From contig OZ260661.1 of the NCBI GenBank assembly GCA_965285935.1, positions 135,222,001 through 135,286,000 on the forward strand: a stretch of 64,000 nucleotides of DNA. The letters run 5' to 3'. Origin of the DNA: Ophelia neglecta. Taxonomy: Eukaryota. Positions 1 through 64,000 of the stretch are shown piece after piece. The notes beneath the pieces were generated by a model. It did not search any database. It saw only the letters and a list, made by a program, of their open reading frames with translations, and was not told the DNA's origin. Position 1 is the stretch's first letter. Every line of letters begins with the position of its first letter. A program made the translations under genes and the position numbers.

Positions 1-67
1 ATTCCAAGCCAAATCATATTATCGTAGTACATTATAGATAACTAGGGTGGAGTTATTGAGGTGTCAG

Positions 68-3000
68 CTACAATCGATATATTAACTGACCCGTACTGCT
101 ACTAGTACTGGCATCTAAGCTAGAATCCATTTCAGTGTCATCATAACCAGCATTGACACCAGTATTATCCGGCGGAGTTATTGAACTGCTTGTATCTGGT
201 GCGCCAAACATTACATTATCTTTAACAGATTGAAACATATTTGTGTCAGGAATATCACCATCATCATCCTGGACATCCCTATGTATGTTTTGAGAAATGG
301 GATTTTGATGATTGCCATAGTTGTCAGATATTGTCGCATTATTCTGCGCTGGTGCTGACTTCATTTTATCCGGTGAGCGCAGAATAAAATTATCATTAAC
401 AGTGTGAGGCACATTCATGTCTGAAACACTACCTCCATCTTTCTGGGAGTTGCTTTCGAAATCATCTACTTTTTGTGATATGGCACTTAGTTCGTCCTCA
501 ACGCTGCTAGGGGGCGCTGCATTAGTATCCATTTGTCCAGACTTAATCATTTCTGGGGCGGGGTTTATTACGTTAATGTCAATATCATCATCCTCGTCAC
601 CATAGGTCACCCCCTGTAGAATCTCTTCCTCGTCGTTTGCGATGTCACCGTAAGATGTATCTTCTTTGGATGTTACTTGGTTTTCCAGATCACTAGACTT
701 ATCATGCTCTGTGTAATCGTAGAGGTCACTCACCGACTCAGTTTTCAAAAACAAACTGTTAATAATATAAAAAGTCGATAAACAGCATTATTCATATAAA
801 TGTTGAATGGGCTATGCCCAGTTATCATGTTAATGGTTGAACGTTTGTATATAGAACTTAGCTTTCGACAAAGAAGTTGTAAGAATCATATTAAATAGCC
901 TTACCTTCCCTTCCCTAACAAATAAAATACGATCACAGAAATCACGACAATCAGTACGAGGCCAATGGACACTCCAATGTAAACATATTTAATGGTCTCC
1001 GGATCAATAACTGTAACGTGAACAATAAGATAAAACCACATTAAAGAAAAAACTTCAAAAATAAATAATACAAATCATCAAATTATTGATTAAGAACCTT
1101 TACATGCAAGGTATTTATATAAATTAAATTTTAACCATCATTACCTACCAGTAGCATTTCTGTAAGTGATATCGGATGAGGCGGTCGAAAACGATGATAT
1201 AACAGTCACTTCTGCATCGGATGCTGCGACAGAGACTGTTGGCTTTGACGGATTAAAGATGCCTGATGCTGGCTGATTGTCGTCTGCTAAAAAATATGTG
1301 ATAACAACAGTAATTATAATGTGTTCATTGTGTACAAATTGGCACGTACGAGCATTTTTACTAGAGTATGGTTCTAATAATTAAGTACCTTTAAATTGAT
1401 TAACTCCTGTCTTTTCTCATTTGTTGTATTTCGAAATATTGTATCAAGCGGTAAATTGTTTATAGAACTCTCCCTTGAGGAGGAATAAAAGTATACATAA
1501 CTTTCATCGTGTAATGTGTGGTCGGTTTGATTTTCAGGGTAAACTCGTGTTATTTCATTTAAATTCGTGCGATGTCGGCTGATTCTGCGCATACTTCGGT
1601 TAAATCGGATTATGATACAGGCTTATTCCGTGTGAAATTACCCGAATTTAACCTCGCCCTTCATACTTACCAGTTCTTTCACAAATATATCTGTACGTCT
1701 CGTTGGGACTAGCGTCAATCCATTTCCCGATGTACATGCGGACATATCCAGTATAATTCATGGGGTAAGTTCCCAACCAGTTTTGCCAGCTGTACAATTC
1801 CCCGCTTAACCAGGTCCAGTCAGCTCGTCTCTGAGTTAAAGGATGAGGCCTATTTTGAAGTGGAAACGCCTTCCTTAATCCGATCCAAAAGTGGTTTTTA
1901 TTGTATTTCCATGCGCATGTCCCGCTCTGTTGGCAGTCATTACTGTATTTCAAACGTAATACATTACTTCTCGGTCATGGCACATATTGTTATCTAATAT
2001 TTTGAAAAGCATGAGTAGATAATATTTCGGCTCAGAGTGTACATTTTGAATAATTTCTGGAAAAAAGAGATTTATATTTGAATTATTTTTGTTTCCCCCG
2101 AAATGCAAAACAAATGTATTGAGTATCTTACACTTTGTTCACAAGCATTATTGTTTCCAAAGGACTAGTGACCGACACAAGTTTAGCCCCTAGTCTGATA
2201 CAGTCAACATCGGCTTCATTGTATGTTTTTATTTCGTTTTGTCCAGAAACGTGGTAGCAGTGTCCACCGAAATGAGACCAATTTCCCCTAAAACTGCATT
2301 GAGCAGCAACACCTACAATGAAAATGCGTGATATTGGATAATGCTACAGAGGATGGGCGTGGTTTTGATAAACAGGGATTGTGAATAATAAAACATCAGT
2401 TAAACGAACTTGGTCTGCTTAAACACTAGCCGCATACAGGACGCGATTTATAGGCGGACACACCCTACAAACACTGTGTTACCCGGCGTATATATTGTGA
2501 CCTTACATACCACAACGCGGTGTTATTTTCTCAACCTGAAAACGTTTTACCTAATAGTATTCTCGTTGTAAAACAGGTAAAATTAAGATAATACAGTGAA
2601 ACCTGTGTTTGTTGTCACCGATGTAATAAGGTCACCTGTCCACTTAGGTCACTAGATATAAGCACAATCCCCATGTATGCCTGTGTTAACTGACCTGCAT
2701 ATTAAGGTCACTTTCTAATGTGTTCAGTTTTTTCCAGTCCCTTGACTGTTCTGATTAGACAGGTTTCACTGTACATATCTAAGGCTGTTGATTAAACGCG
2801 GAGGTGCGGAGGCTATGCGGAGGCGGAGGTCATGAGGATTTCTGAGTGGCATGAATAATCGTCAGCAAGGAAAGGGTTAGGACGGAGGGTTAATTTAAGG
2901 GTTAGGGGAAGGGTTAGGGACAGGTTTGATAGGTCTAGTGCTCTGTTCTAATTTCGGGATTTACCTCTGCAAGGCTCCGCGCCTCCGCTTTTAATCAAAA

Positions 3001-3176
3001 GCCCATATCTAATGCCGAATTATACGTTTTGGTATAGTTGATATATATAATATAGTCTTACAAAACGACTAGAGTAAGAATAGTAACATATATCATGTAA
3101 GTATAATTATTTGTAATTGTATGTAATGGAACCTACCTGCTAAACACACCAATACTATAAACGGTATAAGCATCAT
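68..3176 (-). CDS. G0: divergent type I transmembrane C-type lectin-like receptor with long acidic Tyr-containing tail (~474 aa)
   Basis: Exons with GT-AG sites: 3137-3176 (MMLIPFIVLVCLA, signal), 2132-2312 (CSFRGNWSHFGGHCYHVS..C..LGAKLVSV), 1671-1942 (FWIGL..W.W..WQNW..WID..YICE), 1149-1286 (S/T stalk), 905-1010 (TM YVYIGVSIGLVLIVVISVIVFYLL), 68-755 (acidic tail). Phases 1,2,1,1,2; total 1425 nt, open. A possible GTCAGT donor near 85-90 means the 3' end could extend beyond the window. Confidence 0.85.
2594..2771. mobile_element. Tc1/mariner (pogo/Tigger-like) MITE in G0 intron 1
   Basis: 13-bp TIRs CAGTGAAACCTGT / ACAGGTTTCACTG flanked by TA on both sides. Confidence 0.85.
2783..3003. mobile_element. 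Non-autonomous DNA transposon (MITE) with 9-bp TSD, Mutator/Merlin-like
   Basis: Imperfect ~29-bp TIRs GGCTGTTGATTAAACGCGGAGGTGCGGAG / CTCCGCGCCTCCGCTTTTAATCAAAAGCC; direct repeat CATATCTAA at 2774-2782 and 3004-3012; internal GGGTTA-like units. Confidence 0.85.
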
Positions 3177-4026
3177 GACTTCATCACTTTCCGATTTTAG
3201 ATTTTGGATCAGTGCTCTACAATTCAACACGTCGTCTGCTCTATATTGACTGATACTGTAGAGAAGGGATACCAACTAGTGTACAGGGATTCAGTGTCTT
3301 GCATATGTGCGAGTGGTTAACGTTCTAGATGGTGTCTTTCAGACCAAAGTCCGAGGTGAAACATCATCCGTGAAATTTGTCATTTATTCATCACTAGAAG
3401 ACGCCTAACGTGAATTGGCCATGAATCATTTCCCGCCTTGTCCCGCCTGTGTAATACTAAACGTGCATACTATCGAGCTTCTTAGTACGGGCCATGCATG
3501 TTGAAGCAACTTAAGCGACAGTATTTTGATCATTTAAAAAAATATGATAAGTTGCACCAAACCCTGTCACCTAAAGAATAGAAATGTGAAGAAAACTCGT
3601 TGGTAGCAGAAAAAGTCAATTTGCGGGTGACGTCAAGCAGGGGAGCTGTTCTTACAACATACCAGTATTACCTGCAGCTGAGTGCGGCGCCTGCCTCAGC
3701 AGCTCAGTTCTTTAGATCGCTACCTTGTGCTAAGCATTTTGATAAGTTGGAGGCCTGTTCAAGTCTCATCACTGAACTTTTAAATTACATTTTGAACACT
3801 CTTGTTAAGTACTGTTTTGTTGCCGAACCTCAAGGTATACATAGTAGCAAAGTTTACAATATATCGTTTTTTGTGTTTTTAAAGAAATCAACTGTTTTTT
3901 ATCCTAAAAAGTCCCGGTGGAGAAGTCCCATGCATGCCTTGTCGCGGTATGACTTGAGGTGTGCGTGGAATAACGATTACTGGAGTACGAGATGATACCC
4001 CTCAAATCTATCCCTGATCTCCCAAT

Positions 4027-4366
4027 ATATTCCAAAGCGTGGCCGAGTGGTTAGGGCGTCCGCTTTGCAAGTGGTAGATCGGGGTTCAAATCTCGATTGC
4101 GTCAAACCCAAGACGTAAATATAGGTATTGATAGCTCCCCTGCCAGGCGCCTGGTATTTCCAGGGAAGTAACAGAACTAATCAACACAGTGTCAGTATAT
4201 TGTGACTGGGTGAGGTTCCCTGTCTGGTGTCTACGGCAGGTACTCCAGTGAGGCAGCACTCTAAAGCGGGCATTGGACCCACTGTCACAAGTAGGCAACG
4301 TGGTGATATGACCATATAAGTGTTGATAGCCACGTAAAACCCCAAACAACCAACAAACCAATTATA
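4027..4366 (+). mobile_element. tRNA-derived SINE
   Basis: Pol III A box TGGCCGAGTGG (4040-4050) and B box GGTTCAAATC (4083-4092), ~260-bp non-tRNA body, (CAAA/CAAC)-type tail at ~4343-4362; possible 8-bp TSD CTCCCAAT (4019-4026, 4367-4374). Confidence 0.85.
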
Positions 4367-4739
4367 CTCCCAATGTTCACCAAGTCCACCTTCCATGAAT
4401 ATAAGAGAGAGTCCTTGGTGTGGAAGTTTAATAACCGTCACTATATGAACCACACGAAGCTATATAAATGTGCTACCCGTGGTGGGATGTGACCTCGGGA
4501 TCTACAATTGGTTTATGATATCTGTATCTAAAAGATTTTTTTCCTATTTAAACTTGCTTTCTTTATGTGACGGGTCTCTGCTGTAAGATGGACCATGAAA
4601 ATATCTTAAAGGTGATTTCAGTTCAAATCCAATACCGCGGTAAGGTCATATTCTACAGTACATTCCTTAGAATTAGTTTGCTAAAGAGAAAATAAATCAT
4701 TTAGACTGAATACCTTTTGCAGGGAGCATGGAAATGTGT

Positions 4740-4767
4740 GGGGGGGGGGGTGGGGGGGGGGGGGGGG
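4740..4767 (+). repeat. poly-G tract
   Basis: Near-pure G run interrupted by one T; similar homopolymers at ~41113-41127 (C) and ~57451-57467 (G). Confidence 0.9.
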
Positions 4768-5528
4768 TGCAAGGCCCTACTTGAATTTTTCATAGGCATT
4801 TTCTTTCACCTTCTGTATCATATAAACTGTGGTATCCTTAATAGAGGAATGCCTAACATAACTTACTGTCAAGGCTGGTAAACAAAAAAAGACCAGTTTT
4901 GACGTGTTGCGGGCATTGTTTATTGACATTATAAAATTTTGAGAAAGTATTACTTTACATCTCCTTCATCCATGCAGTGCACTTACAATACTAATCAAAG
5001 CATTTCGCTGGAAGCCGACGCTGTTCAGAGCGGTGCGTAGCTTGCGCGTACTACACACAACATTTTATATGTATCAAATACATAAACACATGAAGCGCAT
5101 ATTGCTCCCATTCATACCAACCATGACAATAAACCGTCTTGCATTTACTCTATACCAAGTATATCTTTGAATTAAAATTTTAGCTTAAATTGTCTTTATC
5201 ATGGTGCAGGTTTCGCAAACATTCATATAAAATTATGCTTTGTTTTATTATCAGCTCTTTAGATTAGATTCCTATTATTATGTACATGACCAACCGTCCC
5301 AGCGGGTTAATTTATATCGACATGCGATGATATGATTATATTTTCATAATGGTGGCATAACTGATAAATTAACCAACCCCTATAATATGCTGTCGAAAGG
5401 TTCCACCAAGTATATTCTGACAGACACCAGTATCTCGCCGCCCTGATCATCAGAGCACGAACCGTAGGCACACGACACAGCAAACTACAACTACTTTTTT
5501 ACATTGATTTAAGAATGTGCATCAACAT

Positions 5529-5772
5529 GGCATACTGGAAAAGCTGATACGAAAAACGAAGGAAATACGAGATACACAGATACGAAAAATTAAGATTGAG
5601 TTGGATTATGACAGGGTAAGGGGTAGGGTTAAGCTAGCAACCTAACTAAACCATAACTTACTTCATCCTTCACCCTAACCCTAACCTAGTCCATATGGCT
5701 ACGTTTTAAACACCTCGTATCTCGTATCTGCGTCTCGTATCTGCTATTTCGTGTCAACTTTTCCAGTATGCC
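5529..5772. mobile_element. Non-autonomous DNA transposon (MITE) with 9-bp TSD, Mutator/Merlin-like
   Basis: TIRs GGCATACTGGAAAAG / CTTTTCCAGTATGCC with subterminal GATACGA repeats; TSD CATCAACAT at 5520-5528 and 5773-5781; internal GGGTTA / TAACCC-like units. Confidence 0.88.
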
Positions 5773-8646
5773 CATCAACATTGTGGTTATTAGCAAACCT
5801 GATGGTAAAATATTCATAGCTGATTTAAATTTAAACGCACATGATATAATGCATAGGTGAACATGGGCTAAAAACAAATCAGATTGAACTGTACATCTAC
5901 ATTATACAAGTAGGGGTTCAAAATTATTGCATGGGATTACACTTTGTATTTAACAGTTAAAGCAAAAAAATGAAATTTGAGGTTTGTTCAGTGATTTATT
6001 TAATCTGAGTTTGGGTTAAAGTTAAGTAACTATCAACGATTTAGTATTATTTAAAAGGTAGGCTCTTAGTGGCTCCCATTTCATGGGTAACATAGTTCAC
6101 GCTATGTTATTGATTGTCATGGCATTGACCTAGCATTTCAGTTGTACGGCTTTTCAAGGTGTCTACCGACCGTGTCGTCATCAACATTACCTTTGTACAT
6201 CACTAGACACAACAAATACATAGACTGGTAACCTACATGGCATTGCTGTCCCTCCGTTAAGGACACTAATCTAGAGAGACCAGCTGGCAAAATAAACACG
6301 CCTTCTGCGTCACTCTTATAAAAGGAAATCTTAATTATGTAAACAGTTTTGTGAGCCAGTGAATATTTAACGATAGTTTATTAATCTAGGTGTAATACCT
6401 ATTTTACAAACCCCTTTCCTTCATATAGTTTGAACGTTCACCCTGTTGTATTAAAAGACATTCAGACGGTAAATCACCCCATGCCTAATTCCAGAAAATA
6501 AACAGTTAACATCTTTGCTAGCACAGAAAGCAAAAAGTCTCAAAAACAAAACTGCTGTGAAAAGTACATTGAGTAAGTACCAACTCCTTTTTGGACGCTT
6601 CACAAAGCTGTGCACCTACAATCATTTAAACAATTTTACTGTATTGCATTCAACTCCAAAGGATACTGGGTTTTCTAAGTAAACATATTAAAATCGGAAA
6701 CTATTAGTTAATATCACGTCCTAAACTTAGGCAAATCTGTCAACAACGACAGCAATTTTTCATCCTGGTCCGTGATTCATTTTATCCTGGTCACGTGATA
6801 AATTACATCCCACTCAACCTTTGCCGAAATCGCCGTCGGTTTACCCCATACCATAGTGTCATGTGAATGTCTTGTTTGAACTATTTCGGAAAAAAACTCT
6901 GCGTTTAGCTTAGTTTTAAGATATGATCCTGATGGATTTCATCTGTATACACTTGTGAGTTATAGCAATGACGTATATTTTTTTATTACCTGTGTGCAGA
7001 ATCCACAACATCATGCGTTGGCTGCTCAGCTTATAGTTGAACATGTAAAAAGACAACGATAACAGGTAATTGTTGTCCTATTCCATTTTAAGATGCAATG
7101 ATGTTTTAAGTCCTTTGCTATTCTTGTGTTTATAAAGACAAATCCACAATCATTAGAGTCACGTTTTTGATAGAGCTTCATACATTGTATAATCTCAAAG
7201 GGCATTTGTTAATCGTTGACCTACATTGATCACTGACTTGTTTTGTGCCCTATGCACCATGGAAAACGACTGAGCTTATTTCTTTTCTTATTTTTGCTAT
7301 TTTCGAAAAAGCTTAATTACAAGTAAGGAACTAACGGTTCCTGTTCGAGCGCCTTCTCTTGACTATTCGTAAAAAAATTGATGGGTAATTCTTAATTGTT
7401 GATATTACACCGTCTGCAGGTTACCCCCCATGTTTCTCCTACGCTGGGTTTTAGACGGTAAGCGTCCCCGGGCACAGCTTATATTAACATTAACCCATGA
7501 TAGGTCCCATCAGCCTTAAGCCATCAATATCATAAACTGAAATTGCTAACCAGAGGCGTGATCTGTGGAACAAATAGATACAGATTTTTCTGAAATAAAG
7601 TTATATTTTAGTCGCCCTATTTTACCGTTTGGGGGAGATGGCTGCACATAGTTATTCTATGAATTTACTTTCAACCATGTGAATACTTAAACCTTTATAC
7701 AAACAGTCATAAGGTCATATACCAGGACACGTCAGTGGAAATAAATGCCGATGTGTGTCAACCATGTACAGTCTACCATGACGCAGTGCCGTCAACTGTC
7801 ATGATATGCATATATGGCTGGTGATTTATTCATAACTGAATACATCTTAACGCAGGGTAGATAGGGAATAAGGCATACTAGCCAGTTGGCATTGTTGTTG
7901 CTATCCCCAAAGTTCATATGAGGGGCAAACATAGATGTGTGCGTGTGTAAAATCGGACTGCAATTGTTCAGCGTGGATATGCTGGTCCCTATATCATAGA
8001 ACCATCATATTTAGCTTCACACACCACATTAACAGTCAAGATTGGACCATAGTTTTACATTGTCTCGAACTATTCAGTTCGCTCCCGGATCTTACGAAAA
8101 AGCAACCACAAACCGTAATTTCATAGTTATGAAACCCACAATTCTGTTCAATAAGAACATAAAGGACTATTTGAAAGGATTGAAGATAGGAAAAAAGAAA
8201 CACTCAAAGGCCTGGTGCAACCCATATCGGTTTTATATTGATTTACTTAATTGTGGCTCACAGTGGCTTGCGAAATCAGTCAACTGCACAGTGGTATGTT
8301 GCCGAATACAAAAAAAATAAGTAAACTAAAGGGTCTATATTCAAGATGAACAAGGTAACTATCATAGTACTATCACAGCTCCAAACAGATTCAAAACTTA
8401 ACTGCTATTACAAAGCATGGTTTGGGGTAACCTAATGTAATTCATATGCAATCGTTTATCACACAGTAACATGAAACGTTTAATAATAAGATTAAGAAAT
8501 GTATATACGTATATATGATTTCATGATTGTTTTAGAAGCTAGAATCATATGTATATATATATGTATGCACACTCGCCTCTCACTTAGTGATATTCAGGTT
8601 ATGTGAAATTTTAATCCACATACAAAGTATTAGTTTTAGAATTGTG

Positions 8647-11367
8647 TTAACTTGGAAGAGTCCTGGCGTATGTGCTATTTTCCACCACAGTCAAATCCTC
8701 GTCGTTTTCAAAACTAGATCTTTTTTTGCGTTTATCTCTCTTTTGTGGCTGTGCATATAAAGCTGCAACTCCAAGATTGTTAGGTGTATTGTAAGTCATC
8801 GTCGATTTTTTTGAGCTCTTATCAATTTCCGCGTACATTGGGCTAACTTCATCAGAATTAGCATTGTGTCCCGGGGGAAGCTGTGTGTCGTAGGAGTACT
8901 GGTTTGCGGCATTAGCTTGTGAGTTTGCATTCTTATTGCTTTTGGGTGTGCCACGATTGTTGAGGTCTTCCCTTATGTTGTCGTACCTATCATTAGTCTG
9001 TGTGGCCTTGGCCCTGCAGGAAAACAAAAAGTCATTTGATATCACATTAGCCAAACCCGTAAAACATGCAACTATATTACGAGAAGAGATAAGCACTATT
9101 TATATATATTTCAATATTTTCAAATGACACGTACAATTGCACCGTTGACATTGTATATCACTTTGTAATATCACAAGCCTCATTTATAAATTCATTCGCT
9201 TCTGCCAGTCTACTCAAGAAAGATATCTTACCTTCGTTTCAGACACAGAACAAATACCACAGCAATAACTATGATTGTGACACCACCCAACGCCGCTCCG
9301 ATATATATATAAATACTGGTACCTGGAAAAGTAATATTATGATAACATTAAACAATGTATGTTTTTCAGTTTTCTCGAAATATTGTTGGTTGGTGGCACG
9401 TGTCAATCTGACAGCGACCTGTCTCCGAGTATAACATTGATATTAAGGCTAATTTTCTGAAACATTCATAGTTTTCACCTTGATCACTGTTGTCAGAGAT
9501 GTCAGTGGTTGCCTTGGTTGTAAGTTTAGTTTGAGATGTTGGAGCTGATGTATTATTGTATCCTGGTATATTTTTGGTAGAGCCATTCCTTTGCATAGTT
9601 GTCATCGCTGTTGTCGTCGCCTTGTTAGAGACATTGCCTTGTTGGGGTCTTATACTGGATGATATCGAAGTTTCTGCATCTGAGCAAAATGACTTTGCAT
9701 GAACATGGATCGGATATATTAATTTGCGTTGATCAAATTACCAACCGCCAATTTTTTTTCAATGAGTTTGTCTTAACAAAGGGGGCACGTCCTATAATAG
9801 AACCTCAACGAACTACTGAAGATACATTGACTAGAATCAATTTCATTCGATTTACCTTTTTTTTCACATAGAAATCTATAATTTTTTCCTGGATCACCTG
9901 TCCCAGCCCATTTCCCGTCGATGCGCATCCTTGCATATCTCTCATTGACATTGGGTTCCCCGTCACCCCAATTTTGCCATTCATACCAAGCATCACCTAA
10001 CCATTCCCATCCATCTCGCCTCATTGTTTCGTTGTAGATGTTTGTTGAGCTTGAAACGTCCTTTGTTAATCCAATCCAGAATTGGTGCATTCTATCCTCG
10101 GAATCGCAAACCTCCCCCGACATACACTTTATCCTGGTTAAAATGTAAGAATAGGTCATAGCACATAGCCAATACAATAATGCTATAATATAGTAAATCC
10201 GTAAACAATTGAAAAACACACCACCCACCACATTATAGGTATTATTGAGAAAATGTAATGTTAGAATGACAGTACTAGGAAACAAATAGCATAACATTCG
10301 TTTCATTTCAATACTGTAAACATTAAAATTACAAGAATCTGTCTTACAGGTTTTCGACGACGAATTCGTTTTGTTCCTTGTTTTCCACTGATACTAGATT
10401 GGCATGCAATCCTTCACATCTGCTAACCGCTTCTGTGAAATTCCGCAGAATGTCCTTTCCTGAGACATAATAACATCTTCCATCATACGGAAACCACTCG
10501 CCGTCAAATACACATTGATTTGCTACAACTGTAACACAGTAAACATAGCGGGTCATACTCGGGTAATAAACTACCGGGAAGAAATGTTTGAGAGGGCGGG
10601 CATCTTAAGAAATAAATGCTTAGCTTGAAAGAAACAGGAATCACTTATGACTAACACTATAAATAATGCAATGGAGCTATCACATTTTTGTATCAGAATA
10701 AATTATAGGCCCAACAAAAGCAACCCTTCTTCCCCCAGGTACTTTCCCCGTTGTCTTCTGACCGATCAAATACAATAATGTTCGATGTATAAACGTGTAG
10801 TTAGCCAAATTAGGTACGATGCCATGTTTTCAATTAAGCCGCTTGGGGTGTTGTCCTTGGGTTCTTTTTATGAATTTCAAGCCTGTTTTTAGGGTCTTAG
10901 AATATAGCATGGCCATTTCCGACGGAACCAATGACTTTCGGATTATAGGCGTTTTAAGCATCATGAAGTTCCATCTAAAATGCCATTTAACCTGACGAGA
11001 GCTATCCACGTTTGAAGAAGGAACACATTTGGCTCATGAGCCCAAGAGTACTATTCGAACAATCACTGAATCCGTGAGCCTTGGAAATATACATAAACAT
11101 AACCCACTTCACCGCATTTACTATTATCATTTTTACTTATATTCGTAGCCACAAAACAAACTTTACCCGAATACGCACACGCCTTCGACTCCCTTCTTAG
11201 TTCTTCTTTAATTGTAATAGTGAACCAACACGCTAGCTATGAAAATGGAAATATTTGTATGTTCACATTGTATTGAGAACACCGAGGTGTCTCAATATGT
11301 GTATACACATACCTGTACACAATGTGACTGCCACTAAAACACCAAGAAACAGGTCGGTAGGATACAT
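8647..11367 (-). CDS. G1: type I transmembrane C-type lectin-like receptor, tail type A (~390 aa)
   Basis: Exons 11313-11367 (MYPTDLFLGVLVAVTLCT), 10348-10528, 9856-10133 (FWIGL..EPN..FLCE), 9479-9679 (Thr-rich stalk), 9232-9322 (TM IYIYIGAALGGVTIIVIAVVFVLCL), 8647-9013 (tail with YDNI, YSY, YAEI, YNTP, YAQP, ENSTY). All GT-AG, 1173 nt, open. Confidence 0.9.
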
Positions 11368-11389
11368 ATTGGGCCGAGATTGGGATATC

Positions 11390-11407
11390 CTACACCACAG
11401 CGGCCAT
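11390..11407 (-). promoter_or_regulatory. 5-codon upstream ORF 22 nt before the G1 start (also in G2-G7)
   Basis: ATG GCC GCT GTG GTG TAG; an equivalent ATG-4 codons-TAG lies at the same distance in all seven paralogs. Whether it is inside the mRNA is unknown. Confidence 0.45.
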
Positions 11408-12608
11408 TTTAATACTGAAATGAACACGGAAGTGGTCTTCTGGCGCTCTTACACCTTTACACGACACGACCACCGCCTGTTTGAGGCCAACACATTTGTT
11501 ATGGCTGGTAATGTATGTAGGTTGACAATGATGGCGACAGGGTCATTCATCACGGTTCGCTACGTATTCAGTTACCAACACCATGACTACTAAGTACGCT
11601 GCAATGGCAATATAATGGCACAGCGCACGGATATATATGCTTTGTAATCGGAGGAAGCGAATTAATATATTTATGAAATCACTAGAGTGATGTACTCTTT
11701 CAATTATATATGACTTATTTCAGCTCTTCACCTTGCAGTTGCGTCTTTAATTTCCGCTATGCTAGAAATTGTCCCCCTAGACGTAATTCGTAGAACCTTG
11801 TTATGCTTATAAGAAAACCGTTATAACAAAACGAGGACTGATGAACTTGTTTGACAGCTACGGACTGACACTTGCAATATCACAAGATAGGAAACGGTAT
11901 GCAAGATGCCTTATGTAAAGCTAGTATGTTTATAATAAAACGTATAACCATAAAATCACAGATTGACCTATTCAACCTAATGCTACAACCAGAAAGTGCT
12001 AGTTACGCTAAAATTATACTCAGTTACACAGGGATCTTTACAGCCCTCTTCGGTCTATTGTTTACTGAGACACTTCATATAATCTCTACATTTTATGAGG
12101 AGGTTATAATATCATAACCTCACTTGGGACATATATTATCTCTGTCCTACTATGACCAGTGACTCGTTTGTTTTGTGGTCTGACTCGCATCGTAGAAAAC
12201 TGTTGACTGCTTATTGCGAGGGTTAACATCACATAGTAATCAAGAAAATGTTCGCAATGACGTCCTTCTTAAATGGTCTGAATACGCCTGGCATTTAAAC
12301 AATGCAGTGGCTATATGTTGCTGGAGAAATAATTTGTAAATATTTGTATCATTATCACCACCTACCCACAAAGTTTCTGTATTTTTTATAACGTTATTGC
12401 ATCGCGAACACCAGTAAGAAGGTTAAGAAACTTTAGTAACCCCTGGGGTATTGATTATTGTTATGTATAGATGTTGTGACCTTGGAAAATAAAGGCTTTA
12501 GTGAAGACACAGCTGCAGTTCGTTTCCTATGTACAAGCTGCTGATGACATATATTTAACTGTTATATACATGTACATATATAGGTGCTCTGAACAGGCAT
12601 ATTGCGGT

Positions 12609-13023
12609 TTATTTTGTAGCTATAAGCAGTGAATTATTGCATGATATATTCAGTTTGCCCTCTCGTACTTCCGTATATGGACCATCAGTCTGCCACCCGA
12701 AGTCTCGTATATCCTCGTATGGACCATCAGTCTGCCACCCGAAGTCTCGTATATCCTTGTAGGGACCATCAGTCTGTAAACCCGAAGTCTCGTATATCCT
12801 CGTATGGACAATCAGTCTGCCACCCGAAGTCTCGTTTATCCTCGTATGGACCATCAGTCCGCGGCCCAGCTTTTCGTTTGCCTTCGCTAGGAGTGTTTAT
12901 ATGGTCAGCTGGTGGCTGAAGGTGGCCTACATACTCATACACAGTAGCAATATATGCTTCATGTCTTGAATATGCTGCTTTGTAATATCCATGACCAGTG
13001 GGGGCGGGGGTGTTCGATCGTTC
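12609..13023 (-). pseudogene. Orphan, 5'-truncated paralog of the Tyr-rich tail exon (frameshifted copy)
   Basis: ERSNTPAPTGHGYY..YEYVGHLQP..DGPYED repeats, homologous to G2-G7 tail; 1-bp insertion in the 43-bp unit 12763-12805; 5' end fused to LINE. Confidence 0.8.
12679..12859. repeat. 42-bp minisatellite, 4 units plus partial
   Basis: Unit GGACCATCAGTCTGCCACCCGAAGTCTCGTATATCCTCGTAT starting at 12679, 12721, 12763, 12806, partial at 12848. Confidence 0.95.
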
Positions 13024-14760
13024 TCGCCAAAGGAACAGAGACGGTTTTCTCGCGGAAGTCTAGCCCACCTGACAGTCTCCAGTAGCAACGAATGCGAGCC
13101 TGTACGCATCCTGGTGACCGCGACGCGAGCAATATTTAGGATACGCGTTTTGATGAGGAATCAGACATCACACGGTTGCGGATCAGGTTATATAATCAGT
13201 CTGTGTATCAAGAGTCTGAAAGTACATGTCTGACTTGGCCACGCGTGCAGCCTGAAGTGTCAAACATAACGGGGAATCGCGAAAATTGACCCGCTATGAA
13301 ACTTTCCCCGAAAAGAGAGCCTGCTTTTCCCGAACAATAGCATCCACATCAAAAACTCCCACCTCCACGAGCACAGAGTGCGTGGTGGTCTGTAGGCGTA
13401 CGCACATTATAGCCTTGAACGTTTCGATATATGCCTGTTTCAGGCAGGCCACTGAGGAAGTCCACCAACTCTCACATCCATAGAGTATGGCAGAAAAGAG
13501 TGCACACTGCCACACGCTCCTTGATGGCATAAGGAGCGTCTCTGTGTGTATTGAGAAAACACAGTAGTCGAGCACATGTCCCTGTTTGGTCGCTATACGA
13601 TCCTGTACCTGTGGAGAGATCCCGCGAATAGAGATCAAGTTGCCAAGATAGCTGTACTGCTCTGTTCGTTCCATGGCCCTCCCAGCAACAACAAACGGAC
13701 GACAGTCACGTGAATTTGATACCATAAACAATGACTTTTTATGGTTGATCCGTAATCCATCGCGTCCCACAAAGTCGCCACCAAAGATCTTCCGTTTACG
13801 CCTCAACGCAGCGCGTGAAGTGGCTAGTTTGGCCGTGTCGTCCACCAGTAGGTGAGCGTGAAGCCAGGCTAGCCAGCCATCATCTGGGAGGGATCGAGGG
13901 ACAACCGCAAGAGGATTGATGAAGAATACAAACAGGATGACAGACAGTGGAGCCCCCTGACGAAGCGCGAGAGTCGCATGAATGGTCGTGTTCCCAATGA
14001 GACTAGCCGTATTTGAAAGTAATGCACACAGTGCCGCCAAGAAACGACCACCACAGCCTTTCACAGCCAGCCAATTTAGTATTATTTGTCTTTTTACGGT
14101 GTCATATGCATTTTCAAAGTCATTAAATGCTATGTACAATGTTTCCTTTGTTCTCCGAGCACGGTCGATAATGAGACGTAAAGTGAGCAGTTGTTTAGGA
14201 CATTCTCGGCCAGGCTGGCCGCCAGCCTGTTCCTGGCAAGAACCCCACCAGCGAGGGAATCGACCTATTAAATAGAGGAGTACACCTCGGCAAGAGAGGG
14301 GATTTCACTGATACCCCGATAGTTCCCAGGAAGATATCGGTCCCCCTTTTTGAATAACATAGTCAACCTCGCCACTAACCATGCGTACATGGTTTTCCCC
14401 CACCAAATCAGATATCATGTTTTATAAGACACCGAATTTGTTGCCATCCGGTATTGACTAGACAGCTGTCAACTCCTCCCTCAATGCCAGAAAGGTACGA
14501 GTCTAGTGTCTTGAATCACTGTGTGCAGGGCCCGCTTCAAGTCATCGGCCCTGGGCTTAGTAATAGCTGACCGTGTCAATGTAAATGTGAATATCTCAGC
14601 TAAGTCCACGTTGACAGTTGGTCTGCCAGACCCAGACTGTCTCATTATGAAATATTCACAGGTGATCGAGTGTACAGGGATAAGGGACCATGGACGCCAG
14701 TCAAGCGTAAAATACAAGCAAACCCAATCAAATATGTCCAAAATTAATCCAGTTCCCAGA
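13024..14760 (-). mobile_element. Decayed, internally deleted non-LTR retrotransposon (LINE; CR1/L2/RTE-X-like), copy a
   Basis: RT motifs FNDFENAYD, LRQGAPLS..LF, LVDD, YSYLG; C-terminal SHSLLLETVRW..PRENRLC; stops and frameshifts; 5' limit approximate. Confidence 0.85.
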
Positions 14761-14864
14761 TTTTTACCAAGCTGCAGAAAGGTCTGTTCTCTGACAAAAC
14801 CACGGGAATCCTTGATAATCTACCCTGGGTTCCACACAAGCCACACTCTACCTATACGCTTTAA

Positions 14865-14925
14865 ACATACTATTTGGCCGAGGTCGAGATATTCTACCCC
14901 ACTGAAGACATTTAAACGTTGGAAT
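14865..14925 (-). pseudogene. Relic first exon (5' UTR/start region) of a destroyed lectin-receptor paralog
   Basis: TTGGCCGAGGTCGAGATATTCTACCCCACTGAAGACATTTA aligns with TGGGCCCAGATCGAGATATTCTACCACACTGACGACATTTA just upstream of the G6 ATG. Copies at ~22545-22600, 29490-29545, 38668-38720, 46010-46065, 58245-58297. Confidence 0.65.
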
Positions 14926-16506
14926 GAGGCTGGTAATACGAAGTGTGTAATAGTACTACTTTCCCTTTACATTTACTTGTCCAATATACATCCATGTTAA
15001 CAGTCCCATGAAATTTGCCGAGGAGGCAGCACTTCCCGGTGACTATGAGAGTATCTGCAGGAATGCAATACATGTATACATGTATACCACGTAGAAATGA
15101 TTTTCAGAGTTGCATTAATGTCACAATTTACGGCATTATTGTGGATCTTCGCTGAGCATAAAGCAACTAAGCCCTTGTACTGTACACAATTAAAATAATC
15201 TAAAAACAATACATTTACCGCTAATTATGAGACTAGAAGACATTATAACCTGCTTATTTTAGTATGTCTAGCTATTATTTACCGAGGACACAATCGATAT
15301 ATAGCTGAGCTATGAACATAGCTCCTAGCACTGCCATGTTTTTTGTTAAAATGCCCTTAAAACTACATATCATGTGGTGACAAATATGTTGGAAAGTATA
15401 TAGTAGATGTATATCTTTTCATCTTACCACACCTAGTCACGTTCCCCAGGCCTTGTTTTACACAAACACAGTTTTATTACTCGGCAGTTGTGTTGAACTT
15501 GTTTTATGACTTGACCTGTAGTGTATGAAAACTTGTAAGGTGGTGGACACGGTCTGATGACGGCTGTCAATTAAATAGTGCAGTGGTTATATTTTGCTGC
15601 AGGAAAAAATTAATTGTTTAATAATTTTTATAATTACCAACACTATATCACTTGAGTGCTTGTTATTTAAGCTGTCGTAATTAAGAAAGGTTAAAGAAAT
15701 ACACTGTCTGTCCAAACCGGGAAAATTGTCATAGATGAAATATAACGTCTAAGGTTATTAAGATGACCTCTCCTAGTTAGAGCCTTCTTGCATAGAGCAA
15801 AAGTTTGATAAAAGTTGAATTGCCAAACATGTAAATATATTGATTGGTGAAGAACGAAGCAGAAGAAAACAGAGTGATCATACCATCATTAAACTTCATG
15901 CTTTATACATGTTATTTTTTTGATGTGAAGAGCCTTATTCAACCAAGCTTGGTAATAGGGATTTATACTCTTACTTGGCCCGAATTCTACCAGGTACAGG
16001 CCAATAAACAAAACGTCAAACGTCCATATATACTTTATTCAATACAAATGAAAACGTCGGAAAATATAATTTATATCATGTATTGTGACTACCCTCTACA
16101 GTAGATCATGATACATCCGCGAGCAAATTATACGCTTTCATATCTTATATTATTCAGGTGCTAATCGAGCGTTTTATCAGATTTTATGATTGTTTAACAA
16201 AACTGTCTTTTACATATTGCTGTATTGATACAATGCCTTGTATATGACAGCACACACCCACATGCCCATAAACATTAGGACACGCAATGATCCTTTCCTA
16301 ACTTTTTAGTCACACAACTTCCATTTTGAAACAAACGTGATTTGTAATACTACAAATGGGTATCCGCCAATATTAATCGAGCAATTATGTGTTTGAATAT
16401 GAATCGCACCTTCTTTTCCAAGCTGCTGATGACATCTATTATACTGAACTTAGACCTATAATTGTTTAATGGCTTATATTCCGGTTTATTTTATTATTAT
16501 CAAGTG

Positions 16507-19500
16507 TTAATTAGTCCGTGATACATTCAGTGGATTGTATGTGACATTCGGTGAGAGGGCCTCGTATTCTCTTTCAGTTACTTTTTCCACAGAAGCCCCA
16601 ACAGTCCGCCGCCCGCCTTCTCCTATGTCTTCATATGTACCATGAGTCGGCCGCCCAACTTCTTGTATGTCTTCATATGGACCATCAGTCTGCCGTCCGA
16701 TTTCTTGTATATCCTCGTATGGACCATCTACACATGGACTGTTTAAAGTATCGGCTCGTGGCTGAATGTAGCCTACTTCCTCATATTGAGAAGTAATATA
16801 TTGTCCCTGTCTTGAATTTGCTACGTTGTAATAATCATGGCCAGTGGGGGCGGGGGTGTTTGATCGTACGTCCTCGTGAGCTGCTGCTTCATTGTAATAT
16901 GTGTGTTCTGTGTAAGTCTTCTGTTGGTCTGCTGTGTGTTGCTTCCTGAAAATACATTTATTGATACTTATTATTATGAATATATACATTTGAAATCTCA
17001 TATGATACTTTGGTGTTCTGTTGAGTTTTCACAATTATCACAACTACACAAACAAAAAATCAATATAACCCCGATTGCTGATCCGATTAATAACTTTATA
17101 ATGGTATCACCGACATCACAAATAATATAAATATCAGCTTATTGTCAATTGCATTTTACATTTAGCCTTCAGGATTATCATAGCAGCACATCTTCCATTT
17201 TGTACATCTTCCTGCACGCAGTTTGTTTCCGGATCATTCCCTCCGCCCAACTTTCTCACCGCAACCTATCCGCTCCCAACCACTGTTTCTCACCCCGCCA
17301 CCTGTCTACTCGCTCTGGACGAGAAAGTTTGCAGCCCCTTCAGTCTCTTTCACCCTTTAAGTGTCAGTAATTGGTTCTTTCTTTATTCAGCCAGCCTGCT
17401 CGTCAAGCGCTTTGCCCATCCCTCATCTTCCTGCACAACACACCTACCCTCTCCCCCAAGCATACTGACTCGACCCCTTGGTTATCAGGTCGGGCATACT
17501 GTTGCCCCCTAAAATGTGATAAAAAACACTCTAGCCATGTTTTCCATTTTAATAAAAATATACTCAAAACGGTAAAGCATAAAATATATAACAAGAATAG
17601 ATACCCGGAAAGCTTAAGCAATGGTTTACCAACGATTTAACTATGAAAGGCCCATTTGACAGTCAACATATTTTGCATCTTACTAGCTAAGATTACTAAT
17701 CCGCTTCTCATAAGGACATATCTTACCTTCGTTTCTGGCAGACAACATACAGAACAACAGCAATAAAAGGGATTATCACACCACCCAGCACTGGTCCGAT
17801 ATATAAATAAATACTGGTACCTGGAAAAGTTATAAAATGATACTTTTAGACAAAGTATCTTTGTTCTAGTTTCCACGAAATATTATTGGTCTGGTCTAGG
17901 TGAAGACCAACTAACACTCGGGCCTCTTTGAAGGCTGCCGAAGTTGAACTTAACCTCTTCCATATGTGAAATGTATGTAGGGCATGCTTGTATAATTAAG
18001 GCTAAGCTTTCTCAGCTATACAAACAGCAGATGAACATTTGAGCCACATACCTACTCTGAGGAGTGTAATTTCTGACCTTAAAACATCTGCAATTCCTAA
18101 GTGAACATATGAAGAACATTTGACTGTCAATCAAAATATATCGGACAATGGTGGATTGAGGGATAAGCAAAGAAAGCAGGCTGATCAGATAAAGGAGTTG
18201 GAGGGTCTCTGTGGAAACTTGGAGTCAAAGGTTCTGGAGCAGGAACAATACTTTAGGATAAACAATTTTGAAATTCCGAATATCAAAGATGCGATGTTAA
18301 ACCAAACTACTCTAAAAGATCTCCTTCAATTTGCAGAGAATCATAAACCCAAAGAATAGAATTTTACTTTACATTAAAAAAATCTGTTTTCGATTCGTGT
18401 TTCCAAATTTACAACGACCTGTCTTCATATGCTGCAGTCACATTTAGGAAAATTTTCTGATATACATAGTTTTTACCTTGTTCACTGCTATCAGAGATTT
18501 TAGTGGTTGCCTTGATTGTTGGTTTAGTTTGAGATGTTGGAGTTGATGTATTATTGTATCCTGGTATATTTTTTGTAGAGCCATTCCTAGTAGTCATTGC
18601 TGCTGTCGTCGCCTTTTTAGAGCCATTGCCTTGTTGGGGTCTTATACTGGTTAATATCGCAGCTTCTGCATCTGAGTGAAATGATTTTGCATGAACACGG
18701 ATCGGATACATTAATTTGTGTTGTTCAAATTACCAACCGCCTAAAGTTGCTATTTAAATGAAGCAATGGGTGCACATCCTACAATTGAACCTCAATTTAC
18801 TACTGAAGATACAATGCCTGGAATCTTAATTTAAGTGTATCTACCTTTTCTTTCACATAAAAACCTATAATTATTTCCTAGATCATCTGTCCCAGCCCAT
18901 TTCCCGTCTATGAGCATCTTTGCATATCGCTCATTCACATTGGGTTCCCCGTCACACCAATTTTGCCATTCATACCACGCACCACCAAACCACTCCCATC
19001 TATCTCGCCTCATTGTTACGTTGTCGCTGTTCGCTGAGTTTGAAACGTCTTTTGTTAATCCAATCCAGAATTGGTTCGTTTCTTTCACGGGATCGCAATC
19101 CTGCCCCGACATGCACTTTATCCTGGTTAAAAGGTAACAATTAGTCATAATATTTAACTAATATAATACTTCAATAATAAAATAAGTCTCAAGTGTTCAA
19201 ACATTTGAAAAACACAACATCCACCACATGATAGGCATTATTGAGAAAATGTTTTATTAGGATGACAGTACTAGGTCACACATAGCATGCCATTCGTTTC
19301 ATTTCAATGCTGTAAGCATTAAAATACAAGAATCTTTCTTACAGCTTTTCGAAAACGAATTCGTTTTGTTCTTTGTTTTCTACTGATACTATAGAGGCAT
19401 GCAATCGTTCACATCTGCTAACTGCTTCTGTGTAATTTCGTAGAATGTTCTTTCCTGAGACATAATAACACCTCCCATCATAAGGATACCACGAGCCGTC

Positions 19501-19910
19501 AAATACACATTGATTTGCTACAACTGTAACAAAATAAACACAGCGAGTCATAATCGGGGAATAAACTGCCGGGAAAAATATATGAGAGCGCGGGCAACTT
19601 TAGCAATAAATGATTTACGACAAAGAGGAATCATAAACATACATAAACACAACCCACTTGACCGTATTTACTATTATCATTTTCACTTATATTTGTTCCC
19701 ACAAACCTAACTTTACCCGAATACGCACACGCCTTTAATTCCGCTCTAATTTCTTCGTTAATTGTAATAGTGAATAAACACGCTAGCTATGAGAATGGAA
19801 ATATTTGTATGTTCACATTGTATTAAGAGGTGCTTTAATATGTGTATACACATACCTGTACACAATGTAACTGCCACTAAGACATCAAGGAACAGGGCGG
19901 TAGGATACAT
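16507..19910 (-). CDS. G2: type I transmembrane C-type lectin-like receptor, tail type B (3x YEDI + terminal ITIM-consensus) (~413 aa)
   Basis: Exons 19856-19910, 19343-19523, 18845-19122, 18477-18671, 17727-17820 (TM IYLYIGPVLGGVIIPFIAVVLYVVC), 16507-16945. GT-AG, 1242 nt, open; AATAAA at 16485-16490. Confidence 0.9.
17890..18410 (+). mobile_element. Intronic LINE ORF1-like fragment (stalk-TM intron of G2; homologs in G3-G7)
   Basis: Coiled coil followed by LEQEQYFRINNFEIPNI, resembling the LEQYSRxNNxxIxGI motif of CR1/L2-group ORF1. Copies at ~24835-25350, 31780-32300, 41505-42020, 50330-50910, 60985-61500; absent from the 156-bp G1 intron. Confidence 0.6.
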
Positions 19911-21072
19911 ATTGGGCCGAGATTGGGATATCCTACACCACAGCGGCCATTTTAATACTGAAATGAACACGGAAGTGGTCTTCTGGCGCTCTTACACCTT
20001 TACACGACACGACCACCGCCTGTTTGAGGCCAACACATGTGTTATGGCTGGTAATGTATGTAGGTTGACAATGATGGCGACAGGGTCATTGATCACGGTT
20101 CGCTACGTATTCAGTTACCAATACCATGACTACTTAGTACACTGCAATAGCAATATAATGGCACAGCTCACGGGTATATATGCTTTTTAAACGTGGGAAG
20201 CGAATTAATATATTTATGAAATCACTAAATATCAAATCAAGTAAACTTAGCGTTGTACTCTATACCTATTATTGCAGTAGATCTTAACTTTTAATTTACG
20301 TAAATGCATTTCTTCACTACAACCTAATAAACCCTAGAGTGATGTACTCTTTCAATTATATATGACTAATTTCACCTCTTCACCTTGCAGTTGCGTCTTT
20401 AATTTCCGCTATACTAGAAATTGTCCCCCTAGACGTAATTCGTAGAACCTTGTTATGCTTATAAGAAAACCGTTATAACAAAACGAGGACTGATGAACTT
20501 GTTTGACAGCTACGGACTGACACCTAGCAATATCACAAGATCGGAAACGGTGTGCATGATGCCTTATGTAAAGCTATTGTTTATAATAAAGTGTATAACC
20601 ATAAAATCACAGATTGAAAACCAGAAAGTTCTAGTTACGCTACAATTAGACACAGTTACACAGGGAACTATACAACCCTCTTCAGTCTATTGTTCACTGA
20701 GACACTCTCTCTACATTTTACGAGGAGGTTATAATATCATAACCTCGTTTGGCACATATTTCATCTCTGTCCTACTATGACCACTGACTCGTTTGTTTTG
20801 TGAACTGACTCGCATCGTAGAAAAGTGTTTACTGCTTCTTATTGCGAGGGTTATCAATTCTATGTTTCCGGGTGTTTTAAAACTGCATAACATGGTGTGG
20901 TAATTGTGTAGTGAATTGGAGCAATAAATCGGAAACTATATATTTCATTTAGCAACACATAGTAATCACGAAAATGTACACAAGTATATCTTTCCATATT
21001 CTATGATAGTTGTGCTGAACGCGTATTATGACTTACGTGTAAATGTACGTAAACTCGTGTAGTGGCCGAAAT

Positions 21073-22400
21073 GGTGGTGGTATGTGTGCGCACGCACATT
21101 ATACCCTTGAGAGTTGAGATATATGTCTGTTTCAGGCAGGCCACGGAGGAAGTTCACCAACTCTCACATCCATTGAGTAGAGCAGCAAAGAGTGCACACT
21201 GCCAATGGCGCTCCTTGATGATACAAGGAGCGTCCCTGTTTGTGTCCAGAAAACACAGTAGTCGGCGCACATGTCCCTGTTTGGTTGCTATAAGATCCCG
21301 TACCTGTCGGGAGATCACGTGAAGAGAGATCAAGTTGCAAAGATAGCAGTACTGCTCTGTTCGTTGGATGGCCCTCCCAGAAACGACAAACGGACGGCAG
21401 TCATTTGCAACCATAAACAATGACATATATAGTTGATCCGTAATCCATCGCGTCCAACAAAGTCGCCACCAAAAATCCGCAGTTTACGCCTCATAGCAGC
21501 GCGTGGAGTAGCCAGTATGGACGTGTGCACCAGTAGGAGAGCGTGAAGCCAGGCTAGCCATCCATCATCTGGGAGAGAAGGTTGATGAAGAATACAAACA
21601 GGATGACAGACAGTGGATCCCCCTGACGAAGCGCGAGAGTCGCATGGATGGTGGTGTTCCCAATGAGACTAGCCGTGTTTGAAAGTAATGCACATAATGC
21701 CGCCAAAAAACGACCACCACAGCCTTTCACAGCCAGCTAATTTAATATAATTTGTCTTTTACGGGGGGTCATATGCCTTTTCGAAGTCAATAAATGTTAT
21801 GTACAATGTTTCCTTTGCTCTCCGAGCACGGTCGATAATGAGACGTAAAGTAGGCAGTTGTTTAAGACATCCTCGGCCAGGCTGGCCTCCATCCTGTGCC
21901 TGGCAAGGACCCCACCAGCGAGGAAATCGAGCTATTAAATAGAGGAGTACACCTCGGCAAGAGAGGGGATTACACTGATACCCCGATAGTTCCCAGGAAG
22001 AGATCGGTCCCCCTTTTTGAATAACATAGTCAACCTCGCCACTAACCATGCGTACATGGTTTTCCCCCACCAAATCAGATATCATGTTTTATAAGACACC
22101 GAATTTGTTGCCATCCGGTAATGTCAACTCCTCCCTCAATGCCAGAAAGGTACGAGTCTAGTATGTCTTGAATCACTGTGTTTAGGGCCCGCTTCAAGTC
22201 ATCGGCCCTGGGCTTAGTAATAGCTAAGTCCAAGTTGACACTTGGTCTGCCTGACCCAGACTGACTCATTATGAAATATACACAGGTGATCGAATGTACG
22301 GGGATAATAGACCATGGGCGCCAGTCAAGCGTAACATACAAGCAAACCCTTTCAAAATATGTCCAAAACTTATCTAGTCCCAGATTTTTACCGAGCTACA
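21073..22400 (-). mobile_element. Decayed LINE, copy b
   Basis: FIDFEKAYD and other RT fragments colinear with copy a; 3' end deleted. Confidence 0.85.
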
Positions 22401-23496
22401 GAAATGACTGTTCTTTGTCAAAGCCTCTATTGAACACAGTGCCCCAAATCCAAATTTAACGGCAAAGTGTCTCCACGGGAATCCTTGACAATCTGCCCTG
22501 GTATCCACACAAGCAACACTGTACTTATACACTATAAACATCATTTTGGGCCGAGGTCGAGATATTCTACCCCACTGCAGATATTTAAATGCTGAAATGA
22601 GGCTGGTAATATGAACTGTGTAATAAAACATGTCCTTTACATTACTTCGTCCAATATACATCCATGTTAACAGTCGAAAGAGATTTGCCGATGGGGCAGC
22701 ATTTCCCGGTGACTATGAGAGTATCTGCAGGAATGCAATACATGTATACATGTATACCACGTAGAAATTATTTTCAGAGTTGCATTAATGTCACAACTTA
22801 CGGCATTATTGTGGATCTTCGCTGAGCATAAAGCAACTAAGCCTTTGTACTGTACACAATTAAAATAATCTAAAAACAATACATTTACCGCTAATTATGA
22901 GACTAGAAGACATTATAACCTGCTTATTTTAGTATGTCTAGCTATTATTTACCGAGGACACAATCGATATATAGCTGAGCTATGAACATAGCTCCTAGCA
23001 CTGCCATGTTTTTTGTTAAAATGCCCTTAAAACTACATATCATGTGGTGACAAATATGTTGGAAAGTATATAGTAGATGTATATCTTTTCATCTTACCAC
23101 ACCTAGTCACGTTCCCCAGGCCCTGTTTTACACAAACACAGTTTTATCACTCGGCAGTTGTGTTGAACTTGTATTATGACTTGACCTGTAGCGTATGAAA
23201 ACTTGTATGGTGGTGGACACGGTCTGATGACGGCTGTCAATTAGATAGTGCAGTGGTTATATTTTGCTGCAGGAAAAAAAATTAATTGTTTAATACTTTT
23301 TCTCATTACCATCACTATATCACTTGGGCTGTCTTGTGCATTAATTAACTCTATGTTGGAGAACGACACTAACATAAAAAACAGCATTAAGATTGCTTAG
23401 AAAAGTATAGTAATTCCATAATAATTGAGTGCTTGTTATTTAAGCTGTCGTGGTTAAGGAAGGTTAAAGAAATACACTGTCTGTCCAAATCAAGTG

Positions 23497-26400
23497 TTAA
23501 TTAATCCGTGATATATTCAGTGGAGTGTATGTGACATTCGGTGAGAGGGCCTCGTATTCTCTTTCAGTGACTTTTTCCACAGAAGGCTCAACAGCCTGAC
23601 GCCCGACTTCTCCTATGTCTTCATATGGACCTTTAGTCGGCCTCCCCACTTCTTGTATGTCCTCATATGGACCATCAGTCTGCCGTCCGATTTCTTGTAT
23701 ATCCTCGTATGGACCATCTACACATGGACTGTTTAAAGTATCGGCTCGTGGATGAATGTAGCCTACTTCCTCATATTGAGAAGTAATATATTGTCCTGGT
23801 CTTGAATTTGCTACGTTGTAATAATCATGACCAGTGGGGGTGGGGGTGCTCGATCGTTCGACCCCGTGAGCTGCTGCTTCATTGTAATATGTGTGTTCTG
23901 TGTAGGTCTTCTGTTTGTCTGCTATCTGTTGCTTCCTAAAAATACATTTATTTGTACTTATTATTATGCATATACAAATTTGAAATCGCATATAATACTT
24001 TGGTGTTCAGTTCAGTTTTTCTCAATTATCACTACACAAACAAAAATCAATATAGCCCCGATGGCTAATCGGATGTATATGTATTTAATGGATTCACCGA
24101 CATCACAAATACTATTAATATCAGCTCATTGTCAATTTGCATTTTACATTTAGCCTTCAGGATTATCATAGCAGCTCATCTTCCATTTTGTACCAACTTT
24201 CTCACCGCGACCTATCCGCTCCCAACACCTGTTTCTCACCCCGCCACCTGTCTACTCGCCCTGGACGAGACAGTTTGCAGCACCGTCAGTCTCTTTCACC
24301 CTTTAAGTTTCAGTAATTGGTTCTTTCTTTATTCAGCCAGCCTGCTCGTCAAGCGCTTTGCCCATCCCTCATCTTCCCGCACAACACACCTACCCTCTCC
24401 CCACAACATTCTGACACGACCCCTTGGTTATCAGGCCGGGCATACTGTTGCCCCCTCAAATGTGATAAAAAGCACTCTGGCGATGTTTTCCATTTTAATT
24501 AAAATATACGCAAAACGGTAAAGCATAAAATATATAACAAGAATAGATACCCGGAAATCTTAAGCAATGGTTTACCAACGATTTAACGATGAAAGGCCCA
24601 TTTGACAGTCAACATATTTGGCATCTTACTAGCTAAGATTACTAATCCGCTTCTCAAAAGGACATATCTTACCTACGTTTCTGGCAGACAACATACAGAA
24701 CAACAGCAATAAAGAATATTATCACACCACCCAGCATAGGTCCGATATATAAATAAATACTGGTACCTGGAAAAGTTATAAAATGATACTATTAGACAAA
24801 GTATCTTTGTTCTACTTCCTACGAAATATTATTGGTCTGGTCAAGGTGAAGACCAACTAACACTCGGGCCTCTTTGAAGGCTGCCGAAGTTGAACTTAAT
24901 TTCTTCCATATGTGCAATGTATGTAAGGCATGCTTGTATAATTAAGGCTAAGCTTTCTCAGCTATACAAACAGCAGATGAGCATTTGAGCCACATACCTA
25001 CTCTGAGGAGTGTAGTTTCTGACCTTAAAACCTTTGCAATTCCTTAGCGAACATATGAAGAACATTTGACTGTCAATCAAAATATATCGGACAATGGTGG
25101 ATTGAGGGGTAAGCAAAGTAAACAGGCTGATCAGATAAAGGAGTTGAAGGGTCTCTGAGGAAACTAGCAGTCAAAGGTTCTGGAGCAGGAACAATTCTTT
25201 AGGATAAACAATTTTGAAATTCCGAATATCAAAGATGCGATGTCAAACGAAGCTACTCTAAAAGATCTCCTTCAATTTGCAGAGAATCATAAACCCAAAG
25301 AAAAGAATTTTACTTTACATTAAAAAAATCTGTTTTCGATTCGTGTTTCCAAATTTACAACGACCTGTCTTCATATGCTGCAGTCACATTTAGGTAAATT
25401 GTCTGATATACATAGTTTTTACCTTGTTCACTGCTATCAGAGATGTGTGTGGTTGCCTTCGTTGTTAGTTTAGTTTGAGATGTTGCTGCTGATGTGTTAT
25501 TGTCATCTGGTATACTTTTGGTAGAGGCATTCCTAGTAGTCGTCGCTGCTGTCGTCACCTTGTTAGAGCCATTACCTTGTTGGGGTCTTATACTGGGTGA
25601 TATCGAAGCTTCTGCATCTGAGTGAAATGATTTTGCATAAAATGGATCCGATGTACCAATTTGCGTTGTTTAAATTACCAACCGCCAGAATTTGTTATTT
25701 CAATGAAGCTCAGCAAAGGGGGAACGTCCTACAATTGAACCTCAATTTACCACTGAAGTTACATTGACTGGAATCTAATTCAGTCTATTTACCTTTTCTT
25801 TCACATAAAAATCTATAATTTCTTCCTGGATCATCTGTTCCATACCATTTCCCGTCGATGAGCATCCTTGCATATCCCTCATTGCCATTGGGTTCCCCGT
25901 CACCCCAATTTTTCCAATCATACCAAGCACCACCTAACCACTCCCATCCATCTCGCCTCATTGTTTCGTTGTTGCTGTTTGCTGAGCTTGAAACGTCCTT
26001 TGTTAATCCAATCCAGAATTGGTACATTCTATCCTCGGAATTGCAAACCTCCCCCGACATGCACTTTATCCTGGTTAAAATGGGAGAATAAGTCATATCA
26101 CATTGCTAATACAATAATACAATAATATAGTAAATCCGCTACAATTGAAAACCACAGCACCCACCACATTATAGGTATTATTGAGAAAATGTATTGGTAA
26201 GATAACAGTACTAGGGCACACATAGCATGACATTCGTTTCATTTGAATGCTATAAGCATTAAAATACAAGAATCTTTCTTACATGTTTTCGAAGACGAAT
26301 TTGTTTTGTTCCTCGTTTTCTAATGATACTAGAGAGGCATGCATTCCCTCACATATGCTAACCGCTTCTGTGAAATTTCGTAGAATGTTCTTTCCTGAGA

Positions 26401-26850
26401 CATAATAACACCTCCCATCATAAGGATACCACGAGCCGTCAAATACACATTGATTTGCTACAACTGTAACAAAATAAACACAGCGAGTCATAATCGGGGA
26501 ATAAACTGCCGGGAAAAATATATGAGAGCGCGGGCAACTTTAGCAATAAATGATTTACGACAAAGAGGAACCATAAACATACATAAACACAACCCACTTG
26601 ACCGTATTTACTATTATCATTTTCACTTATATTTGTTCCCACAAACCTAACTTTACCCGAATACGCACACGCCTTTAATTCCCCTCTAATTTCTTCGTTA
26701 ATTGTAATAGTGAACCAACACGCTAGCTATGAGAATGGAAATATTTGTATGTTCACATTGTATTAAGAGGTGCTTTAATATGTGTATACACATACCTGTA
26801 CACAATGTAACTGCCACTAAGACATCAAGGAACAGGGCGGTAGGATACAT
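23497..26850 (-). CDS. G3: type I transmembrane C-type lectin-like receptor, tail type B; G2/G4 chimera (~413 aa)
   Basis: Exons 26796-26850, 26283-26463, 25793-26070, 25423-25617, 24673-24766, 23497-23935; GT-AG, 1242 nt, open. Confidence 0.9.
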
Positions 26851-28012
26851 ATTGGGCCGAGATTGGGATATCCTACACCACAGCGGCCATTTTAATACTG
26901 AAATGAACACGGAAGTGGTCTTCTGGCGCTCTTACACCTTTACACGACACGACCACCGCCTGTTTGAGGCCAACACATGTGTTATGGCTGGTAATGTATG
27001 TAGGTTGACAATGATGGCGACAGGGTCATTGATCACGGTTCGCTACGTATTCAGTTACCAATACCATGACTACTTAGTACACTGCAATAGCAATATAATG
27101 GCACAGCTCACGGGTATATATGCTTTGTAAACGTGGGAAGCGAATTAATATATTTATGAAATCACTAAATATCAAATCAAGTAAACTTAGCGTTGTACTC
27201 TATACCTATTATTGCAGTAGATCTTAACTTTTAATTTACGTAAATGCATTTCTTCACTACAACCTAATAAACCCTAGAGTGATGTACTCTTTCAATTATA
27301 TATGACTAATTTCACCTCTTCACCTTGCAGTTGCGTCTTTAATTTCCGCTATACTAGAAATTGTCCCCCTAGACGTAATTCGTAGAACCTTGTTATGCTT
27401 ATAAGAAAACCGTTATAACAAAACGAGGACTGATGAACTTGTTTGACAGCTACGGACTGACACCTAGCAATATCACAAGATCGGAAACGGTGTGCATGAT
27501 GCCTTATGTCAAGCTATTGTTTATAATAAAGTGTATAACCATAAAATCACAGATTGAAAACCAGAAAGTTCTAGTTACGCTACAATTAGACACAGTTACA
27601 CAGGGAACTATACAACCCTCTTCAGTCTATTGTTCACTGAGACACTCTCTCTACATTTTACGAGGAGGTTGTAATATCATAACCTCGTTTGGCACATATT
27701 TCATCTCTGTCCTACTATGACCACTGACTCGTTTGTTTTGTGAACCGACTCGCATCGTAGAAAAGTGTTTACTGCTTCTTATTGCGAGGGTTATCAATTC
27801 TATGTTTCCGGGTGTTTTAAAACTGCATAACATGGTGTGGTAATTGTGTAGTGAATTGGAGCAATAAATCGGAAACTATATATTTCATTTAGCAACACAT
27901 AGTAATCACGAAAATGTACACAAGTATATCTTTCCATATTCTATGATAGTTGTGCTGAACGCGTATTATGACTTACGTGTAAATGTACGTAAACTCGTGT
28001 AGTGGCCGAAAT

Positions 28013-29345
28013 GGTGGTGGTATGTGTGCGCACGCACATTAAACCCTTGAGAGTTGAGATATATGTCTGTTTCAGGCAGGCCACGGAGGAAGTTCACCAA
28101 CTCTCACATCCATTGAGTAGAGCAGCAAAGAGTGCACACTGCCAATGGCGCTCCTTGATGATACAAGGAGCGTCCCTGTTTGTGTCCAGAAAACACAGTA
28201 GTCGGCGCACATGTCCCTGTTTGGTTGCTATAAGATCCCGTACCTGTCGGGAGATCACGTGAAGAGAGATCAAGTTGCAAAGATAGCAGTACTGCTCTGT
28301 TCGTTGGATGGCCCTCCCAGAAACGACAAACGGACGGCAGTCACGTGTATTTGCAACCATAAACAATGACATATATAGTTGATCCGTAATCCATCGCGTC
28401 CAACAAAGTCGCCACCAAAAATCCGCAGTTTACGCCTCATAGCAGCGCGTGGAGTAGCCAGTATGCACGTGTGCACCAGTAGGAGAGCGTGAAGCCAGGC
28501 TAGCCATCCATCATCTGGGAGAGAAGGGTGATGAAGAATACAAACAGGATGACAGACAGTGGATCCCCCTGACGAAGCGCGAGAGTCGCATGGATGGTGG
28601 TGTTCCCAATGAGACTAGCCGTGTTTGAAAGTAATGCACATAATGCCGCCAAAAAACGACCACCACAGCCTTTCACAGCCAGCTAATTTAGTATAATTTG
28701 TCTTTTACGGGGGGTCATATGCCTTTTCGAAGTCAATAAATGTTATTTACAATGTTTCCTTTGCTCTCCGAGCACGGTCGATAATGAGACGTAAAGTAGG
28801 CAGTTGTTTAAGACATCCTCGGCCAGGCTGGCCTCCATCCTGTGCCTGGCAAGGACCCCACCAGCGGGGAAATCGAGCTATTAAATAGAGGAGTACACCT
28901 CGGCAAAAGAGGGGATTACACTGATACCCCGATAGTTCCCAGGAAGAGATCGGTCCCCCTTTTTGAATAACATAGTCAACCTCGCCACTAACCATGCGTA
29001 CATGGTTTTCCCCCACCAAATCAGATATCATGTTTTATAAGACACCGAATTTGTTGCCATCCGGTAATGTCAACTCCTCCCTCAATGCCAGAAAGGTACG
29101 AGTCTAGTATGTCTTGAATCATTGTGTTTAGGGCCCGCTTCAAGTCATCGGCCCTGGGCTTAGTAATAGCTAAGTCCAAGTTGACACTTGGTCTGCCTGA
29201 CCCAGACTGACTCATTATGAAATATACACAGGTGATCGAATGTACGGGGATAATAGACCATGGGCGCCAGTCAAGCGTAACATACAAGCAAACCCTTTCA
29301 AAATATGTCCAAAACTTATCTAATCCCAGATTTTTACCGAGCTAC
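28013..29345 (-). mobile_element. Decayed LINE, copy c (duplicate of b)
   Basis: Near-identical to 21073-22400. Confidence 0.85.
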
Positions 29346-30442
29346 AGAAATGACTGTTCTTTGTCAACGCCTCTATTGAACACAGTGCCCTAAATCCAAA
29401 TTTAACGGCAAAGTGTCTCCACGGGAATCCTTGATAATCTGCCCTGGTATCCACACAAGCAACACTGTACTTATACACTATAAACATCATTTTGGGCCGA
29501 GGTCGAGATATTCTACCCCACTGCAGATATTTAAATGCTGAAATGAGGCTGGTAATATGAACTGTGTAATAAAACATGTCCTTTACATTACTTCGTCCAA
29601 TATACATCTATGTTAACAGTCGAAAGAGATTTGCCGATGGGGCAGCATTTCCCGGTGACTATGAGAGTATCTGCAGGAATGCGATACATGTATACATGTA
29701 TACCACGTAGAAATTATTTTCAGAGTTGCATTAATGTCACAACTTACGGCATTATTGTGGATCTTCGCTGAGCATAAAGCAACTAAGCCTTTGTACTGTA
29801 CACAATTAAAATAATCTAAAAACAATACATTTACCGCTAATTATGAGACTAGAAGACATTATAACCTGCTTATTTTAGTATGTCTAGCTATTATTTACCG
29901 AGGACACAATCGATATATAGCTGAGCTATGAACATAGCTCCTAGCACTGCCATGTTTTTTGTTAAAATGCCCTTAAAACTACATATCATGTGGTGACAAA
30001 TATGTTGGAAAGTATATAGTAGATGTATATCTTTTCATCTTACCACACCTAGTCACGTTCCCCAGGCCCTGTTTTACACAAACACAGTTTTATCACTCGG
30101 CAGTTGTGTTGAACTTGTATTATGACTTGACCTGTAGCGTATGAAAACTTGTATGGTGGTGGACACGGTCTGATGACGGCTGTCAATTAGATAGTGCAGT
30201 GGTTATATTTTGCTGCAGGAAAAAAAATTAATTGTTTAATACTTTTTCTCATTACCATCACTATATCACTTGGGCTGTCTTGTGCATTAATTAACTCTAT
30301 GTTGGAGAACGACACTAACATAAAAAACAGCATTAAGATTGCTTAGAAAAGTATAGTAATTCCATAATAATTGAGTGCTTGTTATTTAAGCTGTCGTGGT
30401 TAAGGAAGGTTAAAGAAATACACTGTCTGTCCAAATCAAGTG

Positions 30443-33400
30443 TTAATTAATCCGTGATATATTCAGTGGAGTGTATGTGACATTCGGTGAGAGGGCTTCG
30501 TATTCTCTTTCAGTGACTTTTTCCACAGAAGGCTCAACAGCCTGACGCCCGACTTCTCCTATGTCTTCATATGGACCTTTAGTCGGCCTCCCCACTTCTT
30601 GTATGTCCTCATATGGACCATCAGTCTGCCGTCCGATTTCTTGTATATCCTCGTATGGACCATCTACACATGGACTGTTTAAAGGATCGGCTCGTGGATG
30701 AATGTAGCCTACTTCCTCATATTGAGAAGTAATATATTGTCCTGGTCTTGAATTTGCTACGTTGTAATAATCATGACCAGTGGGGGTGGGGTTGCTCGAT
30801 CGTTCGACCCCGTGAGCTGCTGCTTCATTGTAATATGTGTGTTCTGTGTAGGTCTTCTGTTTGTCTGCTATCTGTTGCTTCCTAAAAATACATTTATTTG
30901 TACTTATTATTATGCATATACAAATTTGAAATCGCATATAATACTTTGGTGTTCAGTTCAGTTTTTCTCAATTATCACTACACAAACAAAAATCAATATA
31001 GCCCCGATGGCTAATCGGATGTATATGTATTTAATGGATTCACCGACATCACAAATACTATTAATATCAGCTCATTGTCAATTTGCATTTTACATTTAGC
31101 CTTCAGGATTATCATAGCAGCTCATCTTCCATTTTGTACCAACTTTCTCACCGCGACCTATCCGCTCCCAACCCCTGTTTCTCACCCCGCCACCTGTCTA
31201 CTCGCCCTGGACGAGACAGTTTGCAGCACCGTCAGTCTCTTTCACCCTTTAAGTTTCAGTAATTGGTTCTTTCTTTATTCAGCCAGCCTGCTCGTCAAGC
31301 GCTTTGCCCATCCCTCATCTTCCCGCACAACACACCTACCCTCTCCCCCCAACATTCTGACACGACCCCTTGGTTATCAGGCCGGGCATACTGTTGCCCC
31401 CTCAAATGTGATAAAAAGCACTCTGGCGATGTTTTCCATTTTAATTAAAATAAACGCAAAACGGTAAAGCATAAAATATATAACAAGAATAGATACCCGG
31501 AAATCTAAAGCAATGGTTTACCAACGATTTAACGATGAAAGGCCCATTTGACAGTCAACATATTTGGCATCTTACTAGCTAAGATTACTAATCCGCTTCT
31601 CAAAAGGACATATCTTACCTACGTTTCTGGCAGACAACATACAGAACAACAGCAATAACGAATATTATCACACCACCCAGCATAGGTCCGATATATAAAT
31701 AAATACTGGTACCTGGAAAAGTTATAAAATGATACTATTAGACAAAGTATCTTTGTTCTACTTCCTACGAAATATTATTGGTCTGGTCAAGGTGAAGACC
31801 AACTAACACTCGGGCCTCTTTGAAGGCTGCCGAAGTTGAACTTAATTTCTTCCATATGTGCAATGTATGTAAGGCATGCTTGTATAATTAAGGCTAAGCT
31901 TTCTCAGCTATACAAACAGCAGATGAGCATTTGAGCCACATACCTACTCTGAGGAGTGTAGTTTCTGACCTTAAAACCTTTGCAATTCCTTAGCGAACAT
32001 ATGAAGAACATTTGACTGTCAATCAAAATATATCGGACAATGGTGGATTGAGGGGTAAGCAAAGTAAACAGGCTGATCAGATAAAGGAGTTGAAGGGTCT
32101 CTGAGGAAACTAGCAGTCAAAGGTTCTGGAGCAGGAACAATTCTTTAGGATAAACAATTTTGAAATTCCGAATATCAAAGATGCGATGTCAAACGAAGCT
32201 ACTCTAAAAGATCTCCTTCAATTTGCAGAGAATCATAAACCCAAAGAAAAGAATTTTACTTTACATTAAAAAAATCTGTTTTCGATTCGTGTTTCCAAAT
32301 TTACAACGACCTGTCTTCATATGCTGCAGTCACATTTAGGTAAATTGTCTGATATACATAGTTTTTACCTTGTTCACTGCTATCAGAGATGTGTGTGGTT
32401 GCCTTCGTTGTTAGTTTAGTTTGAGATGTTGCTGCTGATGTGTTATTGTCATCTGGTATACTTTTGGTAGAGGCATTCCTAGTAGTCGTCGCTGCTGTCG
32501 TCACCTTGTTAGAGCCATTACCTTGTTGGGGTCTTATACTGGGTGATATCGAAGCTTCTGCATCTGAGTGAAATGATTTTGCATAAAATGGATCCGATGT
32601 ACCAATTTGCGTTGTTTAAATTACCAACCGCCAGAATTTGTTATTTCAATGAAGCTCAGCAAAGGGGGAACGTCCTACAATTGAACCTCAATTTACCACT
32701 GAAGTTACATTGACTGGAATCTAATTCAGTCTATTTACCTTTTCTTTCACATAAAAATCTATAATTTCTTCCTGGATCATCTGTTCCATACCATTTCCCG
32801 TCGATGGGCATCCTTGCATATCCCTCATTGCCATTGGGTTCCCCGTCACCCCAATTTTTCCAATCATACCAAGCACCACCTAACCACTCCCATCCATCTC
32901 GCCTCATTGTTTCGTTGTTGCTGTTTGCTGAGCTTGAAACGTCCTTTGTTAATCCAATCCAGAATTGGTACATTCTATCCTCGGAATTGCAAACCTCCCC
33001 CGACATGCACTTTATCCTGGTTAAAATGGAAGAATAAGTCATATCACATTGCTAATACAATAATACAATAATATAGTAAATCCGCTACAATTGAAAACCA
33101 CAGCACCCACCACATTATAGGTATTATTGAGAAAATGTATGTAAGATAACAGTACTAGGGCACACATAGCATGACATTCGTTTCATTTGAATGCTATAAG
33201 CATTAAAATACAAGAATCTTTCTTACATGTTTTCGAAGACGAATTTGTTTTGTTCCTCGTTTTCTAATGATACTAGAGAGGCATGCATTCCCTCACATAT
33301 GCTAACCGCTTCTGTGAAATTTCGTACAACCATCTTTCCTGAGACATAATAACACCTCCCATCATAAGGAAACCACTGGGCCTCAAATGCACATTGCTTT

Positions 33401-34257
33401 GCTACCGCTGAAATACATTAAACATAGCGGGTCATACGCGGGTAATAAACTACCGGGAAGAAATGTATGAGAGCGCGGGCATCTTAAAAAATAAATGCTT
33501 AGCATTGAGACAGACAAGAATCATTGATGACTAACATTATAAATAATGCAATGGAGCTATCACATTATTGTATCAGAATAAAAAATGGGGCCAACAAAAA
33601 TACCCTTCTTCCCTCTGCTACTTTCCCCGTTAGCTTACCACCGATCAAGTACAATTATGTTCGATGTGTAAACGTGCAGTGGCCGACTTAGGTACGATGC
33701 AATGTTTTCAATTAAGCCGCTTGGGGTGTCATCCTTAGGTTTTTTTATAAATTTGAAGCTGGCCTGTTTTGAGGGTCTTAGAAAATAGCATGGCCATTTC
33801 CGACAGCACCAATGACTTTCGGACTATAGGCGTTCTAAGCATCATCAAGTGCCATCTAAAAGGCCATTTAACCCGATAAAAACTATCCACGTTTGAGGAA
33901 GGAACACATTTGGATCACGAGCTCAAGAGTACTATTCGGACAATCAATGAATCCGTGAGCCTTGGCAGTATACATAAACACAACCCACTTCAACGTATTT
34001 ACTTACATTTTATTTACATTTTTACTTATATTCGTACACACACAACCTAACTTTAACCGAATACGCACACGCCTTCAACTCCCCTCTTATTTCTTCCTTA
34101 ATTGTATTAGTGAACCAACACGCTAGCTATGAGAATTGAAATATTAGTATGATCATATTGTATTAAGCGCACCTAGGTGTCTCAATATGTATATACACAT
34201 ACCTGTACACAACGTGACTGCCACTAAAACATCAAGGAACAGGTCGGTAAGATACAT
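30443..34257 (-). CDS. G4: type I transmembrane C-type lectin-like receptor, tail type B (~413 aa)
   Basis: Exons 34203-34257 (MYLTDLFLDVLVAVTLCT), 33227-33407 (AVAKQCAFEAQWFPYDGRCYYVSGKMVVRNF..), 32739-33016, 32369-32563, 31619-31712, 30443-30881; GT-AG, open. Confidence 0.9.
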
Positions 34258-35662
34258 ATTGAGCCGAGATTGGGATATCCTACGCCACAGCGGCCATTTT
34301 AATACTGAAATGAACACGGAAGTGGTCTTCTGGCGCTCTTACACCTTTACACGACACAACCACCGCCTGTTTGAGGCCAACACATGTGTTATGGCTGGTA
34401 ATGTATGTCGGTTGACAATGATGGCGACAGGGTGATTGATCACGGTCCGCTACGTATTCAGTTACCAATACCATGACTACTAAGTACGCTGCAATAGCAA
34501 TATAATGGCACAGCTCACGGGCATATATGCTTTGTAAACGTGGGAAGCGAATTAATATATTTATGAAATCACTAAATATTAAAATCCAGTAAACTTAGCG
34601 TTGTACTCTATACCTGCAGTAGATCTTAACTTTTAATTTACTTAAATGCATTTCTTCACTACAACGTAATAAACCCTAGAGTGATGTACTCTATCAATTA
34701 TATATGACTTACTTCAGCTCTTCACCTTGCAGTTGCGTCTTTAATTTCCGCTATACTAGAAATTGTCCCCCTAGACGTAATTCGTAGAACATGGTTATGG
34801 TAATAAGAAAACCGTTACAACAAAACTAGGACTGCTGAATTTGTTTGACAGCTACGGACTGACACCTAGCAATATCACAAGATTGGAAACGGTATGCATG
34901 ATGCCTTATGTAAAGTTGTTATGTTTATAATAAAGTGTATAACCATAAAATCACAGATTGACCTATTCAACGCAATGCTACAACCAGACAGTGCTAGTTA
35001 CGCTAAAATTATACTCAGTTACACGGGGATCTTTACAGCCCTCTTCGGTCTATTGTTTACTGAGACACTTCATCTAATCTCTACATTTTATGAGGGGGTT
35101 ATAATATCATATCCTCACTTGGGACATATATTATCTCTGTCCTACTATGGCCAGTCTCGTTTGTTTTGTGGTCTGACTAGCATCGTAGAAAACTGTTGAC
35201 TGCTTATTGCGAGGGTTAACATCACATAGTAATCAAGAAAATGTTCGCAATGACATCCTTCTTTATTCTATGATAGTTGTGCTGAACGCGTATTTTAACT
35301 TGCAATGTACGTAAACTGGTGTTGTGGCCGAAATGGTCTGAATACGCCTGGCATTTAAACAATGCAGTGGCTATATGTTGCTGGAGAAATAATTTGTAAA
35401 TATTTGTATCATTATCACCACCTACCCACAAAGTTTCTGCATTTTTTATAACGTTATTGCAACGCGAACTCAAGTAAGAAGGTTAAGAAACTTTAGTAAC
35501 CCCTGGGGTGTTGATGGTTGTTATGTATAGATGCTGTGACTTTAGAAAATAAAGGCTTTAGTGAAGACACAGCTGCAGTTCGTTTCCTATGTCCAAGCTG
35601 CTAATGTCATATATTTAACTGTTATATACATATAAAGGTGCTCTGAACAGGCATATTGCGGT

Positions 35663-36076
35663 TTATTTTGTAGCTATAAACAGTGAATTATTGCATGATA
35701 TATTCAGTTTGCCCTCTCGTACTTCCGTATATGGACCATCAGTCTGCCACCCGAAGTCTCGTATATCCTCGTAAGGACCATCAGTCTGCCACCCGAAGTC
35801 TCGTATATCCTCGTATGGACCATCAGTCTGCCACCCGAAGTCTCGTATATCCTCGTATGGACCATCAGTCTGCCACCCGAAGTCTCGTATATCCTCGTAT
35901 GGACCATCAGTCCGCGGCCCAGCTTCTCGTTTGCCTTCGCTAGGAGTGTTTATATGGTCAGCTGGTGGCTGAAGGTGGCCTACATACTCATACACAGTAG
36001 CAATATATGCTTCTTGTCTTAAATATGCTACGTTGTAATAACCATGACCAGTGGGGGCGGGGGTGTTCGATCGTTC
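35663..36076 (-). pseudogene. Orphan, 5'-truncated paralog of the Tyr-rich tail exon (frame still open; 4x YEDI + YTEV)
   Basis: ERSNTPAPTGHGYYNVAYLRQEAYIATVYEYVGHLQP..(TDGPYEDIRDFGWQ)x4 TDGPYTEV..; AATAAA overlapping the stop; native splice acceptor replaced by LINE. Confidence 0.8.
35733..35912. repeat. 42-bp coding-type minisatellite, 4 units plus partial
   Basis: Units start at 35733, 35775, 35817, 35859, partial at 35901; identical except one synonymous change. Confidence 0.95.
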
Positions 36077-38510
36077 TCGCCACAGGAACAGAGACGGTTT
36101 TCTCGCGGAAGTCTAACCCACCTGACAGTCTCCAGTAGCAACGAATGCGAGCCTGTACGCATCCTGGTGAACGCGACGCGAGCAATTTTTAGGATACGCG
36201 TTTTGATGAGGAATCAGACATCACACGGTTGCGGATCAGGTTATATAATCAGTCTATGTATCAAGAGTCTGAAAATACATGTTTGACTTGGCCACGCGTG
36301 CAGCCTGAAGTGTCAAACATAACGGGGAATCGCAAAAATTGACCCGCTATGAAACTTTCCTCCAAAAGAGAGCCTGCATTTCCCGAACAATAACATCCAC
36401 ATCAGGAACTCCCAACTCCACGAGCACACAGTGCGTGGTGGTCTGTGGGCGTACGCATATTATAGCCTTGAGAGTTGAGATATATGCCTGTTTCAAGGCA
36501 GGCCACTGAGGAAGTCCACCAACTCTCACATCCATAGAGTATGGCAGAAAAGAGTGCACACTGCCACACGCGCTCCTTGATGGCATAAGGAGCGTCTCTG
36601 TTTGTATTGAGAAAACACAGTAGTCGAGCGCATGTCCCTGTTTGGTCGCTATATGATCCTGTACCTGTGGGGAGATCACGCGAAGAGAGATCAAGTTGCC
36701 AAGATAGCAGTACTGCTCTGTCTGTTGGAGGGCCCTCCCAGCAACGACAAACGGACAACAGTCACGTGAATATGCTACCAATGACTTTTTATGGTTGATC
36801 CGTAATCCATCGCGTCCCACAAAGTCGCCACCAAAGATCTTCCGTTTACGCCTCAACGCAGCGCGTGAAGTGGCTAGTATGGCCGTCTCGTCCACCAGTA
36901 GGTGAGCTTGAAGCCAGGCTAGCCAGCCATAATCTGGGAGGGATCTAAGGTCAACCGCAAGAGGATTGATGAATGGCAGGATGACAGACAGTGGAGCCCC
37001 CTGACGAAGCGCGAGAGTCGCATGAATGGTCGTGTTCCCATTAGGACTAGCCGTATTTGAAAGTAATGCACACAGTGCCGCCAAGAAACGACCACCACTG
37101 CCTTTCACAGCCAGCCAATTTAGCAGAAATTATCTGTTTATGTTGACACATGCCTTTTGGAAGTCAATAAATGTTATGTACAATGTTTCCTTTGTTGATA
37201 ACGGTCGATAATGAGACGTAAAGTAGGCAGTAGTTTAAGACATTCTCGGCCAGGCTGCCCTCCATCCTTTTTCTGGCAAGGACACCATCAGCGCAAGAGT
37301 CCACCTTGGCAAGAGAGGGGATTACACTGAGGCCCCGATAGTTCCCAGGAAGAGATTTGTCCCCCTTATTGAATAACATAGTCAACCTCGTCAGCGAACA
37401 TGGGCCAGGATAACCGCCTGAGAACACCATGTACATAATCATTAGTAAAATCCACTCCTCTGGCAACGACCTGAGTGGAATAGGTGGATTGTCGTCCACG
37501 CCAGAAGCGCGGTCCATGAGAGAGTTAATTGTAGTTTTCACCAAATCAAACTAATATCATCATCCAGGACAGGGATATAAGTAGCAGAGCCTGGACACCG
37601 TAGCCAAGAATCCAAACATGGCGGACGCAGCACCGTTTCGAAGCGCTATGCTTCTGGAAGTCCAAGTCGGATGGACCATCTGAATAATGGCCAAACTTTG
37701 ATTGTCGTGTTCGGTCGATTGAATCCCAGACCCTTTTCTCATCCCGCTTGTGTAGCACCCAACTGCCTGGTATGCCTTTGAGATTTCTGGCGGCACCAAA
37801 CAGGTTGTTACAGCCGTTCGGAGAGTAGAATTTAACCAACATGGGTCGCGGCCGGGTGGGGACCACTATCAGCTTCGTTAGCTGGCCGGACCTTACCCAC
37901 TCTCCTCACTTCCGAAACCCCACTTGGCGTCGGGTTGGTGCCGAGGGCCTATGCAAACAATGAGTGAGAGGCTCCTTTTCTGAAAGATGATAACATTGGA
38001 TCCCCTCGCCTCTGAATCAAGGTATTTCTGTTGTGCAGATACAGTTGCCATTAGGTCAGTCTGCTGGGCCGACATGTACGATACTGTGCTCGTTCAAGTC
38101 TCCAGCTCCACAATTCGTGCCTTCAAGGAGTTATTTTTCAGAAAAATCAGAGATCATGTTAAACAAGACACCGAATTTGTTGCCATCCGGTACTGACTAG
38201 AAAGCTGTCAGGCTAAGTCCTCCCTCAATGCCAGACAGGGGTGAGTCTTTCTTGTCCTGAATCACTGTGTTCAGGGCACGCTTCAGGTCATCGGCCCTGG
38301 GCTTGGTAAAAACGGATCGTGTCAATGTAAATATCTCATAAGCCGAGTCAGTTGACACTTGGTCTGCCTGACCCAGACTGACTCATTATGAAAACATACA
38401 CAGGTAAACGAATGTACAGAGATAATGGACTATGGGCGCCAGTCAAGCGTAACATACAAGCAAACCCAATCAAATATGTCCAAAACTTATTCAGTTCCAA
38501 GATTTTTACA
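36077..38510 (-). mobile_element. Decayed LINE, copy d (longest; ORF1 and RT remnants)
   Basis: ORF1-like EARGSNVIIF and RPRPMLVKF; RT N-terminal ASGVD..P, KGDKSLPGNYRGLS; RQGAPLS; YCYLG; no recognisable endonuclease region. Confidence 0.85.
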
Positions 38511-40198
38511 AAGCTGCAGAAATGTCTGTTCTCCGACAAAGCCACTGCTGTACAGTATTAAGTGCCCCAAATACAAATTTAACGGCAAAGTACCTCCACG
38601 GGAACCCTTGATAATCTGCCCTGGGTTCCACACAAGCCACACTCTACCTATACGCTATATACATCAAAATGGGCCGAGATCGGGATATACAACACCACTG
38701 CAAATATTTTACTGATGAAATGATGCTATTAATATGATCTGTGTAATAATAATACTTTACCTTTACATTTCTTGTCCAATAGACATCCATGTTAAGAGTC
38801 CCATGAGATTTGCCGTTGGGGCAGCACTTCCCGGTGACTAGGAGAGTATCTGCAGGAATGCTATAGATGCCAACTGTATACCACGTAGAAAGTATTTTCA
38901 GATTAGTATTGATGCCACAACGTACGGCATTATTGTGGATCTTCGCTGAGCATAAAACAACAAGGCCTTCTTACCGTACACAATTAAAATACTCTAAAAA
39001 CAATACATTTACCGCTAATTATGAGACTAGAAGACATTATAACCTGCTTATTTTAGTATGTCTAGCTATTTTGTACCGAGGACAAAAGTCGATATATAGC
39101 TGAGCTTTGAACATAGCTCCTAGCACTGCTATGTCTTTATTAGATTTGCTTTAAAACTGCGTATCATGTGATGACAATTATGTAGGAAAGAAGATAATAG
39201 ATGTATATCATTTAATCTAACCACACCTAGTCACGTTTCCCAGGCTCTGTTTTCACAAACACATATTTATCACTCGGTAGTTGTGTTGAACTCGTAGTAT
39301 GACTTGACTTGTAGTGTATGTAAACTTGTGTTATGGTAGAAACGGTCTGATGACGCCTGTCAAATAAACAGTTGTTGTGGTTTAGGGAGGTTAAATAAAT
39401 ACACTGTCTGTTCAAACCGTGGAAAGTGTCATAGATGAAATAAAAAAGGTTATTGAGATGACCTCTTCTAGTTAGAGCGCTATTGCATCTAGCAATAGTT
39501 CACTAAAAGTTGAATTGCCAAAAATGTAAATATATTGAAAGGTGAAGAACAAAACAGGAGAATAGAGAGTTATCATGACATCATTAAACTTCATGCTTTA
39601 TACATGTTAGATTTTAGATGTGAAGAGCCTTATTCAACCAAGCCTGGTAATGATAACTTGGTCCGAATTCTATTAGCTACAAGCCAATAAACATAACGTC
39701 AAACGTCCATGTATACTTTATTCAAACCAAATGAAAACGTCGGAAAATATAATGTATATGTTGTATTGTGACTAACCTCTACAGTAGAGCATGAAACATC
39801 CGCGAGCAAATTATAAGATTTTATATCTTATTTTAGTCAGGTGCTGATCGAGCGTTTTATCAGATGTTATGTTTGTTTTACAAAACTGTCTTTTACATGT
39901 TGCTGTACTGATACAGTACCTTGTATTTAACAGCACGCACCCACTTGTCCATAATCGTTATGACACACAATGAAACTTTCCTACTTTTTTGTCACACAAC
40001 TTCCATTTTGAAATAACCGTGATTTGTTATACAACAAATGGGTATCCGCCAATATTAATCGAGCAGTTATCTGTTTAGCTATGAATCACAAGTTCTTTTC
40101 CTATGTCCAAGCTTCCGATGACATCTATTAAACTAAACTTAGACATATATAATTGTTCTAAAGGCTTACATTACGGTTTATTTTATTACTATCAAGTG

Positions 40199-43100
40199 TT
40201 AATTAGTCCGTGATACATTCAGTGGAGTGTATGTGACATTCGGTGAGAGGGCCTCGTATTCTCTTTCAGTTACTTTTTCCACAGAAGCCCCAACAGTCTG
40301 CCGCCCGACTTCTCCGATGTCTTCATATGTTACTTGAGTCGGCCGCCCAACTTCTTGTATGTCCTCATATGGACCATCGGTCTGCCGCCCGATTTCTTGT
40401 ATATCCTCGTATGGACCATCTTCACTTGGACTGTTTAAAGTATCGGCTCGTGGCTGAATGTAGCCTACTTCCTCATACTGAGAAGTAATATATTGCCCTG
40501 GCCTCGAATTTTCTACGTTGTAATAATCATGACCAGTGGGGGCGGGGGTGTTCGATCGTTCGTCCTCGTGAGCTGCTGCTTCATTATAATATGTGTGTTC
40601 CGTGTAGGTCTTCTGTTTGTCTGCTATCTGTTGCTTCCTAAAATTACATTTATTGGTACTTATTATTATGCATATATACATTTGAAATCTCATATAATAC
40701 TTTGATGTTCAGTTCAGTTTTTCACAATTATCACAACTACACAAACAAACAATCAATATAACCACGATGGCTAATCGGATGTTAATATATTTAATGGATT
40801 CACCGACATCACAAAAATCATTCCCTCTGCCCCACTTTCTCACCGCGACCTATCCGCTCCCAATCCATGTTTCTCACCCCGCCACCTGTCTATTCGCTCT
40901 GGACGAGAAAGTTTGCAGCACCGTCGGTCTCTTTCACCCTTTAAGTTTCAGTAATTTGCTCTTTCTTTATTCAGCCAGCCTGCTCGTCAAGCGCTTTGCC
41001 CATCCCTCATCTTCCCGCACAACACACCTACCCTCTCCCCCAGCATTCTGACTCGACCCCTTGGTTATCAGGCCGGGCATACTGACCACTCCCAGGCACC
41101 GGGATACTGTTGCCCCCCCCCCCCCCCAAATGTGATAAAAAACACTCTGGCCATGTTTTCCATTTTAATAAAAATATACTCAAAACGGTAAAGCATTAAA
41201 TATATAACAAGAATAGATACCCGGAAAGCTTAAGCAATGGTTTACCAACGATTAAACGGTGAAAACCCCATTTGAAAGTCAACATATTTGGCATCTTACT
41301 AGCTAAGATTACTAGTCCGCTTCTCAAAAGGACATATCTTACCTACGTTTCTTGCAGACAACATACAGAACAACAACAATAAAGAGGATTATCACACCAC
41401 CCAGCACTGGTCCGATATATAAATAAATACTGGTACCTGGGAAAGATATAAAATGATACTATTAGACAAAGTATTTTTGTTCTAGTTTCCACGAAATATT
41501 ATTGGTCTGGTCAAGGTGAAGACCAACTAACACTCGGGCCTCTTTGAAGGCTGCCGAAGTTGAACTTAACCTCTTCCATATGTGGAATGTATGTAGGGCA
41601 TGCTTGTACAATTAAGGCTAAGCTTTCTCAGCAATACAAACAGCAGATGAACATTTGAGCCACATACCTACTCTGAGGACTGTAGTTTCTGACCTTAAAA
41701 CCTCTGCAATTCCTAAGTGAACATATGAAGAACATTTGACTGTCAATCAAAATATATCGGACAATGGTGGATTGAGGGATAAGCAAAGAAAGCAGGCTGA
41801 TCAGATAAAGGAGTTGGAGGGTCTCTGTGGAAACTTGCAATCAAAGGTTCTGGAGCAGGAACAATACTTTAGGATAAACAATTTTGAAATTCCTAATATT
41901 AAAGATGCGAGGTTTAACGAAGCTACTCTAAAAGATCTCCTTCGATTTGTAGATAATCATAAACCCAAAGAATAGAATTTTACTTTACATTAAAAAAATC
42001 TGTTTTCGATTCGTATTTCCAAATTTACAACGACCTGTCTTCATATGCTGCACTCACATTTAGGTGAATTTTCTGATATACATAGTTTTTACCTTGATCA
42101 CTGTTGTCAGAGGTGTCAGTGGTTGCCTTGGTTGTTAGTTTAGTTTGAGATGTTGGAATTGATGTTTTGGTTGATCCATTTCTTTGTATTGTTGTCATCG
42201 CTGTTGTCGTCGCCTTGTTAGAGACATTACCTTGTTGGGGTCTTATACTGGATGATATCGAAGTTTCTGCATCTAAGCAAAGTGACTTTGCATGAACATG
42301 GATCGGTAATATTAATTTGCGTTGATCAAATAACCAACCGCCAATTTCTTTTAAATGAGTTTGTCTCAACAAAGGGGGCACGTCTTATAATAGAACATCA
42401 ACCAACTGCTGAAGATACATTGACTAGAATCAATTTCAGTCGATCTACCTTTTCTTTCGCATAAAAATCTATAAGTATTTCCTGGATAATGTGTCCCAGC
42501 CCATTTCCCGTCGATGATCATCCTTGCATATCCCTCATTGACATTGGGTTCCTCGTTTCCCCAATTTTGCCATACATACCAAGCACCACCGAACCACTCC
42601 CATCCATCTCGCCTCATTGTTACGTTCTCGCTGTTTGCTAAGTTTGAAACGTCCTTTGTTAATCCAATCCAGAATTGGTTCATTTCACTCCCGGGATCGC
42701 AACCCTGCCCCGACATGCACTTTGTCCTTGTTAAAAGGAAACAATAAGTCATACTACTAACTAATATAATACTACATAACAAAATAAGTCTCCACACATT
42801 TGAAAAGCCCAACGCCCACCACATGATAGGCATTATTGTGAAAATATATTGGTAGGATGACAGTACTAGGGAACACATAGCATGACATTAGTTTCATTTC
42901 AATGCTGTAAGCATTAAAATACAAGAATCTTTCTTACATGTTTTCGAAGACGAATTTGTTTTGTTCCTCGTTTTCTAATGATACTAGAGAGGCATGCATT
43001 CCTTCACATCTGCTAACCGCTTCTGTGAAAGTTCGTAGAACCATCTTTCCTGAGACATGATAACACCTCCCATCATAAGGATACCACTGGCCCTCAAAAT

Positions 43101-43950
43101 CACACGGCCTTGCTACAACTGTAACATAGTAAACACAAAAATCGGGAAATAAACTACCAGGAAGAAATTCACGAAAGCGTGGGCATCCTTAGAACTAAAT
43201 AATACGCATTGAGACAACAGGAATCTTTGATGACTACCACTATCATTAATACAGCACAGCTATCAAATTATAGTATCAGAATATATTACATGCCAAACAA
43301 AAGGAACCTGTCTTCCGCCAGCTAATTTTGCCTTTTGTTTACAACCAATAAAGTGAAAGTATATTCTATATGTGTAGTAAGCCGATTTACGTACGAAGCC
43401 ATGCATCAATTATATCCAACTGGGGTCCATCATTTGGGTTTTTTGTGAATTAGAACTATTTTAGAGGGTCTGAGAACATAACATGGCAGTTTCCGACGGT
43501 ACCAATGACTTTCGGATCATAGGCATTCTAAGTGTTATGAAGTGCCATCTAAATGGACATTCAACCCAAATGAGAACTATCCAGTAATTTGAGGAAGAAT
43601 CAGGAACACATTTAGGTGATGAGCTCAAGAATACTCAATGAATGAAACTGTGAGCCATGGCTGTTTACATAACACCACTCACTTATACGTATTCACGTAT
43701 TGTCTATTAGTATACTTACTTATATTGGTACCCACAAAAATCAAACTTTGTCTGAAAACGCCCAAGCCTTCATTGGTTAACTCCCCTCTAATTTCTAACC
43801 GAGTTTTATAAGTGAACCAAACTGAGAATGAAAGTATATGTGTTTTCGCCTAGAATAAAGGGCACCGAAGTGTCTCCATATGTATATACACATACCTATA
43901 TATAGCGTGAATGTCGCTAAAACACCACAGAACAGGGCGGCAGGATACAT
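40199..43950 (-). CDS. G5: type I transmembrane C-type lectin-like receptor, tail type B (~408 aa)
   Basis: Exons 43896-43950 (MYPAALFCGVLATFTLYI), 42938-43118, 42449-42726 (AAG acceptor), 42093-42272, 41343-41436, 40199-40637; 1227 nt, open. Confidence 0.88.
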
Positions 43951-44276
43951 ATTGGGCCCAGATCGAGATAGTCTACCACACTGCTGACATTTATATGCTG
44001 AAATTAACACGGAAGTTATGTTCCGATGCTCTTACATGATAACGAACCTGTCGAAGCTTTCCTCGTGTAATATATTTCTATATAACACATCCACCGCCTG
44101 TTTGCGTTGTAGACCTTTGTTTTGGCAAGTAAAGTGGGTAGACTGCTGTTGAAGGCGACACGGTCTGTGATCAAGGTATAAAAGTTTTGGCTTCGCATAA
44201 ATTGCAAATACCATGACTGCTTATGATTCTATTCACGCATCATAATGACACCCGGCATTGATATACAAGTTTGTAA

Positions 44277-45900
44277 TGCTCCTTGATGGCATGAGGAGCG
44301 TCTCTGTTTGTGTTCAGAAAACACAGTAGTCCGCGCACATATTCCTGCTTGGTTGCTATATGACCCTCTACCTGTCGGGAGATCTCGTGAATTCCCTGAT
44401 TGAAAGGGAATTTAGGAGTTGTGAATTTTGTATGGAATTAGATATATATCTGGTAGAAGATGACTTTTTATATGATTTTGATTTGTCCAAGGTTCAACGA
44501 GTTGTGGTTACAATATATTCCTGACGTCTACTATAAGCCATTTCCAGGCTTCAATAAATTCATATCTTTTATTAGCAACGACAAATGAGCACTTGCTGAG
44601 TCAACTGGAAGCATTTATTTACCATTGCTTTAAACTGAAATAGTTGGCTATATGTCTGTAAACGAGTATAATGTACTATGTCTGTAAATGTGTTCAATTT
44701 GTATCCACTTATGTATGTATACACATCAAATATGTAGCATGGGCCCACGGCCCCCATAGTACTTGCAATAAATATAATTAATGTAGTTCAAATACAGATC
44801 AAGCTGCCAAGATAGCAGTACTGCTGTTTGTTGGTTGGCCCTCCCAGCAAGGACAAATGGACGACAGTCACGTGAATATGCAATCATAAACAATGATTTT
44901 TTCTGGTTGATCCGAAGATCCAACAAAGTCGCCACCAAAGATCTTCCGTTTACGCCTCATCGCAGCGCATGAAGTGGCCAGTATGGCCGTGTCGTCCACC
45001 AGTAGCAGAGCGTGAAGCCAGGCTAGCCAGCCATCATCTGGGAGGGATCGATGGTTGATGAAGAATACAAACAGGATGACAGACAGTGGAGCCCCCTGAC
45101 GAAGCGCGAGAGTCGCATGAATGGTCGTGTTCCCAATAAGACTAGCCGTGTTTGAAAGTAATGCTCACAGTGCCGCCAAAAACGACCAATACAGCCTTTC
45201 ACAGCCAGCCAATTTAGTATTATTTGTCTTTTTTACGGTGTCATATGCCTTTTCAAAGTCATTAAATGTTATGCACAATGTTTCCTTTGCTCTCCGAGCA
45301 CGGTCGATAATGAGACGTAAAGTAGGCAGTTGTTTAAGACATCCTCGGCCAGGCTGCCCTCCATCCTGTTCCTGGCAAGGAACTCACCAGCGCAAGAATC
45401 GACCTATTAAATAGAAGAGTACACCTCGGCAAGAGAGGGGATTACACTGATACCCCGATAGTTCCAAGGAAGAGATCGGTCCCCCTTTTTGAATAACATT
45501 GTCAACCTCGCCACTAACCATGCGTACATGGTTTTTTCCCACCAAATCAGATATCATGTTTTATAAGACACCGAATTTGTTGCCATCCGGTATTGACTAG
45601 AAAGCTGTCAACTCCTCCCTCAATGCCAGAAAGGTACGAGTCTAGTGTCTTGAATCACTGTGTTCAGGGCCCGCTTCAAGTCATCGGCCCTGGGCTTAGT
45701 AATAGCTGACCGTGTCAATGTAAATGTGAATATCTCAGCTAAGTCCACGTTGACACTTGGTCTGCCTGACCCAGACTGACTCATTATGAAATATTCACAG
45801 GTGATCGAGTGTACAGGGATAAGGGACCATGGACGCCAGTCAAGAGTAAAATACAAGCAAACCCAATCAAATATGTCCAAAATTAATCCAGTTCCCAGAT
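44277..45900 (-). mobile_element. Decayed LINE, copy e, interrupted by a ~400-bp unidentified insertion (~44392-44795)
   Basis: Colinear with copy a; the LINE sequence GAGATC.CG.GAAT / A.AGATCAAG is split by AT-rich sequence. Confidence 0.8.
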
Positions 45901-47665
45901 TTTTACCGAGCTGCAGAAAGGTCTGTTCTCTGACAAAACCACGGGAATCCTTGATAATCTACCCTGGGTTCCACACAAGCCACACACTACCTTTACGCTT
46001 TAAACATACTATTTGGCCGAGGTCGAGATATTCTACCCCACTGAAGACATTTAAATGTTGGAATGAGGCTGGTAATACGAAGTGTGTAATAGTACTACTT
46101 TCCCTTTACATTTACTTGTCCAATATACATCCATGTTAACAGTCCCATGAAATTTGCCGAGGAGGCAGCACTTCCCGGTGACTATGAGAGTATCTGCAGG
46201 AATGCAATACATGTATACATGTATACCACGTAGACATTATTTTCAGAGTTGCATTAAAGTCACAACTTACGGCATTATTGTGGATCTTCGCTGAGCATAA
46301 AGCAACTAAGCCTTTGTACTGTACACAATTAAAATAATCTAAAAACAATACATTTACCGCTAATTATGAGACTAGAAGACATTATAACCTGCTTATTTTA
46401 GTATGTCTAGCTATTATTTACCGAGGACACAATCGATATATAGCTGAGCTATGAACATAGCCCCCTAGCACTGCCATGTTTTTTGTTAAAATGCAAATAT
46501 ATTGGAAAGTATATAGTAGATGTATATCTTTTCATCTTACCACACCTAGTCACGTTCCCCAGGTCTTGTTTTACACAAACACAGTTTTATTACTCGGCAG
46601 TTGTGTTGAACTTGTTTTATGACTTGACCTGTAGTGAATGAAAACTTGTTTGGTGGTGGACACGGTCTGATGACGGCTGTCAATTAAATAGTGCAGTGGT
46701 TATATTTTGCTGCAGGAAAAAATTAATTGTTTAATAATTTGTCTAATTACAAACACTATATCACTTGAGTGCTTGTTATTTAAGCTGGCGTGGTTAAGAA
46801 AGGTTAAAGAAATACACTGTGTGTCCAAACCGGGAAAATTATCATAGATGAAATATAACGTCTAAGGTTATTAAGATGACCTCTCCTAGTTAGAGCCTTC
46901 TTGCATCGAGCAAAAGTTTGATAAAAGTTGAATTGCCAAACATGTAAATATATTGATTGGTGAAGAACGAAGCAGAAGAAAACAGAGTGATCATACCATC
47001 ATTAAACTTCATGTTTTATACATGTTATTTTTTTGATGTGAAGAGCCTTATTCAACCAAGCTTGGTAATAGGGATTTATACTCTTACTTGGCCCGAATTC
47101 TACCAGCTACAGGCCAATAAACAAAACGTCAAACGTCCATATATACTTTATTCAATACAAATGAAAACGTCGGAAAATATAATTTATATCATGTATTGTG
47201 ACTATCCTCTACAGTAGATGATGATACATCCGCGAGCAAATTATACGCTTTCATATCTTATATTATTCAGGTGCTAATCGAGCGTTTTATCAGATTTTAT
47301 GATTGTTTAACAAAACTGTCTTTTACATATTGCTGTATTGATACAATGCCTTGTATATGACAGCACTCACCCACATGCCCATAAACATTAGGACACGCAA
47401 TGATCCTTTCCTCCTTTTTTTGTCACACAACTTCCATTTTGAAACAAACGTGATTTGTAATACTACAAATGGGTATCCGCCAATATTAATCGAGCAATTA
47501 TGTGTTTGAATATGAATCGCACCTTCTTTTCCAAGCTGCTGATGACATCTATTATACTAAACTTAGACTCATAATTGTTCTAATGGCTTATATTTCGGTT
47601 TATTTTATTTAAGCTGTCGTGGTTAAGGAAGGTTAAAGAAATACACTGTCTGTCCAAATCAAGTG

Positions 47666-50600
47666 TTAATTAGTCCGTGATACATTCAGTGGAGTGTATG
47701 TGACATTCGGTGAGAGGGCCTCGTATTCTCTTTCAGTTACTTTTTCCACAGAAGCCCCAACAGTCTGCCGCCCGACTTCTCCGATGTCTTCATATGTATC
47801 TTGAGTCGGCCGCCCAACTTCTTGTATGTCCTCATATGGACCATCAGTCTGCCGTCCGATTTCTTGTATATCCTCGTATGGACCATCTACACATGGACTG
47901 CTTAAAGGATCGGCTCGTGGCTGAATGTAGCCTACTTCCTCATACTGAGAAGTAATATATTGCCCTGGTCTCGAATTTTCTACGTTGTAATAATCATGAC
48001 CAGTGGGGGTGGGCGTGTTCGATCGTTCGTCCTCGTGAACTGCTGCTTCATTATAATAGGTGTGTTCTGTGTAGGTCGTCTGTTTGTCTGCTATGTGTTG
48101 CTTCCTTAAAAATACATTTATCGATACTTATTACTATGCATATATACATTTGAAATCTCATATGATACTTTAGTGTTCAGTTCGGTCTTTCATAATTATA
48201 ACAACTACATAAACAAAAATCAATATAACCCCGACTGCTGATCCGATGTATAACTATATAATGGTATCACCGGCATCACAAATTATATCAATATCAGCTC
48301 ATTGTCTATATTTGCATTTTGCATTTAACCTTCAGGATTATCATAGCAGCTCATCTTCCATTTTGTACATCTTCCTGCACGCAGTCTCTTTCCGGATCAT
48401 CCCCTCCGCCCAACTTTCTCACCGCGACCTACCCCCTTCCAACACATATTTCCTGCCCCGCCACCTGTCTACTCGCCGTGGACGTGGCAGTTTGCAGCTC
48501 CCCGTCAGTCTCTTTCACCCGGCGCCATTTTCCATCCATGGAGTAAGTTTCAGTAATTGGCTTTCTCTTTACCTGGCCAGCCTGCTTGTCAAGCGTTTTG
48601 CCAATCCATTTCCTTCCCGCACCCAACACCTACCATCTTCCCCCAGCATTCTGACTCGACCCATTAGTCATCAGGCCGGGCATGCTGACAACATCCAGGC
48701 ACCGGGATCTCCCTCCGGTCACATCATACCACCCCAACCCACATCTACACACACTCCTCCCCCTCACACTCAAACTCGCAACACACACCGATGACTGCAG
48801 CCGACTAGAAATCCGAAACCAGCTGCCGCCTCCCCCACATTGCAACCTAGTGCTACGGCCCAGTCGGGCTTCGATGAAGGCATGGCATCATCGAATCCCA
48901 TTTCATCCCACTTCTCATTATGAATGGGTTAGGATGGGGTTATCAGATGCTAAGTTGGCATCAAGCGATCATAGTCATCTTAACGACGGAGAAGACTGTC
49001 ATGGTAGAGTGTATTATGTCTTCAGAGAGAGAACAAGTAAAAAACTATTTCTTATGCTTCTGTCACCGGGGTATAGCTGAATCCGGTTACGGTTGTTAAC
49101 CATCCAAAATGGCATCCTCCAGCAAAGGTCAGAAATATTTCGATCCGGGATTTTATTTGCTGAAAATAAACTTTTAAAATATGCGAATGTGTTAACTAAT
49201 AAAAGGATCGACCTGCTTGTATGCTCTAGACATTAAAACCGCAAATGAGTCAGTCGTGTGTAAAAAGGTAATTCACTTTTATAGTTTGGGTAACTGACTA
49301 AAGATGGGCGGTAACTTATTATTAATATGGGCTTAATAAAAAGGGATGGAGTATAAGAGCACACATTAACTTGTCGTGTGAAAGGCGAGAAGGAAGTTGT
49401 GCAATTGAGCGCTTAAACTACTTTTATTTTAAATGAAATAAAAAACATACATATTAACATGGTTTGACATTAATCTAAAGGCTAACACATCTTTATTCTA
49501 CAATAAAAATTAAATCCAATTATAATAGAAAAAGAGAGACGCCAATTTAAATGTAATTAAAGGGTTGATACTCGGTAAATTAGAATATAATGCGCCTGAT
49601 AGAAGAGCAAGTTAGACATCGACTGGGCGGGACACATTTGATAGTGAAACATTGACATCGAATCACCGCTGACCTGAACTCAGTACCGCTCAGAAACTCA
49701 AAAGATGCGAGGCAGAGGGCTGCGATCACTGTCAAAGCCATTAATAACAACTAAGGAACACCTTCGCATCTTTAAACTAGTTTATTCTGTGTATATGAGA
49801 AAGGTACAGAATACGCTGACCTTAGCTGGTAGATGGGATTTTGTATGTGGAAACTGCTACCCCACCCACTTATCCCCCAGTGTCGGTACGAATTAGCAGA
49901 TAACATGCGAGATAATTTTCTAAATAATGTTTTCATGCTCTCGGGGATTGCTGTTGCCCCCTCAAATGTGATAAAAAGCACTCGGCAACTATCCACCTTT
50001 TCCATTTTATAATAATATATTCAAAAGAGTAAAGCTTAAAATATATGACAAGACAAGATACCCAGCAAGCTTTAGCCATAGCATACCAATGATTTAACCA
50101 TGCAAGGTACAATTTAACAATCAACATGTTTGGCATCTTACTAACGCTTCTCATAAGTACTTATCTTACCTTCGTTTCTGGCAGGCAACATACAGAACAA
50201 CAGCAATAAAGAGGATTATCACACCACCCAGCAAAGGTCCGATATATAAATGTATACTGGTACCTGGAAAAGTTATATAATATAATGTAAGACAACGTAT
50301 CTTTGTTCTATTTTAAAAGAAATATTATTGGTGTGGTCGGTCTTGAAAATGTTAGGCAATATGTGAGGTAAATGTACGGTATGAGATCGTGTGTGTTTTT
50401 TCCAGGGCTTTAGCACCATGGACTTTTTCAAGGCTTTTTTCCAAACCGAAACCATAAGTATTGGGATATGCAGCTGCCTACTTATAATTTGGCATACAAC
50501 CACCTCTGCCATAGGCTTACAATCACAATGTGTCAACTTTCAGTTGTGAACCCTGTAAAGAAAACTGTAAAGAGAGGGAGGTCTCCAGACCTTCCTGCAG

Positions 50601-53600
50601 CTACCGGCATGGATTCATGTGAAATTCCCATGGAGATCTACGTGTCAGTGAGCTACAAACTTATTCTGCGAAGTAAAATTATTGATCTGAGGAGTGTAAT
50701 TGCTGACCTGAAAACCTCTGCAATTCCTAAGAACATATGAAGAACTTTTGAATAGTGTCAATCAAAATTGGTCGGAAATGCCGGATTCAGGGATAAGCAG
50801 AGAGAACATGCTGATCAGATAAAGGAGTTAGAGGGTCTCAATGGAAACTTGCAGTCAAAAGTAATTGAAGTCAAACAATATTCTAGGATAAACAATATCG
50901 GAATTCCTTCAAATGTTATTAAAACAAGGTTAGATGCTGTTAGCTGAAGCACTTGCTCCATCTTTGTAAAGAAACATTTCATGGATCACTACTCACGTGC
51001 TTGCACAATACCAGACCATTATATGTTTCGGGTCTCTGCCTCGAGTTCTTTTTTCCTAATGTCCTACCTAATGATGTGTATATTTCTGTCATGTATGCTT
51101 TGTCTTACACGATTAAGTATATTACATAATTCTAATTTTCCACCTAATTTAAGCAAAATATTTCAAAAGTATTTACTTGGTCTCTTTTCTTTACAATCAT
51201 GTTAAGTTTGCCCAATAATGTCATCGTCCATTTTCATTATTTTTGCTTTGTGTCGTTCGAATGTTCCTGTCAGAGCTTCACTCCTTTTTTTGATGTGTTT
51301 TCTTATGTATTTGGGACTGTTGTTCATGTGTTTTACTGCCAAGACGATAGTAATGTCATGGTTCTTTCACACAATTGTTTTTGTTTTTGTTTTACTGCCT
51401 GTGATGTCTCTGCCGTAGGTATCTTATAATTATCATTTCATTTTGGAAGTGTTGCGTTGAATATATTATTTGTATTAAGTTCAATTGTTTGCCTTGCCAA
51501 AATTTAACTTATACGGTTGGCTCATTGTGAGTATCCTTCGACTGAACATCATTTTGTCATGGTTTGCTCGGGTGCGCGAGGCGTCTGTTCGCTGCTGTCT
51601 ATGTATTAAAGTGGTTGTGCATTAATGGTGGCGAACCTACATCTCGCGTACCTGTGGTTATATGTGTGGTAATATGTAACCTTTGAAAGTAGTTTATTGT
51701 CCTAAATAAATCTGAGTCTGTACGTGACACGTGTTTCCAAATTTACAAAGACCTGTCTCCATTAATTTTCAGAAACATTTATAGTTTTTACCTTGATCAC
51801 TGTTGTCAGAGATGCCAGTGTAGTGGTTGCCTTGATTGTTAGTTTAGTTTGAGATGTTGGAGTTGATGTGTTATTGTATCCTGGTATAGTTTTGGTAGAG
51901 CCATTACTAGTAGTCATCGCTGCTGTCGACGCCTTGTGAGAGACATTACCTTGTTGAGGTATTTACTGAATGGTATCGAAGCATCTGCATCTGAGTAAAA
52001 TGATTTTGCATGAATAGTTTCTAACCGCCAAAATTTGTTATTACAACATCTTTTGTCTCAGCAAAGCTGAAGATACACTGACTGGAATGTAATATCCCAG
52101 TGAGTGAGAGCATAACATCAGACAATGTATGTGTTTCAGTTTTCTTGAAATATTATTTGTTGTTGGCACGTGTCAAACTGACAGCGACCTGTCTCTGTAT
52201 ATAAAATTAATATAAAGGCTTATTTTCTGAAACATTTATAATTTTCACCTTGTTCACTGCCATCGGAGGTTTCAGTGGTTGCCTTGGTTGTTAGTTTAGT
52301 TTGAGAGGTTGTAATTGACGTTTTGGTAGAGCCATTCCTTTGTATAGTTGTCATTGCTGTTGTCGTCGCCTTGTTAGAGACATTACCTTGTTGGGGTCTT
52401 ATACTGGTTGATGTCGAAGCCTCTGCATCTGAGCAAAATGATTTTGCATGAACAAGGATCGGATATATTGATTTGTATTGTTCAAATTATCAACCGCCAA
52501 AATCATTTCAATCAGTTTGTCTCAGCAAAGGGGGCACGTCCTACAATTGAAACTCAACTTTATACTGTATTTACACTGACTTGAATCTAATTTCAGTCGA
52601 TTTACCTTTTCTTTCACATAGAAATCCATAATTTTTTCCTGGATCATCTGTCCCAGCCCATTTCCCGTCGATGAGCATCCTTGCATATCCCTCATTGCCG
52701 TCGGGTTCCTCGTCACGCCAATTTTGCCATTCATACCAAGAACCACCTAACCACTCCCATCCAATTCGCCTCATTGTTTCGTTGTAGCTGTTTGCTGAGC
52801 TTGAAACGTCCTTTTTTAATCCAATCCAAAATTGATGCATTCTATCTTTGGAATCGCAAACCGCCCCCGACATACACTTTATCCTGCTGAATAGGTAAAA
52901 ATAAGTCATATCACATAGCTAATACAATAATACAATAATATAGTAAATCTCCAAACAATTAAAAAACACACCACCCACCACATGATAGGTAATATTGAGA
53001 AAATGTATTAGTAAGATAACAGTACTAGGGCACACATAGCATGACATTCGTTTCATTTCAATGCTGTTAGCATTAAAATACAAGAATCTTTCTTACAGGT
53101 TTTCGAAGACGAATTCGTTTTGTTCCTTGTTTTCTAATGATACTAGAGAGGCATCCAACCGTTCACAACTACTAACCGCTTCTGTGAAATTTCGTAGAAC
53201 TATCTTTCCTGAGACATAATAACACCTCCCATCATAAGGATACCACTGGCCCTCAAAATCACACCGCCTTGCTACAACTGTAACATAGTAAACACAAAAA
53301 TCGGGAAATAAACTACCGGGAAGAAATTCACGAAAGCGTGGGCATCCTTTGAACTATATAATAGGCATTGAGACAACAGGAATCTTTGATGACTGCCACT
53401 ATCATTAAAACAGTACAGCTATCATATTATTGTATCAGAATATATTACATGCCAAGCAAAAGCAACCCTTCTTACACAAGGTACTTTCACCGTTTGCTAA
53501 CAACCGATTAAGTGAAATAATATTCGAAATGTATACGTGTAGTAAGCCGATTTAAGTACGAAGCCATATTTCAATTATATTCAACTGGGGTCCATCATTT

Positions 53601-54108
53601 GGGTTTTTTTTTGTGAATTAGAACTATTTAAGAGGGTCTGAGAACATAACATGGCCATTTCCGACAGTACCAATGACTCTCGGATCATTGGCATTCTTAG
53701 TGTTATGAAGTGCCATCTAAATGGACATTCAACCCAAATGAGAACTATCCATGTTTGAGGGATAAACAGGTACACATTTAGCTGATGAGCTCAAGAATAC
53801 TCAATGAATGAAACTGTGTGCCATGGCTGTATACATAACACCACTCACTTACACGTATTCACGTATGGTCTATTAGTATACTTACTTATATTGGTACCAA
53901 CACAAAAAAAACTTTGTCTGAATACGCCCAAGCTTTCATTGGTTAACTCCCCTCTAATTTCTTACTGAGTTGTATTATTGAACCAAACTGAGAATTTGTG
54001 TCTTCGCCTAGAATAAAGGGCACCAAAGTGTCTCCATATGTATATTCACATACCTATATATAGCGTAAATGTCGCTAAAACACCAAGGATCAGGGCTGCA
54101 GGATACAT
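47666..54108 (-). CDS. G6: type I transmembrane C-type lectin-like receptor, tail type B, EPD motif (~408 aa if the decayed second stalk exon is skipped)
   Basis: Exons 54054-54108, 53097-53277, 52606-52883, 52249-52428, 50170-50263, 47666-48104 (AAG acceptor; hand translation open, absent from the ORF track). Confidence 0.82.
51792..51990 (-). pseudogene. Duplicated, frameshifted stalk exon inside G6 with intact splice sites
   Basis: 199 nt (195-nt type, -1 and +5); CAG acceptor and GTAAAA donor retained; inclusion reads DADASIPFSKYLNKVMSLTRRRQQR-stop. Confidence 0.8.
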
Positions 54109-54993
54109 ATTGGGCCCAGATCGAGATATTCTACCACACTGACGACATTTATATGCTGAAATGAACACGGAAGTGGTGTTACGATGCTCTTACATGATAG
54201 CGAATCTCGTGTAATATATATCTGTATAACACATCCACCGCCTGTTTGCGTTGTAGACTACACATGTTTGTTTTGGCTGGTAAACTGTGTAGACTGCTGT
54301 TGAAGGCGACACGGATCAAGCTCTAAAAGGGTTCGCTTCGCATAAATTGCAAATACCATGACTGCTTATCTTTCTATTCAGGCATCATGATGCCGGCGGG
54401 CATGACCATACAATCTTTGTAAACGTGGGATTCGAATTAGTTTATTTATAAAATTCCGTCATATTTAAATAAGGATACTTTTAGAATTGTACTGTATACC
54501 GCTTATAGCATTATATTTAAAATTTTATTTTACAAACGTGCATTTGTTGACTAGGACCTAATATACCTGGCCCTCCCACTGTCTTCATTTCGGTAATTTA
54601 CCGGGCCATCCAATGTGTAGGTATTTTGTTTATAATAAAGTATTAAAGCAATGTGCGCTGAAATTAGACATTAGATTCCGAATGAATGTATCCACAGTTT
54701 GGGGTAAATACGTCATGTTTGCCCTGTTGGCTTGGTCCAAATTATCATGCTTTACATATCTAAATGATACTTTGGCCGTAAATCACCACAATATGATCGT
54801 TAGGGATTTGAACGGGGTAAGGAATACTGCCTTGGTCCGTACCTTACACGAATTCAAAATCAATATTTATGCAATTAATTATCAAGCATCATTTATCTTC
54901 TATAGGAGAAGTAGAGAGTCAACTCTCTCAAGTCCTGCTCATATATGATATCGCCAATGTTGCTGTCAACCTGACCAAATATTCTCTGTCTTA

Positions 54994-55843
54994 AGGCGCT
55001 GTCACACTAGCGTTTAGAGCTAACGTATGCCTAGCGTACATAATTTTTCTCTCGAAATTTGGCAAAGTCCAATACGCTCAAATTCTCGACCCAGCATCTG
55101 TTTCTTAACGAATTTCCGGCGTGTTAGGTGAATGCCCAACGAATGACAAACGATATCGCCGGTCACATGACGTGTCTCGTACGCTCTCCAAGTCCCCGTC
55201 GTCACACTTCACCAAGTTACCTCAACATCTCCAGACCAGTTCCGCTATCGAGTTTCAGTATGCCTCCCAAGAATCCTAGGAGGAGGAAGAAGCAGACAGC
55301 CAAGCCTGCCAAGCCAGCAGGCAAGCCAAAAGGCGGGGTAGCCAAGAGGGCGCCTCTCCGTGGATCATCACCTCCACGCACTCCAGATTCACCCAGATCC
55401 CCAACCCCTCCACTAGGCCTACCTCATGACTCCCATGCCTCTGACCACGGGACACATAGTCCGACCTCCTTTGTCACCTCCAATATCTCCCAGCCTGGCC
55501 CTGAACACGGGTCATGTAGTCTGACCTCCTCCGGGTGAGTTGGACATATTTGGACGAACAGCGGACGAAGAAGAAACCTACACCCAACGTGCGAAAAGTT
55601 CACACAGCGAATGCTCAACTTATACATAGCGTATTGATCACTACGTTGTCACACGCTCAAAATTTTGAACATGTTCAAAAAATAAAATTGGCCCCAGCAT
55701 ACCCCAGCGAACCCCTACGAACAGCTAACGAATACAACGTATGTCAAACGTGACACTAACGAATGGCAGCTTACGCGAACGTACACCCAATTTTCAAACG
55801 CCAGACACACGTTAGCCCTATACGCTAAAGTGTGACAGCAACT
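54994..55843 (+). mobile_element. Internally deleted PIF/Harbinger-like DNA transposon
   Basis: TIRs AGGCGCTGTCACAC / GTGTGACAGCAACT, 3-bp TTA TSD on both sides; internal GC-rich basic/Pro-Ser ORF fragment (MPPKNPRRRKK.., 55260-55538). Confidence 0.75.
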
Positions 55844-55846
55844 TTA

Positions 55847-58100
55847 AATCGCTAGTCAGACGGCAGCAACATAACACATGCATCGTATCGCCACAGGAAC
55901 AGGGACGGTTTTCTCGCGGAAGTCTAGCCCACCTGCCAGTCTCAACGCGCAATGAATGCGAGCCTGTACGCATCCTTGTGAACGCGACGCAAGCAATCTG
56001 TAGGATACGCGTTTCGATGAGGAATCAGACAGCATACGGTTGCGGATCAGGTCGAGACCTTGGGTTATATAAATAGTCTATGTATCAAGAGTCTGAAAGT
56101 ACACGTCTGACTTGGGGAAGGCCACTGAGGAAGTCCACCAACTCTCACATCCATAGAGTATGGCAGAAAAGAGTGCACACTGCCACACGTGCTCCTTGAT
56201 GGCATAAGGAGCGTCTCTGTTTGTATTGAGAAAACACAGTAGTCGAGCACATGCCCTTATTTGGTCGCTATATGATCCTGTACCTGTGGGGAGATCACGC
56301 GAATAGAGATCAATTTGCAAAGATAGCTTTACTGCTCTGTTTGTTGGATGGCCGACAGTCACGTTAATTTGCTACCATAAACATTTACTTTTTATGGTTG
56401 ATCCGTAATCCATCGCGTCCCACAAAGTCGCCACCAAAGATCTTCCGTTTACGCCTCACCGCAGCGCTTGAAGTGGCTAGCATGGCCGTGTCGTCCACCA
56501 GTAGGTCAGAGTGAAGCCAGGCTAGCCAGCCATCATCTTGGAGGGATCTAAGGTCAACCGCAAGAGAATTGATGAAGAATGCGAACAGGATGACAGACAG
56601 TGGAGCCCCCTGACGAAGCGCGAGAGTCGCATGAATGGTCGTGTTCCCAATGGGACTAGCCGCATTTGAAAGAAATGCACACAGTGCCGCCAAGAAACGA
56701 CCACCACTGCCTTTCACAGCCAGCCAATTTAGCAGAAACTATCTGTTTTCGGTGACACATGCCTTTTGGAAGTCAATAAATGTTATATAGAATGTTTCCT
56801 TTGTTTTCCGAGCACGGTCGATAATGAGACGTAAAGTGAGCAGTAGTTTAAGACATTCTCGGCCAGGCTGGCCGCCAGCATGTTACTGGCAAGGACGCCA
56901 CCAGCGCAAGAAACGACCTATTAAATAGAAGAATACACTTTGGCAAGAGAGGGGATTACACTGATACCCGATAGTTCCCATGAAGAGATCGGTCTCCCTG
57001 CGACCATGCGCCAGGATAACCGCCGAGAACACCATGTACAACAACATAATCACTAGTAAAATCCACTCTTCAGGCGACGACATGAGTAGAATAGGTGGAT
57101 TGTCGTCCACGCCAAGAGCGCGGTCTATGAGAGAGTTTTCACCTAATCAAACTAATATCATCATCCAAGAAATGGATAAAAGTAGCAGAGACTGGACACT
57201 GAAGCTCAGAATCCAAACATGGCGGACGCAGTACCGTTTCGAAGTGCTATGCTTCTGGAAGTCCACGTCGGATGGACTTTCTGAATAATGGCTAATCTTT
57301 AAAAATTGTGTTTCCAGTCGATTGATTCCCAGACCCTTTTCTCATCGTGTAGCACCCAACTGCCTGGCATGCCTTTCAGATTTCTGGCGGCATCAAGCAG
57401 GTTATTACATCCGATCGGAGAGTAGAATATGACCAACATGGGTCGCGGCCGGGGGGGGGGGGGGGGGTAACTATCAGCTTCATTCACTGGCCAGACCTTA
57501 CCCAGTCTCCTCACTTCCGAAACTCCACTTGGCGTCTGGTTGGTTCCGAGGGCCTATGCAAACAATGAGTGAGAAGCTCCTCTTCTGAAAAATGATAAAA
57601 TTGTATCCCCTACTCTGAATCAAGGTATTTCTGCAGATACCGTAGCCATTAGGTCAGTCTGCTGGGCCGTCAGGTACGATACTGTGCTCGTTCAAGTCTC
57701 CAGCTCCACAATTCGTGCCTTCAAGGAGGTATTTTACTCCACCAAAGCAGATATCATGTTAAACAAGACACCGAATGTGTTGCCATCCGGTTATGACTGG
57801 GAAGCTGTCAGGCTAACTCCTCCCTCAATGCCAGACAGGGACGAGTCTAGTTTGTCTTGAATCACTGTGTTCAGGGCATGCTTCAGGTCATCGGCCCTGA
57901 ACTTGGTAACATCGGACCGTGTCAATGTAAATATCTCATTAGCCGAGTCAGTTGACACTTGGTCTGCCTGACCCAGACTGGCTCATTATGACAACATACA
58001 CAGGTGATCGAGTGTACAGGGATGTTGGACCATGGGCGCCAGTCAAGCGTAACCTACTAGCAAACCCAATCAAATATATAAAGATTTTTACCATGCTGCA
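55847..58100 (-). mobile_element. Decayed LINE, copy f (keeps more of the 3' Cys/His region)
   Basis: Colinear with copy d; ends PRENRPCSCGDTMHVLCCC. Confidence 0.85.
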
Positions 58101-59776
58101 GAAATGTCTGTTCTCCGACAAAGCCACTGTTGTACACAGTGCCCCAAATACAAAATTAACGGCAAAGTACCTCCACGGGAACCCTTGATAATCTGCCCTG
58201 GGTTCCACACAAGCCACACTCTACCTATACGCTATATACATCAAAATGGGCCGTAATCGGGATATACAACACCACTGCAAATATTTTACTGATGAAATGA
58301 TGCTATTAATGTGATCTTTGTAATAATACTACTTTACCTTTACATTTCTTGTCCAATAGACATCCATGTTAAGAGTCCCATGATATTTGCCGTTGGGGCA
58401 GCACTTCCCGGTGACTAGGAGAGTATCTGCAGGAATGCTATAGATGCCAACTGTATACCACGTAGAAAGTATTTTCAGTTTTGTATTAATGCCACAACGT
58501 ACGGCATTATTGTGGATCTTCGCTGAGCATAAAACAACTAGGCCTTCTTACCGTACACAATTAAAATACTCTAAAAACAATATATTTACTGCTAATTATG
58601 AGACTAGAGGACATTATAACCTGTTTATTTTAGTACGTCTAACTATTTTTACCGAGGACAAAAGTCGTTATATAGCTAAGATCCAAGGACTGCCATGTTT
58701 GTGTTAAAATGCTCTAAAAACTAAAAATCATGTGGTGACAATTATGTTTGAAAGTAGATAAAAGATGTATATCTTTTCATATAACTACAACTAGTCACGT
58801 TCCCCAGGCTCTGTTTTTCACCAACCCTTTTTAATCACACGGTAGTTGTGTTGAACTCGCATTATGACTTTGACTTGTAGTGTATGTAAACTTGTGTTAT
58901 GGTAGACACGGTCTGATGACGCCTGTCAAATAAACAGTTGTTACGGTTTAGGGAGGTTAAAGAAATACACTGTCTGGTCAAACCGTGGAAAGTGTCATAG
59001 ATGAAATAAAAAAGGTTATTGAGATGACCTCTCCTAGTTAGAGCCCTCTTGCATCTAGCAATAGTTTACTAAAAGTTGAATTTCCAAAAATTTAAAAAGA
59101 TTGATTGGTGATAACGAAACAGAAGAAAACAGAGTTATCATACCATCATTAAACTTCATGATTTACACATGTTAGATTTTTGATGTGAAGAGCCTTATTC
59201 AACCAAGCTTGGTAATGAGGATTTATCCTCTTACTTGGTCCGAATTCTATCAGCTACAGGCCAATAAACATAACGTCAAACGTCCATGAATACTTTATTC
59301 AATACAAATTAAAACGCCGGAAAATATAATTTATATGTTGTATTGTGACTACCCTCTACAGTAGATCATGATTCTTCCGCGAGCAAATTATAAGATTTTA
59401 TATCTTATAATATTCAGGCGCCGATCGAGCGTTTTATTAGATGTTATGTTTGTTTAACAAAACTGCCTTTTACATTTTTCTGTTTTGATACAGTGCCTTG
59501 AATATGACAGCCCGCATCCACTTGTCCATAAACATTATGACACACAATGAACCTTTCCTACTTTTTTTGTCACACAACTTCCATTTTGAAATAACCGTGA
59601 TTTGTTATAATACAAATAGGTATCCGCCAATATTAATCGAGCATTTATCTGTTTAAATATGAATCACAACTTCTTTTCCTATGTCCAAGCTGTCGATGAC
59701 ATCTATTAAACTGAACTTAGACATATATAATTGTACTAAATGCTAACATTACGGTTTATTTTATTACTATCAAGTG

Positions 59777-62700
59777 TTAATTAGTTCGGGATATATTCAG
59801 TGGAGTGTATGTGACATTCGGTGAGAGGGCCTCGTATTCTCTTTCAGTTACTTTTTCCACAGAAGCCCCAACAGTCTGCCGCCCGCCTTCTCCTATGTCT
59901 TCATATGGACCTTTAGTCGGCCTCCCCACTTCTTGTATGTCCTCATATGGACCATCAGTCTGCCGTCCGATTTCTTGTATATCCTCGTATGGACCATCTA
60001 CACATGGACTGTTTAAAGTATCGGCTCGTGGCTGAATGTAGCCTACTTCCTCATATTGAACAGTAATATATTGTCCTTGTCTTGAATTTTCTACGTTGTA
60101 ATAATCATGACTATTGGGGGCGGGGGTGCTCGATCGTACGTCCTCGTGAGCTGCTGCTTCATTGTAATAGGTGTGTTCTGTGTAGGTCTTCTGTTTGTCT
60201 GCTATCTGTTGCTTCCTAAAAATACATTTATTGGTACTTATTATTATGCATATACAAATTTGAAATCGCATATGATACTTTGGTGTTCAGTTCAGTTTTT
60301 CACAATTATCACAACTACACAAACAAAAATCAATATAACCCCGATGGCTTATCGGATGTTAATGCATTTAATGGATTCACCGACGTCACAAATACTATTA
60401 CTATCAGCTCATTGTCAATTTGCATTTTACATTTAGCCTTCAGGATTATCGTAGCAGCTCTTCTTTCTTTATTCTTTATTCGCTTTGCCCATCCCTCATC
60501 TTCCCGCACAACACACCCACCCTCTCCCCCAGCATTCTGATTCGACCCCTTGTTTATCAGGCCGGGCATACTGACCACTCCCAGGTACCGGGATACTGTT
60601 GCCCCCTCAAATGTGATAAAAAGCACTCAGGCCATGTTTTCCATTTTAATTAAAATATACTCAAAACGGTAAAGCATAAAATATATAACAAGAATAGATA
60701 CCCGGAAAGCTTAAGCAATGGTTTACCAACGATTTAACGATGAAAGGCCCATTTGACAGTCAACATATTTGGCAACTCACTAGCTAAGATTACTAATCCG
60801 CTTCTCATAAGAACATATCTTACCTACGTCTCTTGCAGACAACATACAGAACAACAGCAATAAAGAGGATTATCACACTACCCAGCACTGGTCCGATATA
60901 TAAATAAATACTGGTACCTGGAAAAGTTATAAAATGATACTATTAGACAAAGTATCTTTGTTCTAGTTTCCACGAAATATTATTGGTCTGGTCAAGGTGA
61001 AAACCAAACACTCGGGCCTCTTTGAAGGCTGCCGAAGTTGAACTTAACCTCTTCCATATGTGGAATGAATGTAGGGCGTGCTTGTATAATTAAGGCTAAG
61101 CTTTCTCAGCAATACAAACAGCAGATGAACATCTGAGCCACATACCTACTCTGAGGAGTGTAGTTTCTGACTTTAAAACCTTTGCAATTCCTTAGCGAAC
61201 ATATGAAGAACATTTAACTGTCAATCAAAATATGTCGGACAATGGTGGATTGAGGGGTAAGCAAAGTAAACAGGCTGATCAGATAAAGGAGTTGGAGGGT
61301 CTCTGAGGAAACTAGCAGTCAAAGGTGCTGGAGCAGGAACAATACTTTAGGATAAACAATTTTGAAATTCCGAATATTAAAGATGCGATGTTAAACGAAG
61401 CTACTCTAAAAGATCTTCAATTTGTAGAGAATCATAAACCCAAAGAATAGAATTTTACTTTACATTCAAAAAATCTGTTTTCAATTCGTGTTTCCAAATT
61501 TACAACGACCTGTCTTCATATGCTGCACTCACATTTAGGTGAATTTTCTGATATATATATAGTTTTTACCTTGATCACTGTTGTCAGATATGTCTGTGTT
61601 TGCCTTGGTTGTTAGTTTAGTTTGAGATGTTGGAATTGATGTTTTGGTTGATCCATTTCTTTGTATTGTTGTCATCGCTGTTGTCGTCGCCTTGTTAGAG
61701 ACATTACCTTGTTGGGGTCTGATACTGGTTGATATCGAAACTTCCACATCTAAGTAAAATGATTTTGCATGAACATGGATCGGATATATTAATTTGTATT
61801 GTTCAAATTACCAACCGCTAAAATTTGCTATTTCAATGAAGCTCAGCAAAGGGTGCACGTCCTACAATTGAACCTCAACTTATAACTGAAGATACACTGA
61901 CTGGAATCTAATTCAGTCGATTTACCTTTTCTTTCACATAAAAATCTATAATTTTTTCCTGGATCATCTGTCCCGGCCCATTTCCTGTCGATGCCCAACA
62001 TTGCATATCCCTCATTCACATTGGGTTCCCCGTCACCCCAATTTTGCCAATCATACCACGCACCACCAAACCACTCCCATCCATCTCGCCTCATTGTTAC
62101 GTTGTCGCTGTTTGCTGAGTTTGAAACGTCCTTTGTTAATCCAATCCAGAATTGGTTCCTTTCCTTCACGGGATCGCAATCCTGCCCCAACATGCACTTT
62201 GTCCTGGTTTAAAGGTAACAATAAGTCATACTACTTAACTGGTATAATACTAAAATAATGAAAGAACTTCTGTAAGCATTAAAATACAACAATCTTTCTT
62301 ACAGCTTTTCGAAAACGAATTCGTTTTGTTCCTTGGTTTCTAATGATACTAGAGAGGCATGCATAGCTTCACATCTGCTAGCCGCTTCTGTGAAATTTCG
62401 TAGAACCATCTTTCCTGAGACATAATAACACCTCTCATAATAAGGATACCACTGGCCCTCAAATGCACATAGCTTTGCTACAGCTGTAACACAGTAAACA
62501 TAGCGGGTCATACTCGGGTAATAAACTACCGGGAAGAAATGTATAAGAGCGCGAGCATCTTAAGAAATAAATGCTAAGCATTGAGACAAACAGGAATCTT
62601 TGATTACTAACACTATCATTGGTACAGTACAGCTATCATATTATAGTATCAGAATATATTACATGCCAAACAAAAGGAACCCGTCTTCCGCCAGCTACTG

Positions 62701-63268
62701 TCGCCTTTTGCTTACAACCGATCAAGTGAAAGTATATTTGATATGTGTAGTAAGCCGATTTACGTACGAAGCCATGCATCAATTATATCCAACTGGGGTC
62801 CATCATTTGGGTTTTTGTGAATTAGAACTATTTTAGAGGGTGTGAGAACATAACATGGCCATTTCCGACGGTACCAATGACTTTCGGATCATAGGCATTC
62901 TAAGTGTCATGAAGTGCCATCTAAATGGACATTCAACCCACTCAGGAACACATTTAGCTGATGAGCTCAAGAATACTCAATGAATGAAACTGTGAGCCAT
63001 GGCTGTATACATAACACCACGCACTTATACGTATTCACGTATGGTCTATTAGTATACTTACTTATATTGGTACCCACAAAAAAACGCCCAAGCATTCATT
63101 GATTAACTCCCCTCTAATTTCTTACTGAGTTGTATTATTGAACCAAACTGAGAATTTGTATCTTCGCCTAGAATAAAGGGCACCGAAGTGTCTTCATATG
63201 TATATTCACATACCTATATATAGCGTGAATGTCGCTAAAACACCACGGAACAGGGCGGCAGGATACAT
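59777..63268 (-). CDS. G7: type I transmembrane C-type lectin-like receptor, tail type B (~408 aa)
   Basis: Exons 63214-63268 (MYPAALFRGVLATFTLYI), 62303-62483, 61926-62203, 61570-61749, 60824-60917, 59777-60215; GT-AG, 1227 nt, open; intron 2 shortened to 99 bp. Confidence 0.9.
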
Positions 63269-64000
63269 ATTGGGCCCAGATCGAGATAGTCTACCACACT
63301 GCCGACATTTAGATGCTGAAATTAACACGGAAGTGATGTTCCGATGCTCTTACATGATACCGAACCTGTCGAAGCTTTCCTCGTGTAATATATATTACTA
63401 TATAACACATCCAACGCCTGCTAGCGTTGTAGACTACACACGTTTGTTTTGGCTGGTAAAGTGTGCAGACTGCTCTTGATGATGACACGGTCTGTGATTA
63501 AGGTCTAAAAGGGTTCGCTTCGCATAAATTGCCAATACCATGAAAGCTGATCATTCTATTCAGGCATTATAATGACACCCTGCATGGAAATACAAGTTTT
63601 ATAAACGGGGGAAGCGAATCAGTATATTTATCAAATTCCGTAATATTTAAATAAGGGTACTTTTAGCATTGCACTGTATACCGTTTATAGAATCAGATGT
63701 AAACGTTTATTTTACAAACGTGCATTTATTGACCTAGTATACAACCTAGTATACCCAGCGCTCCCACCGTCTTCATTTCAGTAATTTACCGGGCCATCCA
63801 ATGTGTAAGTATTTTGTTTATAATAAATTGTTTAATCACAAAATCACAGATTAACAACTATAATTTTATGATACAGCCAGGTATGTGCGATGAAATTAGA
63901 CAGTAAATTCCGAATGACTTAATCCACAGTTTGGGGTAAATACGTCATGTTTGCCCTGTTTGCTTGGTCCAAATTATCATGCTTTACATATCTAAATGAG

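What the first reader, a model, noticed from the sequence alone, without database searches (positions are those of the whole stretch)
68..63268. Tandem cluster of eight type I C-type-lectin receptors with phosphotyrosine-motif tails: candidate invertebrate immunoreceptor complex
Seen: eight co-oriented six-exon genes (signal / CTLD-a / CTLD-b / mucin-like stalk / TM / Tyr-rich tail) with identical intron phases and open spliced frames despite heavily decayed spacers. Established: vertebrate NK-complex and Dectin-cluster lectin receptors signal through ITIM/hemITAM motifs but are type II proteins; ITAM-Syk/Shark and ITIM-SHP signalling also exist in invertebrates (e.g. Draper). Inference: this is an independently built type I counterpart, a birth-and-death family of recognition receptors (pathogen, allo- or gamete recognition). 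I recognise no named gene with this architecture, but cannot search to confirm novelty.
Basis: partly seen in the sequence, partly recalled or inferred. Interest (0 to 1): 0.92.

Follow-up and report, generated by a model that had tools for sequence, protein, structure and literature searches.

The report
Tandem lectin-receptor genes with tyrosine tails
This stretch of an invertebrate chromosome holds a recently multiplied family of intact genes for cell-surface receptors with a sugar-binding-type (C-type lectin) head and a tyrosine-rich inner tail; they are very likely real recognition-and-signalling receptors, but similar receptors are already known from oysters and nothing here shows where or when they are used.

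Summary
[quoted passage not shown] All use GT-AG introns in phases 1,2,1,1,2, and all are open (390-474 aa). The array runs past the window: 11 intact copies share one tail exon that occurs nowhere else in the 762-Mb genome.

The spacers are not heavily decayed; whole 7-10 kb units are 80-97% identical. Coding constraint is nevertheless strong: 381 substitution events and no stop codon (about 23 expected), and three indels, all in multiples of three (about 38 frameshifts expected). dN/dS is 0.89 in the CTLD and 0.41 in the tail.

The tail has no homologue among 1.84 billion proteins. Its ITAM-like pattern comes entirely from a 14-residue tandem repeat, and the ITIM matches are only marginally above chance. 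A membrane-proximal YxN is shared with diverged paralogues. The genome encodes a Shark-type kinase.

No RNA data were available, so an immune role is inference. The closest named relative by architecture is oyster CgCLec-HTM, so the "no named gene" claim fails. Verdict: new variant of a known kind.

The parts
59777..63268 (-). G1, intact 408-aa gene. Exons E1-E6: 63268-63214, 62483-62303, 62203-61926, 61749-61570, 60917-60824, 60215-59777.
   Evidence: All introns GT-AG and the frame is open. 99-100% identical to copy U3, which lies outside the window.
47666..54108 (-). G2, intact 408-aa gene. Exons: 54108-54054, 53277-53097, 52883-52606, 52428-52249, 50263-50170, 48104-47666. Introns 4 and 5 are enlarged (1985 and 2065 nt). 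The EPN motif is changed to EPD.
51792..51990 (-). A second, dead copy of the stalk exon inside intron 4 of G2. It is 199 nt (not a multiple of 3) and has stops in all frames.
   Evidence: (model G2b breaks the frame).
40199..43950 (-). G3, intact 408-aa gene. Exons: 43950-43896, 43118-42938, 42726-42449, 42272-42093, 41436-41343, 40637-40199.
35702..36112 (-). T1, a partial copy of the tail exon. It is a 149-aa open frame that lacks the 5' part and the acceptor. Its 42-nt unit (a 14-residue repeat containing PYEDI) is expanded to 4.4 copies at 98% identity. It lies just 3' of a reverse-transcriptase remnant.
   Evidence: No acceptor compatible with phase 2, so it is read as a relic.
30443..34257 (-). 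G4, intact 413-aa gene. Exons: 34257-34203, 33407-33227, 33016-32739, 32563-32369, 31712-31619, 30881-30443. It is a twin of G5 (97% over 9.3 kb), except for E1 and the 5' half of E2.
23497..26850 (-). G5, the reference model, 413 aa. E1 signal 26850-26796; E2 CTLD-a 26463-26283; E3 CTLD-b 26070-25793; E4 stalk 25617-25423; E5 TM 24766-24673; E6 tail 23935-23497.
   Evidence: splice sites read from the DNA; Pfam; PDB; hydropathy, NxS/T sites, motifs.
23600..23718 (-). A 42-nt tandem repeat (2.8 copies, 81% match) inside the tail exon. It encodes three YEDI motifs spaced 14 residues apart. The same repeat is present in all 11 common tails.
16507..19910 (-). G6, intact 413-aa gene. Exons: 19910-19856, 19523-19343, 19122-18845, 18671-18477, 17820-17727, 16945-16507. 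It is a mosaic: E1 is 100% identical to G5, the CTLD is closest to U2, and the tail is closest to U1.
12675..13023 (-). T2, a decayed partial copy of the tail exon with the frame broken. It sits in the same RT-plus-tail block as T1 (12271-14371 aligns to 35331-37390 at 92%).
8647..11367 (-). G7, intact 390-aa gene. Its E1-E5 belong to the main family (11367-11313, 10528-10348, 10133-9856, 9679-9479, 9322-9232), but its tail exon is different (9013-8647). That tail has 7 Tyr (YDNI, YAEI, YNTP, YAQP) and no ITAM or ITIM consensus.
   Evidence: The tail is single-copy in the genome. Its C-terminal 35 aa are 43% identical to the tail of the flanking paralogue G9.
68..3176 (-). G8, a diverged paralogue of 474 aa with the same six-exon plan and intron phases. 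Exons: 3176-3137, 2312-2132, 1942-1671, 1286-1149, 1010-905, 755-68. The tail is 229 aa and very acidic (47 D+E) with 7 Tyr. The CTLD has no EPN motif.
   Evidence: Lectin_C on both CTLD exons; tail single-copy.
13294..14139 (-). Reverse-transcriptase remnant (Pfam RVT_1). It is one of the retroelement fragments carried in every intergenic spacer of the repeat unit; others lie near 21074-22225, 28014-29171, 36350-37866, 44796-45707 and 56116-56999.

Best explanation
This is a lineage-specific tandem array of functional protein-coding genes. In the stretch I held there are 13 with this exon plan, and 11 share one tail.

Each gene encodes a type I membrane receptor with these parts: a cleavable signal peptide; one long-form C-type lectin-like domain; a heavily glycosylated Ser/Thr/Pro stalk; one transmembrane helix with a basic stop-transfer; and an acidic cytoplasmic tail of about 145 residues that is probably disordered and carries 13 tyrosines.

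Proposed mechanism. The variable CTLD binds an external ligand, possibly a glycan, since EPN is kept in most copies although the WND half of the calcium site is not. Clustering then lets a Src-type kinase phosphorylate the tail, which acts as a multi-site docking platform for SH2 proteins. The triple YEDI repeat (Yxx[I]-x10-Yxx[I]) could dock a tandem-SH2 Shark/Syk kinase. YYN could dock Grb2/Drk. YEEV could dock Src-family SH2 domains. The invariant C-terminal VTYxPL could dock an SHP-type phosphatase. In this the tail would work much as the 13-tyrosine tail of Draper does.

The family grows by unequal crossing-over, and copies exchange segments. The ectodomain changes fast while the tail is conserved.

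What is shown: gene structure, intactness, constraint, domain identity, motif presence, and a Shark-type gene in the genome. What is inferred: topology, glycosylation, phosphorylation, the SH2 partners, the ligand, and any immune role.

Confidence by layer: real constrained coding genes for type I CTLD membrane proteins, about 0.9; the tail works as a phosphotyrosine docking platform, about 0.5-0.6; an immune or non-self recognition role, about 0.35. The overall figure given is for the statement as a whole.
For: - Gene models are intact, with canonical splice sites, in 13 of 13 copies.
- No stops and no frameshifts, against 23 and 38 expected.
- Substitution density is lower in coding sequence than in introns (0.31 against 0.49 events per column).
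- dN/dS is 0.41 in the tail and 0.89 in the CTLD. The N:S contrast between them is significant (p=3.5e-5).
- The Lectin_C profile is split collinearly over exons 2 and 3, and PDB CTLD hits support both halves.
- Hydropathy shows an N-terminal hydrophobic segment plus a single TM. The ectodomain has 3-8 NxS/T sites, and the stalk is 37-45% S+T+P.
- All 11 common tails keep two extended-ITAM matches, one to three ITIM-consensus matches (two in nine of the eleven), two YxN and three or four YE[ED][IV].
- 142 of 143 Tyr cells are conserved.
- A membrane-proximal YxN recurs in four of five otherwise unalignable tail types.
- The genome has an intact 685-aa SH2-Ank-SH2-Tyr-kinase gene and arrays of SH2 plus phosphatase exons.
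- Draper precedent: ITAM defined as YxxI/L-x6-12-YxxI/L, plus other functional Tyr, binding Shark (PMC6219719).
- Oyster precedent: CgCLec-HTM and CgCLec-TM1 signal through Syk (PMC13027682).
Against: - No RNA run holds the locus, so neither transcription nor splicing has been seen.
- The ITAM-like spacing (x10) lies outside the canonical x6-8 and is a by-product of a tandem repeat. With the repeat collapsed, motif enrichment is marginal (P 0.04-0.05).
- Tyr columns are not significantly more conserved than the rest of the tail (P=0.07).
- The WND motif and the C2-C3 disulfide of classical sugar-binding CTLDs are absent, so glycan binding is uncertain.
- A CTLD dN/dS near 1 also fits relaxed constraint.
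- Gene conversion between copies could keep some unused copies open.
- G7 and G8 lack ITAM and ITIM patterns.
- The spliced protein could not be sent to signal-peptide, TM or fold predictors.
Confidence: 0.55

Rival explanations
1. These are endocytic, scavenger or adhesion receptors. In this reading the tail tyrosines are mainly YxxPhi sorting signals (YEDI, YEAL, YTPL, YYNV, YEEV) read by clathrin adaptors, next to acidic clusters. The proteins would take up glycosylated material or mediate adhesion, as the vertebrate type I CTLD proteins DEC-205, mannose receptor, CD302 and layilin do, rather than act as SH2-coupled immunoreceptors.
For: - The proteins have type I topology with a single CTLD and a mucin stalk.
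- The best PDB hit of CTLD-a is a CTLD of DEC-205 (Lymphocyte antigen 75).
- Most Tyr motifs fit YxxPhi as well as they fit SH2 consensus sequences.
- Motif enrichment over chance is weak.
- That these vertebrate receptors are endocytic is from my own knowledge.
Against: - Thirteen tyrosines, a tripled YEDI unit, and YxN and YxxP motifs are more than sorting needs.
- A membrane-proximal YxN conserved across diverged tails fits the Grb2-type specificity known from the literature better than AP-2 binding.
- The two functions are not exclusive.
Confidence: 0.22
2. The array is a young segmental amplification with little individual function. One or a few copies are used, and the rest are redundant or silent duplicates kept open by their youth and by gene conversion. 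On this view the array says little about a receptor 'system'.
For: - Units are 80-97% identical, spacers included.
- G4/G5 and G1/U3 are near-identical twins.
- The mosaic pattern shows that sequence is exchanged between copies.
- CTLD dN/dS is 0.89.
- No RNA evidence exists.
- Each unit carries retroelement debris.
Against: - At the divergence seen in introns, about 23-37 stops and about 38 frameshifts are expected across the 11 copies, and none is seen.
- Every splice site of 13 genes is canonical.
- Tail dN/dS is 0.41.
- Truly dead pieces (T2, the extra stalk exon) do show stops and frameshifts, so decay is visible where constraint is absent.
Confidence: 0.1
3. The genes are self/non-self (allorecognition) or gamete-recognition receptors rather than pathogen receptors. 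The fast-evolving CTLD would recognise polymorphic ligands of the same species, and the tail would integrate activating and inhibitory signals.
For: - The ectodomain evolves faster than the tail.
- ITAM-like and ITIM-like motifs sit in the same tail.
- The array lies inside a region of about 2.3 Mb rich in related CTLD genes on one chromosome.
- Invertebrate allorecognition receptors with ITAM/ITIM tails are documented in other phyla, for example Botryllus (PMC12582321, abstract only).
Against: - There are no polymorphism data; the only DNA runs come from a single sample and are short unitigs.
- There are no expression data.
- Variation between paralogues is not allelic diversity.
Confidence: 0.1

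Closest known systems
Oyster CgCLec-HTM (and CgCLec-TM1), transmembrane C-type lectins of Crassostrea gigas
   Same: Both are lophotrochozoan, with a single extracellular CTLD/CRD, the TM placed C-terminal to it (type I layout) and a tyrosine-motif cytoplasmic tail. The oyster proteins bind LPS and bacteria, recruit Syk through its SH2 domain, and activate ERK-Rel or ERK-GSK3beta to drive IL-17/TNF (PMC13027682, PMC12842671). This is the mechanism I propose here.
   Different: The oyster proteins are described as single genes with one non-classical ITAM (hemITAM). Here there is a tandem array of 11 or more genes whose tail carries 13 Tyr, a tripled YEDI unit, YYN boxes and a C-terminal ITIM-like motif, plus a mucin stalk. 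The tail has no detectable homologue anywhere.
Vertebrate NK-complex / Dectin-1 cluster C-type lectin-like receptors
   Same: Both are clustered, duplicating single-CTLD receptors whose tails carry ITIM, hemITAM or ITAM-type tyrosines read by SHP and Syk. Both have a long-form CTLD with the extra N-terminal disulfide. PDB hits to CTLD-a include NKG2A, CD94, CD69, CD72 and DC-SIGN.
   Different: The vertebrate receptors are type II, with an N-terminal tail, and most activating members signal through charged-TM adaptors. Here the topology is type I, the TM has no charged residue, and all motifs sit in the receptor's own long tail. There is no orthology, so the resemblance is analogy.
Draper / CED-1 / MEGF10 engulfment receptors (tail only)
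   Same: Draper is a type I receptor whose tail has 13 tyrosines, including an extended ITAM (YxxI/L-x6-12-YxxI/L). Src42A phosphorylates the ITAM and Shark binds it, and the non-ITAM tyrosines also matter (PMC6219719). The common tail here also has 13 Tyr and extended-ITAM spacing, and the genome has a Shark-type kinase.
   Different: Draper's ectodomain is EMI/EGF repeats, not a CTLD. It has an NPxY motif, which is absent here. There is no sequence similarity between the tails.
Vertebrate type I single-CTLD proteins (layilin, CD302, chondrolectin; own knowledge)
   Same: The overall layout is the same: signal peptide, one CTLD, TM and a cytoplasmic tail with tyrosine-based motifs.
   Different: They are single-copy, conserved genes with short tails used for talin binding or endocytosis. 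They do not form a diversifying tandem array, and no homology was detected here.

Membership tests
C-type lectin-like domain superfamily (Pfam PF00059 Lectin_C) | A match to the domain profile over its whole length. | tested here: met
   Exon 2 matches profile positions 3-31 (19.3 bits) and exon 3 matches 37-107 (17.4 bits). The two are collinear and adjacent. Each alone is under the 22.6-bit cut-off, but their simple sum is 36.7 bits. G8 gives the same pattern. PDB phmmer hits are to CTLD N-halves and C-halves respectively. The joined domain was not searched.
C-type lectin-like domain superfamily | The conserved framework: WIGL motif, C1-C4 and C2-C3 disulfides, plus C0-C0' in long-form domains. 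| tested here: inconclusive
   FWIGL is invariant, and cysteines are present at the positions expected for C0, C0', C1 and C4. The C2 and C3 positions carry no Cys (Y-A-R-M and T-D-D-P). A family-specific pair, C-x5/6-C, sits before WIGL. The disulfide assignment is made by eye against the MBP-type pattern (own knowledge); there is no fold model.
Calcium-dependent carbohydrate-binding C-type lectins (true CRDs) | EPN or QPD plus WND residues forming calcium site 2. | tested here: not met
   EPN is present in 9 of the 11 common-tail copies and in G7. It is EPD in G2, EPT in U5 and absent in G8. WND is replaced by W-[AY]-G-T-D-D in all copies. Sugar binding is therefore possible but not implied.
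ITAM-bearing immunoreceptors | Two Yxx[L/I] motifs at the canonical spacing of 6-8 residues. | tested here: not met
   The YEDI motifs are separated by 10 residues. YEAL and YTPL are separated by 5.
ITAM-bearing immunoreceptors (extended definition, as used for Draper) | YxxI/L-x6-12-YxxI/L. | tested here: met
   There are two overlapping matches in each of the 11 common tails; the definition is from PMC6219719. The pattern is produced wholly by the 42-nt tandem repeat. In shuffles, P=0.002 with the repeat and no match once it is collapsed. G7 and G8 have none.
ITAM-bearing immunoreceptors | Phosphorylation by a Src-family kinase and binding of a tandem-SH2 Syk/ZAP70/Shark kinase. | not testable with these tools
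   Only the presence of a candidate reader was shown: a 685-aa ORF with SH2-Ank-SH2-kinase architecture at C8:29348741-29350795.
ITIM-bearing inhibitory receptors | The [S/I/V/L]xYxx[I/V/L] consensus in the cytoplasmic tail. | tested here: met
   S-Q-Y-E-E-V and V-T-Y-[TN]-P-L are each present in 10-11 of the 11 tails. Chance expectation is 0.35-0.38 matches per tail, P about 0.04-0.05, so the support is weak.
ITIM-bearing inhibitory receptors | Recruitment of an SHP-type (SH2-SH2-PTP) phosphatase. | not testable with these tools
   SH2 and Y_phosphatase exon hits alternate in about 11 tandem units at C2:96.40-96.67 Mb. No gene models were built for them.
NK-complex / Dectin-cluster CTLRs (groups II and V) | Type II orientation, with an N-terminal cytoplasmic tail and a signal-anchor. 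| tested here: not met
   There is an N-terminal hydrophobic signal-like exon. The TM follows the CTLD and stalk and is itself followed by K/R-rich residues. The tail is C-terminal.
Oyster CgCLec-HTM-type receptors | A single CTLD, a C-terminal TM and a tyrosine (hemITAM) tail. | tested here: met
   The architecture is as. An acidic E-R-E-Y-E-A-L is invariant in the tail. The oyster architecture is taken from PMC12842671 and PMC13027682.
Oyster CgCLec-HTM-type receptors | Sequence homology to the oyster proteins. | not tested
The tail has no homologue among 1.84e9 representatives. A word-based search with CTLD-b found nothing in the 97-310 aa length range.

The most novel reading that the evidence does not exclude
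The array may be the core of a chromosome-scale 'lectin receptor complex' in a lophotrochozoan. All 61 or more related CTLD exons lie on one chromosome, most of them within 133.2-135.5 Mb. Its receptors would carry activating (Shark-binding tandem YEDI) and inhibitory (SHP-binding VTYxPL) motifs in the same orphan tail. They would be read by a lineage-expanded set of SH2 phosphatases and kinases. Together this would be an independently evolved NK-complex-like recognition system (immune or allorecognition), built in type I orientation.
Probability: 0.2. Interest if true: 0.75.

Novelty: new variant of a known kind. Interest (0 to 1): 0.45.

Why it matters
If these genes are expressed and signal as proposed, they would give annelid-like invertebrates a diversifying, germline-encoded family of lectin receptors with built-in phosphotyrosine signalling. 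That would extend the single-gene oyster precedent (CgCLec-HTM) to a whole gene complex. It would also offer a tractable case of convergent evolution with the vertebrate NK and Dectin clusters.

The tail is short, has no detectable relatives and is rich in motifs, which makes it a convenient substrate for testing which SH2 readers (Shark, SHP-like, Grb2/Drk) existed and were reused outside vertebrates.

Without expression or binding data, it is at present a well-supported gene family of unproven function.

Tried and rejected
- **RNA evidence.** Laying them on 26000-31999 gave only short unitigs (150-560 bp) at 97-100% identity. None spans a repeat unit, so they neither confirm the G4/G5 duplication independently nor show alleles.
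- **Tail homologues.** phmmer against 1.84e9 representatives gave 7 hits. All are bacterial repeat proteins (SdrD_B/SpaA, BNR and similar) matched through repetitive composition, and I rejected them.
- **ESM Atlas.** The best feature score was 0.89, to a mollusc 'hypothetical protein' cluster. This is below the level that means anything.
- **CTLD-b search.** I queried through a 177-aa open frame, scored on residues 59-150. Nothing was found in the 97-310 aa range. That is no evidence against longer relatives.
- **T1 as an alternative last exon.** Rejected: no acceptor gives the Tyr frame in phase 2.
- **Tyr conservation as proof of function.** Not significant (P=0.07).
- **ITAM as an independent signal.** It disappears when the repeat is collapsed.
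- **Joined protein.** Pfam, PDB, genome and homology searches were all done exon by exon, by reference. No signal-peptide, TM or 3-D prediction of the whole protein or the whole CTLD was therefore made.
- **Complex prediction.** No job was sent, because phosphotyrosine-dependent binding cannot be modelled there.

Full report
**What is there.** The window is G000:C1:135222001-135286000. All the genes lie on the minus strand. I read splice sites directly from the DNA of one copy, G5. I then mapped them onto the other copies through alignments of each exon with its flanks. This gave eight complete models in the window:

| Gene | Span | Length |
|---|---|---|
| G1 | 63268-59777 | 408 aa |
| G2 | 54108-47666 | 408 aa |
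| G3 | 43950-40199 | 408 aa |
| G4 | 34257-30443 | 413 aa |
| G5 | 26850-23497 | 413 aa |
| G6 | 19910-16507 | 413 aa |
| G7 | 11367-8647 | 390 aa |
| G8 | 3176-68 | 474 aa |

Each gene has six exons:
- a 40-55-nt signal exon;
- two exons that together make one C-type lectin-like domain;
- a Ser/Thr/Pro-rich stalk exon (37-45% S+T+P);
- a transmembrane exon ending in K/R-rich residues;
- one long tail exon.

Every intron is GT-AG, the phases are 1,2,1,1,2 in all eight genes, and no model has an internal stop.

**Domain identity.** I searched exon by exon. Pfam Lectin_C matches exon 2 at profile positions 3-31 and exon 3 at positions 37-107. Each match is just under the gathering score (19.3 and 17.4 bits against 22.6), but the two are collinear, and G8 gives the same pattern. 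Against PDB sequences, exon 2 hits the N-terminal halves of CTLDs (DEC-205, NKG2A, CD72, DC-SIGN, CD94, CD69). Exon 3 hits the C-terminal halves (REG4, lithostathine, SP-A, CD23, MBP-C).

The domain has FWIGL and cysteines at the positions expected for the long-form N-terminal pair and for C1 and C4. It lacks the C2-C3 pair and has a family-specific C-x5/6-C before WIGL. EPN is kept in most copies (EPD in G2, EPT in U5, absent in G8), but WND is replaced by W-[AY]-G-T-D-D. It is therefore a CTLD, but it does not pass the test for a classical calcium-dependent sugar-binding CRD.

Hydropathy shows an N-terminal hydrophobic segment and a single TM. The ectodomain has 3-8 NxS/T sites. Type I topology follows from the signal-like exon, the cysteine-rich ectodomain and the basic residues after the TM.

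**The array is bigger than the window.** The common tail exon occurs 11 times in the 762-Mb genome, all within C1:135.238-135.324 Mb and all on the minus strand, plus two fragments. I fetched the flanks and built five more intact six-exon models, U1-U5, at window coordinates 68084-105376. In U1 the stop is lost and the protein runs on for 7 residues.

Further out lie diverged paralogues with the same layout and the same phase-2 tail intron: G9 (about -10.3 to -12.6 kb) and U6 (about 115.6 to 113.1 kb). A plus-strand gene nearby joins a related CTLD to other domains. Relatives of the CTLD-b exon number at least 61, all on contig C1. Most lie at 133.2-135.5 Mb, and a second array lies at 144.67-144.83 Mb. 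The tails of G7 and G8 are single-copy in the genome.

The spacers are not heavily decayed. A self-comparison shows whole 7-10 kb units, with their introns, intergenic DNA and a reverse-transcriptase remnant, aligning at 80-97%. G4/G5 are 97% identical over 9.3 kb, and G1/U3 are 99-100% identical. Mean pairwise intron divergence is 0.11-0.18, and synonymous divergence is 0.08-0.23.

**Is the open frame more than chance?** Yes. Across the 11 common-tail genes:
- At least 381 substitution events hit 1245 coding columns without making one stop. Expected are 22.9 at the observed number of events, or 36.6 at the intron rate (P about 1e-10 and 1e-16).
- The only coding indels are 3, 6 and 21 nt. The introns carry 103 small indels, 74% of them not multiples of three, so about 38 frameshifts are expected in the coding sequence (P about 5e-17).
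- Substitution density is 0.31 events per column in coding sequence and 0.49 in introns.

Dead pieces do decay. T2 (13023-12675) has a broken frame, and the extra stalk exon in intron 4 of G2 (51990-51792) has stops in every frame. One caveat is that copies exchange segments. The nearest relative changes along a gene; for example, G6 has the first exon of G5, a CTLD closest to U2 and a tail closest to U1. Conversion could therefore rescue some copies. The family thus evolves by tandem duplication with mosaic exchange, plus some loss.

**Pattern of constraint.** Pairwise dN/dS by region:

| Region | dN/dS |
|---|---|
| signal | 0.71 |
| CTLD | 0.89 |
| stalk | 0.60 |
| TM | 0.63 |
| tail | 0.41 |

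Nonsynonymous:synonymous events are 140:28 in the CTLD against 52:36 in the tail (Fisher p=3.5e-5). The framework residues of the CTLD are invariant while many surface positions take 3-5 states. This fits diversifying recognition with a conserved signalling end. It also fits partial relaxation, and I could not run site models.

**The tail.** The common tail (145 aa) has 13 Tyr, 24-27 Asp+Glu and 12-14 Lys+Arg. It matches no Pfam family. It has no homologue among 1.84 billion representative proteins; the seven weak hits are bacterial repeat proteins.

Its motifs are T-Y-Y-N-E and D-Y-Y-N-V (YxN), Q-Y-E-E-V, G-Y-I-[QH]-P (YxxP), three YEDI motifs 14 residues apart, E-Y-E-A-L, and a C-terminal V-T-Y-[TN]-P-L. 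Of the 143 Tyr cells, 142 are conserved.

Every common tail has two matches to the extended ITAM pattern used for Draper (YxxI/L-x6-12-YxxI/L; PMC6219719). It also has one to three matches to the ITIM consensus, two in nine of the eleven.

The statistics are sobering:
- The ITAM-like pattern is made entirely by a 42-nt tandem repeat (2.8 copies).
- With the repeat collapsed, Yxx[LI] and ITIM counts exceed shuffles only at P about 0.05 and 0.04.
- Tyr columns are not significantly more conserved than other tail columns (P=0.07).

A more persuasive sign is that a membrane-proximal YxN (YYNE, YYNT, YYNT, YDNI) recurs in four of five tail types that are otherwise barely alignable. The C-terminal 35 residues of the G7 tail are 43% identical to those of G9. 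From established SH2 specificities (own knowledge):
- pYxN is the Grb2/Drk motif;
- pYxxP is the Crk/Nck type;
- pYEE[IV] is the Src-family type;
- paired Yxx[LI] is the Syk/Shark type.

**Readers in the genome.** A single 685-aa ORF at C8:29348741-29350795 has the Shark architecture, SH2-ankyrin-SH2-tyrosine kinase. A p85-type PI3K subunit is also present. At C2:96.40-96.67 Mb, SH2 exon hits and phosphatase exon hits alternate in about 11 tandem units on one strand. This suggests an expanded set of SHP-like genes, but I built no gene models for them.

**Comparison with the known.** The literature has one: oyster CgCLec-HTM. [quoted passage not shown] Its non-classical ITAM binds the SH2 domain of Syk and drives ERK-Rel, IL-17 and TNF. 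CgCLec-TM1 signals through Syk-ERK-GSK3beta (PMC13027682).

Vertebrate NK-complex and Dectin-cluster receptors resemble the array in clustering and motif logic, but they are type II. Draper offers the closest parallel for the tail: type I, 13 Tyr, an extended ITAM, Src42A and Shark (PMC6219719). My searches of the paper library found no tandem family of type I CTLD receptors with such tails described in annelids or molluscs. That is not proof of absence.

**Verdict.** The gene family is real and under coding constraint (about 0.9). A phosphotyrosine docking function of the tail is plausible (about 0.5-0.6). An immune or other non-self recognition role is an untested inference (about 0.35). No RNA data could be reached.

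Earlier notes of this scan call the genome annelid-like and list another CTLD receptor cluster 1.5 Mb away. I did not test the taxonomy. One search agrees that related CTLD genes are spread over that region.

I rate this a new variant of a known kind, of moderate interest.

Noticed in passing
G000:C2:96400000-96670000 (outside the window): About 11 tandem units on the plus strand. In each, two SH2 exon hits are followed by Y_phosphatase exon hits (for example SH2 at 96490121 and 96498258, then PTP at 96501001 and 96504069). This looks like an expanded array of SHP-like SH2-SH2-phosphatase genes, the classical ITIM readers.
   Followed up: partly
G000:C8:29348741-29350795, minus (L027:3741-5795): A single intron-less 685-aa ORF with SH2, ankyrin repeats, SH2 and a tyrosine kinase domain, which is the Shark (Syk-family) architecture.
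   Followed up: yes
G000:C1:133.2-135.5 Mb and 144.67-144.83 Mb: All 61 genome hits to the CTLD-b exon lie on this one contig. About 18 of them form a plus-strand array at 144.67-144.83 Mb. This looks like a chromosome-scale concentration of one CTLD subfamily.
   Followed up: partly
window 35702-36112 and 12675-13023, minus: Partial tail-exon copies sit immediately 3' of reverse-transcriptase remnants, inside a shared 2.1-kb block (12271-14371 aligns to 35331-37390 at 92%). In T1 the 42-nt YEDI unit has expanded to 4.4 nearly identical copies, so it behaves like a minisatellite.
   Followed up: partly
window 25583 region (stalk exon of G5) and the same site in other copies: The stalk exon holds an internal C-A-A-G|G-T-A-A-T-G site in phase 1, conserved in most copies (G-C in G6 and G7). 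If it were used as a donor, it would give a nearly stalk-less isoform that still splices in frame to the TM exon. There are no RNA data to test this.
   Followed up: no
ext region, window coordinates about -18700 to -15900, plus strand (L023): A related CTLD (two exons, with EPD) on the opposite strand is followed by ORFs that look like a different extracellular module. The same CTLD subfamily therefore seems to be used in another architecture.
   Followed up: no
window 55128-55753, plus: A Pro/Arg/Ser-rich 136-aa ORF and a following 72-aa ORF sit in the G1-G2 spacer next to retroelement debris. They are probably part of a transposable element.
   Followed up: no
G000:C12:55.49-55.53 Mb and C5:3.28-3.61 Mb: Further clusters of SH2-domain hits. 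Several on C12 lie in long open frames of 370-1442 aa. Together they suggest lineage-specific growth of phosphotyrosine-reading proteins.
   Followed up: no

What the first reader, a model, noticed from the sequence alone, without database searches (positions are those of the whole stretch)
8647..9322. Tail swapping: closely related ectodomain and TM, non-homologous cytoplasmic exon (paired-receptor logic)
Seen: G1 exons 1-5 are close paralogs of G2-G7 (CTLD-b IKCMSGEVCDSEDRMHQFWIGL is nearly that of G3/G4/G6), but its last exon (YDNI, PMYAEI, ALYAQP, ENSTY, basic KRDKRKKR) shows no visible similarity to tail B, and G0 has a third tail. Every TM exon ends in phase 2, so tails are interchangeable cassettes. 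Established: paired receptors (KIR, Ly49, LILR, SIRP) couple similar ectodomains to different outputs; YxxP is an Abl substrate / Crk-Nck SH2 motif. Inference: similar ligand class, different signal.
Basis: partly seen in the sequence, partly recalled or inferred. Interest (0 to 1): 0.78.

Follow-up and report, generated by a model that had tools for sequence, protein, structure and literature searches.

The report
Lectin receptor with a different tail
One gene at the end of a tandem array of invertebrate sugar-binding receptors has the same outer part as its eleven neighbours but an unrelated inner tail. That tail is the older, family-wide type, probably for uptake, and the neighbours carry the newer one. 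This is a familiar way for immune-type receptor families to evolve, and no RNA data yet show the gene is used.

Summary
G1 (minus strand, six open exons, 390 codons) shares its promoter, lectin, stalk and membrane exons with G2-G12. DNA similarity stops about 10 bp past the membrane-exon donor, near 9220. Its last exon (8647-9013, tail A) has no detectable similarity to tail B or to the G0 tail.

The interpretation needs three corrections.
- Tail A is not an orphan. It aligns significantly with the last exons of other C-type-lectin receptor genes on this chromosome, through four collinear blocks ending in an acidic run plus a hydrophobic-x-N-x-x-Y motif. Tail B exists only in this array. Tail A is therefore most likely ancestral, and the replacement happened in the founder of G2-G12.
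- G1 is a mosaic. Its membrane-exon segment is an old outgroup to G2-G12, while everything upstream of about 9395 is made of variants shared with them. This fits gene conversion or unequal crossover.
- Tail A has no ITIM or ITAM. It looks like an uptake tail, whereas tail B has ITAM-like YEDI pairs. This suggests "uptake versus signalling", not classic inhibitory/activating pairing.

No RNA run exists, so splicing is inferred. The scan has noted similar tail exchange in other lectin-receptor families of this genome.

The parts
8647..9013 (-). G1 exon 6: cytoplasmic tail A (first base completes an Arg codon, then 121 codons and a stop). Blocks: YDN(I); QLPP; MYAEID+basic; LYAQP; basic run; acidic run + VENSTY near the C-terminus.
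   Evidence: acceptor, frame; homology to other receptor tails; motifs; single copy in the genome
9014..9231 (-). G1 intron 5 (218 bp). Only the first ~10 bases after the donor (gtaagatat, 9222-9231) are shared with G2-G12. The breakpoint of homology is near 9220.
9232..9322 (-). G1 exon 5: membrane-spanning exon, 91 nt (one codon shorter than in G2-G12), ending with two bases of a codon.
9223..9394 (-). Old 3' module shared with G2-G12 (membrane exon plus the last ~70 bp of intron 4). It is 75-80% identical to every tail-B copy, whereas those copies are 85-100% identical to each other. G1 branch 0.22; 17% private substitutions.
9395..11367 (-). Exchanged 5' module: the stalk exon (9479-9679), the second lectin exon (9856-10133), the first lectin exon (10348-10528), the signal-peptide exon (11313-11367) and their introns. 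It is built almost wholly of variants shared with tail-B genes: 2.5% private substitutions over the 9395-9700 stretch measured, 0-7% per 60-bp window further up to 10640, and a G1 branch of 0.045-0.067.
11682..14374 (-). G1 5' flank, 92-95% identical to the 5' flank of G4 (34676-37393). It includes an orphan tail-B-like exon (12609-12854) and reverse-transcriptase fragments.
16507..16945 (-). G2 tail B exon, shown for comparison. The same splice phase applies (ttcag|G). It has 13 tyrosines and two overlapping ITAM-like YEDI-x10-YEDI pairs. This tail type occurs only in this array.
68..754 (-). G0 tail C exon (228 codons, acidic). It is unique in the genome. Its membrane exon at about 913-987 ends in the same phase.

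Best explanation
G1 is an intact type-I membrane C-type-lectin receptor gene built from two modules of different age.

3' module. This covers the end of intron 4, the membrane exon, intron 5 and the tail A exon. It descends from the ancestral receptor lineage, whose tail ends in an acidic run plus a hydrophobic-x-N-x-x-Y motif. That lineage is sister to the founder of the eleven tail-B genes.

Origin of tail B. In that founder, a rearrangement with its breakpoint about 10 bp downstream of the membrane-exon donor replaced the old intron 5 and tail by a new intron and the tail B exon. The new gene then amplified to G2-G12.

5' module. Later, the 5' part of G1 (flank, signal peptide, both lectin exons, stalk; boundary near 9395) kept exchanging sequence with the tail-B genes by gene conversion or unequal crossover. 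G1 therefore displays the same kind of sugar-binding head as its neighbours.

Inferred function. The same ligand class is coupled to two outputs:
- Tail A has VENSTY after an acidic cluster, YAEI, YAQP and YDN. It most likely recruits PTB or AP-2 type adaptors for uptake or engulfment, plus Crk/Abl/Grb2-type SH2 proteins.
- Tail B has three YEDI motifs at ITAM-like spacing. It most likely recruits tandem-SH2 kinases.

What is shown and what is inferred. Shown: the anatomy, the breakpoints, the homologies and the mosaic pattern. Inferred: the direction of the swap, the splicing and all signalling.
For: - Breakpoint: G1 matches the other units only from 9220 upward. There is no DNA similarity beyond it, even with 7-base words.
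- The tails are unrelated: A vs B z 0.45, A vs C z -0.6. Profiles score at shuffle level.
- Tail A belongs to a family. SW z is 8-11 against four other receptor tails. A profile of six other tails scores it 32.1 bits, E 1e-7, against a maximum of 16.6 in 5000 shuffles. The blocks are collinear, with N112 and Y115 invariant (A2). There are 26 genome hits, all on contig C1. The four checked lie next to lectin-domain exons.
- One such gene (U2) lies just upstream of the tail-B array, so the array is flanked by A-type tails on both sides.
- Tail B and its intron occur only in the array: 11 copies plus 2 orphan exons.
- The region 7600-9225 is single copy.
- Mosaic: in the membrane segment G1 is the outgroup (identity 75-80% vs 85-100% among the others; branch 0.22). 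In the lectin and stalk segments G1 is nested (branch 0.045-0.067; sister of G6 at 95/97). Private substitutions are 29/172 vs 7/282, Fisher p 8e-8.
- The G1 membrane exon is nearest to those of G2-G12, not to those of U1, U2 or G0.
- The six-exon frame is intact. A second haplotype carries only in-frame indels in the two exons: 12 bp at 8937 and +3 at 9251. In the intron it has 3- and 4-bp indels.
- Literature: the FENTLY internalisation motif of the mannose receptor (PMC8551360), and paired receptors kept alike by regional gene conversion (PMC2110893).
Against: - No RNA data exist, so use of the tail A acceptor is unproven.
- Polarity rests on parsimony. The lectin-exon tree is poorly resolved: monophyly of the tail-B genes is not rejected (p-AU 0.42). 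The possibly nearest outgroup, U1, has a fourth tail type on a long branch.
- The origin of tail B was not found.
- The nesting of G1 in the ectodomain trees is unrooted. It could partly reflect rate differences.
- The motif readings are pattern matches only. VENSTY lacks the proline of NPxY.
- The DNA runs that confirm the junction come from one sample, probably the one that was assembled.
Confidence: 0.6

Rival explanations
1. One reading: G1 began as an ordinary tail-B gene and recently captured a foreign tail exon. The capture would be by exon shuffling from a donor locus, or by a deletion that fused it to the 3' end of a neighbour.
For: G1 is the only one of 12 close paralogs with this tail. 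Its ectodomain is nested among the tail-B genes. It sits at the edge of the array, where a fusion with a neighbour could occur.
Against: There is no donor. Tail A and its flanks are single copy, and its nearest relatives are only 22-28% identical. The membrane exon next to tail A is itself old: 20-25% diverged from all tail-B copies and outgroup to them. So the junction between the B-like sequence and the old sequence lies in intron 4 (about 9395), not at the tail. A hybrid made by crossover in intron 4 between a tail-B gene and an old A-tailed neighbour remains possible. It differs from the best explanation only in being one event rather than repeated conversion.
Confidence: 0.2
2. The tail A reading frame is a relic or a chance frame. 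G1 would end elsewhere, be truncated or secreted, or be a pseudogene.
For: There is no RNA evidence at all. The tail exon is a single copy and cannot be checked for selection by paralog comparison.
Against: A 122-codon frame in 37% G+C DNA is on the right strand. It sits 218 bp after the membrane exon, behind a strong acceptor in the matching phase. It keeps all four family blocks and both invariant residues, although the module is old. Indels in the second haplotype are in frame within the exons. All five upstream exons are intact. ATTAAA lies 34 and 165 nt after the stop.
Confidence: 0.12
3. Tails A and B are the same exon diverged beyond recognition, as happens with fast-evolving disordered sequence that keeps only short motifs.
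For: Both are tyrosine-rich and disordered-looking. Both have a membrane-proximal Y-x-N and a late N-x-x-Y (NSTY vs NVTY).
Against: The adjacent membrane exon and intron 4 keep about 78% DNA identity, yet similarity falls to shuffle level within 10 bp inside intron 5. A-type tails stay alignable between genes whose lectin exons are only 35-49% identical. No score exceeds shuffles.
Confidence: 0.05
4. Assembly artefact: the G1 head and the tail A region are wrongly joined.
For: Tandem arrays are prone to mis-assembly.
Against: Independent short contigs bridge 9009-9305 without a mismatch in two runs. A 1.8-kb contig of the other haplotype spans 7450-9305. All runs are from the same sample, however.
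Confidence: 0.03

Closest known systems
Vertebrate paired receptors kept alike by regional gene conversion (dog CEACAM1/CEACAM28, human SIGLEC5/SIGLEC14, KIR, Ly49, LILR, SIRP)
   Same: Neighbouring paralogs lie in a head-to-tail array. The 5' flank, leader and ligand-binding exons are exchanged and kept similar, while the 3' end encodes a different cytoplasmic tail. The boundaries lie in introns (PMC2110893; here).
   Different: Tail A has no ITIM, and neither partner has a charged membrane residue. Both tails carry their own tyrosine motifs. The head is a C-type lectin domain of a type-I protein in an invertebrate. There is one A-tailed gene against eleven B-tailed genes. No expression or ligand data exist.
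Endocytic lectin and scavenger receptors with a hydrophobic-x-N-x-x-Y tail signal (mannose receptor FENTLY; LDL receptor FDNPVY; CED-1/Draper NPxY, the last two from general knowledge)
   Same: These are type-I membrane proteins. The tail carries a hydrophobic residue at -5, N at -3 and Y at 0. In this family that motif is the most conserved feature (VENSTY, VDNSMY, VDNVTY, FDNDNY, VDNVIY). The mannose receptor motif drives clathrin-dependent uptake (PMC8551360).
   Different: There is no proline at -2. The motif sits at the very C-terminus after an acidic run. There is no sequence homology to those receptors, and no uptake assay has been done.
Oyster membrane C-type lectin CgCLec-TM1
   Same: It is an invertebrate membrane-anchored C-type lectin that signals inward, to ERK/GSK3beta and IL-17 (cited in PMC9316650).
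   Different: Relatedness to G1 was not tested. No alternative-tail paralogs are described in the text read.
F-type-lectin receptor clusters of this same genome with phosphatase or ITAM-type tails
   Same: They show the same theme in the same genome: near-identical lectin heads joined to alternative cytoplasmic ends.
   Different: The head fold, the tails and the chromosome pieces all differ. Those notes were not checked here.

Membership tests
Paired activating/inhibitory immune receptors | Neighbouring paralogs with closely similar ligand-binding ectodomains | tested here: met
   G1 vs G2-G12: 84-90% DNA identity across the lectin and stalk segments, and 73-84% protein identity in the second lectin exon
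Paired activating/inhibitory immune receptors | One partner carries an ITIM ([ILVS]xYxx[ILV]) tail | tested here: not met
   Tail A has no match. The only two matches (SQYEEV, VTYNPL) are in tail B, which also has the ITAM-like pairs
Paired activating/inhibitory immune receptors | The other partner is activating: a short tail with a charged membrane residue for an ITAM adaptor, or its own ITAM | tested here: inconclusive
   Tail B has YEDI-x10-YEDI twice, a spacing wider than the classic 6-8. No charged residue is seen in the translated G1 membrane span. Function is untested
Paired activating/inhibitory immune receptors | Shared ligand and opposite signalling outcome in the same cells | not testable with these tools
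   No RNA runs. No biochemical data
Paired activating/inhibitory immune receptors | Ectodomain similarity maintained by gene conversion or unequal crossover with intronic boundaries | tested here: met
   G1 is the outgroup in the membrane segment but nested upstream of about 9395. Private substitutions are 17% vs 2.5%, p 8e-8
A-type tail family of C-type-lectin receptors of this genome (defined here) | Last exon after a membrane exon in the same phase, with collinear blocks QxPP / MYxE(I/V)D / YAxP / acidic run + TxV(E/D)NxxY | tested here: met
   Profile without tail A: 32.1 bits, 0 of 5000 shuffles. SW z 8-11. Alignment A2. Same phase in the upstream gene U2
A-type tail family of C-type-lectin receptors of this genome (defined here) | Tail B, tail C (G0) and tail D (U1) also belong | tested here: not met
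   Tail B scores 1-3 bits (558 of 5000 shuffles as good) and G0 scores -10.9. The U1 tail gives z -0.8 to 1.9 against the A-type tails. There are no relics of an A-type tail in any tail-B unit
Tyrosine-based internalisation signal of the FxNPxY / FENTLY kind | Cytoplasmic hydrophobic(-5)-x-N(-3)-x-x-Y(0) | tested here: met
   VENSTY in tail A. N and Y are the only invariant columns across 7 tails
Tyrosine-based internalisation signal of the FxNPxY / FENTLY kind | Drives adaptor binding and uptake | not testable with these tools
   Needs a chimeric-receptor uptake assay
C-type lectin domain (Pfam PF00059) | Profile match above the curated cut-off | tested here: inconclusive
Searched exon by exon only: 19.4 bits (E 0.0018) and 13.9 bits (E 0.093), against a cut-off of 22.6.

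The most novel reading that the evidence does not exclude
G1 and the eleven tail-B genes form a working receptor pair invented independently in an invertebrate. Ongoing gene conversion keeps one glycan-binding head on two outputs: an ancestral uptake tail (acidic run + hydrophobic-x-N-x-x-Y) and a newly born ITAM-like signalling tail. The birth of the signalling tail can be mapped to a breakpoint 10 bp inside one intron.
Probability: 0.25. Interest if true: 0.6.

Novelty: new member of a known kind. Interest (0 to 1): 0.36.

Why it matters
The locus shows, at base-pair resolution, how a receptor family acquires a new signalling output. Of the 12 close paralogs in the array (G1-G12), only G1 keeps the old tail. 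The rest carry a tail found nowhere else in the genome, and recombination keeps the heads of both types alike. If both types are expressed in the same cells, this would be an invertebrate counterpart of vertebrate paired receptors. It would also give a simple system for asking what a tail swap does to the response to one ligand. The conserved C-terminal acidic + N-x-x-Y block defines a previously unnamed tail family of lectin receptors that can be tested directly for uptake. Without RNA or functional data it remains a tidy but fairly ordinary case of birth-and-death evolution in an immune-type gene array.

Tried and rejected
- RNA evidence: the look-up of sequencing runs returned only three DNA-like runs of one sample. 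Read laying could therefore check only the physical junction.
- Donor loci: a six-frame search with tail A found only distant relatives. Tail B was found only in the array and the G0 tail only at its own place.
- The first DNA search of the G1 3' region was swamped by a 245-bp high-copy repeat at 5529-5775. Repeated without the repeat, 7600-9225 is unique. Tail-B intron 5 is array-specific.
- Relics: no decayed A-type tail lies downstream of any tail-B gene, and no tail-B relic lies near G1.
- External relatives of the A-type tail: a profile search of 1.8 billion representatives gave only three weak hits, P0001-P0003. The one contig looked up is 1 kb, without context.
- Pfam found nothing in any tail.
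- A possible link between the U1 tail and tail B through shared YYN motifs was not significant.
- A rooted lectin-exon protein tree could not resolve whether G1 is inside or sister to the tail-B genes.
- A global alignment of whole units misaligned the membrane exon and was replaced by local alignments.
It was redone from references.
- The organism was not identified.
Full report
**What is there.** The window is G000:C1:135222001-135286000 of a 762-Mb invertebrate genome. On the minus strand it holds a head-to-tail array of genes for type-I membrane receptors with a C-type-lectin head.

I read G1 exon by exon:
- signal peptide, 11313-11367
- first lectin exon, 10348-10528
- second lectin exon, 9856-10133
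- stalk, 9479-9679
- membrane exon, 9232-9322
- last exon, 8647-9013

All have GT/AG boundaries and matching codon phases. The lengths sum to 1173 nt, that is 390 codons and a stop. The joined protein was not built or searched. Exon-wise Pfam hits to Lectin_C are weak.

G1 matches the other array units at 76-95% DNA identity from 9220 upward to beyond 12500. Nothing between 6000 and 9220 matches anything else in the window. In the alignment of seven copies, the membrane exon and its gtaagatat donor are shared, and similarity ends about 10 bp into intron 5 (A1). A 7-base-word comparison of 7000-9221 with the 3' parts of five tail-B genes and of the two upstream genes (U1, U2) stays at shuffle level.

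At protein level the three tails are mutually unrelated:

| Comparison | SW score | z | Shuffles as good |
|---|---|---|---|
| Tail A vs tail B | 35 | 0.45 | 298/1000 |
| Tail A vs G0 tail | 35 | -0.6 | 748/1000 |
| Tail B vs G0 tail | 32 | -0.7 | 765/1000 |

Profiles in both directions also give scores no better than shuffles. Every membrane exon read (G0, G1, G2-G7, G12 and the two upstream genes) ends with two bases of a codon. Every tail read (G0; G1; G2, G3, G5, G7; U2) starts with one.

DNA contigs bridge 9009-9305 exactly in two runs, and a 1.8-kb contig of a second haplotype spans 7450-9305. The junction is therefore physical, although all three runs come from one sample.

**Tail A is not an orphan.** A six-frame search of the whole genome finds tail A once. 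It also finds weak matches that are all last-exon-like open frames. Four of these lie next to lectin-domain exons of the same family:
- a gene just upstream of the array (U2; tail at window-equivalent 126930-127259)
- a gene at 134.92 Mb
- a gene at 134.60 Mb
- a multi-copy array at 144.67-144.83 Mb

The similarity to tail A is significant. SW z is 8-11, with 0 of 1000 shuffles as good. A profile built from six of these tails without tail A scores it 32.1 bits (E 1e-7), against a maximum of 16.6 in 5000 shuffles.

The alignment shows four collinear blocks (A2):
- QLPP
- MYAEID followed by basic residues
- LYAxP
- an acidic run followed by T-x-V-(E/D)-N-x-x-Y at the C-terminus

N112 and Y115 are the only invariant columns. 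With tail A included, the profile finds 26 places in the genome, all on contig C1 between 133.8 and 144.8 Mb. In 1.8 billion external representatives it finds only three weak hits.

By contrast, tail B and its intron occur only in this array: 11 full copies plus two orphan exons. The G0 tail is unique. The gene between the array and U2 (U1) has a fourth, again unalignable tail. No decayed A-type tail lies in any tail-B unit.

**G1 is a mosaic.**
- *Membrane segment.* Over the 172-bp segment 9223-9394 (membrane exon plus the end of intron 4), the eleven tail-B copies are 85-100% identical to each other. G1 is 75-80% identical to all of them. In the tree it is a 0.22-long outgroup branch.
- *Stalk and lectin segments.* Here G1 is as close to the others (84-90%) as they are to each other. 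Its terminal branch is 0.045-0.067, and it groups with G6 (95/97).
- *Private substitutions.* Positions where G1 differs from every tail-B copy make up 29 of 172 in the membrane segment but 7 of 282 just upstream (Fisher p 8e-8). The switch lies near 9395, where most tail-B copies carry about 516 extra bases in intron 4.
- *5' flank.* The G1 5' flank is 92-95% identical to that of G4.
- *Nearest relatives.* The membrane exon of G1 is still nearer to those of G2-G12 than to those of U1, U2 or G0.

**Most likely history.** The 3' module of G1 (membrane exon, intron 5, tail A) is old and is sister to the 3' module of the tail-B founder. Several more distant paralog lineages have A-type tails, including genes on both sides of the tail-B array. 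Parsimony therefore puts the replacement on the tail-B branch. A rearrangement about 10 bp past the membrane-exon donor gave the founder a new intron and a new last exon, and that gene amplified. Later, the 5' module of G1 exchanged sequence with its neighbours by conversion or unequal crossover. A single crossover in intron 4 between a tail-B gene and an old A-tailed neighbour would give the same picture.

This polarity is an inference. The lectin-exon protein tree is unresolved: monophyly of the tail-B genes is not rejected (p-AU 0.42), and U1 sits on a long branch. The source of tail B was not found.

**Likely function (inferred).**
- *Tail A* (7 tyrosines) has no ITIM and no ITAM-like pair. 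It has VENSTY, which fits hydrophobic-x-N-x-x-Y, after an acidic cluster. It also has YDNI and YAEI (Y-x-x-hydrophobic), YDN (Y-x-N), and YNTP and YAQP (Y-x-x-P).
- *The conserved terminal block* has the form of the FENTLY signal that mediates clathrin-dependent uptake of the mannose receptor (PMC8551360). From general knowledge, it also has the form of the FDNPVY/NPxY signals read by PTB adaptors.
- *Tail B* (13 tyrosines) has two overlapping YEDI-x10-YEDI pairs and two ITIM-pattern matches, but no N-x-x-Y signal of that form.

The best reading is "same kind of head, uptake tail versus signalling tail". This is not the classic inhibitory/activating pair.

**Comparison with what is known.** The pattern of a shared, recombining 5' part with different 3' ends matches paired receptors such as CEACAM1/CEACAM28, where a conversion tract covering the flank, leader and ligand-binding exon ends in an intron (PMC2110893). 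Membrane C-type lectins that signal are known in oysters (PMC9316650). Earlier notes of this scan describe analogous tail exchange in F-type-lectin receptor clusters elsewhere in this genome, so the theme is recurrent here.

**Limits.**
- No RNA run holds the stretch, so splicing of 9232 to 9013 is inferred. The inference rests on a strong acceptor, matching phase, an intact 122-codon frame, retention of all family blocks in an old single-copy exon, in-frame indels in the second haplotype (12 bp at 8937, +3 at 9251, against 3- and 4-bp indels in the intron), and ATTAAA 34 and 165 nt after the stop.
- The organism was not identified.

**Verdict.** This is a clean, well-delimited example of a known evolutionary mechanism in a new family. 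The added points are that G1 keeps the ancestral tail and that the array's own tail is the novelty.

Noticed in passing
window 5529-5775: A ~245-bp element is present in many copies at 96-98% identity on at least ten contigs, some as adjacent inverted pairs. It is a young high-copy MITE- or SINE-like repeat.
   Followed up: no
window 12609-12854 and 35663-35995 (-): Orphan tail-B-like exons (about 61-64% identical to tail B, with repeated DGPYEDIRDFGW units) lie just downstream of reverse-transcriptase fragments, in the 5' flanks of G1 and G4. They show that tail exons exist apart from receptor heads.
   Followed up: partly
window 51763-52162 (G6 intron 4): G6 carries a second partial copy of the stalk exon (51763-52014). 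It also has a 51-bp piece (52112-52162) that is 88% identical to the G1-type end of intron 4. Its real membrane exon lies 2 kb further on.
   Followed up: partly
window 17896-18410 and the same place in the other tail-B copies read: About 516 extra bases sit in intron 4 of most tail-B genes and are absent from G1. A plus-strand open frame (18120-18359) inside them recurs at 41736-41975. This is probably an old insertion marking the tail-B lineage.
   Followed up: no
G000:C1:135335078-135337517 (window-equivalent 113078-115517, loci L028/L029): The gene between the tail-B array and U2 (here U1) has a lectin head, a membrane exon in the same phase, and a fourth 76-residue tail with two YYN motifs. 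That tail aligns with none of the others. A LINE-like pair of long open frames lies just downstream.
   Followed up: partly
window 7450-9305: A second haplotype in the DNA contigs differs at about 3% of positions (58 substitutions and 24 gap letters over 1842 bp). It includes an in-frame 12-bp deletion in the tail A exon and a 3-bp insertion in the membrane exon.
   Followed up: no
G000:C1:144675366-144827366: There is a second tandem array of about 18 A-type tail exons, presumably lectin receptors, though only one locus (L021) was checked for lectin exons. Six of the tail exons carry in-frame stop codons, so they are likely dead copies.
   Followed up: no

Follow-up and report, generated by a model that had tools for sequence, protein, structure and literature searches.

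Organisation of the receptor locus

The locus lies within a 64,000-nucleotide window of the Ophelia neglecta genome, the whole stretch of DNA that was analysed, and all coordinates below are those of the window unless otherwise indicated. Gene G2 is predicted to comprise six exons on the minus strand, with GT-AG sites and compatible phases that join them into a 1242-nt coding sequence. Exon 1 (19856-19910) begins with an ATG and encodes a signal peptide in 18 codons plus 1 nt ahead of a gt donor, an arrangement kept in 12/12 genes of this type. Exon 2 (19343-19523) and exon 3 (18845-19122) encode the N-terminal and C-terminal halves of a predicted C-type lectin domain (CTLD), the latter carrying the WIGL, EPN and FLCE motifs. 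Compared exon by exon with Pfam Lectin_C, the two halves match in the correct order, at positions 3-31 (E=0.009) and, weakly, at positions 37-107 (E=0.29), each below the gathering score; the top matches of exon 3 among PDB sequences are all C-type lectins, but with E values of only 0.2-0.8. Exon 4 (18477-18671) supplies a Ser/Thr/Asn-rich stalk with N-glycosylation sequons, while exon 5 (17727-17820), bounded by ag and gt sites and in a phase that fits the tail exon, encodes a transmembrane helix followed by a conserved Cys and a basic stop-transfer sequence (VVCQKR, plus R).

The sixth exon, encoding the tail referred to here as tail B, is a complete terminal exon running from 16945 to 16507 on the minus strand. 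Its acceptor AG occupies 16947-16946, its first base is 16945, and its TAA stop codon lies at 16509-16507, with an AATAAA signal 12 nt past the stop. The limits given in the initial annotation, 16507-16945, are thus exact, with the acceptor at one end and the stop codon at the other. The exon encodes 146 residues, including a split first Arg and 13 Tyr.

The predicted protein runs from a signal peptide through two half-CTLD exons and a Ser/Thr stalk to a transmembrane helix ending in VVCQKRR and, finally, the tail. With the signal peptide exon at the 5' end and the membrane helix and tail at the 3' end, the topology is type I, and since the signal peptide and transmembrane helix are accompanied by a positive-inside KRRRK stop-transfer sequence, the tail is placed in the cytoplasm, in agreement with its earlier description as the cytoplasmic tail of a receptor. 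The juxtamembrane Cys and basic stretch that had also been pointed out, VC(Q/K)(K/R)R, is shared by all copies, the Cys being kept in 12/12 genes. As predicted from these sequence signals, a tandemly duplicated membrane C-type-lectin receptor gene ends in this exon. Three public sequencing runs match the locus, all of them DNA contigs of one sample without splice joints; a search for RNA runs of the organism found none, so that splicing and expression are predicted only.

Copies and relics of the tail

The genome contains 12 such genes in one cluster, and the exons are intact in all 12. Tail B is carried by 11 of them, and G1 has a non-homologous tail, tail A, for which comparison with tail B revealed no homology. 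Neither tail B nor its GPYEDI motif occurs elsewhere in the genome outside the lectin-gene cluster. Besides that of G2, the window holds the tail-B exons of G3 (23497-23935), G4 (30443-30881), G5 (40199-40637), G6 (47666-48104) and G7 (59777-60215), all on the minus strand. All 13 Tyr are retained in these six window copies, as had been proposed, and a single Tyr loss occurs among the 11 genomic copies, where SQNEEV removes Y55 in the copy at C1:135315738.

Additionally, two decayed copies were identified on the minus strand. A diverged tail-B-like relic with extra YEDI repeats (12657-13021) is truncated by ~80 nt at its start, has no acceptor and adjoins a truncated LINE reverse-transcriptase fragment at 13024; a second copy of this relic and LINE unit (35687-36076) shares 91.6% identity with the former across ~2 kb. 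The live genes contain three YEDI-type units, and the relics four or more. An origin of tail B from a transposable element, raised by the resemblance of an alternative frame of the relic to the end of a LINE ORF2, was rejected, as tail B and the LINE share no DNA similarity and the link is explained by the relic simply adjoining the truncated LINE at 13024.

Tyrosine motifs of the tail

Translation of the G2 tail exon bore out the 13 Tyr in about 146 residues and every motif listed in the initial annotation. At a Tyr frequency of 3%, such a number has a probability of about 5e-4. The membrane-proximal half (16774-16899, minus strand) contains YYNE at residues 17-20 of the tail, YYNV at 39-42, QYIT, SQYEEV at 53-58 and GYIQP. 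It is followed by a coding tandem repeat of 42 bp x 3.1 detected by TRF (16598-16728, minus strand), in which three (D/H)G(P/T)YEDI units lie 14 residues apart, placing YEDI at Y77, Y91 and Y105 and forming two overlapping YxxI-x10-YxxI pairs. The C-terminal segment (16528-16566, minus strand) consists of YEAL-x5-Y(N/T)PL, which in G2 takes the form of YEAL at 128-131 and YNPL at 137-140, with VTYNPL fitting the ITIM pattern. The core of the tail is accordingly made up of five Y-(E)-(E/D/A)-(I/V/L) sites, three of which owe their 14-residue spacing to the 42-bp repeat. The tail is net-acidic, and the expectation that it would be disordered agrees with the AF2 prediction, in which mean pLDDT is 44.7 and no secondary structure appears.

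Only one motif class, Y-acidic-x-aliphatic, is clearly above chance. There are 5 instances of Y[DE]x[LIV] where shuffles give 0.28 (P<5e-5), and 3 against 0.21 when the repeat is collapsed (P=8e-4). Yxx(LIVMF) is likewise enriched, with 7 occurrences against 1.67 (P=1e-4), or 5 against 1.48 after collapse (P=0.006). The YxN pattern is not above chance in tail B (2 against 0.78, P=0.17), and the ITIM-like matches SQYEEV and VTYNPL are borderline (2 against 0.29, P=0.03). The mixture of activating-type and inhibitory-type motifs suggested earlier is therefore upheld in its Y-acidic-x-aliphatic part, while its Grb2-type and ITIM-like parts are weak in shuffles. These matches at or near chance, together with the loss of Y55 in one copy, count against a signalling role.

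The three YEDI sites follow the predicted transmembrane helix, so that the tail contains the two YxxL/I sites in a cytoplasmic tail by which an ITAM is recognised. The x10 spacing between them falls outside the canonical 6-8, a point against a signalling reading, and fits only the extended x6-12 used for Draper. Yxx-aliphatic motifs also fit AP-2 sorting signals, which again tells against signalling.

Tyrosine-based motifs are common among endocytic C-type lectins. The seven Yxx(L/I/V) sites, if unphosphorylated, could act as AP-2 mu2 internalisation signals of an uptake or scavenger lectin resembling ASGPR, the mannose receptor or DEC-205, and both the enrichment of Yxx(LIVMF) and a lectin-like ectodomain with an EPN-type site are consistent with such a role. 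Since one motif is enough for endocytosis, this explanation cannot account for the conserved triple repeat, and it also leaves the constant acidic residues at +1/+2 and six Tyr outside YxxPhi unexplained; a purely endocytic tail consequently appears rather unlikely. Endocytic and signalling roles are not mutually exclusive.

A net inhibitory or dual switch tail, in which SQYEEV and VTY(N/T)PL would recruit an SHP2/Csw-type phosphatase that dominates or gates the output, draws on the fit of both sites to (S/I/V/L)xYxx(I/V/L) and on the invariance of the Tyr and the +3 residue of VTY(N/T)PL in 11/11 copies. It is nevertheless improbable, as the two ITIM-pattern matches barely exceed shuffles and SQYEEV is without its Tyr in one copy and has either S or V at -2 among copies.

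Conservation and selection

Purifying selection acts on the tail, in contrast to the variable lectin head. The dN/dS of the tail is 0.43 (bootstrap CI 0.28-0.71, never >=1), against an almost neutral 0.94 (0.66-1.46) for the lectin head at an equal dS of ~0.117, and just 0.5% of bootstrap replicates gave a tail ratio as high as that of the head. The tail exon is 93.8% identical among copies, whereas identity falls to 82.8% in the intron next to it and to 69-76% in the 3' flank.

Within the tail, variation is concentrated outside the motifs. Among the 11 copies, 6 of 46 columns are variable in the windows from Y to Y+3, against 36 of 100 elsewhere (P=0.003). Considered alone, the Tyr columns show no significant excess of conservation over the remainder (1 of 13 variable against 41 of 133, P=0.067, across 11 paralogous copies), a result attributable to the youth of the paralogues (dS ~0.12). 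The proposal that the Tyr are kept while their neighbours vary is not significantly supported by the Tyr columns taken by themselves.

It is hardly likely that the pattern reflects merely the youth of the duplicates, or gene conversion restricted to one exon, in an unexpressed or decaying array whose Tyr motifs are minisatellite by-products in low-complexity sequence: the paralogues are young, part of the motif content derives from the 42-bp repeat, the same cluster includes two decayed tail relics joined to LINE fragments and the public runs covering the locus are DNA only, but head and tail have equal dS with dN halved in the tail, which neither conversion nor youth alone would be expected to produce, all exons keep open frames and splice sites in 11/11 copies, the exon forms an island of conservation relative to intron and flank, and the motif enrichment persists after the repeat is collapsed.

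Searches for relatives of the tail

An exhaustive HMMER search with the tail against 1.84 billion protein representatives returned three low-complexity matches and no credible relative. The library yielded no self match, indicating that the proteome of this species is absent from it, and the failure to find relatives of the tail is therefore weak evidence. A word search among proteins of 80-255 aa found nothing, and no Pfam family matched the tail. One match (P0003) is ambiguous, having only 16-20 residues in common with the tail (DVRSxxPxPxGHDYYN) and lying on a 1.5-kb metagenome contig of apparently non-coding sequence. No homology of the tail to LAT or nephrin was found, and YxN occurs only twice, at a chance-compatible P=0.17; the LAT/nephrin-like scaffold suggested by the initial annotation is thus not supported.

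Candidate readers in the genome

SH2 proteins able to read ITAM-type signals, whose presence in the species had been presupposed, were found in the genome. A 685-aa open reading frame (L028) has an SH2-ankyrin-SH2-tyrosine kinase architecture, with Pfam matches to two SH2 domains, Ank repeats and PK_Tyr (3.6e-92), and the arginine of the FLxR motif is present in both SH2 domains (FLIR and FLVR). Its best named relatives are the HTK16/Shark kinases of Owenia, Lingula, Capitella and insects, and a further Shark homologue, P0004, is 65% identical. Judging by this architecture, the reading frame represents an intact tandem-SH2 kinase of the Shark/HTK16 type; Csk was found in the genome as well, and so were at least 86 exon matches to SH2.

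Proposed function

The tail is best explained as a selectively constrained, disordered cytoplasmic strip of a type I C-type-lectin receptor, for which Draper-like phosphotyrosine docking is predicted, with a probability of roughly 0.55. By analogy, it is most likely a phosphotyrosine docking strip like the tail of Draper, the fly engulfment receptor. If the receptor is expressed, ligand binding would cluster the lectin heads, whereupon the YEDI array, with acidic surroundings of the kind suited to Src-family kinases, could become phosphorylated by one of them. The doubly phosphorylated YxxI-x10-YxxI pairs would in turn become docking sites for the Shark/HTK16 kinase through its tandem SH2 domains, presumably with an activating outcome, and the other tyrosines (YYN, YIQP, YEAL and Y(N/T)PL) may serve as secondary docking sites for other SH2 proteins. 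A docking strip is plausible, and Shark-read signalling through it is a well-supported prediction rather than a demonstrated pathway.

A more far-reaching possibility, advanced here only tentatively, is that of a lineage-private, self-contained immunoreceptor in which a diversifying lectin head is joined in cis to an ITAM-type array read by Shark. The number of motifs would be set by the 42-bp coding minisatellite, making valency an evolvable, copy-number-like trait.

Should the tail be phosphorylated and read by Shark, it would represent a spiralian activation module, Draper-like or Fc-receptor-like, mounted on a diversifying sugar-recognition head. Few invertebrate ITAM systems have been tested, Draper in flies and hemITAM lectins in oysters among them, and it would add to their number. 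The cluster would also offer a natural series on how motif number and spacing affect the recruitment of a tandem-SH2 kinase: the live genes carry three YEDI units, the relics exceed this number, and the tail of G1 is not homologous to the others.

Comparison with known systems

Vertebrate hemITAMs have the motif DEDGYxxL, to which the Asp-Gly upstream of Tyr in DGPYEDI may be compared. Like the receptor predicted here, Dectin-1, CLEC-2 and CLEC9A have a head of the lectin fold and carry a YxxL/I activation motif within their own tail. The receptors of the Dectin-1 cluster have type II topology; their short tail is N-terminal and contains one motif, placed after a tri-acidic stretch. The receptor described here is predicted to be type I instead, and its long C-terminal tail has several motifs with one upstream Asp (DGPY) and acidic residues at +1/+2.

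LAT/NTAL/PAG and nephrin share with tail B a disordered multi-Tyr tail, a juxtamembrane Cys and potential multivalent SH2 docking. Unlike this receptor with its full lectin-like ectodomain and two YxN sites, the LAT-type adaptors have a minimal ectodomain that binds no ligand, a palmitoylated juxtamembrane Cys and several YxN sites for Grb2/Gads. The Hydractinia Alr and Botryllus fester families are also reported to form tandem clusters that combine a fast-evolving ectodomain with tyrosine-motif (ITAM/ITIM-like) tails; their ectodomains are Ig-like or of other folds rather than lectins, and nothing points to an allorecognition role for the present genes.

By analogy, Draper and the hemITAM lectin receptors of oysters appear to be closer precedents than LAT or nephrin. 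In the oyster, CgCLec-TM1 and CgCLec-HTM have been reported to signal through a hemITAM to Syk, ERK and IL-17/TNF (PMC13027682, PMC12842671). These are likewise spiralian C-type-lectin receptors with a tyrosine-based motif in the tail, and the C-terminal transmembrane segment of CgCLec-HTM makes it type I too. A single hemITAM is described there, in contrast to the 13 Tyr and triplicated motif found here, where function is predicted only, and word and HMMER protein searches detected no relationship between the tails.

The Draper tail contains 13 Tyr in all, its ITAM being defined as YxxI/L-x6-12-YxxI/L; Src42a phosphorylates it, after which Shark, an SH2-ankyrin-SH2 kinase, binds, and the non-ITAM Tyr are phosphorylated after the ITAM in an ordered multisite process (PMC6219719). 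Where Draper has EMI/EGF repeats in its ectodomain, the present receptor is predicted to have one C-type lectin domain carried by a mucin-like stalk; tail B has no NPxY and carries three YEDI sites, in two overlapping pairs, instead of one ITAM, and the tails share no sequence homology. Like Draper, CED-1 and MEGF10, the present receptor is predicted to be type I, with an ITAM-type pair in cis in a long tail, and a Shark orthologue is encoded in the same genome.

Gene structure and the tail exon

Read upstream on the minus strand, the C-type-lectin receptor gene G2 comprises six exons whose junctions are all GT-AG and whose phases fit together. Exon 1 (19910-19856) encodes the signal peptide, exons 2 (19523-19343) and 3 (19122-18845) the N- and C-terminal halves of the C-type lectin domain, exon 4 (18671-18477) a Ser/Thr/Asn-rich stalk, exon 5 (17820-17727) a TM helix ending VVCQKR(R), and exon 6 (16945-16507) the tail, giving a predicted coding sequence of 1242 nt (413 codons plus stop). 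The public runs for the locus come from a single sample and consist of DNA contigs in which splice joints are absent. The lectin halves match positions 3-31 and 37-107 of Pfam Lectin_C, each under the family threshold because each is only half a domain, and the best PDB sequence matches of exon 3 are C-type lectins throughout (REG4, conglutinin, MBP-C, SP-A, CEL-IV). Together, the signal peptide, TM helix and basic stop-transfer residues place the tail in the cytoplasm.

The tail exon, designated tail B, is bounded on the minus strand by an acceptor AG at 16947-16946 (first exon base 16945) and a stop TAA at 16509-16507, so that 16945-16507 are its exact limits. It encodes 146 residues with 13 Tyr, the residue count taking in the initial Arg, whose codon the intron divides. 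In tail numbering, its motifs are YYNE (17-20), YYNV (39-42), QYIT (Y50), SQYEEV (53-58), GYIQP (Y60), three YEDI units (Y77, Y91, Y105), and YEAL (128-131), followed after five residues by YNPL (137-140). The YEDI units recur every 14 residues owing to a 42-bp tandem repeat of 3.1 copies at 16598-16728. Splice and stop sites, together with translation, thus bear out the bounds, length, tyrosine count and motifs listed in the initial annotation. That annotation had also proposed a disorder prediction. The tail carries 24 acidic and 13 basic residues, and AlphaFold2, run on a shallow 13-sequence alignment, returned a mean pLDDT of 44.7 and a pTM of 0.10 with secondary structure almost absent, a model consistent with intrinsic disorder.

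Motif content

Motif counts were compared with composition-preserving shuffles of the tail, and again after the 42-bp repeat had been collapsed. Yxx(LIVMF) occurs seven times against a shuffle mean of 1.67 (P=1e-4; repeat collapsed, P=0.006), and Y[DE]x[LIV] five times against 0.28 (P<5e-5; repeat collapsed, P=8e-4). The solid content of the tail is a pYEEI-class acidic Y-x-x-aliphatic motif, in three copies with ITAM-compatible spacing. The main alternative to a signalling tail is an endocytic YxxPhi tail, a function that could coexist with signalling.

An inhibitory or switch tail would rest on two ITIM-like matches, both only borderline (shuffle mean 0.29, P=0.03) and not statistically separable from chance. 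The Grb2-type motif YxN, observed twice against a mean of 0.78 (P=0.17), stays at chance level. The earlier reading of the tail as activating plus inhibitory, with a LAT-like role in condensates, goes beyond the evidence.

Selection on head and tail

The lectin head (exons 2+3, in G2 18845-19523) and the tail (exon 6) were compared among 11 paralogues. Their dS is equal (head 0.118, tail 0.117-0.119), whereas dN falls from 0.111 in the head to 0.049-0.051 in the tail, giving dN/dS of 0.94 (bootstrap CI 0.66-1.46) and 0.43 (0.28-0.71), respectively. Every tail bootstrap stayed below a ratio of 1, and just 0.5% of bootstraps had a tail ratio as high as that of the head. With dS equal and dN halved, the data point to purifying selection on the tail rather than to youth or gene conversion alone, and the pattern is one of variable head and constant tail; in the head, selection on the recognition domain could be relaxed or diversifying. 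Averaged over pairs of copies, identity is 93.8% in the tail exon, 82.8% in the 300 nt of intron just before it, and 76%, followed by 69%, along the 3' flank. These selection data speak against a tail without function, which is disfavoured.

The special conservation of tyrosines claimed in the initial annotation is suggestive rather than established. Windows from Y to Y+3 contain fewer variable columns (6/46) than the remainder (36/100; P=0.003), whereas the tyrosine columns themselves (1/13 variable versus 41/133 of the others) give a one-sided Fisher P of 0.067, one copy reading SQNEEV.

A tail confined to one cluster

Searching the genome (762 Mb, 223 contigs) yielded 11 copies of the tail-B exon, all in one tandem array on contig C1 (135.238-135.324 Mb), together with two relics that have diverged. 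When GPYEDI was searched for as a degenerate DNA pattern, 33 sites matched, 32 of them in the cluster, against three matches for the reversed control; by these searches, tail B is private to this cluster within the genome.

Twelve genes in the window and its fetched flanks share the six-exon plan, tail B occurring in G2-G12 and a non-homologous tail in G1. In G2-G12 every exon has an open frame and splice sites, the G10 stalk exon aligning only partially, and the same holds for the five upstream exons mapped in G1. The G1 tail (type A, 8650-9099) carries the motifs RYDNI, MYAEI, TYNTP, LYAQP and TYARTL, and no similarity between it and tail B was detected. G6 has two stalk exons (51790-51992 and 52247-52430), of which the downstream duplicate is frameshifted (199 nt, four in-frame stops). 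In the copy at C1:135290087-135290524 the stop TAA has become CAA, adding seven residues, and in that at C1:135315738-135316175 Y55 is replaced by Asn.

The relics (12657-13021 and 35687-36076, minus) are truncated at the 5' end, where ~80 nt and the acceptor are missing, and their YEDI units outnumber those of the live genes. At 13024 a relic adjoins a LINE reverse-transcriptase fragment that is itself truncated at its 3' end. The resulting units of tail and LINE (12657-14304 and 35687-37600) are 91.6% identical over ~2 kb, LINE part included, and hence look like products of duplication along with the array.

Candidate readers and relatives

The Pfam SH2 model gave at least 86 exon-sized matches in the genome. 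A 685-aa ORF on contig C8 (29348741-29350795, minus) encodes one SH2 domain, ankyrin repeats, a second SH2 domain and a tyrosine kinase (PK_Tyr 3.6e-92), each SH2 having the FLxR arginine. Its best named relatives are HTK16/Shark of Owenia, Lingula, Branchiostoma, Capitella and insects, and its closest database protein, 65% identical, carries no name (P0004, ENA). This Shark/HTK16 orthologue lies almost wholly in the single ORF, with only ~20 residues at the start of the N-terminal SH2 seemingly upstream of it; the tandem-SH2 kinase required for ITAM-type signalling thus exists in the genome.

Another gene is a Csk-type SH3-SH2-kinase, whose two near-identical complete SH2 exons ~1 kb apart (C8:14985110-14986370) represent either a tandem duplication or mutually exclusive exons. 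SH2-matching exons or ORFs also form dense tandem runs: ~20 in 260 kb (C2:96400464-96663665), seven in long single ORFs (C12:55497436-55525995), and ~10 partial matches (C5:3278762-3606222). These suggest a lineage-specific SH2 gene expansion in a genome also rich in Tyr-motif receptor tails.

A role of the tail in phosphotyrosine signalling is plausible, with moderate support from selection, motif statistics, predicted disorder and the Shark gene in the genome. The receptor can be classed as an invertebrate lectin receptor with its own ITAM-type tail.

Pfam gave no match to tail B, nor did a word search among proteins of 80-255 aa. An exhaustive HMMER search of 1.84 billion representatives returned three low-complexity matches and no self match. 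One of these, P0003, shares only the stretch DVRSxxPxPxGHDYYN; it derives from a short, otherwise apparently non-coding metagenome contig (k141_292828, ENA ERZ27241735), in which a tandem duplication at 818-1159 encodes the stretch twice, 70-75% identical to tail residues 26-45; it may be either a chance match or a distant relative. As the Shark ORF also found no database match above 65% identity, database coverage of Ophelia neglecta, and probably of its close relatives, is poor, which makes the absence of tail relatives weak evidence.

Comparison with known systems

The closest working analogue is Draper, a type I receptor whose tail holds an ITAM (there defined as YxxI/L-x6-12-YxxI/L), an NPxY and ten further Tyr, 13 in total (PMC6219719). 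Src42a phosphorylates the ITAM first, the tandem SH2 of Shark then binds, and the other tyrosines are phosphorylated afterwards and contribute to function (PMC6219719). Tail B differs in lacking NPxY, and the Draper ectodomain is unlike that of the tail-B receptor; the x10 spacing of tail B also departs from the canonical ITAM spacing of x6-8. Among spiralian receptors, the oyster transmembrane C-type lectins CgCLec-TM1 and CgCLec-HTM, the latter with a C-terminal TM, are reported to signal through a hemITAM via Syk and ERK to IL-17/TNF (PMC13027682, PMC12842671). LAT and nephrin, to which the initial annotation likened the tail, are more distant: a lectin ectodomain of this kind is absent from those adaptors, and tail B shows no enrichment of YxN. 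Tail homology to Draper or the oyster lectins is undetectable, which sets the receptor outside both families, but tail B fits the operating principle that both exemplify.

What the first reader, a model, noticed from the sequence alone, without database searches (positions are those of the whole stretch)
26283..26463. G3 is a newly born chimeric receptor: unequal crossover mapped to 9 bp inside CTLD exon 1
Seen: G3 upstream region, signal exon, 332-bp intron 1 and N-terminal CTLD (VVANQCVFDGSWYPYDGRCYYVSGKNILRN) match G2; from FTEAVSICEGMHASLVSLENEEQNKFVFENM to the stop it matches G4. The last G4-type base is 26373 and the first G2-type base is 26383, so the switch lies in AATTTCGTA (26374-26382), which is also the boundary of the 6.94-kb duplication. 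Inference: one non-allelic crossover added a gene, shuffled the lectin domain and put a G4-type binding region under a G2-type promoter.
Basis: seen in the sequence. Interest (0 to 1): 0.75.

Follow-up and report, generated by a model that had tools for sequence, protein, structure and literature searches.

The report
Recent hybrid lectin-receptor gene duplicate
A 6.9-kb piece of a worm's lectin-receptor gene array was recently copied in tandem by a misaligned exchange inside an exon, leaving an intact hybrid gene between its two parents; this is a clean but textbook way for such families to grow.

Summary
A block at 19434-26382 recurs at 26374-33326 (32 substitutions and 2 indels in 6947 aligned columns, 99.5% identity). 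Its three edges fall on the same 9-bp tract (AATTTCGTA) of the first lectin-domain exon of three neighbouring minus-strand genes.

G3 follows G4 at 306 of 313 informative sites left of the tract. It follows G2 at 145 of 149 sites to the right (Fisher p 2e-105). All six exons of G2, G3 and G4 are open and keep their splice sites.

One in-register unequal exchange between G2 and G4 is the simplest account. The product is an "anti-Lepore"-type duplication: a hybrid gene between two intact parents.

Caveats:
- I did not confirm the junction in reads. The only runs are short contigs of one sample, and none listed bridges the junction.
- "Newly born" is relative, given 0.46% divergence.
- Only the signal peptide and the first ~29 residues before helix 1 are G2-type. 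Every sugar-binding loop is G4-type.
- Promoter use and expression are untested, because no RNA run exists.

The 12-gene array is mosaic throughout, so the mechanism is ordinary for this locus. This is a new member of a known kind, of modest interest.

The parts
19434..26382 (.). Copy 1 of the duplicated block: G2 5' part, the intergenic DNA and the G3 3' part
   Evidence: 6947 aligned columns against copy 2, with 32 substitutions and 2 indels
26374..33326 (.). Copy 2 of the duplicated block: G3 5' part, the intergenic DNA and the G4 3' part. It shares the 9-bp tract with copy 1.
26374..26382 (.). Switch tract AATTTCGTA, identical in G2, G3 and G4. It covers exon positions 82-90, from the last 2 bases of a Leu codon through Arg and Asn to the first base of the Phe codon.
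   Evidence: The flanking informative sites are 26373 (G4-type) and 26383 (G2-type).
19434..19442 (.). The same 9-bp tract in parent G2, at the left edge of the duplication
33318..33326 (.). The same 9-bp tract in parent G4, at the right edge of the duplication
26796..26850 (-). G3 exon 1 (signal peptide), 0 of 55 bases different from G2 and 5 of 55 from G4
26283..26463 (-). G3 exon 2 (first CTLD exon), the hybrid exon. Its 5' 81 nt are identical to G2 and its 3' 91 nt are identical to G4.
   Evidence: Pfam Lectin_C profile positions 3-31 match it.
25793..26070 (-). G3 exon 3 (second CTLD exon, with the EPN motif), 1 base and 1 residue different from G4 and 34 bases different from G2
   Evidence: Pfam Lectin_C profile positions 37-107 match it.
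25423..25617 (-). G3 exon 4 (Thr/Ser-rich stalk), identical to G4
24673..24766 (-). G3 exon 5 (membrane-spanning segment), 1 base different from G4
23497..23935 (-). G3 exon 6 (tyrosine-rich tail plus stop), 3 bases different from G4
19343..19523 (-). Parent G2 exon 2
33227..33407 (-). Parent G4 exon 2

Best explanation
G3 is a real, evolutionarily recent hybrid gene made by one unequal, homology-guided exchange between the neighbouring paralogs G2 and G4. The two genes paired out of register by one unit (about 6.94 kb), and the exchange resolved inside a 9-bp identical patch of the first CTLD exon. The product chromosome carries A-B-B-C. G2 (A|B) and G4 (B|C) stay intact, and the B|B joint is a new in-frame gene.

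That gene has G2's upstream DNA, signal exon, short intron 1 and the beta0/beta1 N-terminal hairpin. It has G4's helix alpha-1 onward: the rest of the CTLD with its EPN loop, the stalk, the membrane span and the tyrosine-rich tail. This corresponds to the 'anti-Lepore' (duplication) product of unequal crossing-over.

What is shown: the anatomy, the single switch point and the open frames. What is inferred: that the exchange was a meiotic or mitotic crossover, that G3 is expressed from G2-like control DNA, and that it works as a membrane lectin receptor with G4-like sugar binding.
For: - Period and edges: copy 1 (19434-26382) and copy 2 (26374-33326) are 99.5% identical over 6947 columns. The three edges sit at the same homologous 9-mer in G2, G3 and G4.
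- Single switch: G3 is G4-type at 306 of 313 informative sites on the left and G2-type at 145 of 149 on the right, p = 2e-105.
- Rare shared character: intron 1 is 332 bp in G2 and G3 only. It is about 730-795 bp in the other ten genes, by BLAST placement.
- Intact genes: all six exons of G2, G3 and G4 are open with AG/GT kept.
- Assembly context: there is no N in the window or in the 60 kb of flanks fetched. All 13 genome matches of the exon lie in this one array on contig C1, so no stray haplotig exists.
- Both block versions exist in the sequenced individual. All 6 of 6 'other letters' listed by read laying are the other copy's letter, at 6 of the 26 substitution sites inside the laid stretch.
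- The rest of the array is mosaic, so exchange is habitual here.
Against: - No read-level proof of the joint. In one search the runs are short Logan contigs of one sample (longest laid pieces 125-560 nt), and none of the 24 listed pieces bridges 26373/26383 (352 pieces were not shown).
- My laid stretch lay wholly inside the duplicated block, so depth could not separate 'two copies' from 'two alleles'.
- No variant beyond the two block versions was listed in 5.9 kb. That is also what a falsely duplicated heterozygous single copy would give.
- The exchange lies in a patch of only 9 identical bases, in a region where G2 and G4 are 88% alike. Tracts of up to 91 bp exist elsewhere, so this is atypical for classical homologous crossover.
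- No RNA run exists, so expression is unknown.
Confidence: 0.78

Rival explanations
1. Same product, different mechanism. A replication-based template switch or microhomology-mediated repair (unequal sister-chromatid exchange on a short repeat, or MMBIR-like) used the 9-bp patch, rather than a classical homologous crossover.
For: The switch tract is only 9 bp, inside 88%-identical sequence. G2 and G4 share 31 identity tracts of 30 bp or more, up to 91 bp, and none of them was used. A model of tandem amplification by short repeated sequences is in print (PMC8831618; I saw only the search listing and the start of the abstract).
Against: The joint is exactly in register between paralogs, and the reading frame is kept. 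That is expected from homology-guided pairing and would be a rare coincidence for a pure microhomology event. Also, 25% of all identical G2/G4 bases lie in tracts of 9 bp or less, so a crossover landing in one is not improbable. The sequence alone cannot separate the two mechanisms.
Confidence: 0.1
2. Assembly artefact. The locus has one copy of the block, and two alleles differing by about 0.5% were laid in tandem, so G3 does not exist.
For: Only two versions of the block were seen in the one sample, and the contig depths have the 1:2 pattern expected under either model. No listed contig bridges the joint. The 0.46% divergence is in the range of allelic differences in many marine invertebrates (own knowledge).
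Against: A false tandem copy would need a joint that no read supports. Here the joint is a seamless, in-frame, in-register hybrid of two paralogous exons with only 9 bp of overlap, which overlap-based assemblers do not invent (inference). No N or scaffold gap lies within the window or its fetched flanks, 124 kb in all. No leftover haplotig of the locus exists in the 223 contigs.
Confidence: 0.07
3. G3 is an old gene whose 5' half was converted by G2 and whose 3' half was converted by G4, in two separate gene conversions.
For: Short conversion-like patches do occur in this array. The 3' half of G5 exon 2 is 97.8% identical to G4, while its 5' half is 86%.
Against: The near-identity runs unbroken through 3.6 kb of intergenic DNA on both sides, for a full 6.94-kb period. 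Two tracts of about 3.5 kb would have to meet at one 9-bp patch that is also the outer edge of both tracts in G2 and G4.
Confidence: 0.03

Closest known systems
Haemoglobin 'anti-Lepore' duplications and HBB/HBD chimeric fusion genes of laurasiatherian mammals (Gaudry et al. 2014, PMC4041002; abstract read)
   Same: Unequal crossing-over between tandem paralogs yields a duplication chromosome with a hybrid gene between the parental genes. The coding sequence of one paralog acquires the 5' and promoter sequence of the other.
   Different: Here the parents are membrane C-type-lectin receptors of an invertebrate. Both parents are still intact, whereas in the globin cases the parental genes were typically inactivated or deleted after fixation (abstract). 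Expression and fixation are unknown here.
Hybrid genes of vertebrate immune-receptor clusters, e.g. KIR fusion genes from unequal crossing-over (PMC11444179 and PMC3489906; only the search listing and abstract starts seen)
   Same: A tandem array of immune-type receptors varies in gene number and makes fusion genes by misaligned exchange.
   Different: The domain family differs (immunoglobulin versus CTLD). KIR hybrids are documented across many haplotypes, while only one assembly is available here.
Other tandem families that grow by unequal exchange with chimeric genes: stickleback spiggin (PMC4989455) and sea-urchin Sp185/333 (PMC5103432); search listing and abstract starts only
   Same: These are tandem arrays of recently duplicated, fast-diverging genes, with segmental duplications and chimeras.
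   Different: The proteins are unrelated. I did not read these papers beyond the listing.
Long-form C-type lectin-like domains such as those of DEC-205/Ly75, PLA2R, DC-SIGN and NKG2A (PDB hits)
   Same: The exon 2 peptide matches the 'W..Y.G.CY ... (W/F).EA...C' start of these domains (best E 1.4e-11, 7jpt_A). Exon 3 matches the C-terminal half (best E 0.0036, 2kv3_A).
   Different: In exon 3, EPN is kept but the usual WND is replaced ('WYGTDD'). Sugar binding is untested.

Membership tests
Hybrid gene from unequal crossing-over, duplication ('anti-Lepore') product | Tandem A-B-B-C structure whose period equals the distance between the two parental homologous points | tested here: met
   19434-26382 against 26374-33326; period 6940-6946; 99.5% identity
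Hybrid gene from unequal crossing-over, duplication ('anti-Lepore') product | A single switch of parentage inside the hybrid gene, in register with both parents | tested here: met
   306 of 313 sites G4-type on the left and 145 of 149 G2-type on the right; switch in a 9-bp tract shared by all three genes
Hybrid gene from unequal crossing-over, duplication ('anti-Lepore') product | Both parental genes retained, flanking the hybrid; reading frame of the hybrid kept | tested here: met
   Exon-by-exon translation of G2, G3 and G4: all open, with splice dinucleotides kept
Hybrid gene from unequal crossing-over, duplication ('anti-Lepore') product | Joint present in raw reads or in independent individuals | tested here: inconclusive
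Hybrid gene from unequal crossing-over, duplication ('anti-Lepore') product | Reciprocal deletion product exists in the population | not testable with these tools
   Only one sample and one assembly are available
C-type lectin-like domain (Pfam PF00059) | Match to the family profile above the curated cut-off | tested here: inconclusive
Searched exon by exon. Exon 2 scores 19.3 bits on profile positions 3-31 and exon 3 scores 17.4 bits on 37-107, each below the 22.6 cut-off, though the two halves are complementary.
C-type lectin-like domain (Pfam PF00059) | Sequence similarity to solved CTLDs | tested here: met
   Exon 2: 97 PDB sequences at E<=1, best 1.4e-11 (DEC-205), and nearly all of the 60 shown are C-type lectin-like domains (two are Mucin-2). 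Exon 3: 22 at E<=1, best 0.0036, 21 of them CTLDs.
C-type lectin-like domain (Pfam PF00059) | Ca2+/sugar-site motifs (EPN or QPD, and WND; motif names recalled) | tested here: inconclusive
   EPN is present in exon 3 of G2, G3 and G4. The WND position reads W-Y/A-G-T-D-D. Binding was not tested.

The most novel reading that the evidence does not exclude
The conserved middle of the first CTLD exon may act as a recurrent exchange hinge. It would let this 12-gene array recombine two fast-evolving modules in the germ line: the N-terminal hairpin, with its hypervariable codons 3-10 and 25-27, and the loop-bearing rest of the domain. G3 would then be only the youngest of a series of such module swaps, and the hybrid would carry a genuinely new combination of selected surfaces.

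Hints:
- G5 changes its nearest paralog near the same point of the exon (86% to G4 in the 5' half, 97.8% in the 3' half).
- The nearest paralog changes from exon to exon in most genes.
- G2 and G4 differ by 11 nonsynonymous and 0 synonymous changes in the first 29 codons.
Probability: 0.2. Interest if true: 0.5.

Novelty: new member of a known kind. Interest (0 to 1): 0.3.

Why it matters
This is an unusually clean, base-resolved snapshot of how an invertebrate immune-type receptor array gains a gene. Both parents and the hybrid are intact, the exchange is bounded to 9 bp, and few later changes have accumulated. That makes it a convenient natural experiment for three questions:
- Does a G4-type ectodomain behind G2-type upstream DNA change its expression?
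- Is the locus a copy-number polymorphism?
- Which copy decays first? All 5 coding changes since the event lie on G4, and 4 of them change the protein.

It does not reveal a new mechanism.

Tried and rejected
- Reads. The look-up of sequencing runs found 3 runs of one sample and one study, with no RNA run. Read laying on 23400-29300 at 99% likeness returned only short contigs. It shows that both block versions exist in the sample, but it shows neither the joint nor a usable depth ratio. I chose a stretch wholly inside the duplicated block, which in hindsight excluded a single-copy reference. I tried to read copy number from contig depths and rejected the result: pieces shared by both copies gave both about 54 and about 24-37 in run X1.
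- Two-sided gene conversion: rejected on the unbroken 6.94-kb identity.
- The idea that the G8/G11 pair marks an older hybrid with its edge at exon 3 (from the BLAST hit): rejected. G8 and G11 are not each other's nearest paralogs in exon 3. The stringent comparison places the young block at G7/G10, ending in intergenic DNA.
- Intergenic content. No ORF of 100 aa or more lies between G3 and G4 apart from one 133-aa plus-strand ORF (26729-27130) that overlaps the G3 signal exon and was not examined, and the only tandem repeat is the 42-bp one in the tail exons.
- Literature. Three searches found comparators but nothing on this locus.
- Earlier notes. A words search returned nothing.
- Not done. 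The big protein searches were not used, since the claim does not rest on them. Supplementary files were not needed.
Full report
**What is there**

The window is G000:C1:135222001-135286000, part of a 762-Mb assembly in 223 contigs. It holds seven minus-strand repeat units with start-to-start spacings of 8989, 6948, 6946, 9710, 10157 and 9320 bp. With 50 kb fetched to the right and 10 kb to the left, the array has 12 genes plus one exon fragment.

Each gene has six coding exons. For G3 these are:
- signal exon 26850-26796
- intron 1 of 332 bp
- first CTLD exon 26463-26283
- second CTLD exon 26070-25793
- Thr/Ser-rich stalk 25617-25423
- membrane span 24766-24673
- tyrosine-rich tail 23935-23497

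Searched exon by exon, the two CTLD exons hit Pfam Lectin_C on complementary profile positions. Exon 2 scores 19.3 bits on positions 3-31 and exon 3 scores 17.4 bits on positions 37-107. Each is below the 22.6-bit cut-off on its own. Both exons also hit solved CTLDs, with best E-values of 1.4e-11 (DEC-205) and 0.0036.

**Check of the observation**

An alignment of the window against itself at an offset of about 6.94 kb shows 0-6 differences per 250 bp from 19500 to 26250. Outside that range it shows 8-68 per 250 bp. The list of differences gives the edges:
- G2 and G3 differ at 16 places from 26245 to 26373, and then not again until 26571.
- G3 and G4 differ twice between 25861 and 26196, counting a 2-bp indel, and then densely from 26383.

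The switch is therefore bounded by 26373 and 26383. The 9 bases between them are AATTTCGTA, identical in all three genes.

In a three-way alignment, I took the sites where G2 and G4 differ. On the left, G3 has the G4 base at 306 sites and the G2 base at 7. On the right, it has the G2 base at 145 and the G4 base at 4. Fisher's exact test gives p = 2e-105.

**Anatomy of the event**

The duplicated block is 19434-26382 and again 26374-33326. Over 6947 aligned columns it has 32 substitutions (16 transitions, 16 transversions) and two indels of 6 and 2 bp, so p = 0.46%. Spread along the block is not significantly uneven (chi-square p = 0.11).

The structure is A-B-B-C:
- A|B is the native G2.
- B|C is the native G4.
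- B|B is G3.

A rare character agrees with this. The 332-bp intron 1 is shared by G2 and G3 only. The other ten genes have about 730-795 bp by BLAST placement, though I did not check their donor sites.

All exons of the three genes are open, with AG/GT kept. One in-register unequal exchange explains every feature. Two independent conversion tracts would have to be about 3.5 kb each, run through the intergenic DNA, and meet at the very patch that is also their outer edge in G2 and G4.

**What the hybrid protein is**

The G2-derived part is the signal peptide (0 of 55 bases differ from G2; 5 bases and 2 residues differ from G4) and the first ~29 residues of the CTLD exon. In that stretch G3 differs from G4 at 9 residues.

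In alignments to solved CTLDs, the residue just after the junction (F in RNFTEA) sits where these domains have the W/F that begins helix alpha-1 (the secondary-structure names are recalled). So the junction lies between strand beta-1 and helix alpha-1. That is the very start of the Pfam profile.

Everything from alpha-1 onward is G4-type: the EPN-bearing exon, the stalk, the membrane span and the tail. 'Shuffled the lectin domain' is thus literally true but small. The predicted sugar site is purely G4-type.

The N-terminal piece is not inert in evolution, however. G2 and G4 differ there by 11 nonsynonymous and 0 synonymous changes. Across the family, pN/pS is 0.96 there and 0.64 in the second half of the exon. 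The numbers are too small for a test.

**Age**

The copies differ by 0.46%, so 'newly born' holds only relative to the 8-24% differences between G2 and G4 across most of the gene body. If the exchange was between two homologous chromosomes, some or all of the 32 differences could be allelic differences already present at the time. The event could then be younger than the divergence suggests (inference).

Using the third gene as an outgroup, changes since the event in the gene region fall as follows:
- 7 on G4 and 3 on G3 in the left part
- 4 sites on G2 and 4 on G3 in the right part

All 5 coding differences between G3 and G4 are G4-derived, and 4 change the protein. One is a Leu-to-Pro change after the EPN motif. 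A 5:0 split is not significant.

**Mechanism**

The exchange used a 9-bp identical patch in a stretch where G2 and G4 are 88% alike. Yet the two genes share 31 tracts of 30 bp or more, the longest being 91 bp. That is atypical for classical homologous crossover and leaves room for a microhomology or template-switch route.

Two points argue the other way. First, 25% of identical bases lie in tracts of 9 bp or less. Second, the exact register argues for homology-guided pairing. I keep 'unequal homologous exchange' as the best reading and the replicative route as a rival. The product is the same either way.

**Is it real DNA?**

This is the weak point. Only three runs hold the stretch. All come from one sample and one study, all are kept as Logan contigs, and none is RNA.

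Laid at 99% likeness on 23400-29300, they gave 135, 105 and 132 contigs. The 24 listed pieces are 125-560 nt long, none bridges 26373/26383, and 352 further pieces were not shown. All six 'other letters' listed (24227, 26571, 26683, 27127, 27746, 28042) are the other copy's base, at 6 of the 26 substitution sites inside the stretch. So both versions exist in the animal. No third version was listed.

That result fits two paralogous copies. It fits equally well two alleles of one copy.

Against an artefact:
- There is no N in the window or in the fetched flanks, 124 kb in all.
- There is no extra haplotig of the locus in the assembly.
- The joint is a seamless in-frame hybrid of two paralogous exons with 9 bp of overlap, and every contig base must come from some read (inference).

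I put the artefact at about 7%.

**Context**

The array is mosaic. The nearest paralog of a given gene changes from exon to exon. For G2 it is G3/G1 in the first half of exon 2, then G12, then G9 for exons 3 and 5, and G8 for the tail. The 3' half of G5 exon 2 is 97.8% identical to G4, while its 5' half is 86%.

A second young block joins G7 and G10:
- 57858-61580 matches 80417-84138 at 99.25%.
- 62440-67837 matches 88071-93479 at 99.3-99.8%.

That block contains a whole gene and ends in intergenic DNA, so it is not a hybrid. Exchange and duplication are therefore routine at this locus, and G3 is the cleanest case.

**Comparison with what is known**

The anatomy is that of the duplication ('anti-Lepore') product of unequal crossing-over. 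In the beta-globin family, chimeric HBB/HBD genes arose repeatedly in this way and gave one paralog's coding sequence the other's promoter (PMC4041002, abstract read).

Other comparators, seen only as search listings and abstract starts, are:
- KIR fusion genes (PMC11444179, PMC3489906)
- spiggin (PMC4989455)
- Sp185/333 (PMC5103432)

The kind is well known, and this is a new instance in an invertebrate CTLD receptor array. Earlier notes of this scan call the animal probably an annelid, which I did not test. No RNA data exist, so 'G2-type promoter' is a statement about position, not function.

**Verdict**

The junction remains unconfirmed in reads. Interest is modest.

Noticed in passing
window 57858-61580 and 62440-64000, continuing in L001; partner block in L002:6417 to L003:9479 (extended coordinates 80417-93479): A second young duplication joins G7 and G10. 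About 9 kb is 99.25-99.8% identical, with a ~3-kb gain in the G10 copy between its membrane-span exon and its stalk exon. The block holds a whole gene and is not a hybrid. It is as young as the G3 event.
   Followed up: partly
window 42938-43118 (G5 exon 2): The 3' 91 nt of the exon are 97.8% identical to G4/G3, but the 5' 81 nt are only 86% identical and resemble G6/G8. Exon 3 of G5 is not G4-like. This looks like a short conversion patch starting near the same point of the exon as the G3 switch.
   Followed up: partly
window 25861, 24713, 23846, 23739, 23551 (G3) = 32807, 31659, 30792, 30685, 30497 (G4): All five coding differences between G3 and G4 have G3 equal to G2, so they arose on G4. 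Four change the protein, including Leu to Pro shortly after the EPN motif. The parent, not the hybrid, has been changing.
   Followed up: partly
window 26464-26795 and 19524-19855: Intron 1 is 332 bp in G2 and G3. It is about 730-795 bp in the other ten genes of the array (BLAST placement only), so a deletion of roughly 450 bp marks the G2 lineage.
   Followed up: partly
window 26377-26461 vs 33321-33405: In the first 29 codons of the CTLD exon, G2 and G4 differ by 11 nonsynonymous and 0 synonymous changes. These cluster at codons 3-10 and 25-27, which also vary across the 12 genes.
   Followed up: partly
window 27165-27273: In 2 of 3 runs, one contig skips these 109 bases, with a short side of only 27 letters. 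G2, G3 and G4 all carry the 109 bases in the assembly. The skip is unexplained; it may be a contig of another unit or an allele.
   Followed up: partly
window 24193: Contigs in runs X1 and X3 leave the stretch here (loose ends). This is also the point where homology with the G2 unit (17247) begins. I did not look up the loose letters.
   Followed up: no
window 62435-62439 (G7 exon 2, exon positions 45-49) vs G10: G7 and G10 are identical through the rest of exon 2 and through exons 3 and 5, but differ at 3 bases within 5 nt here.
   Followed up: no
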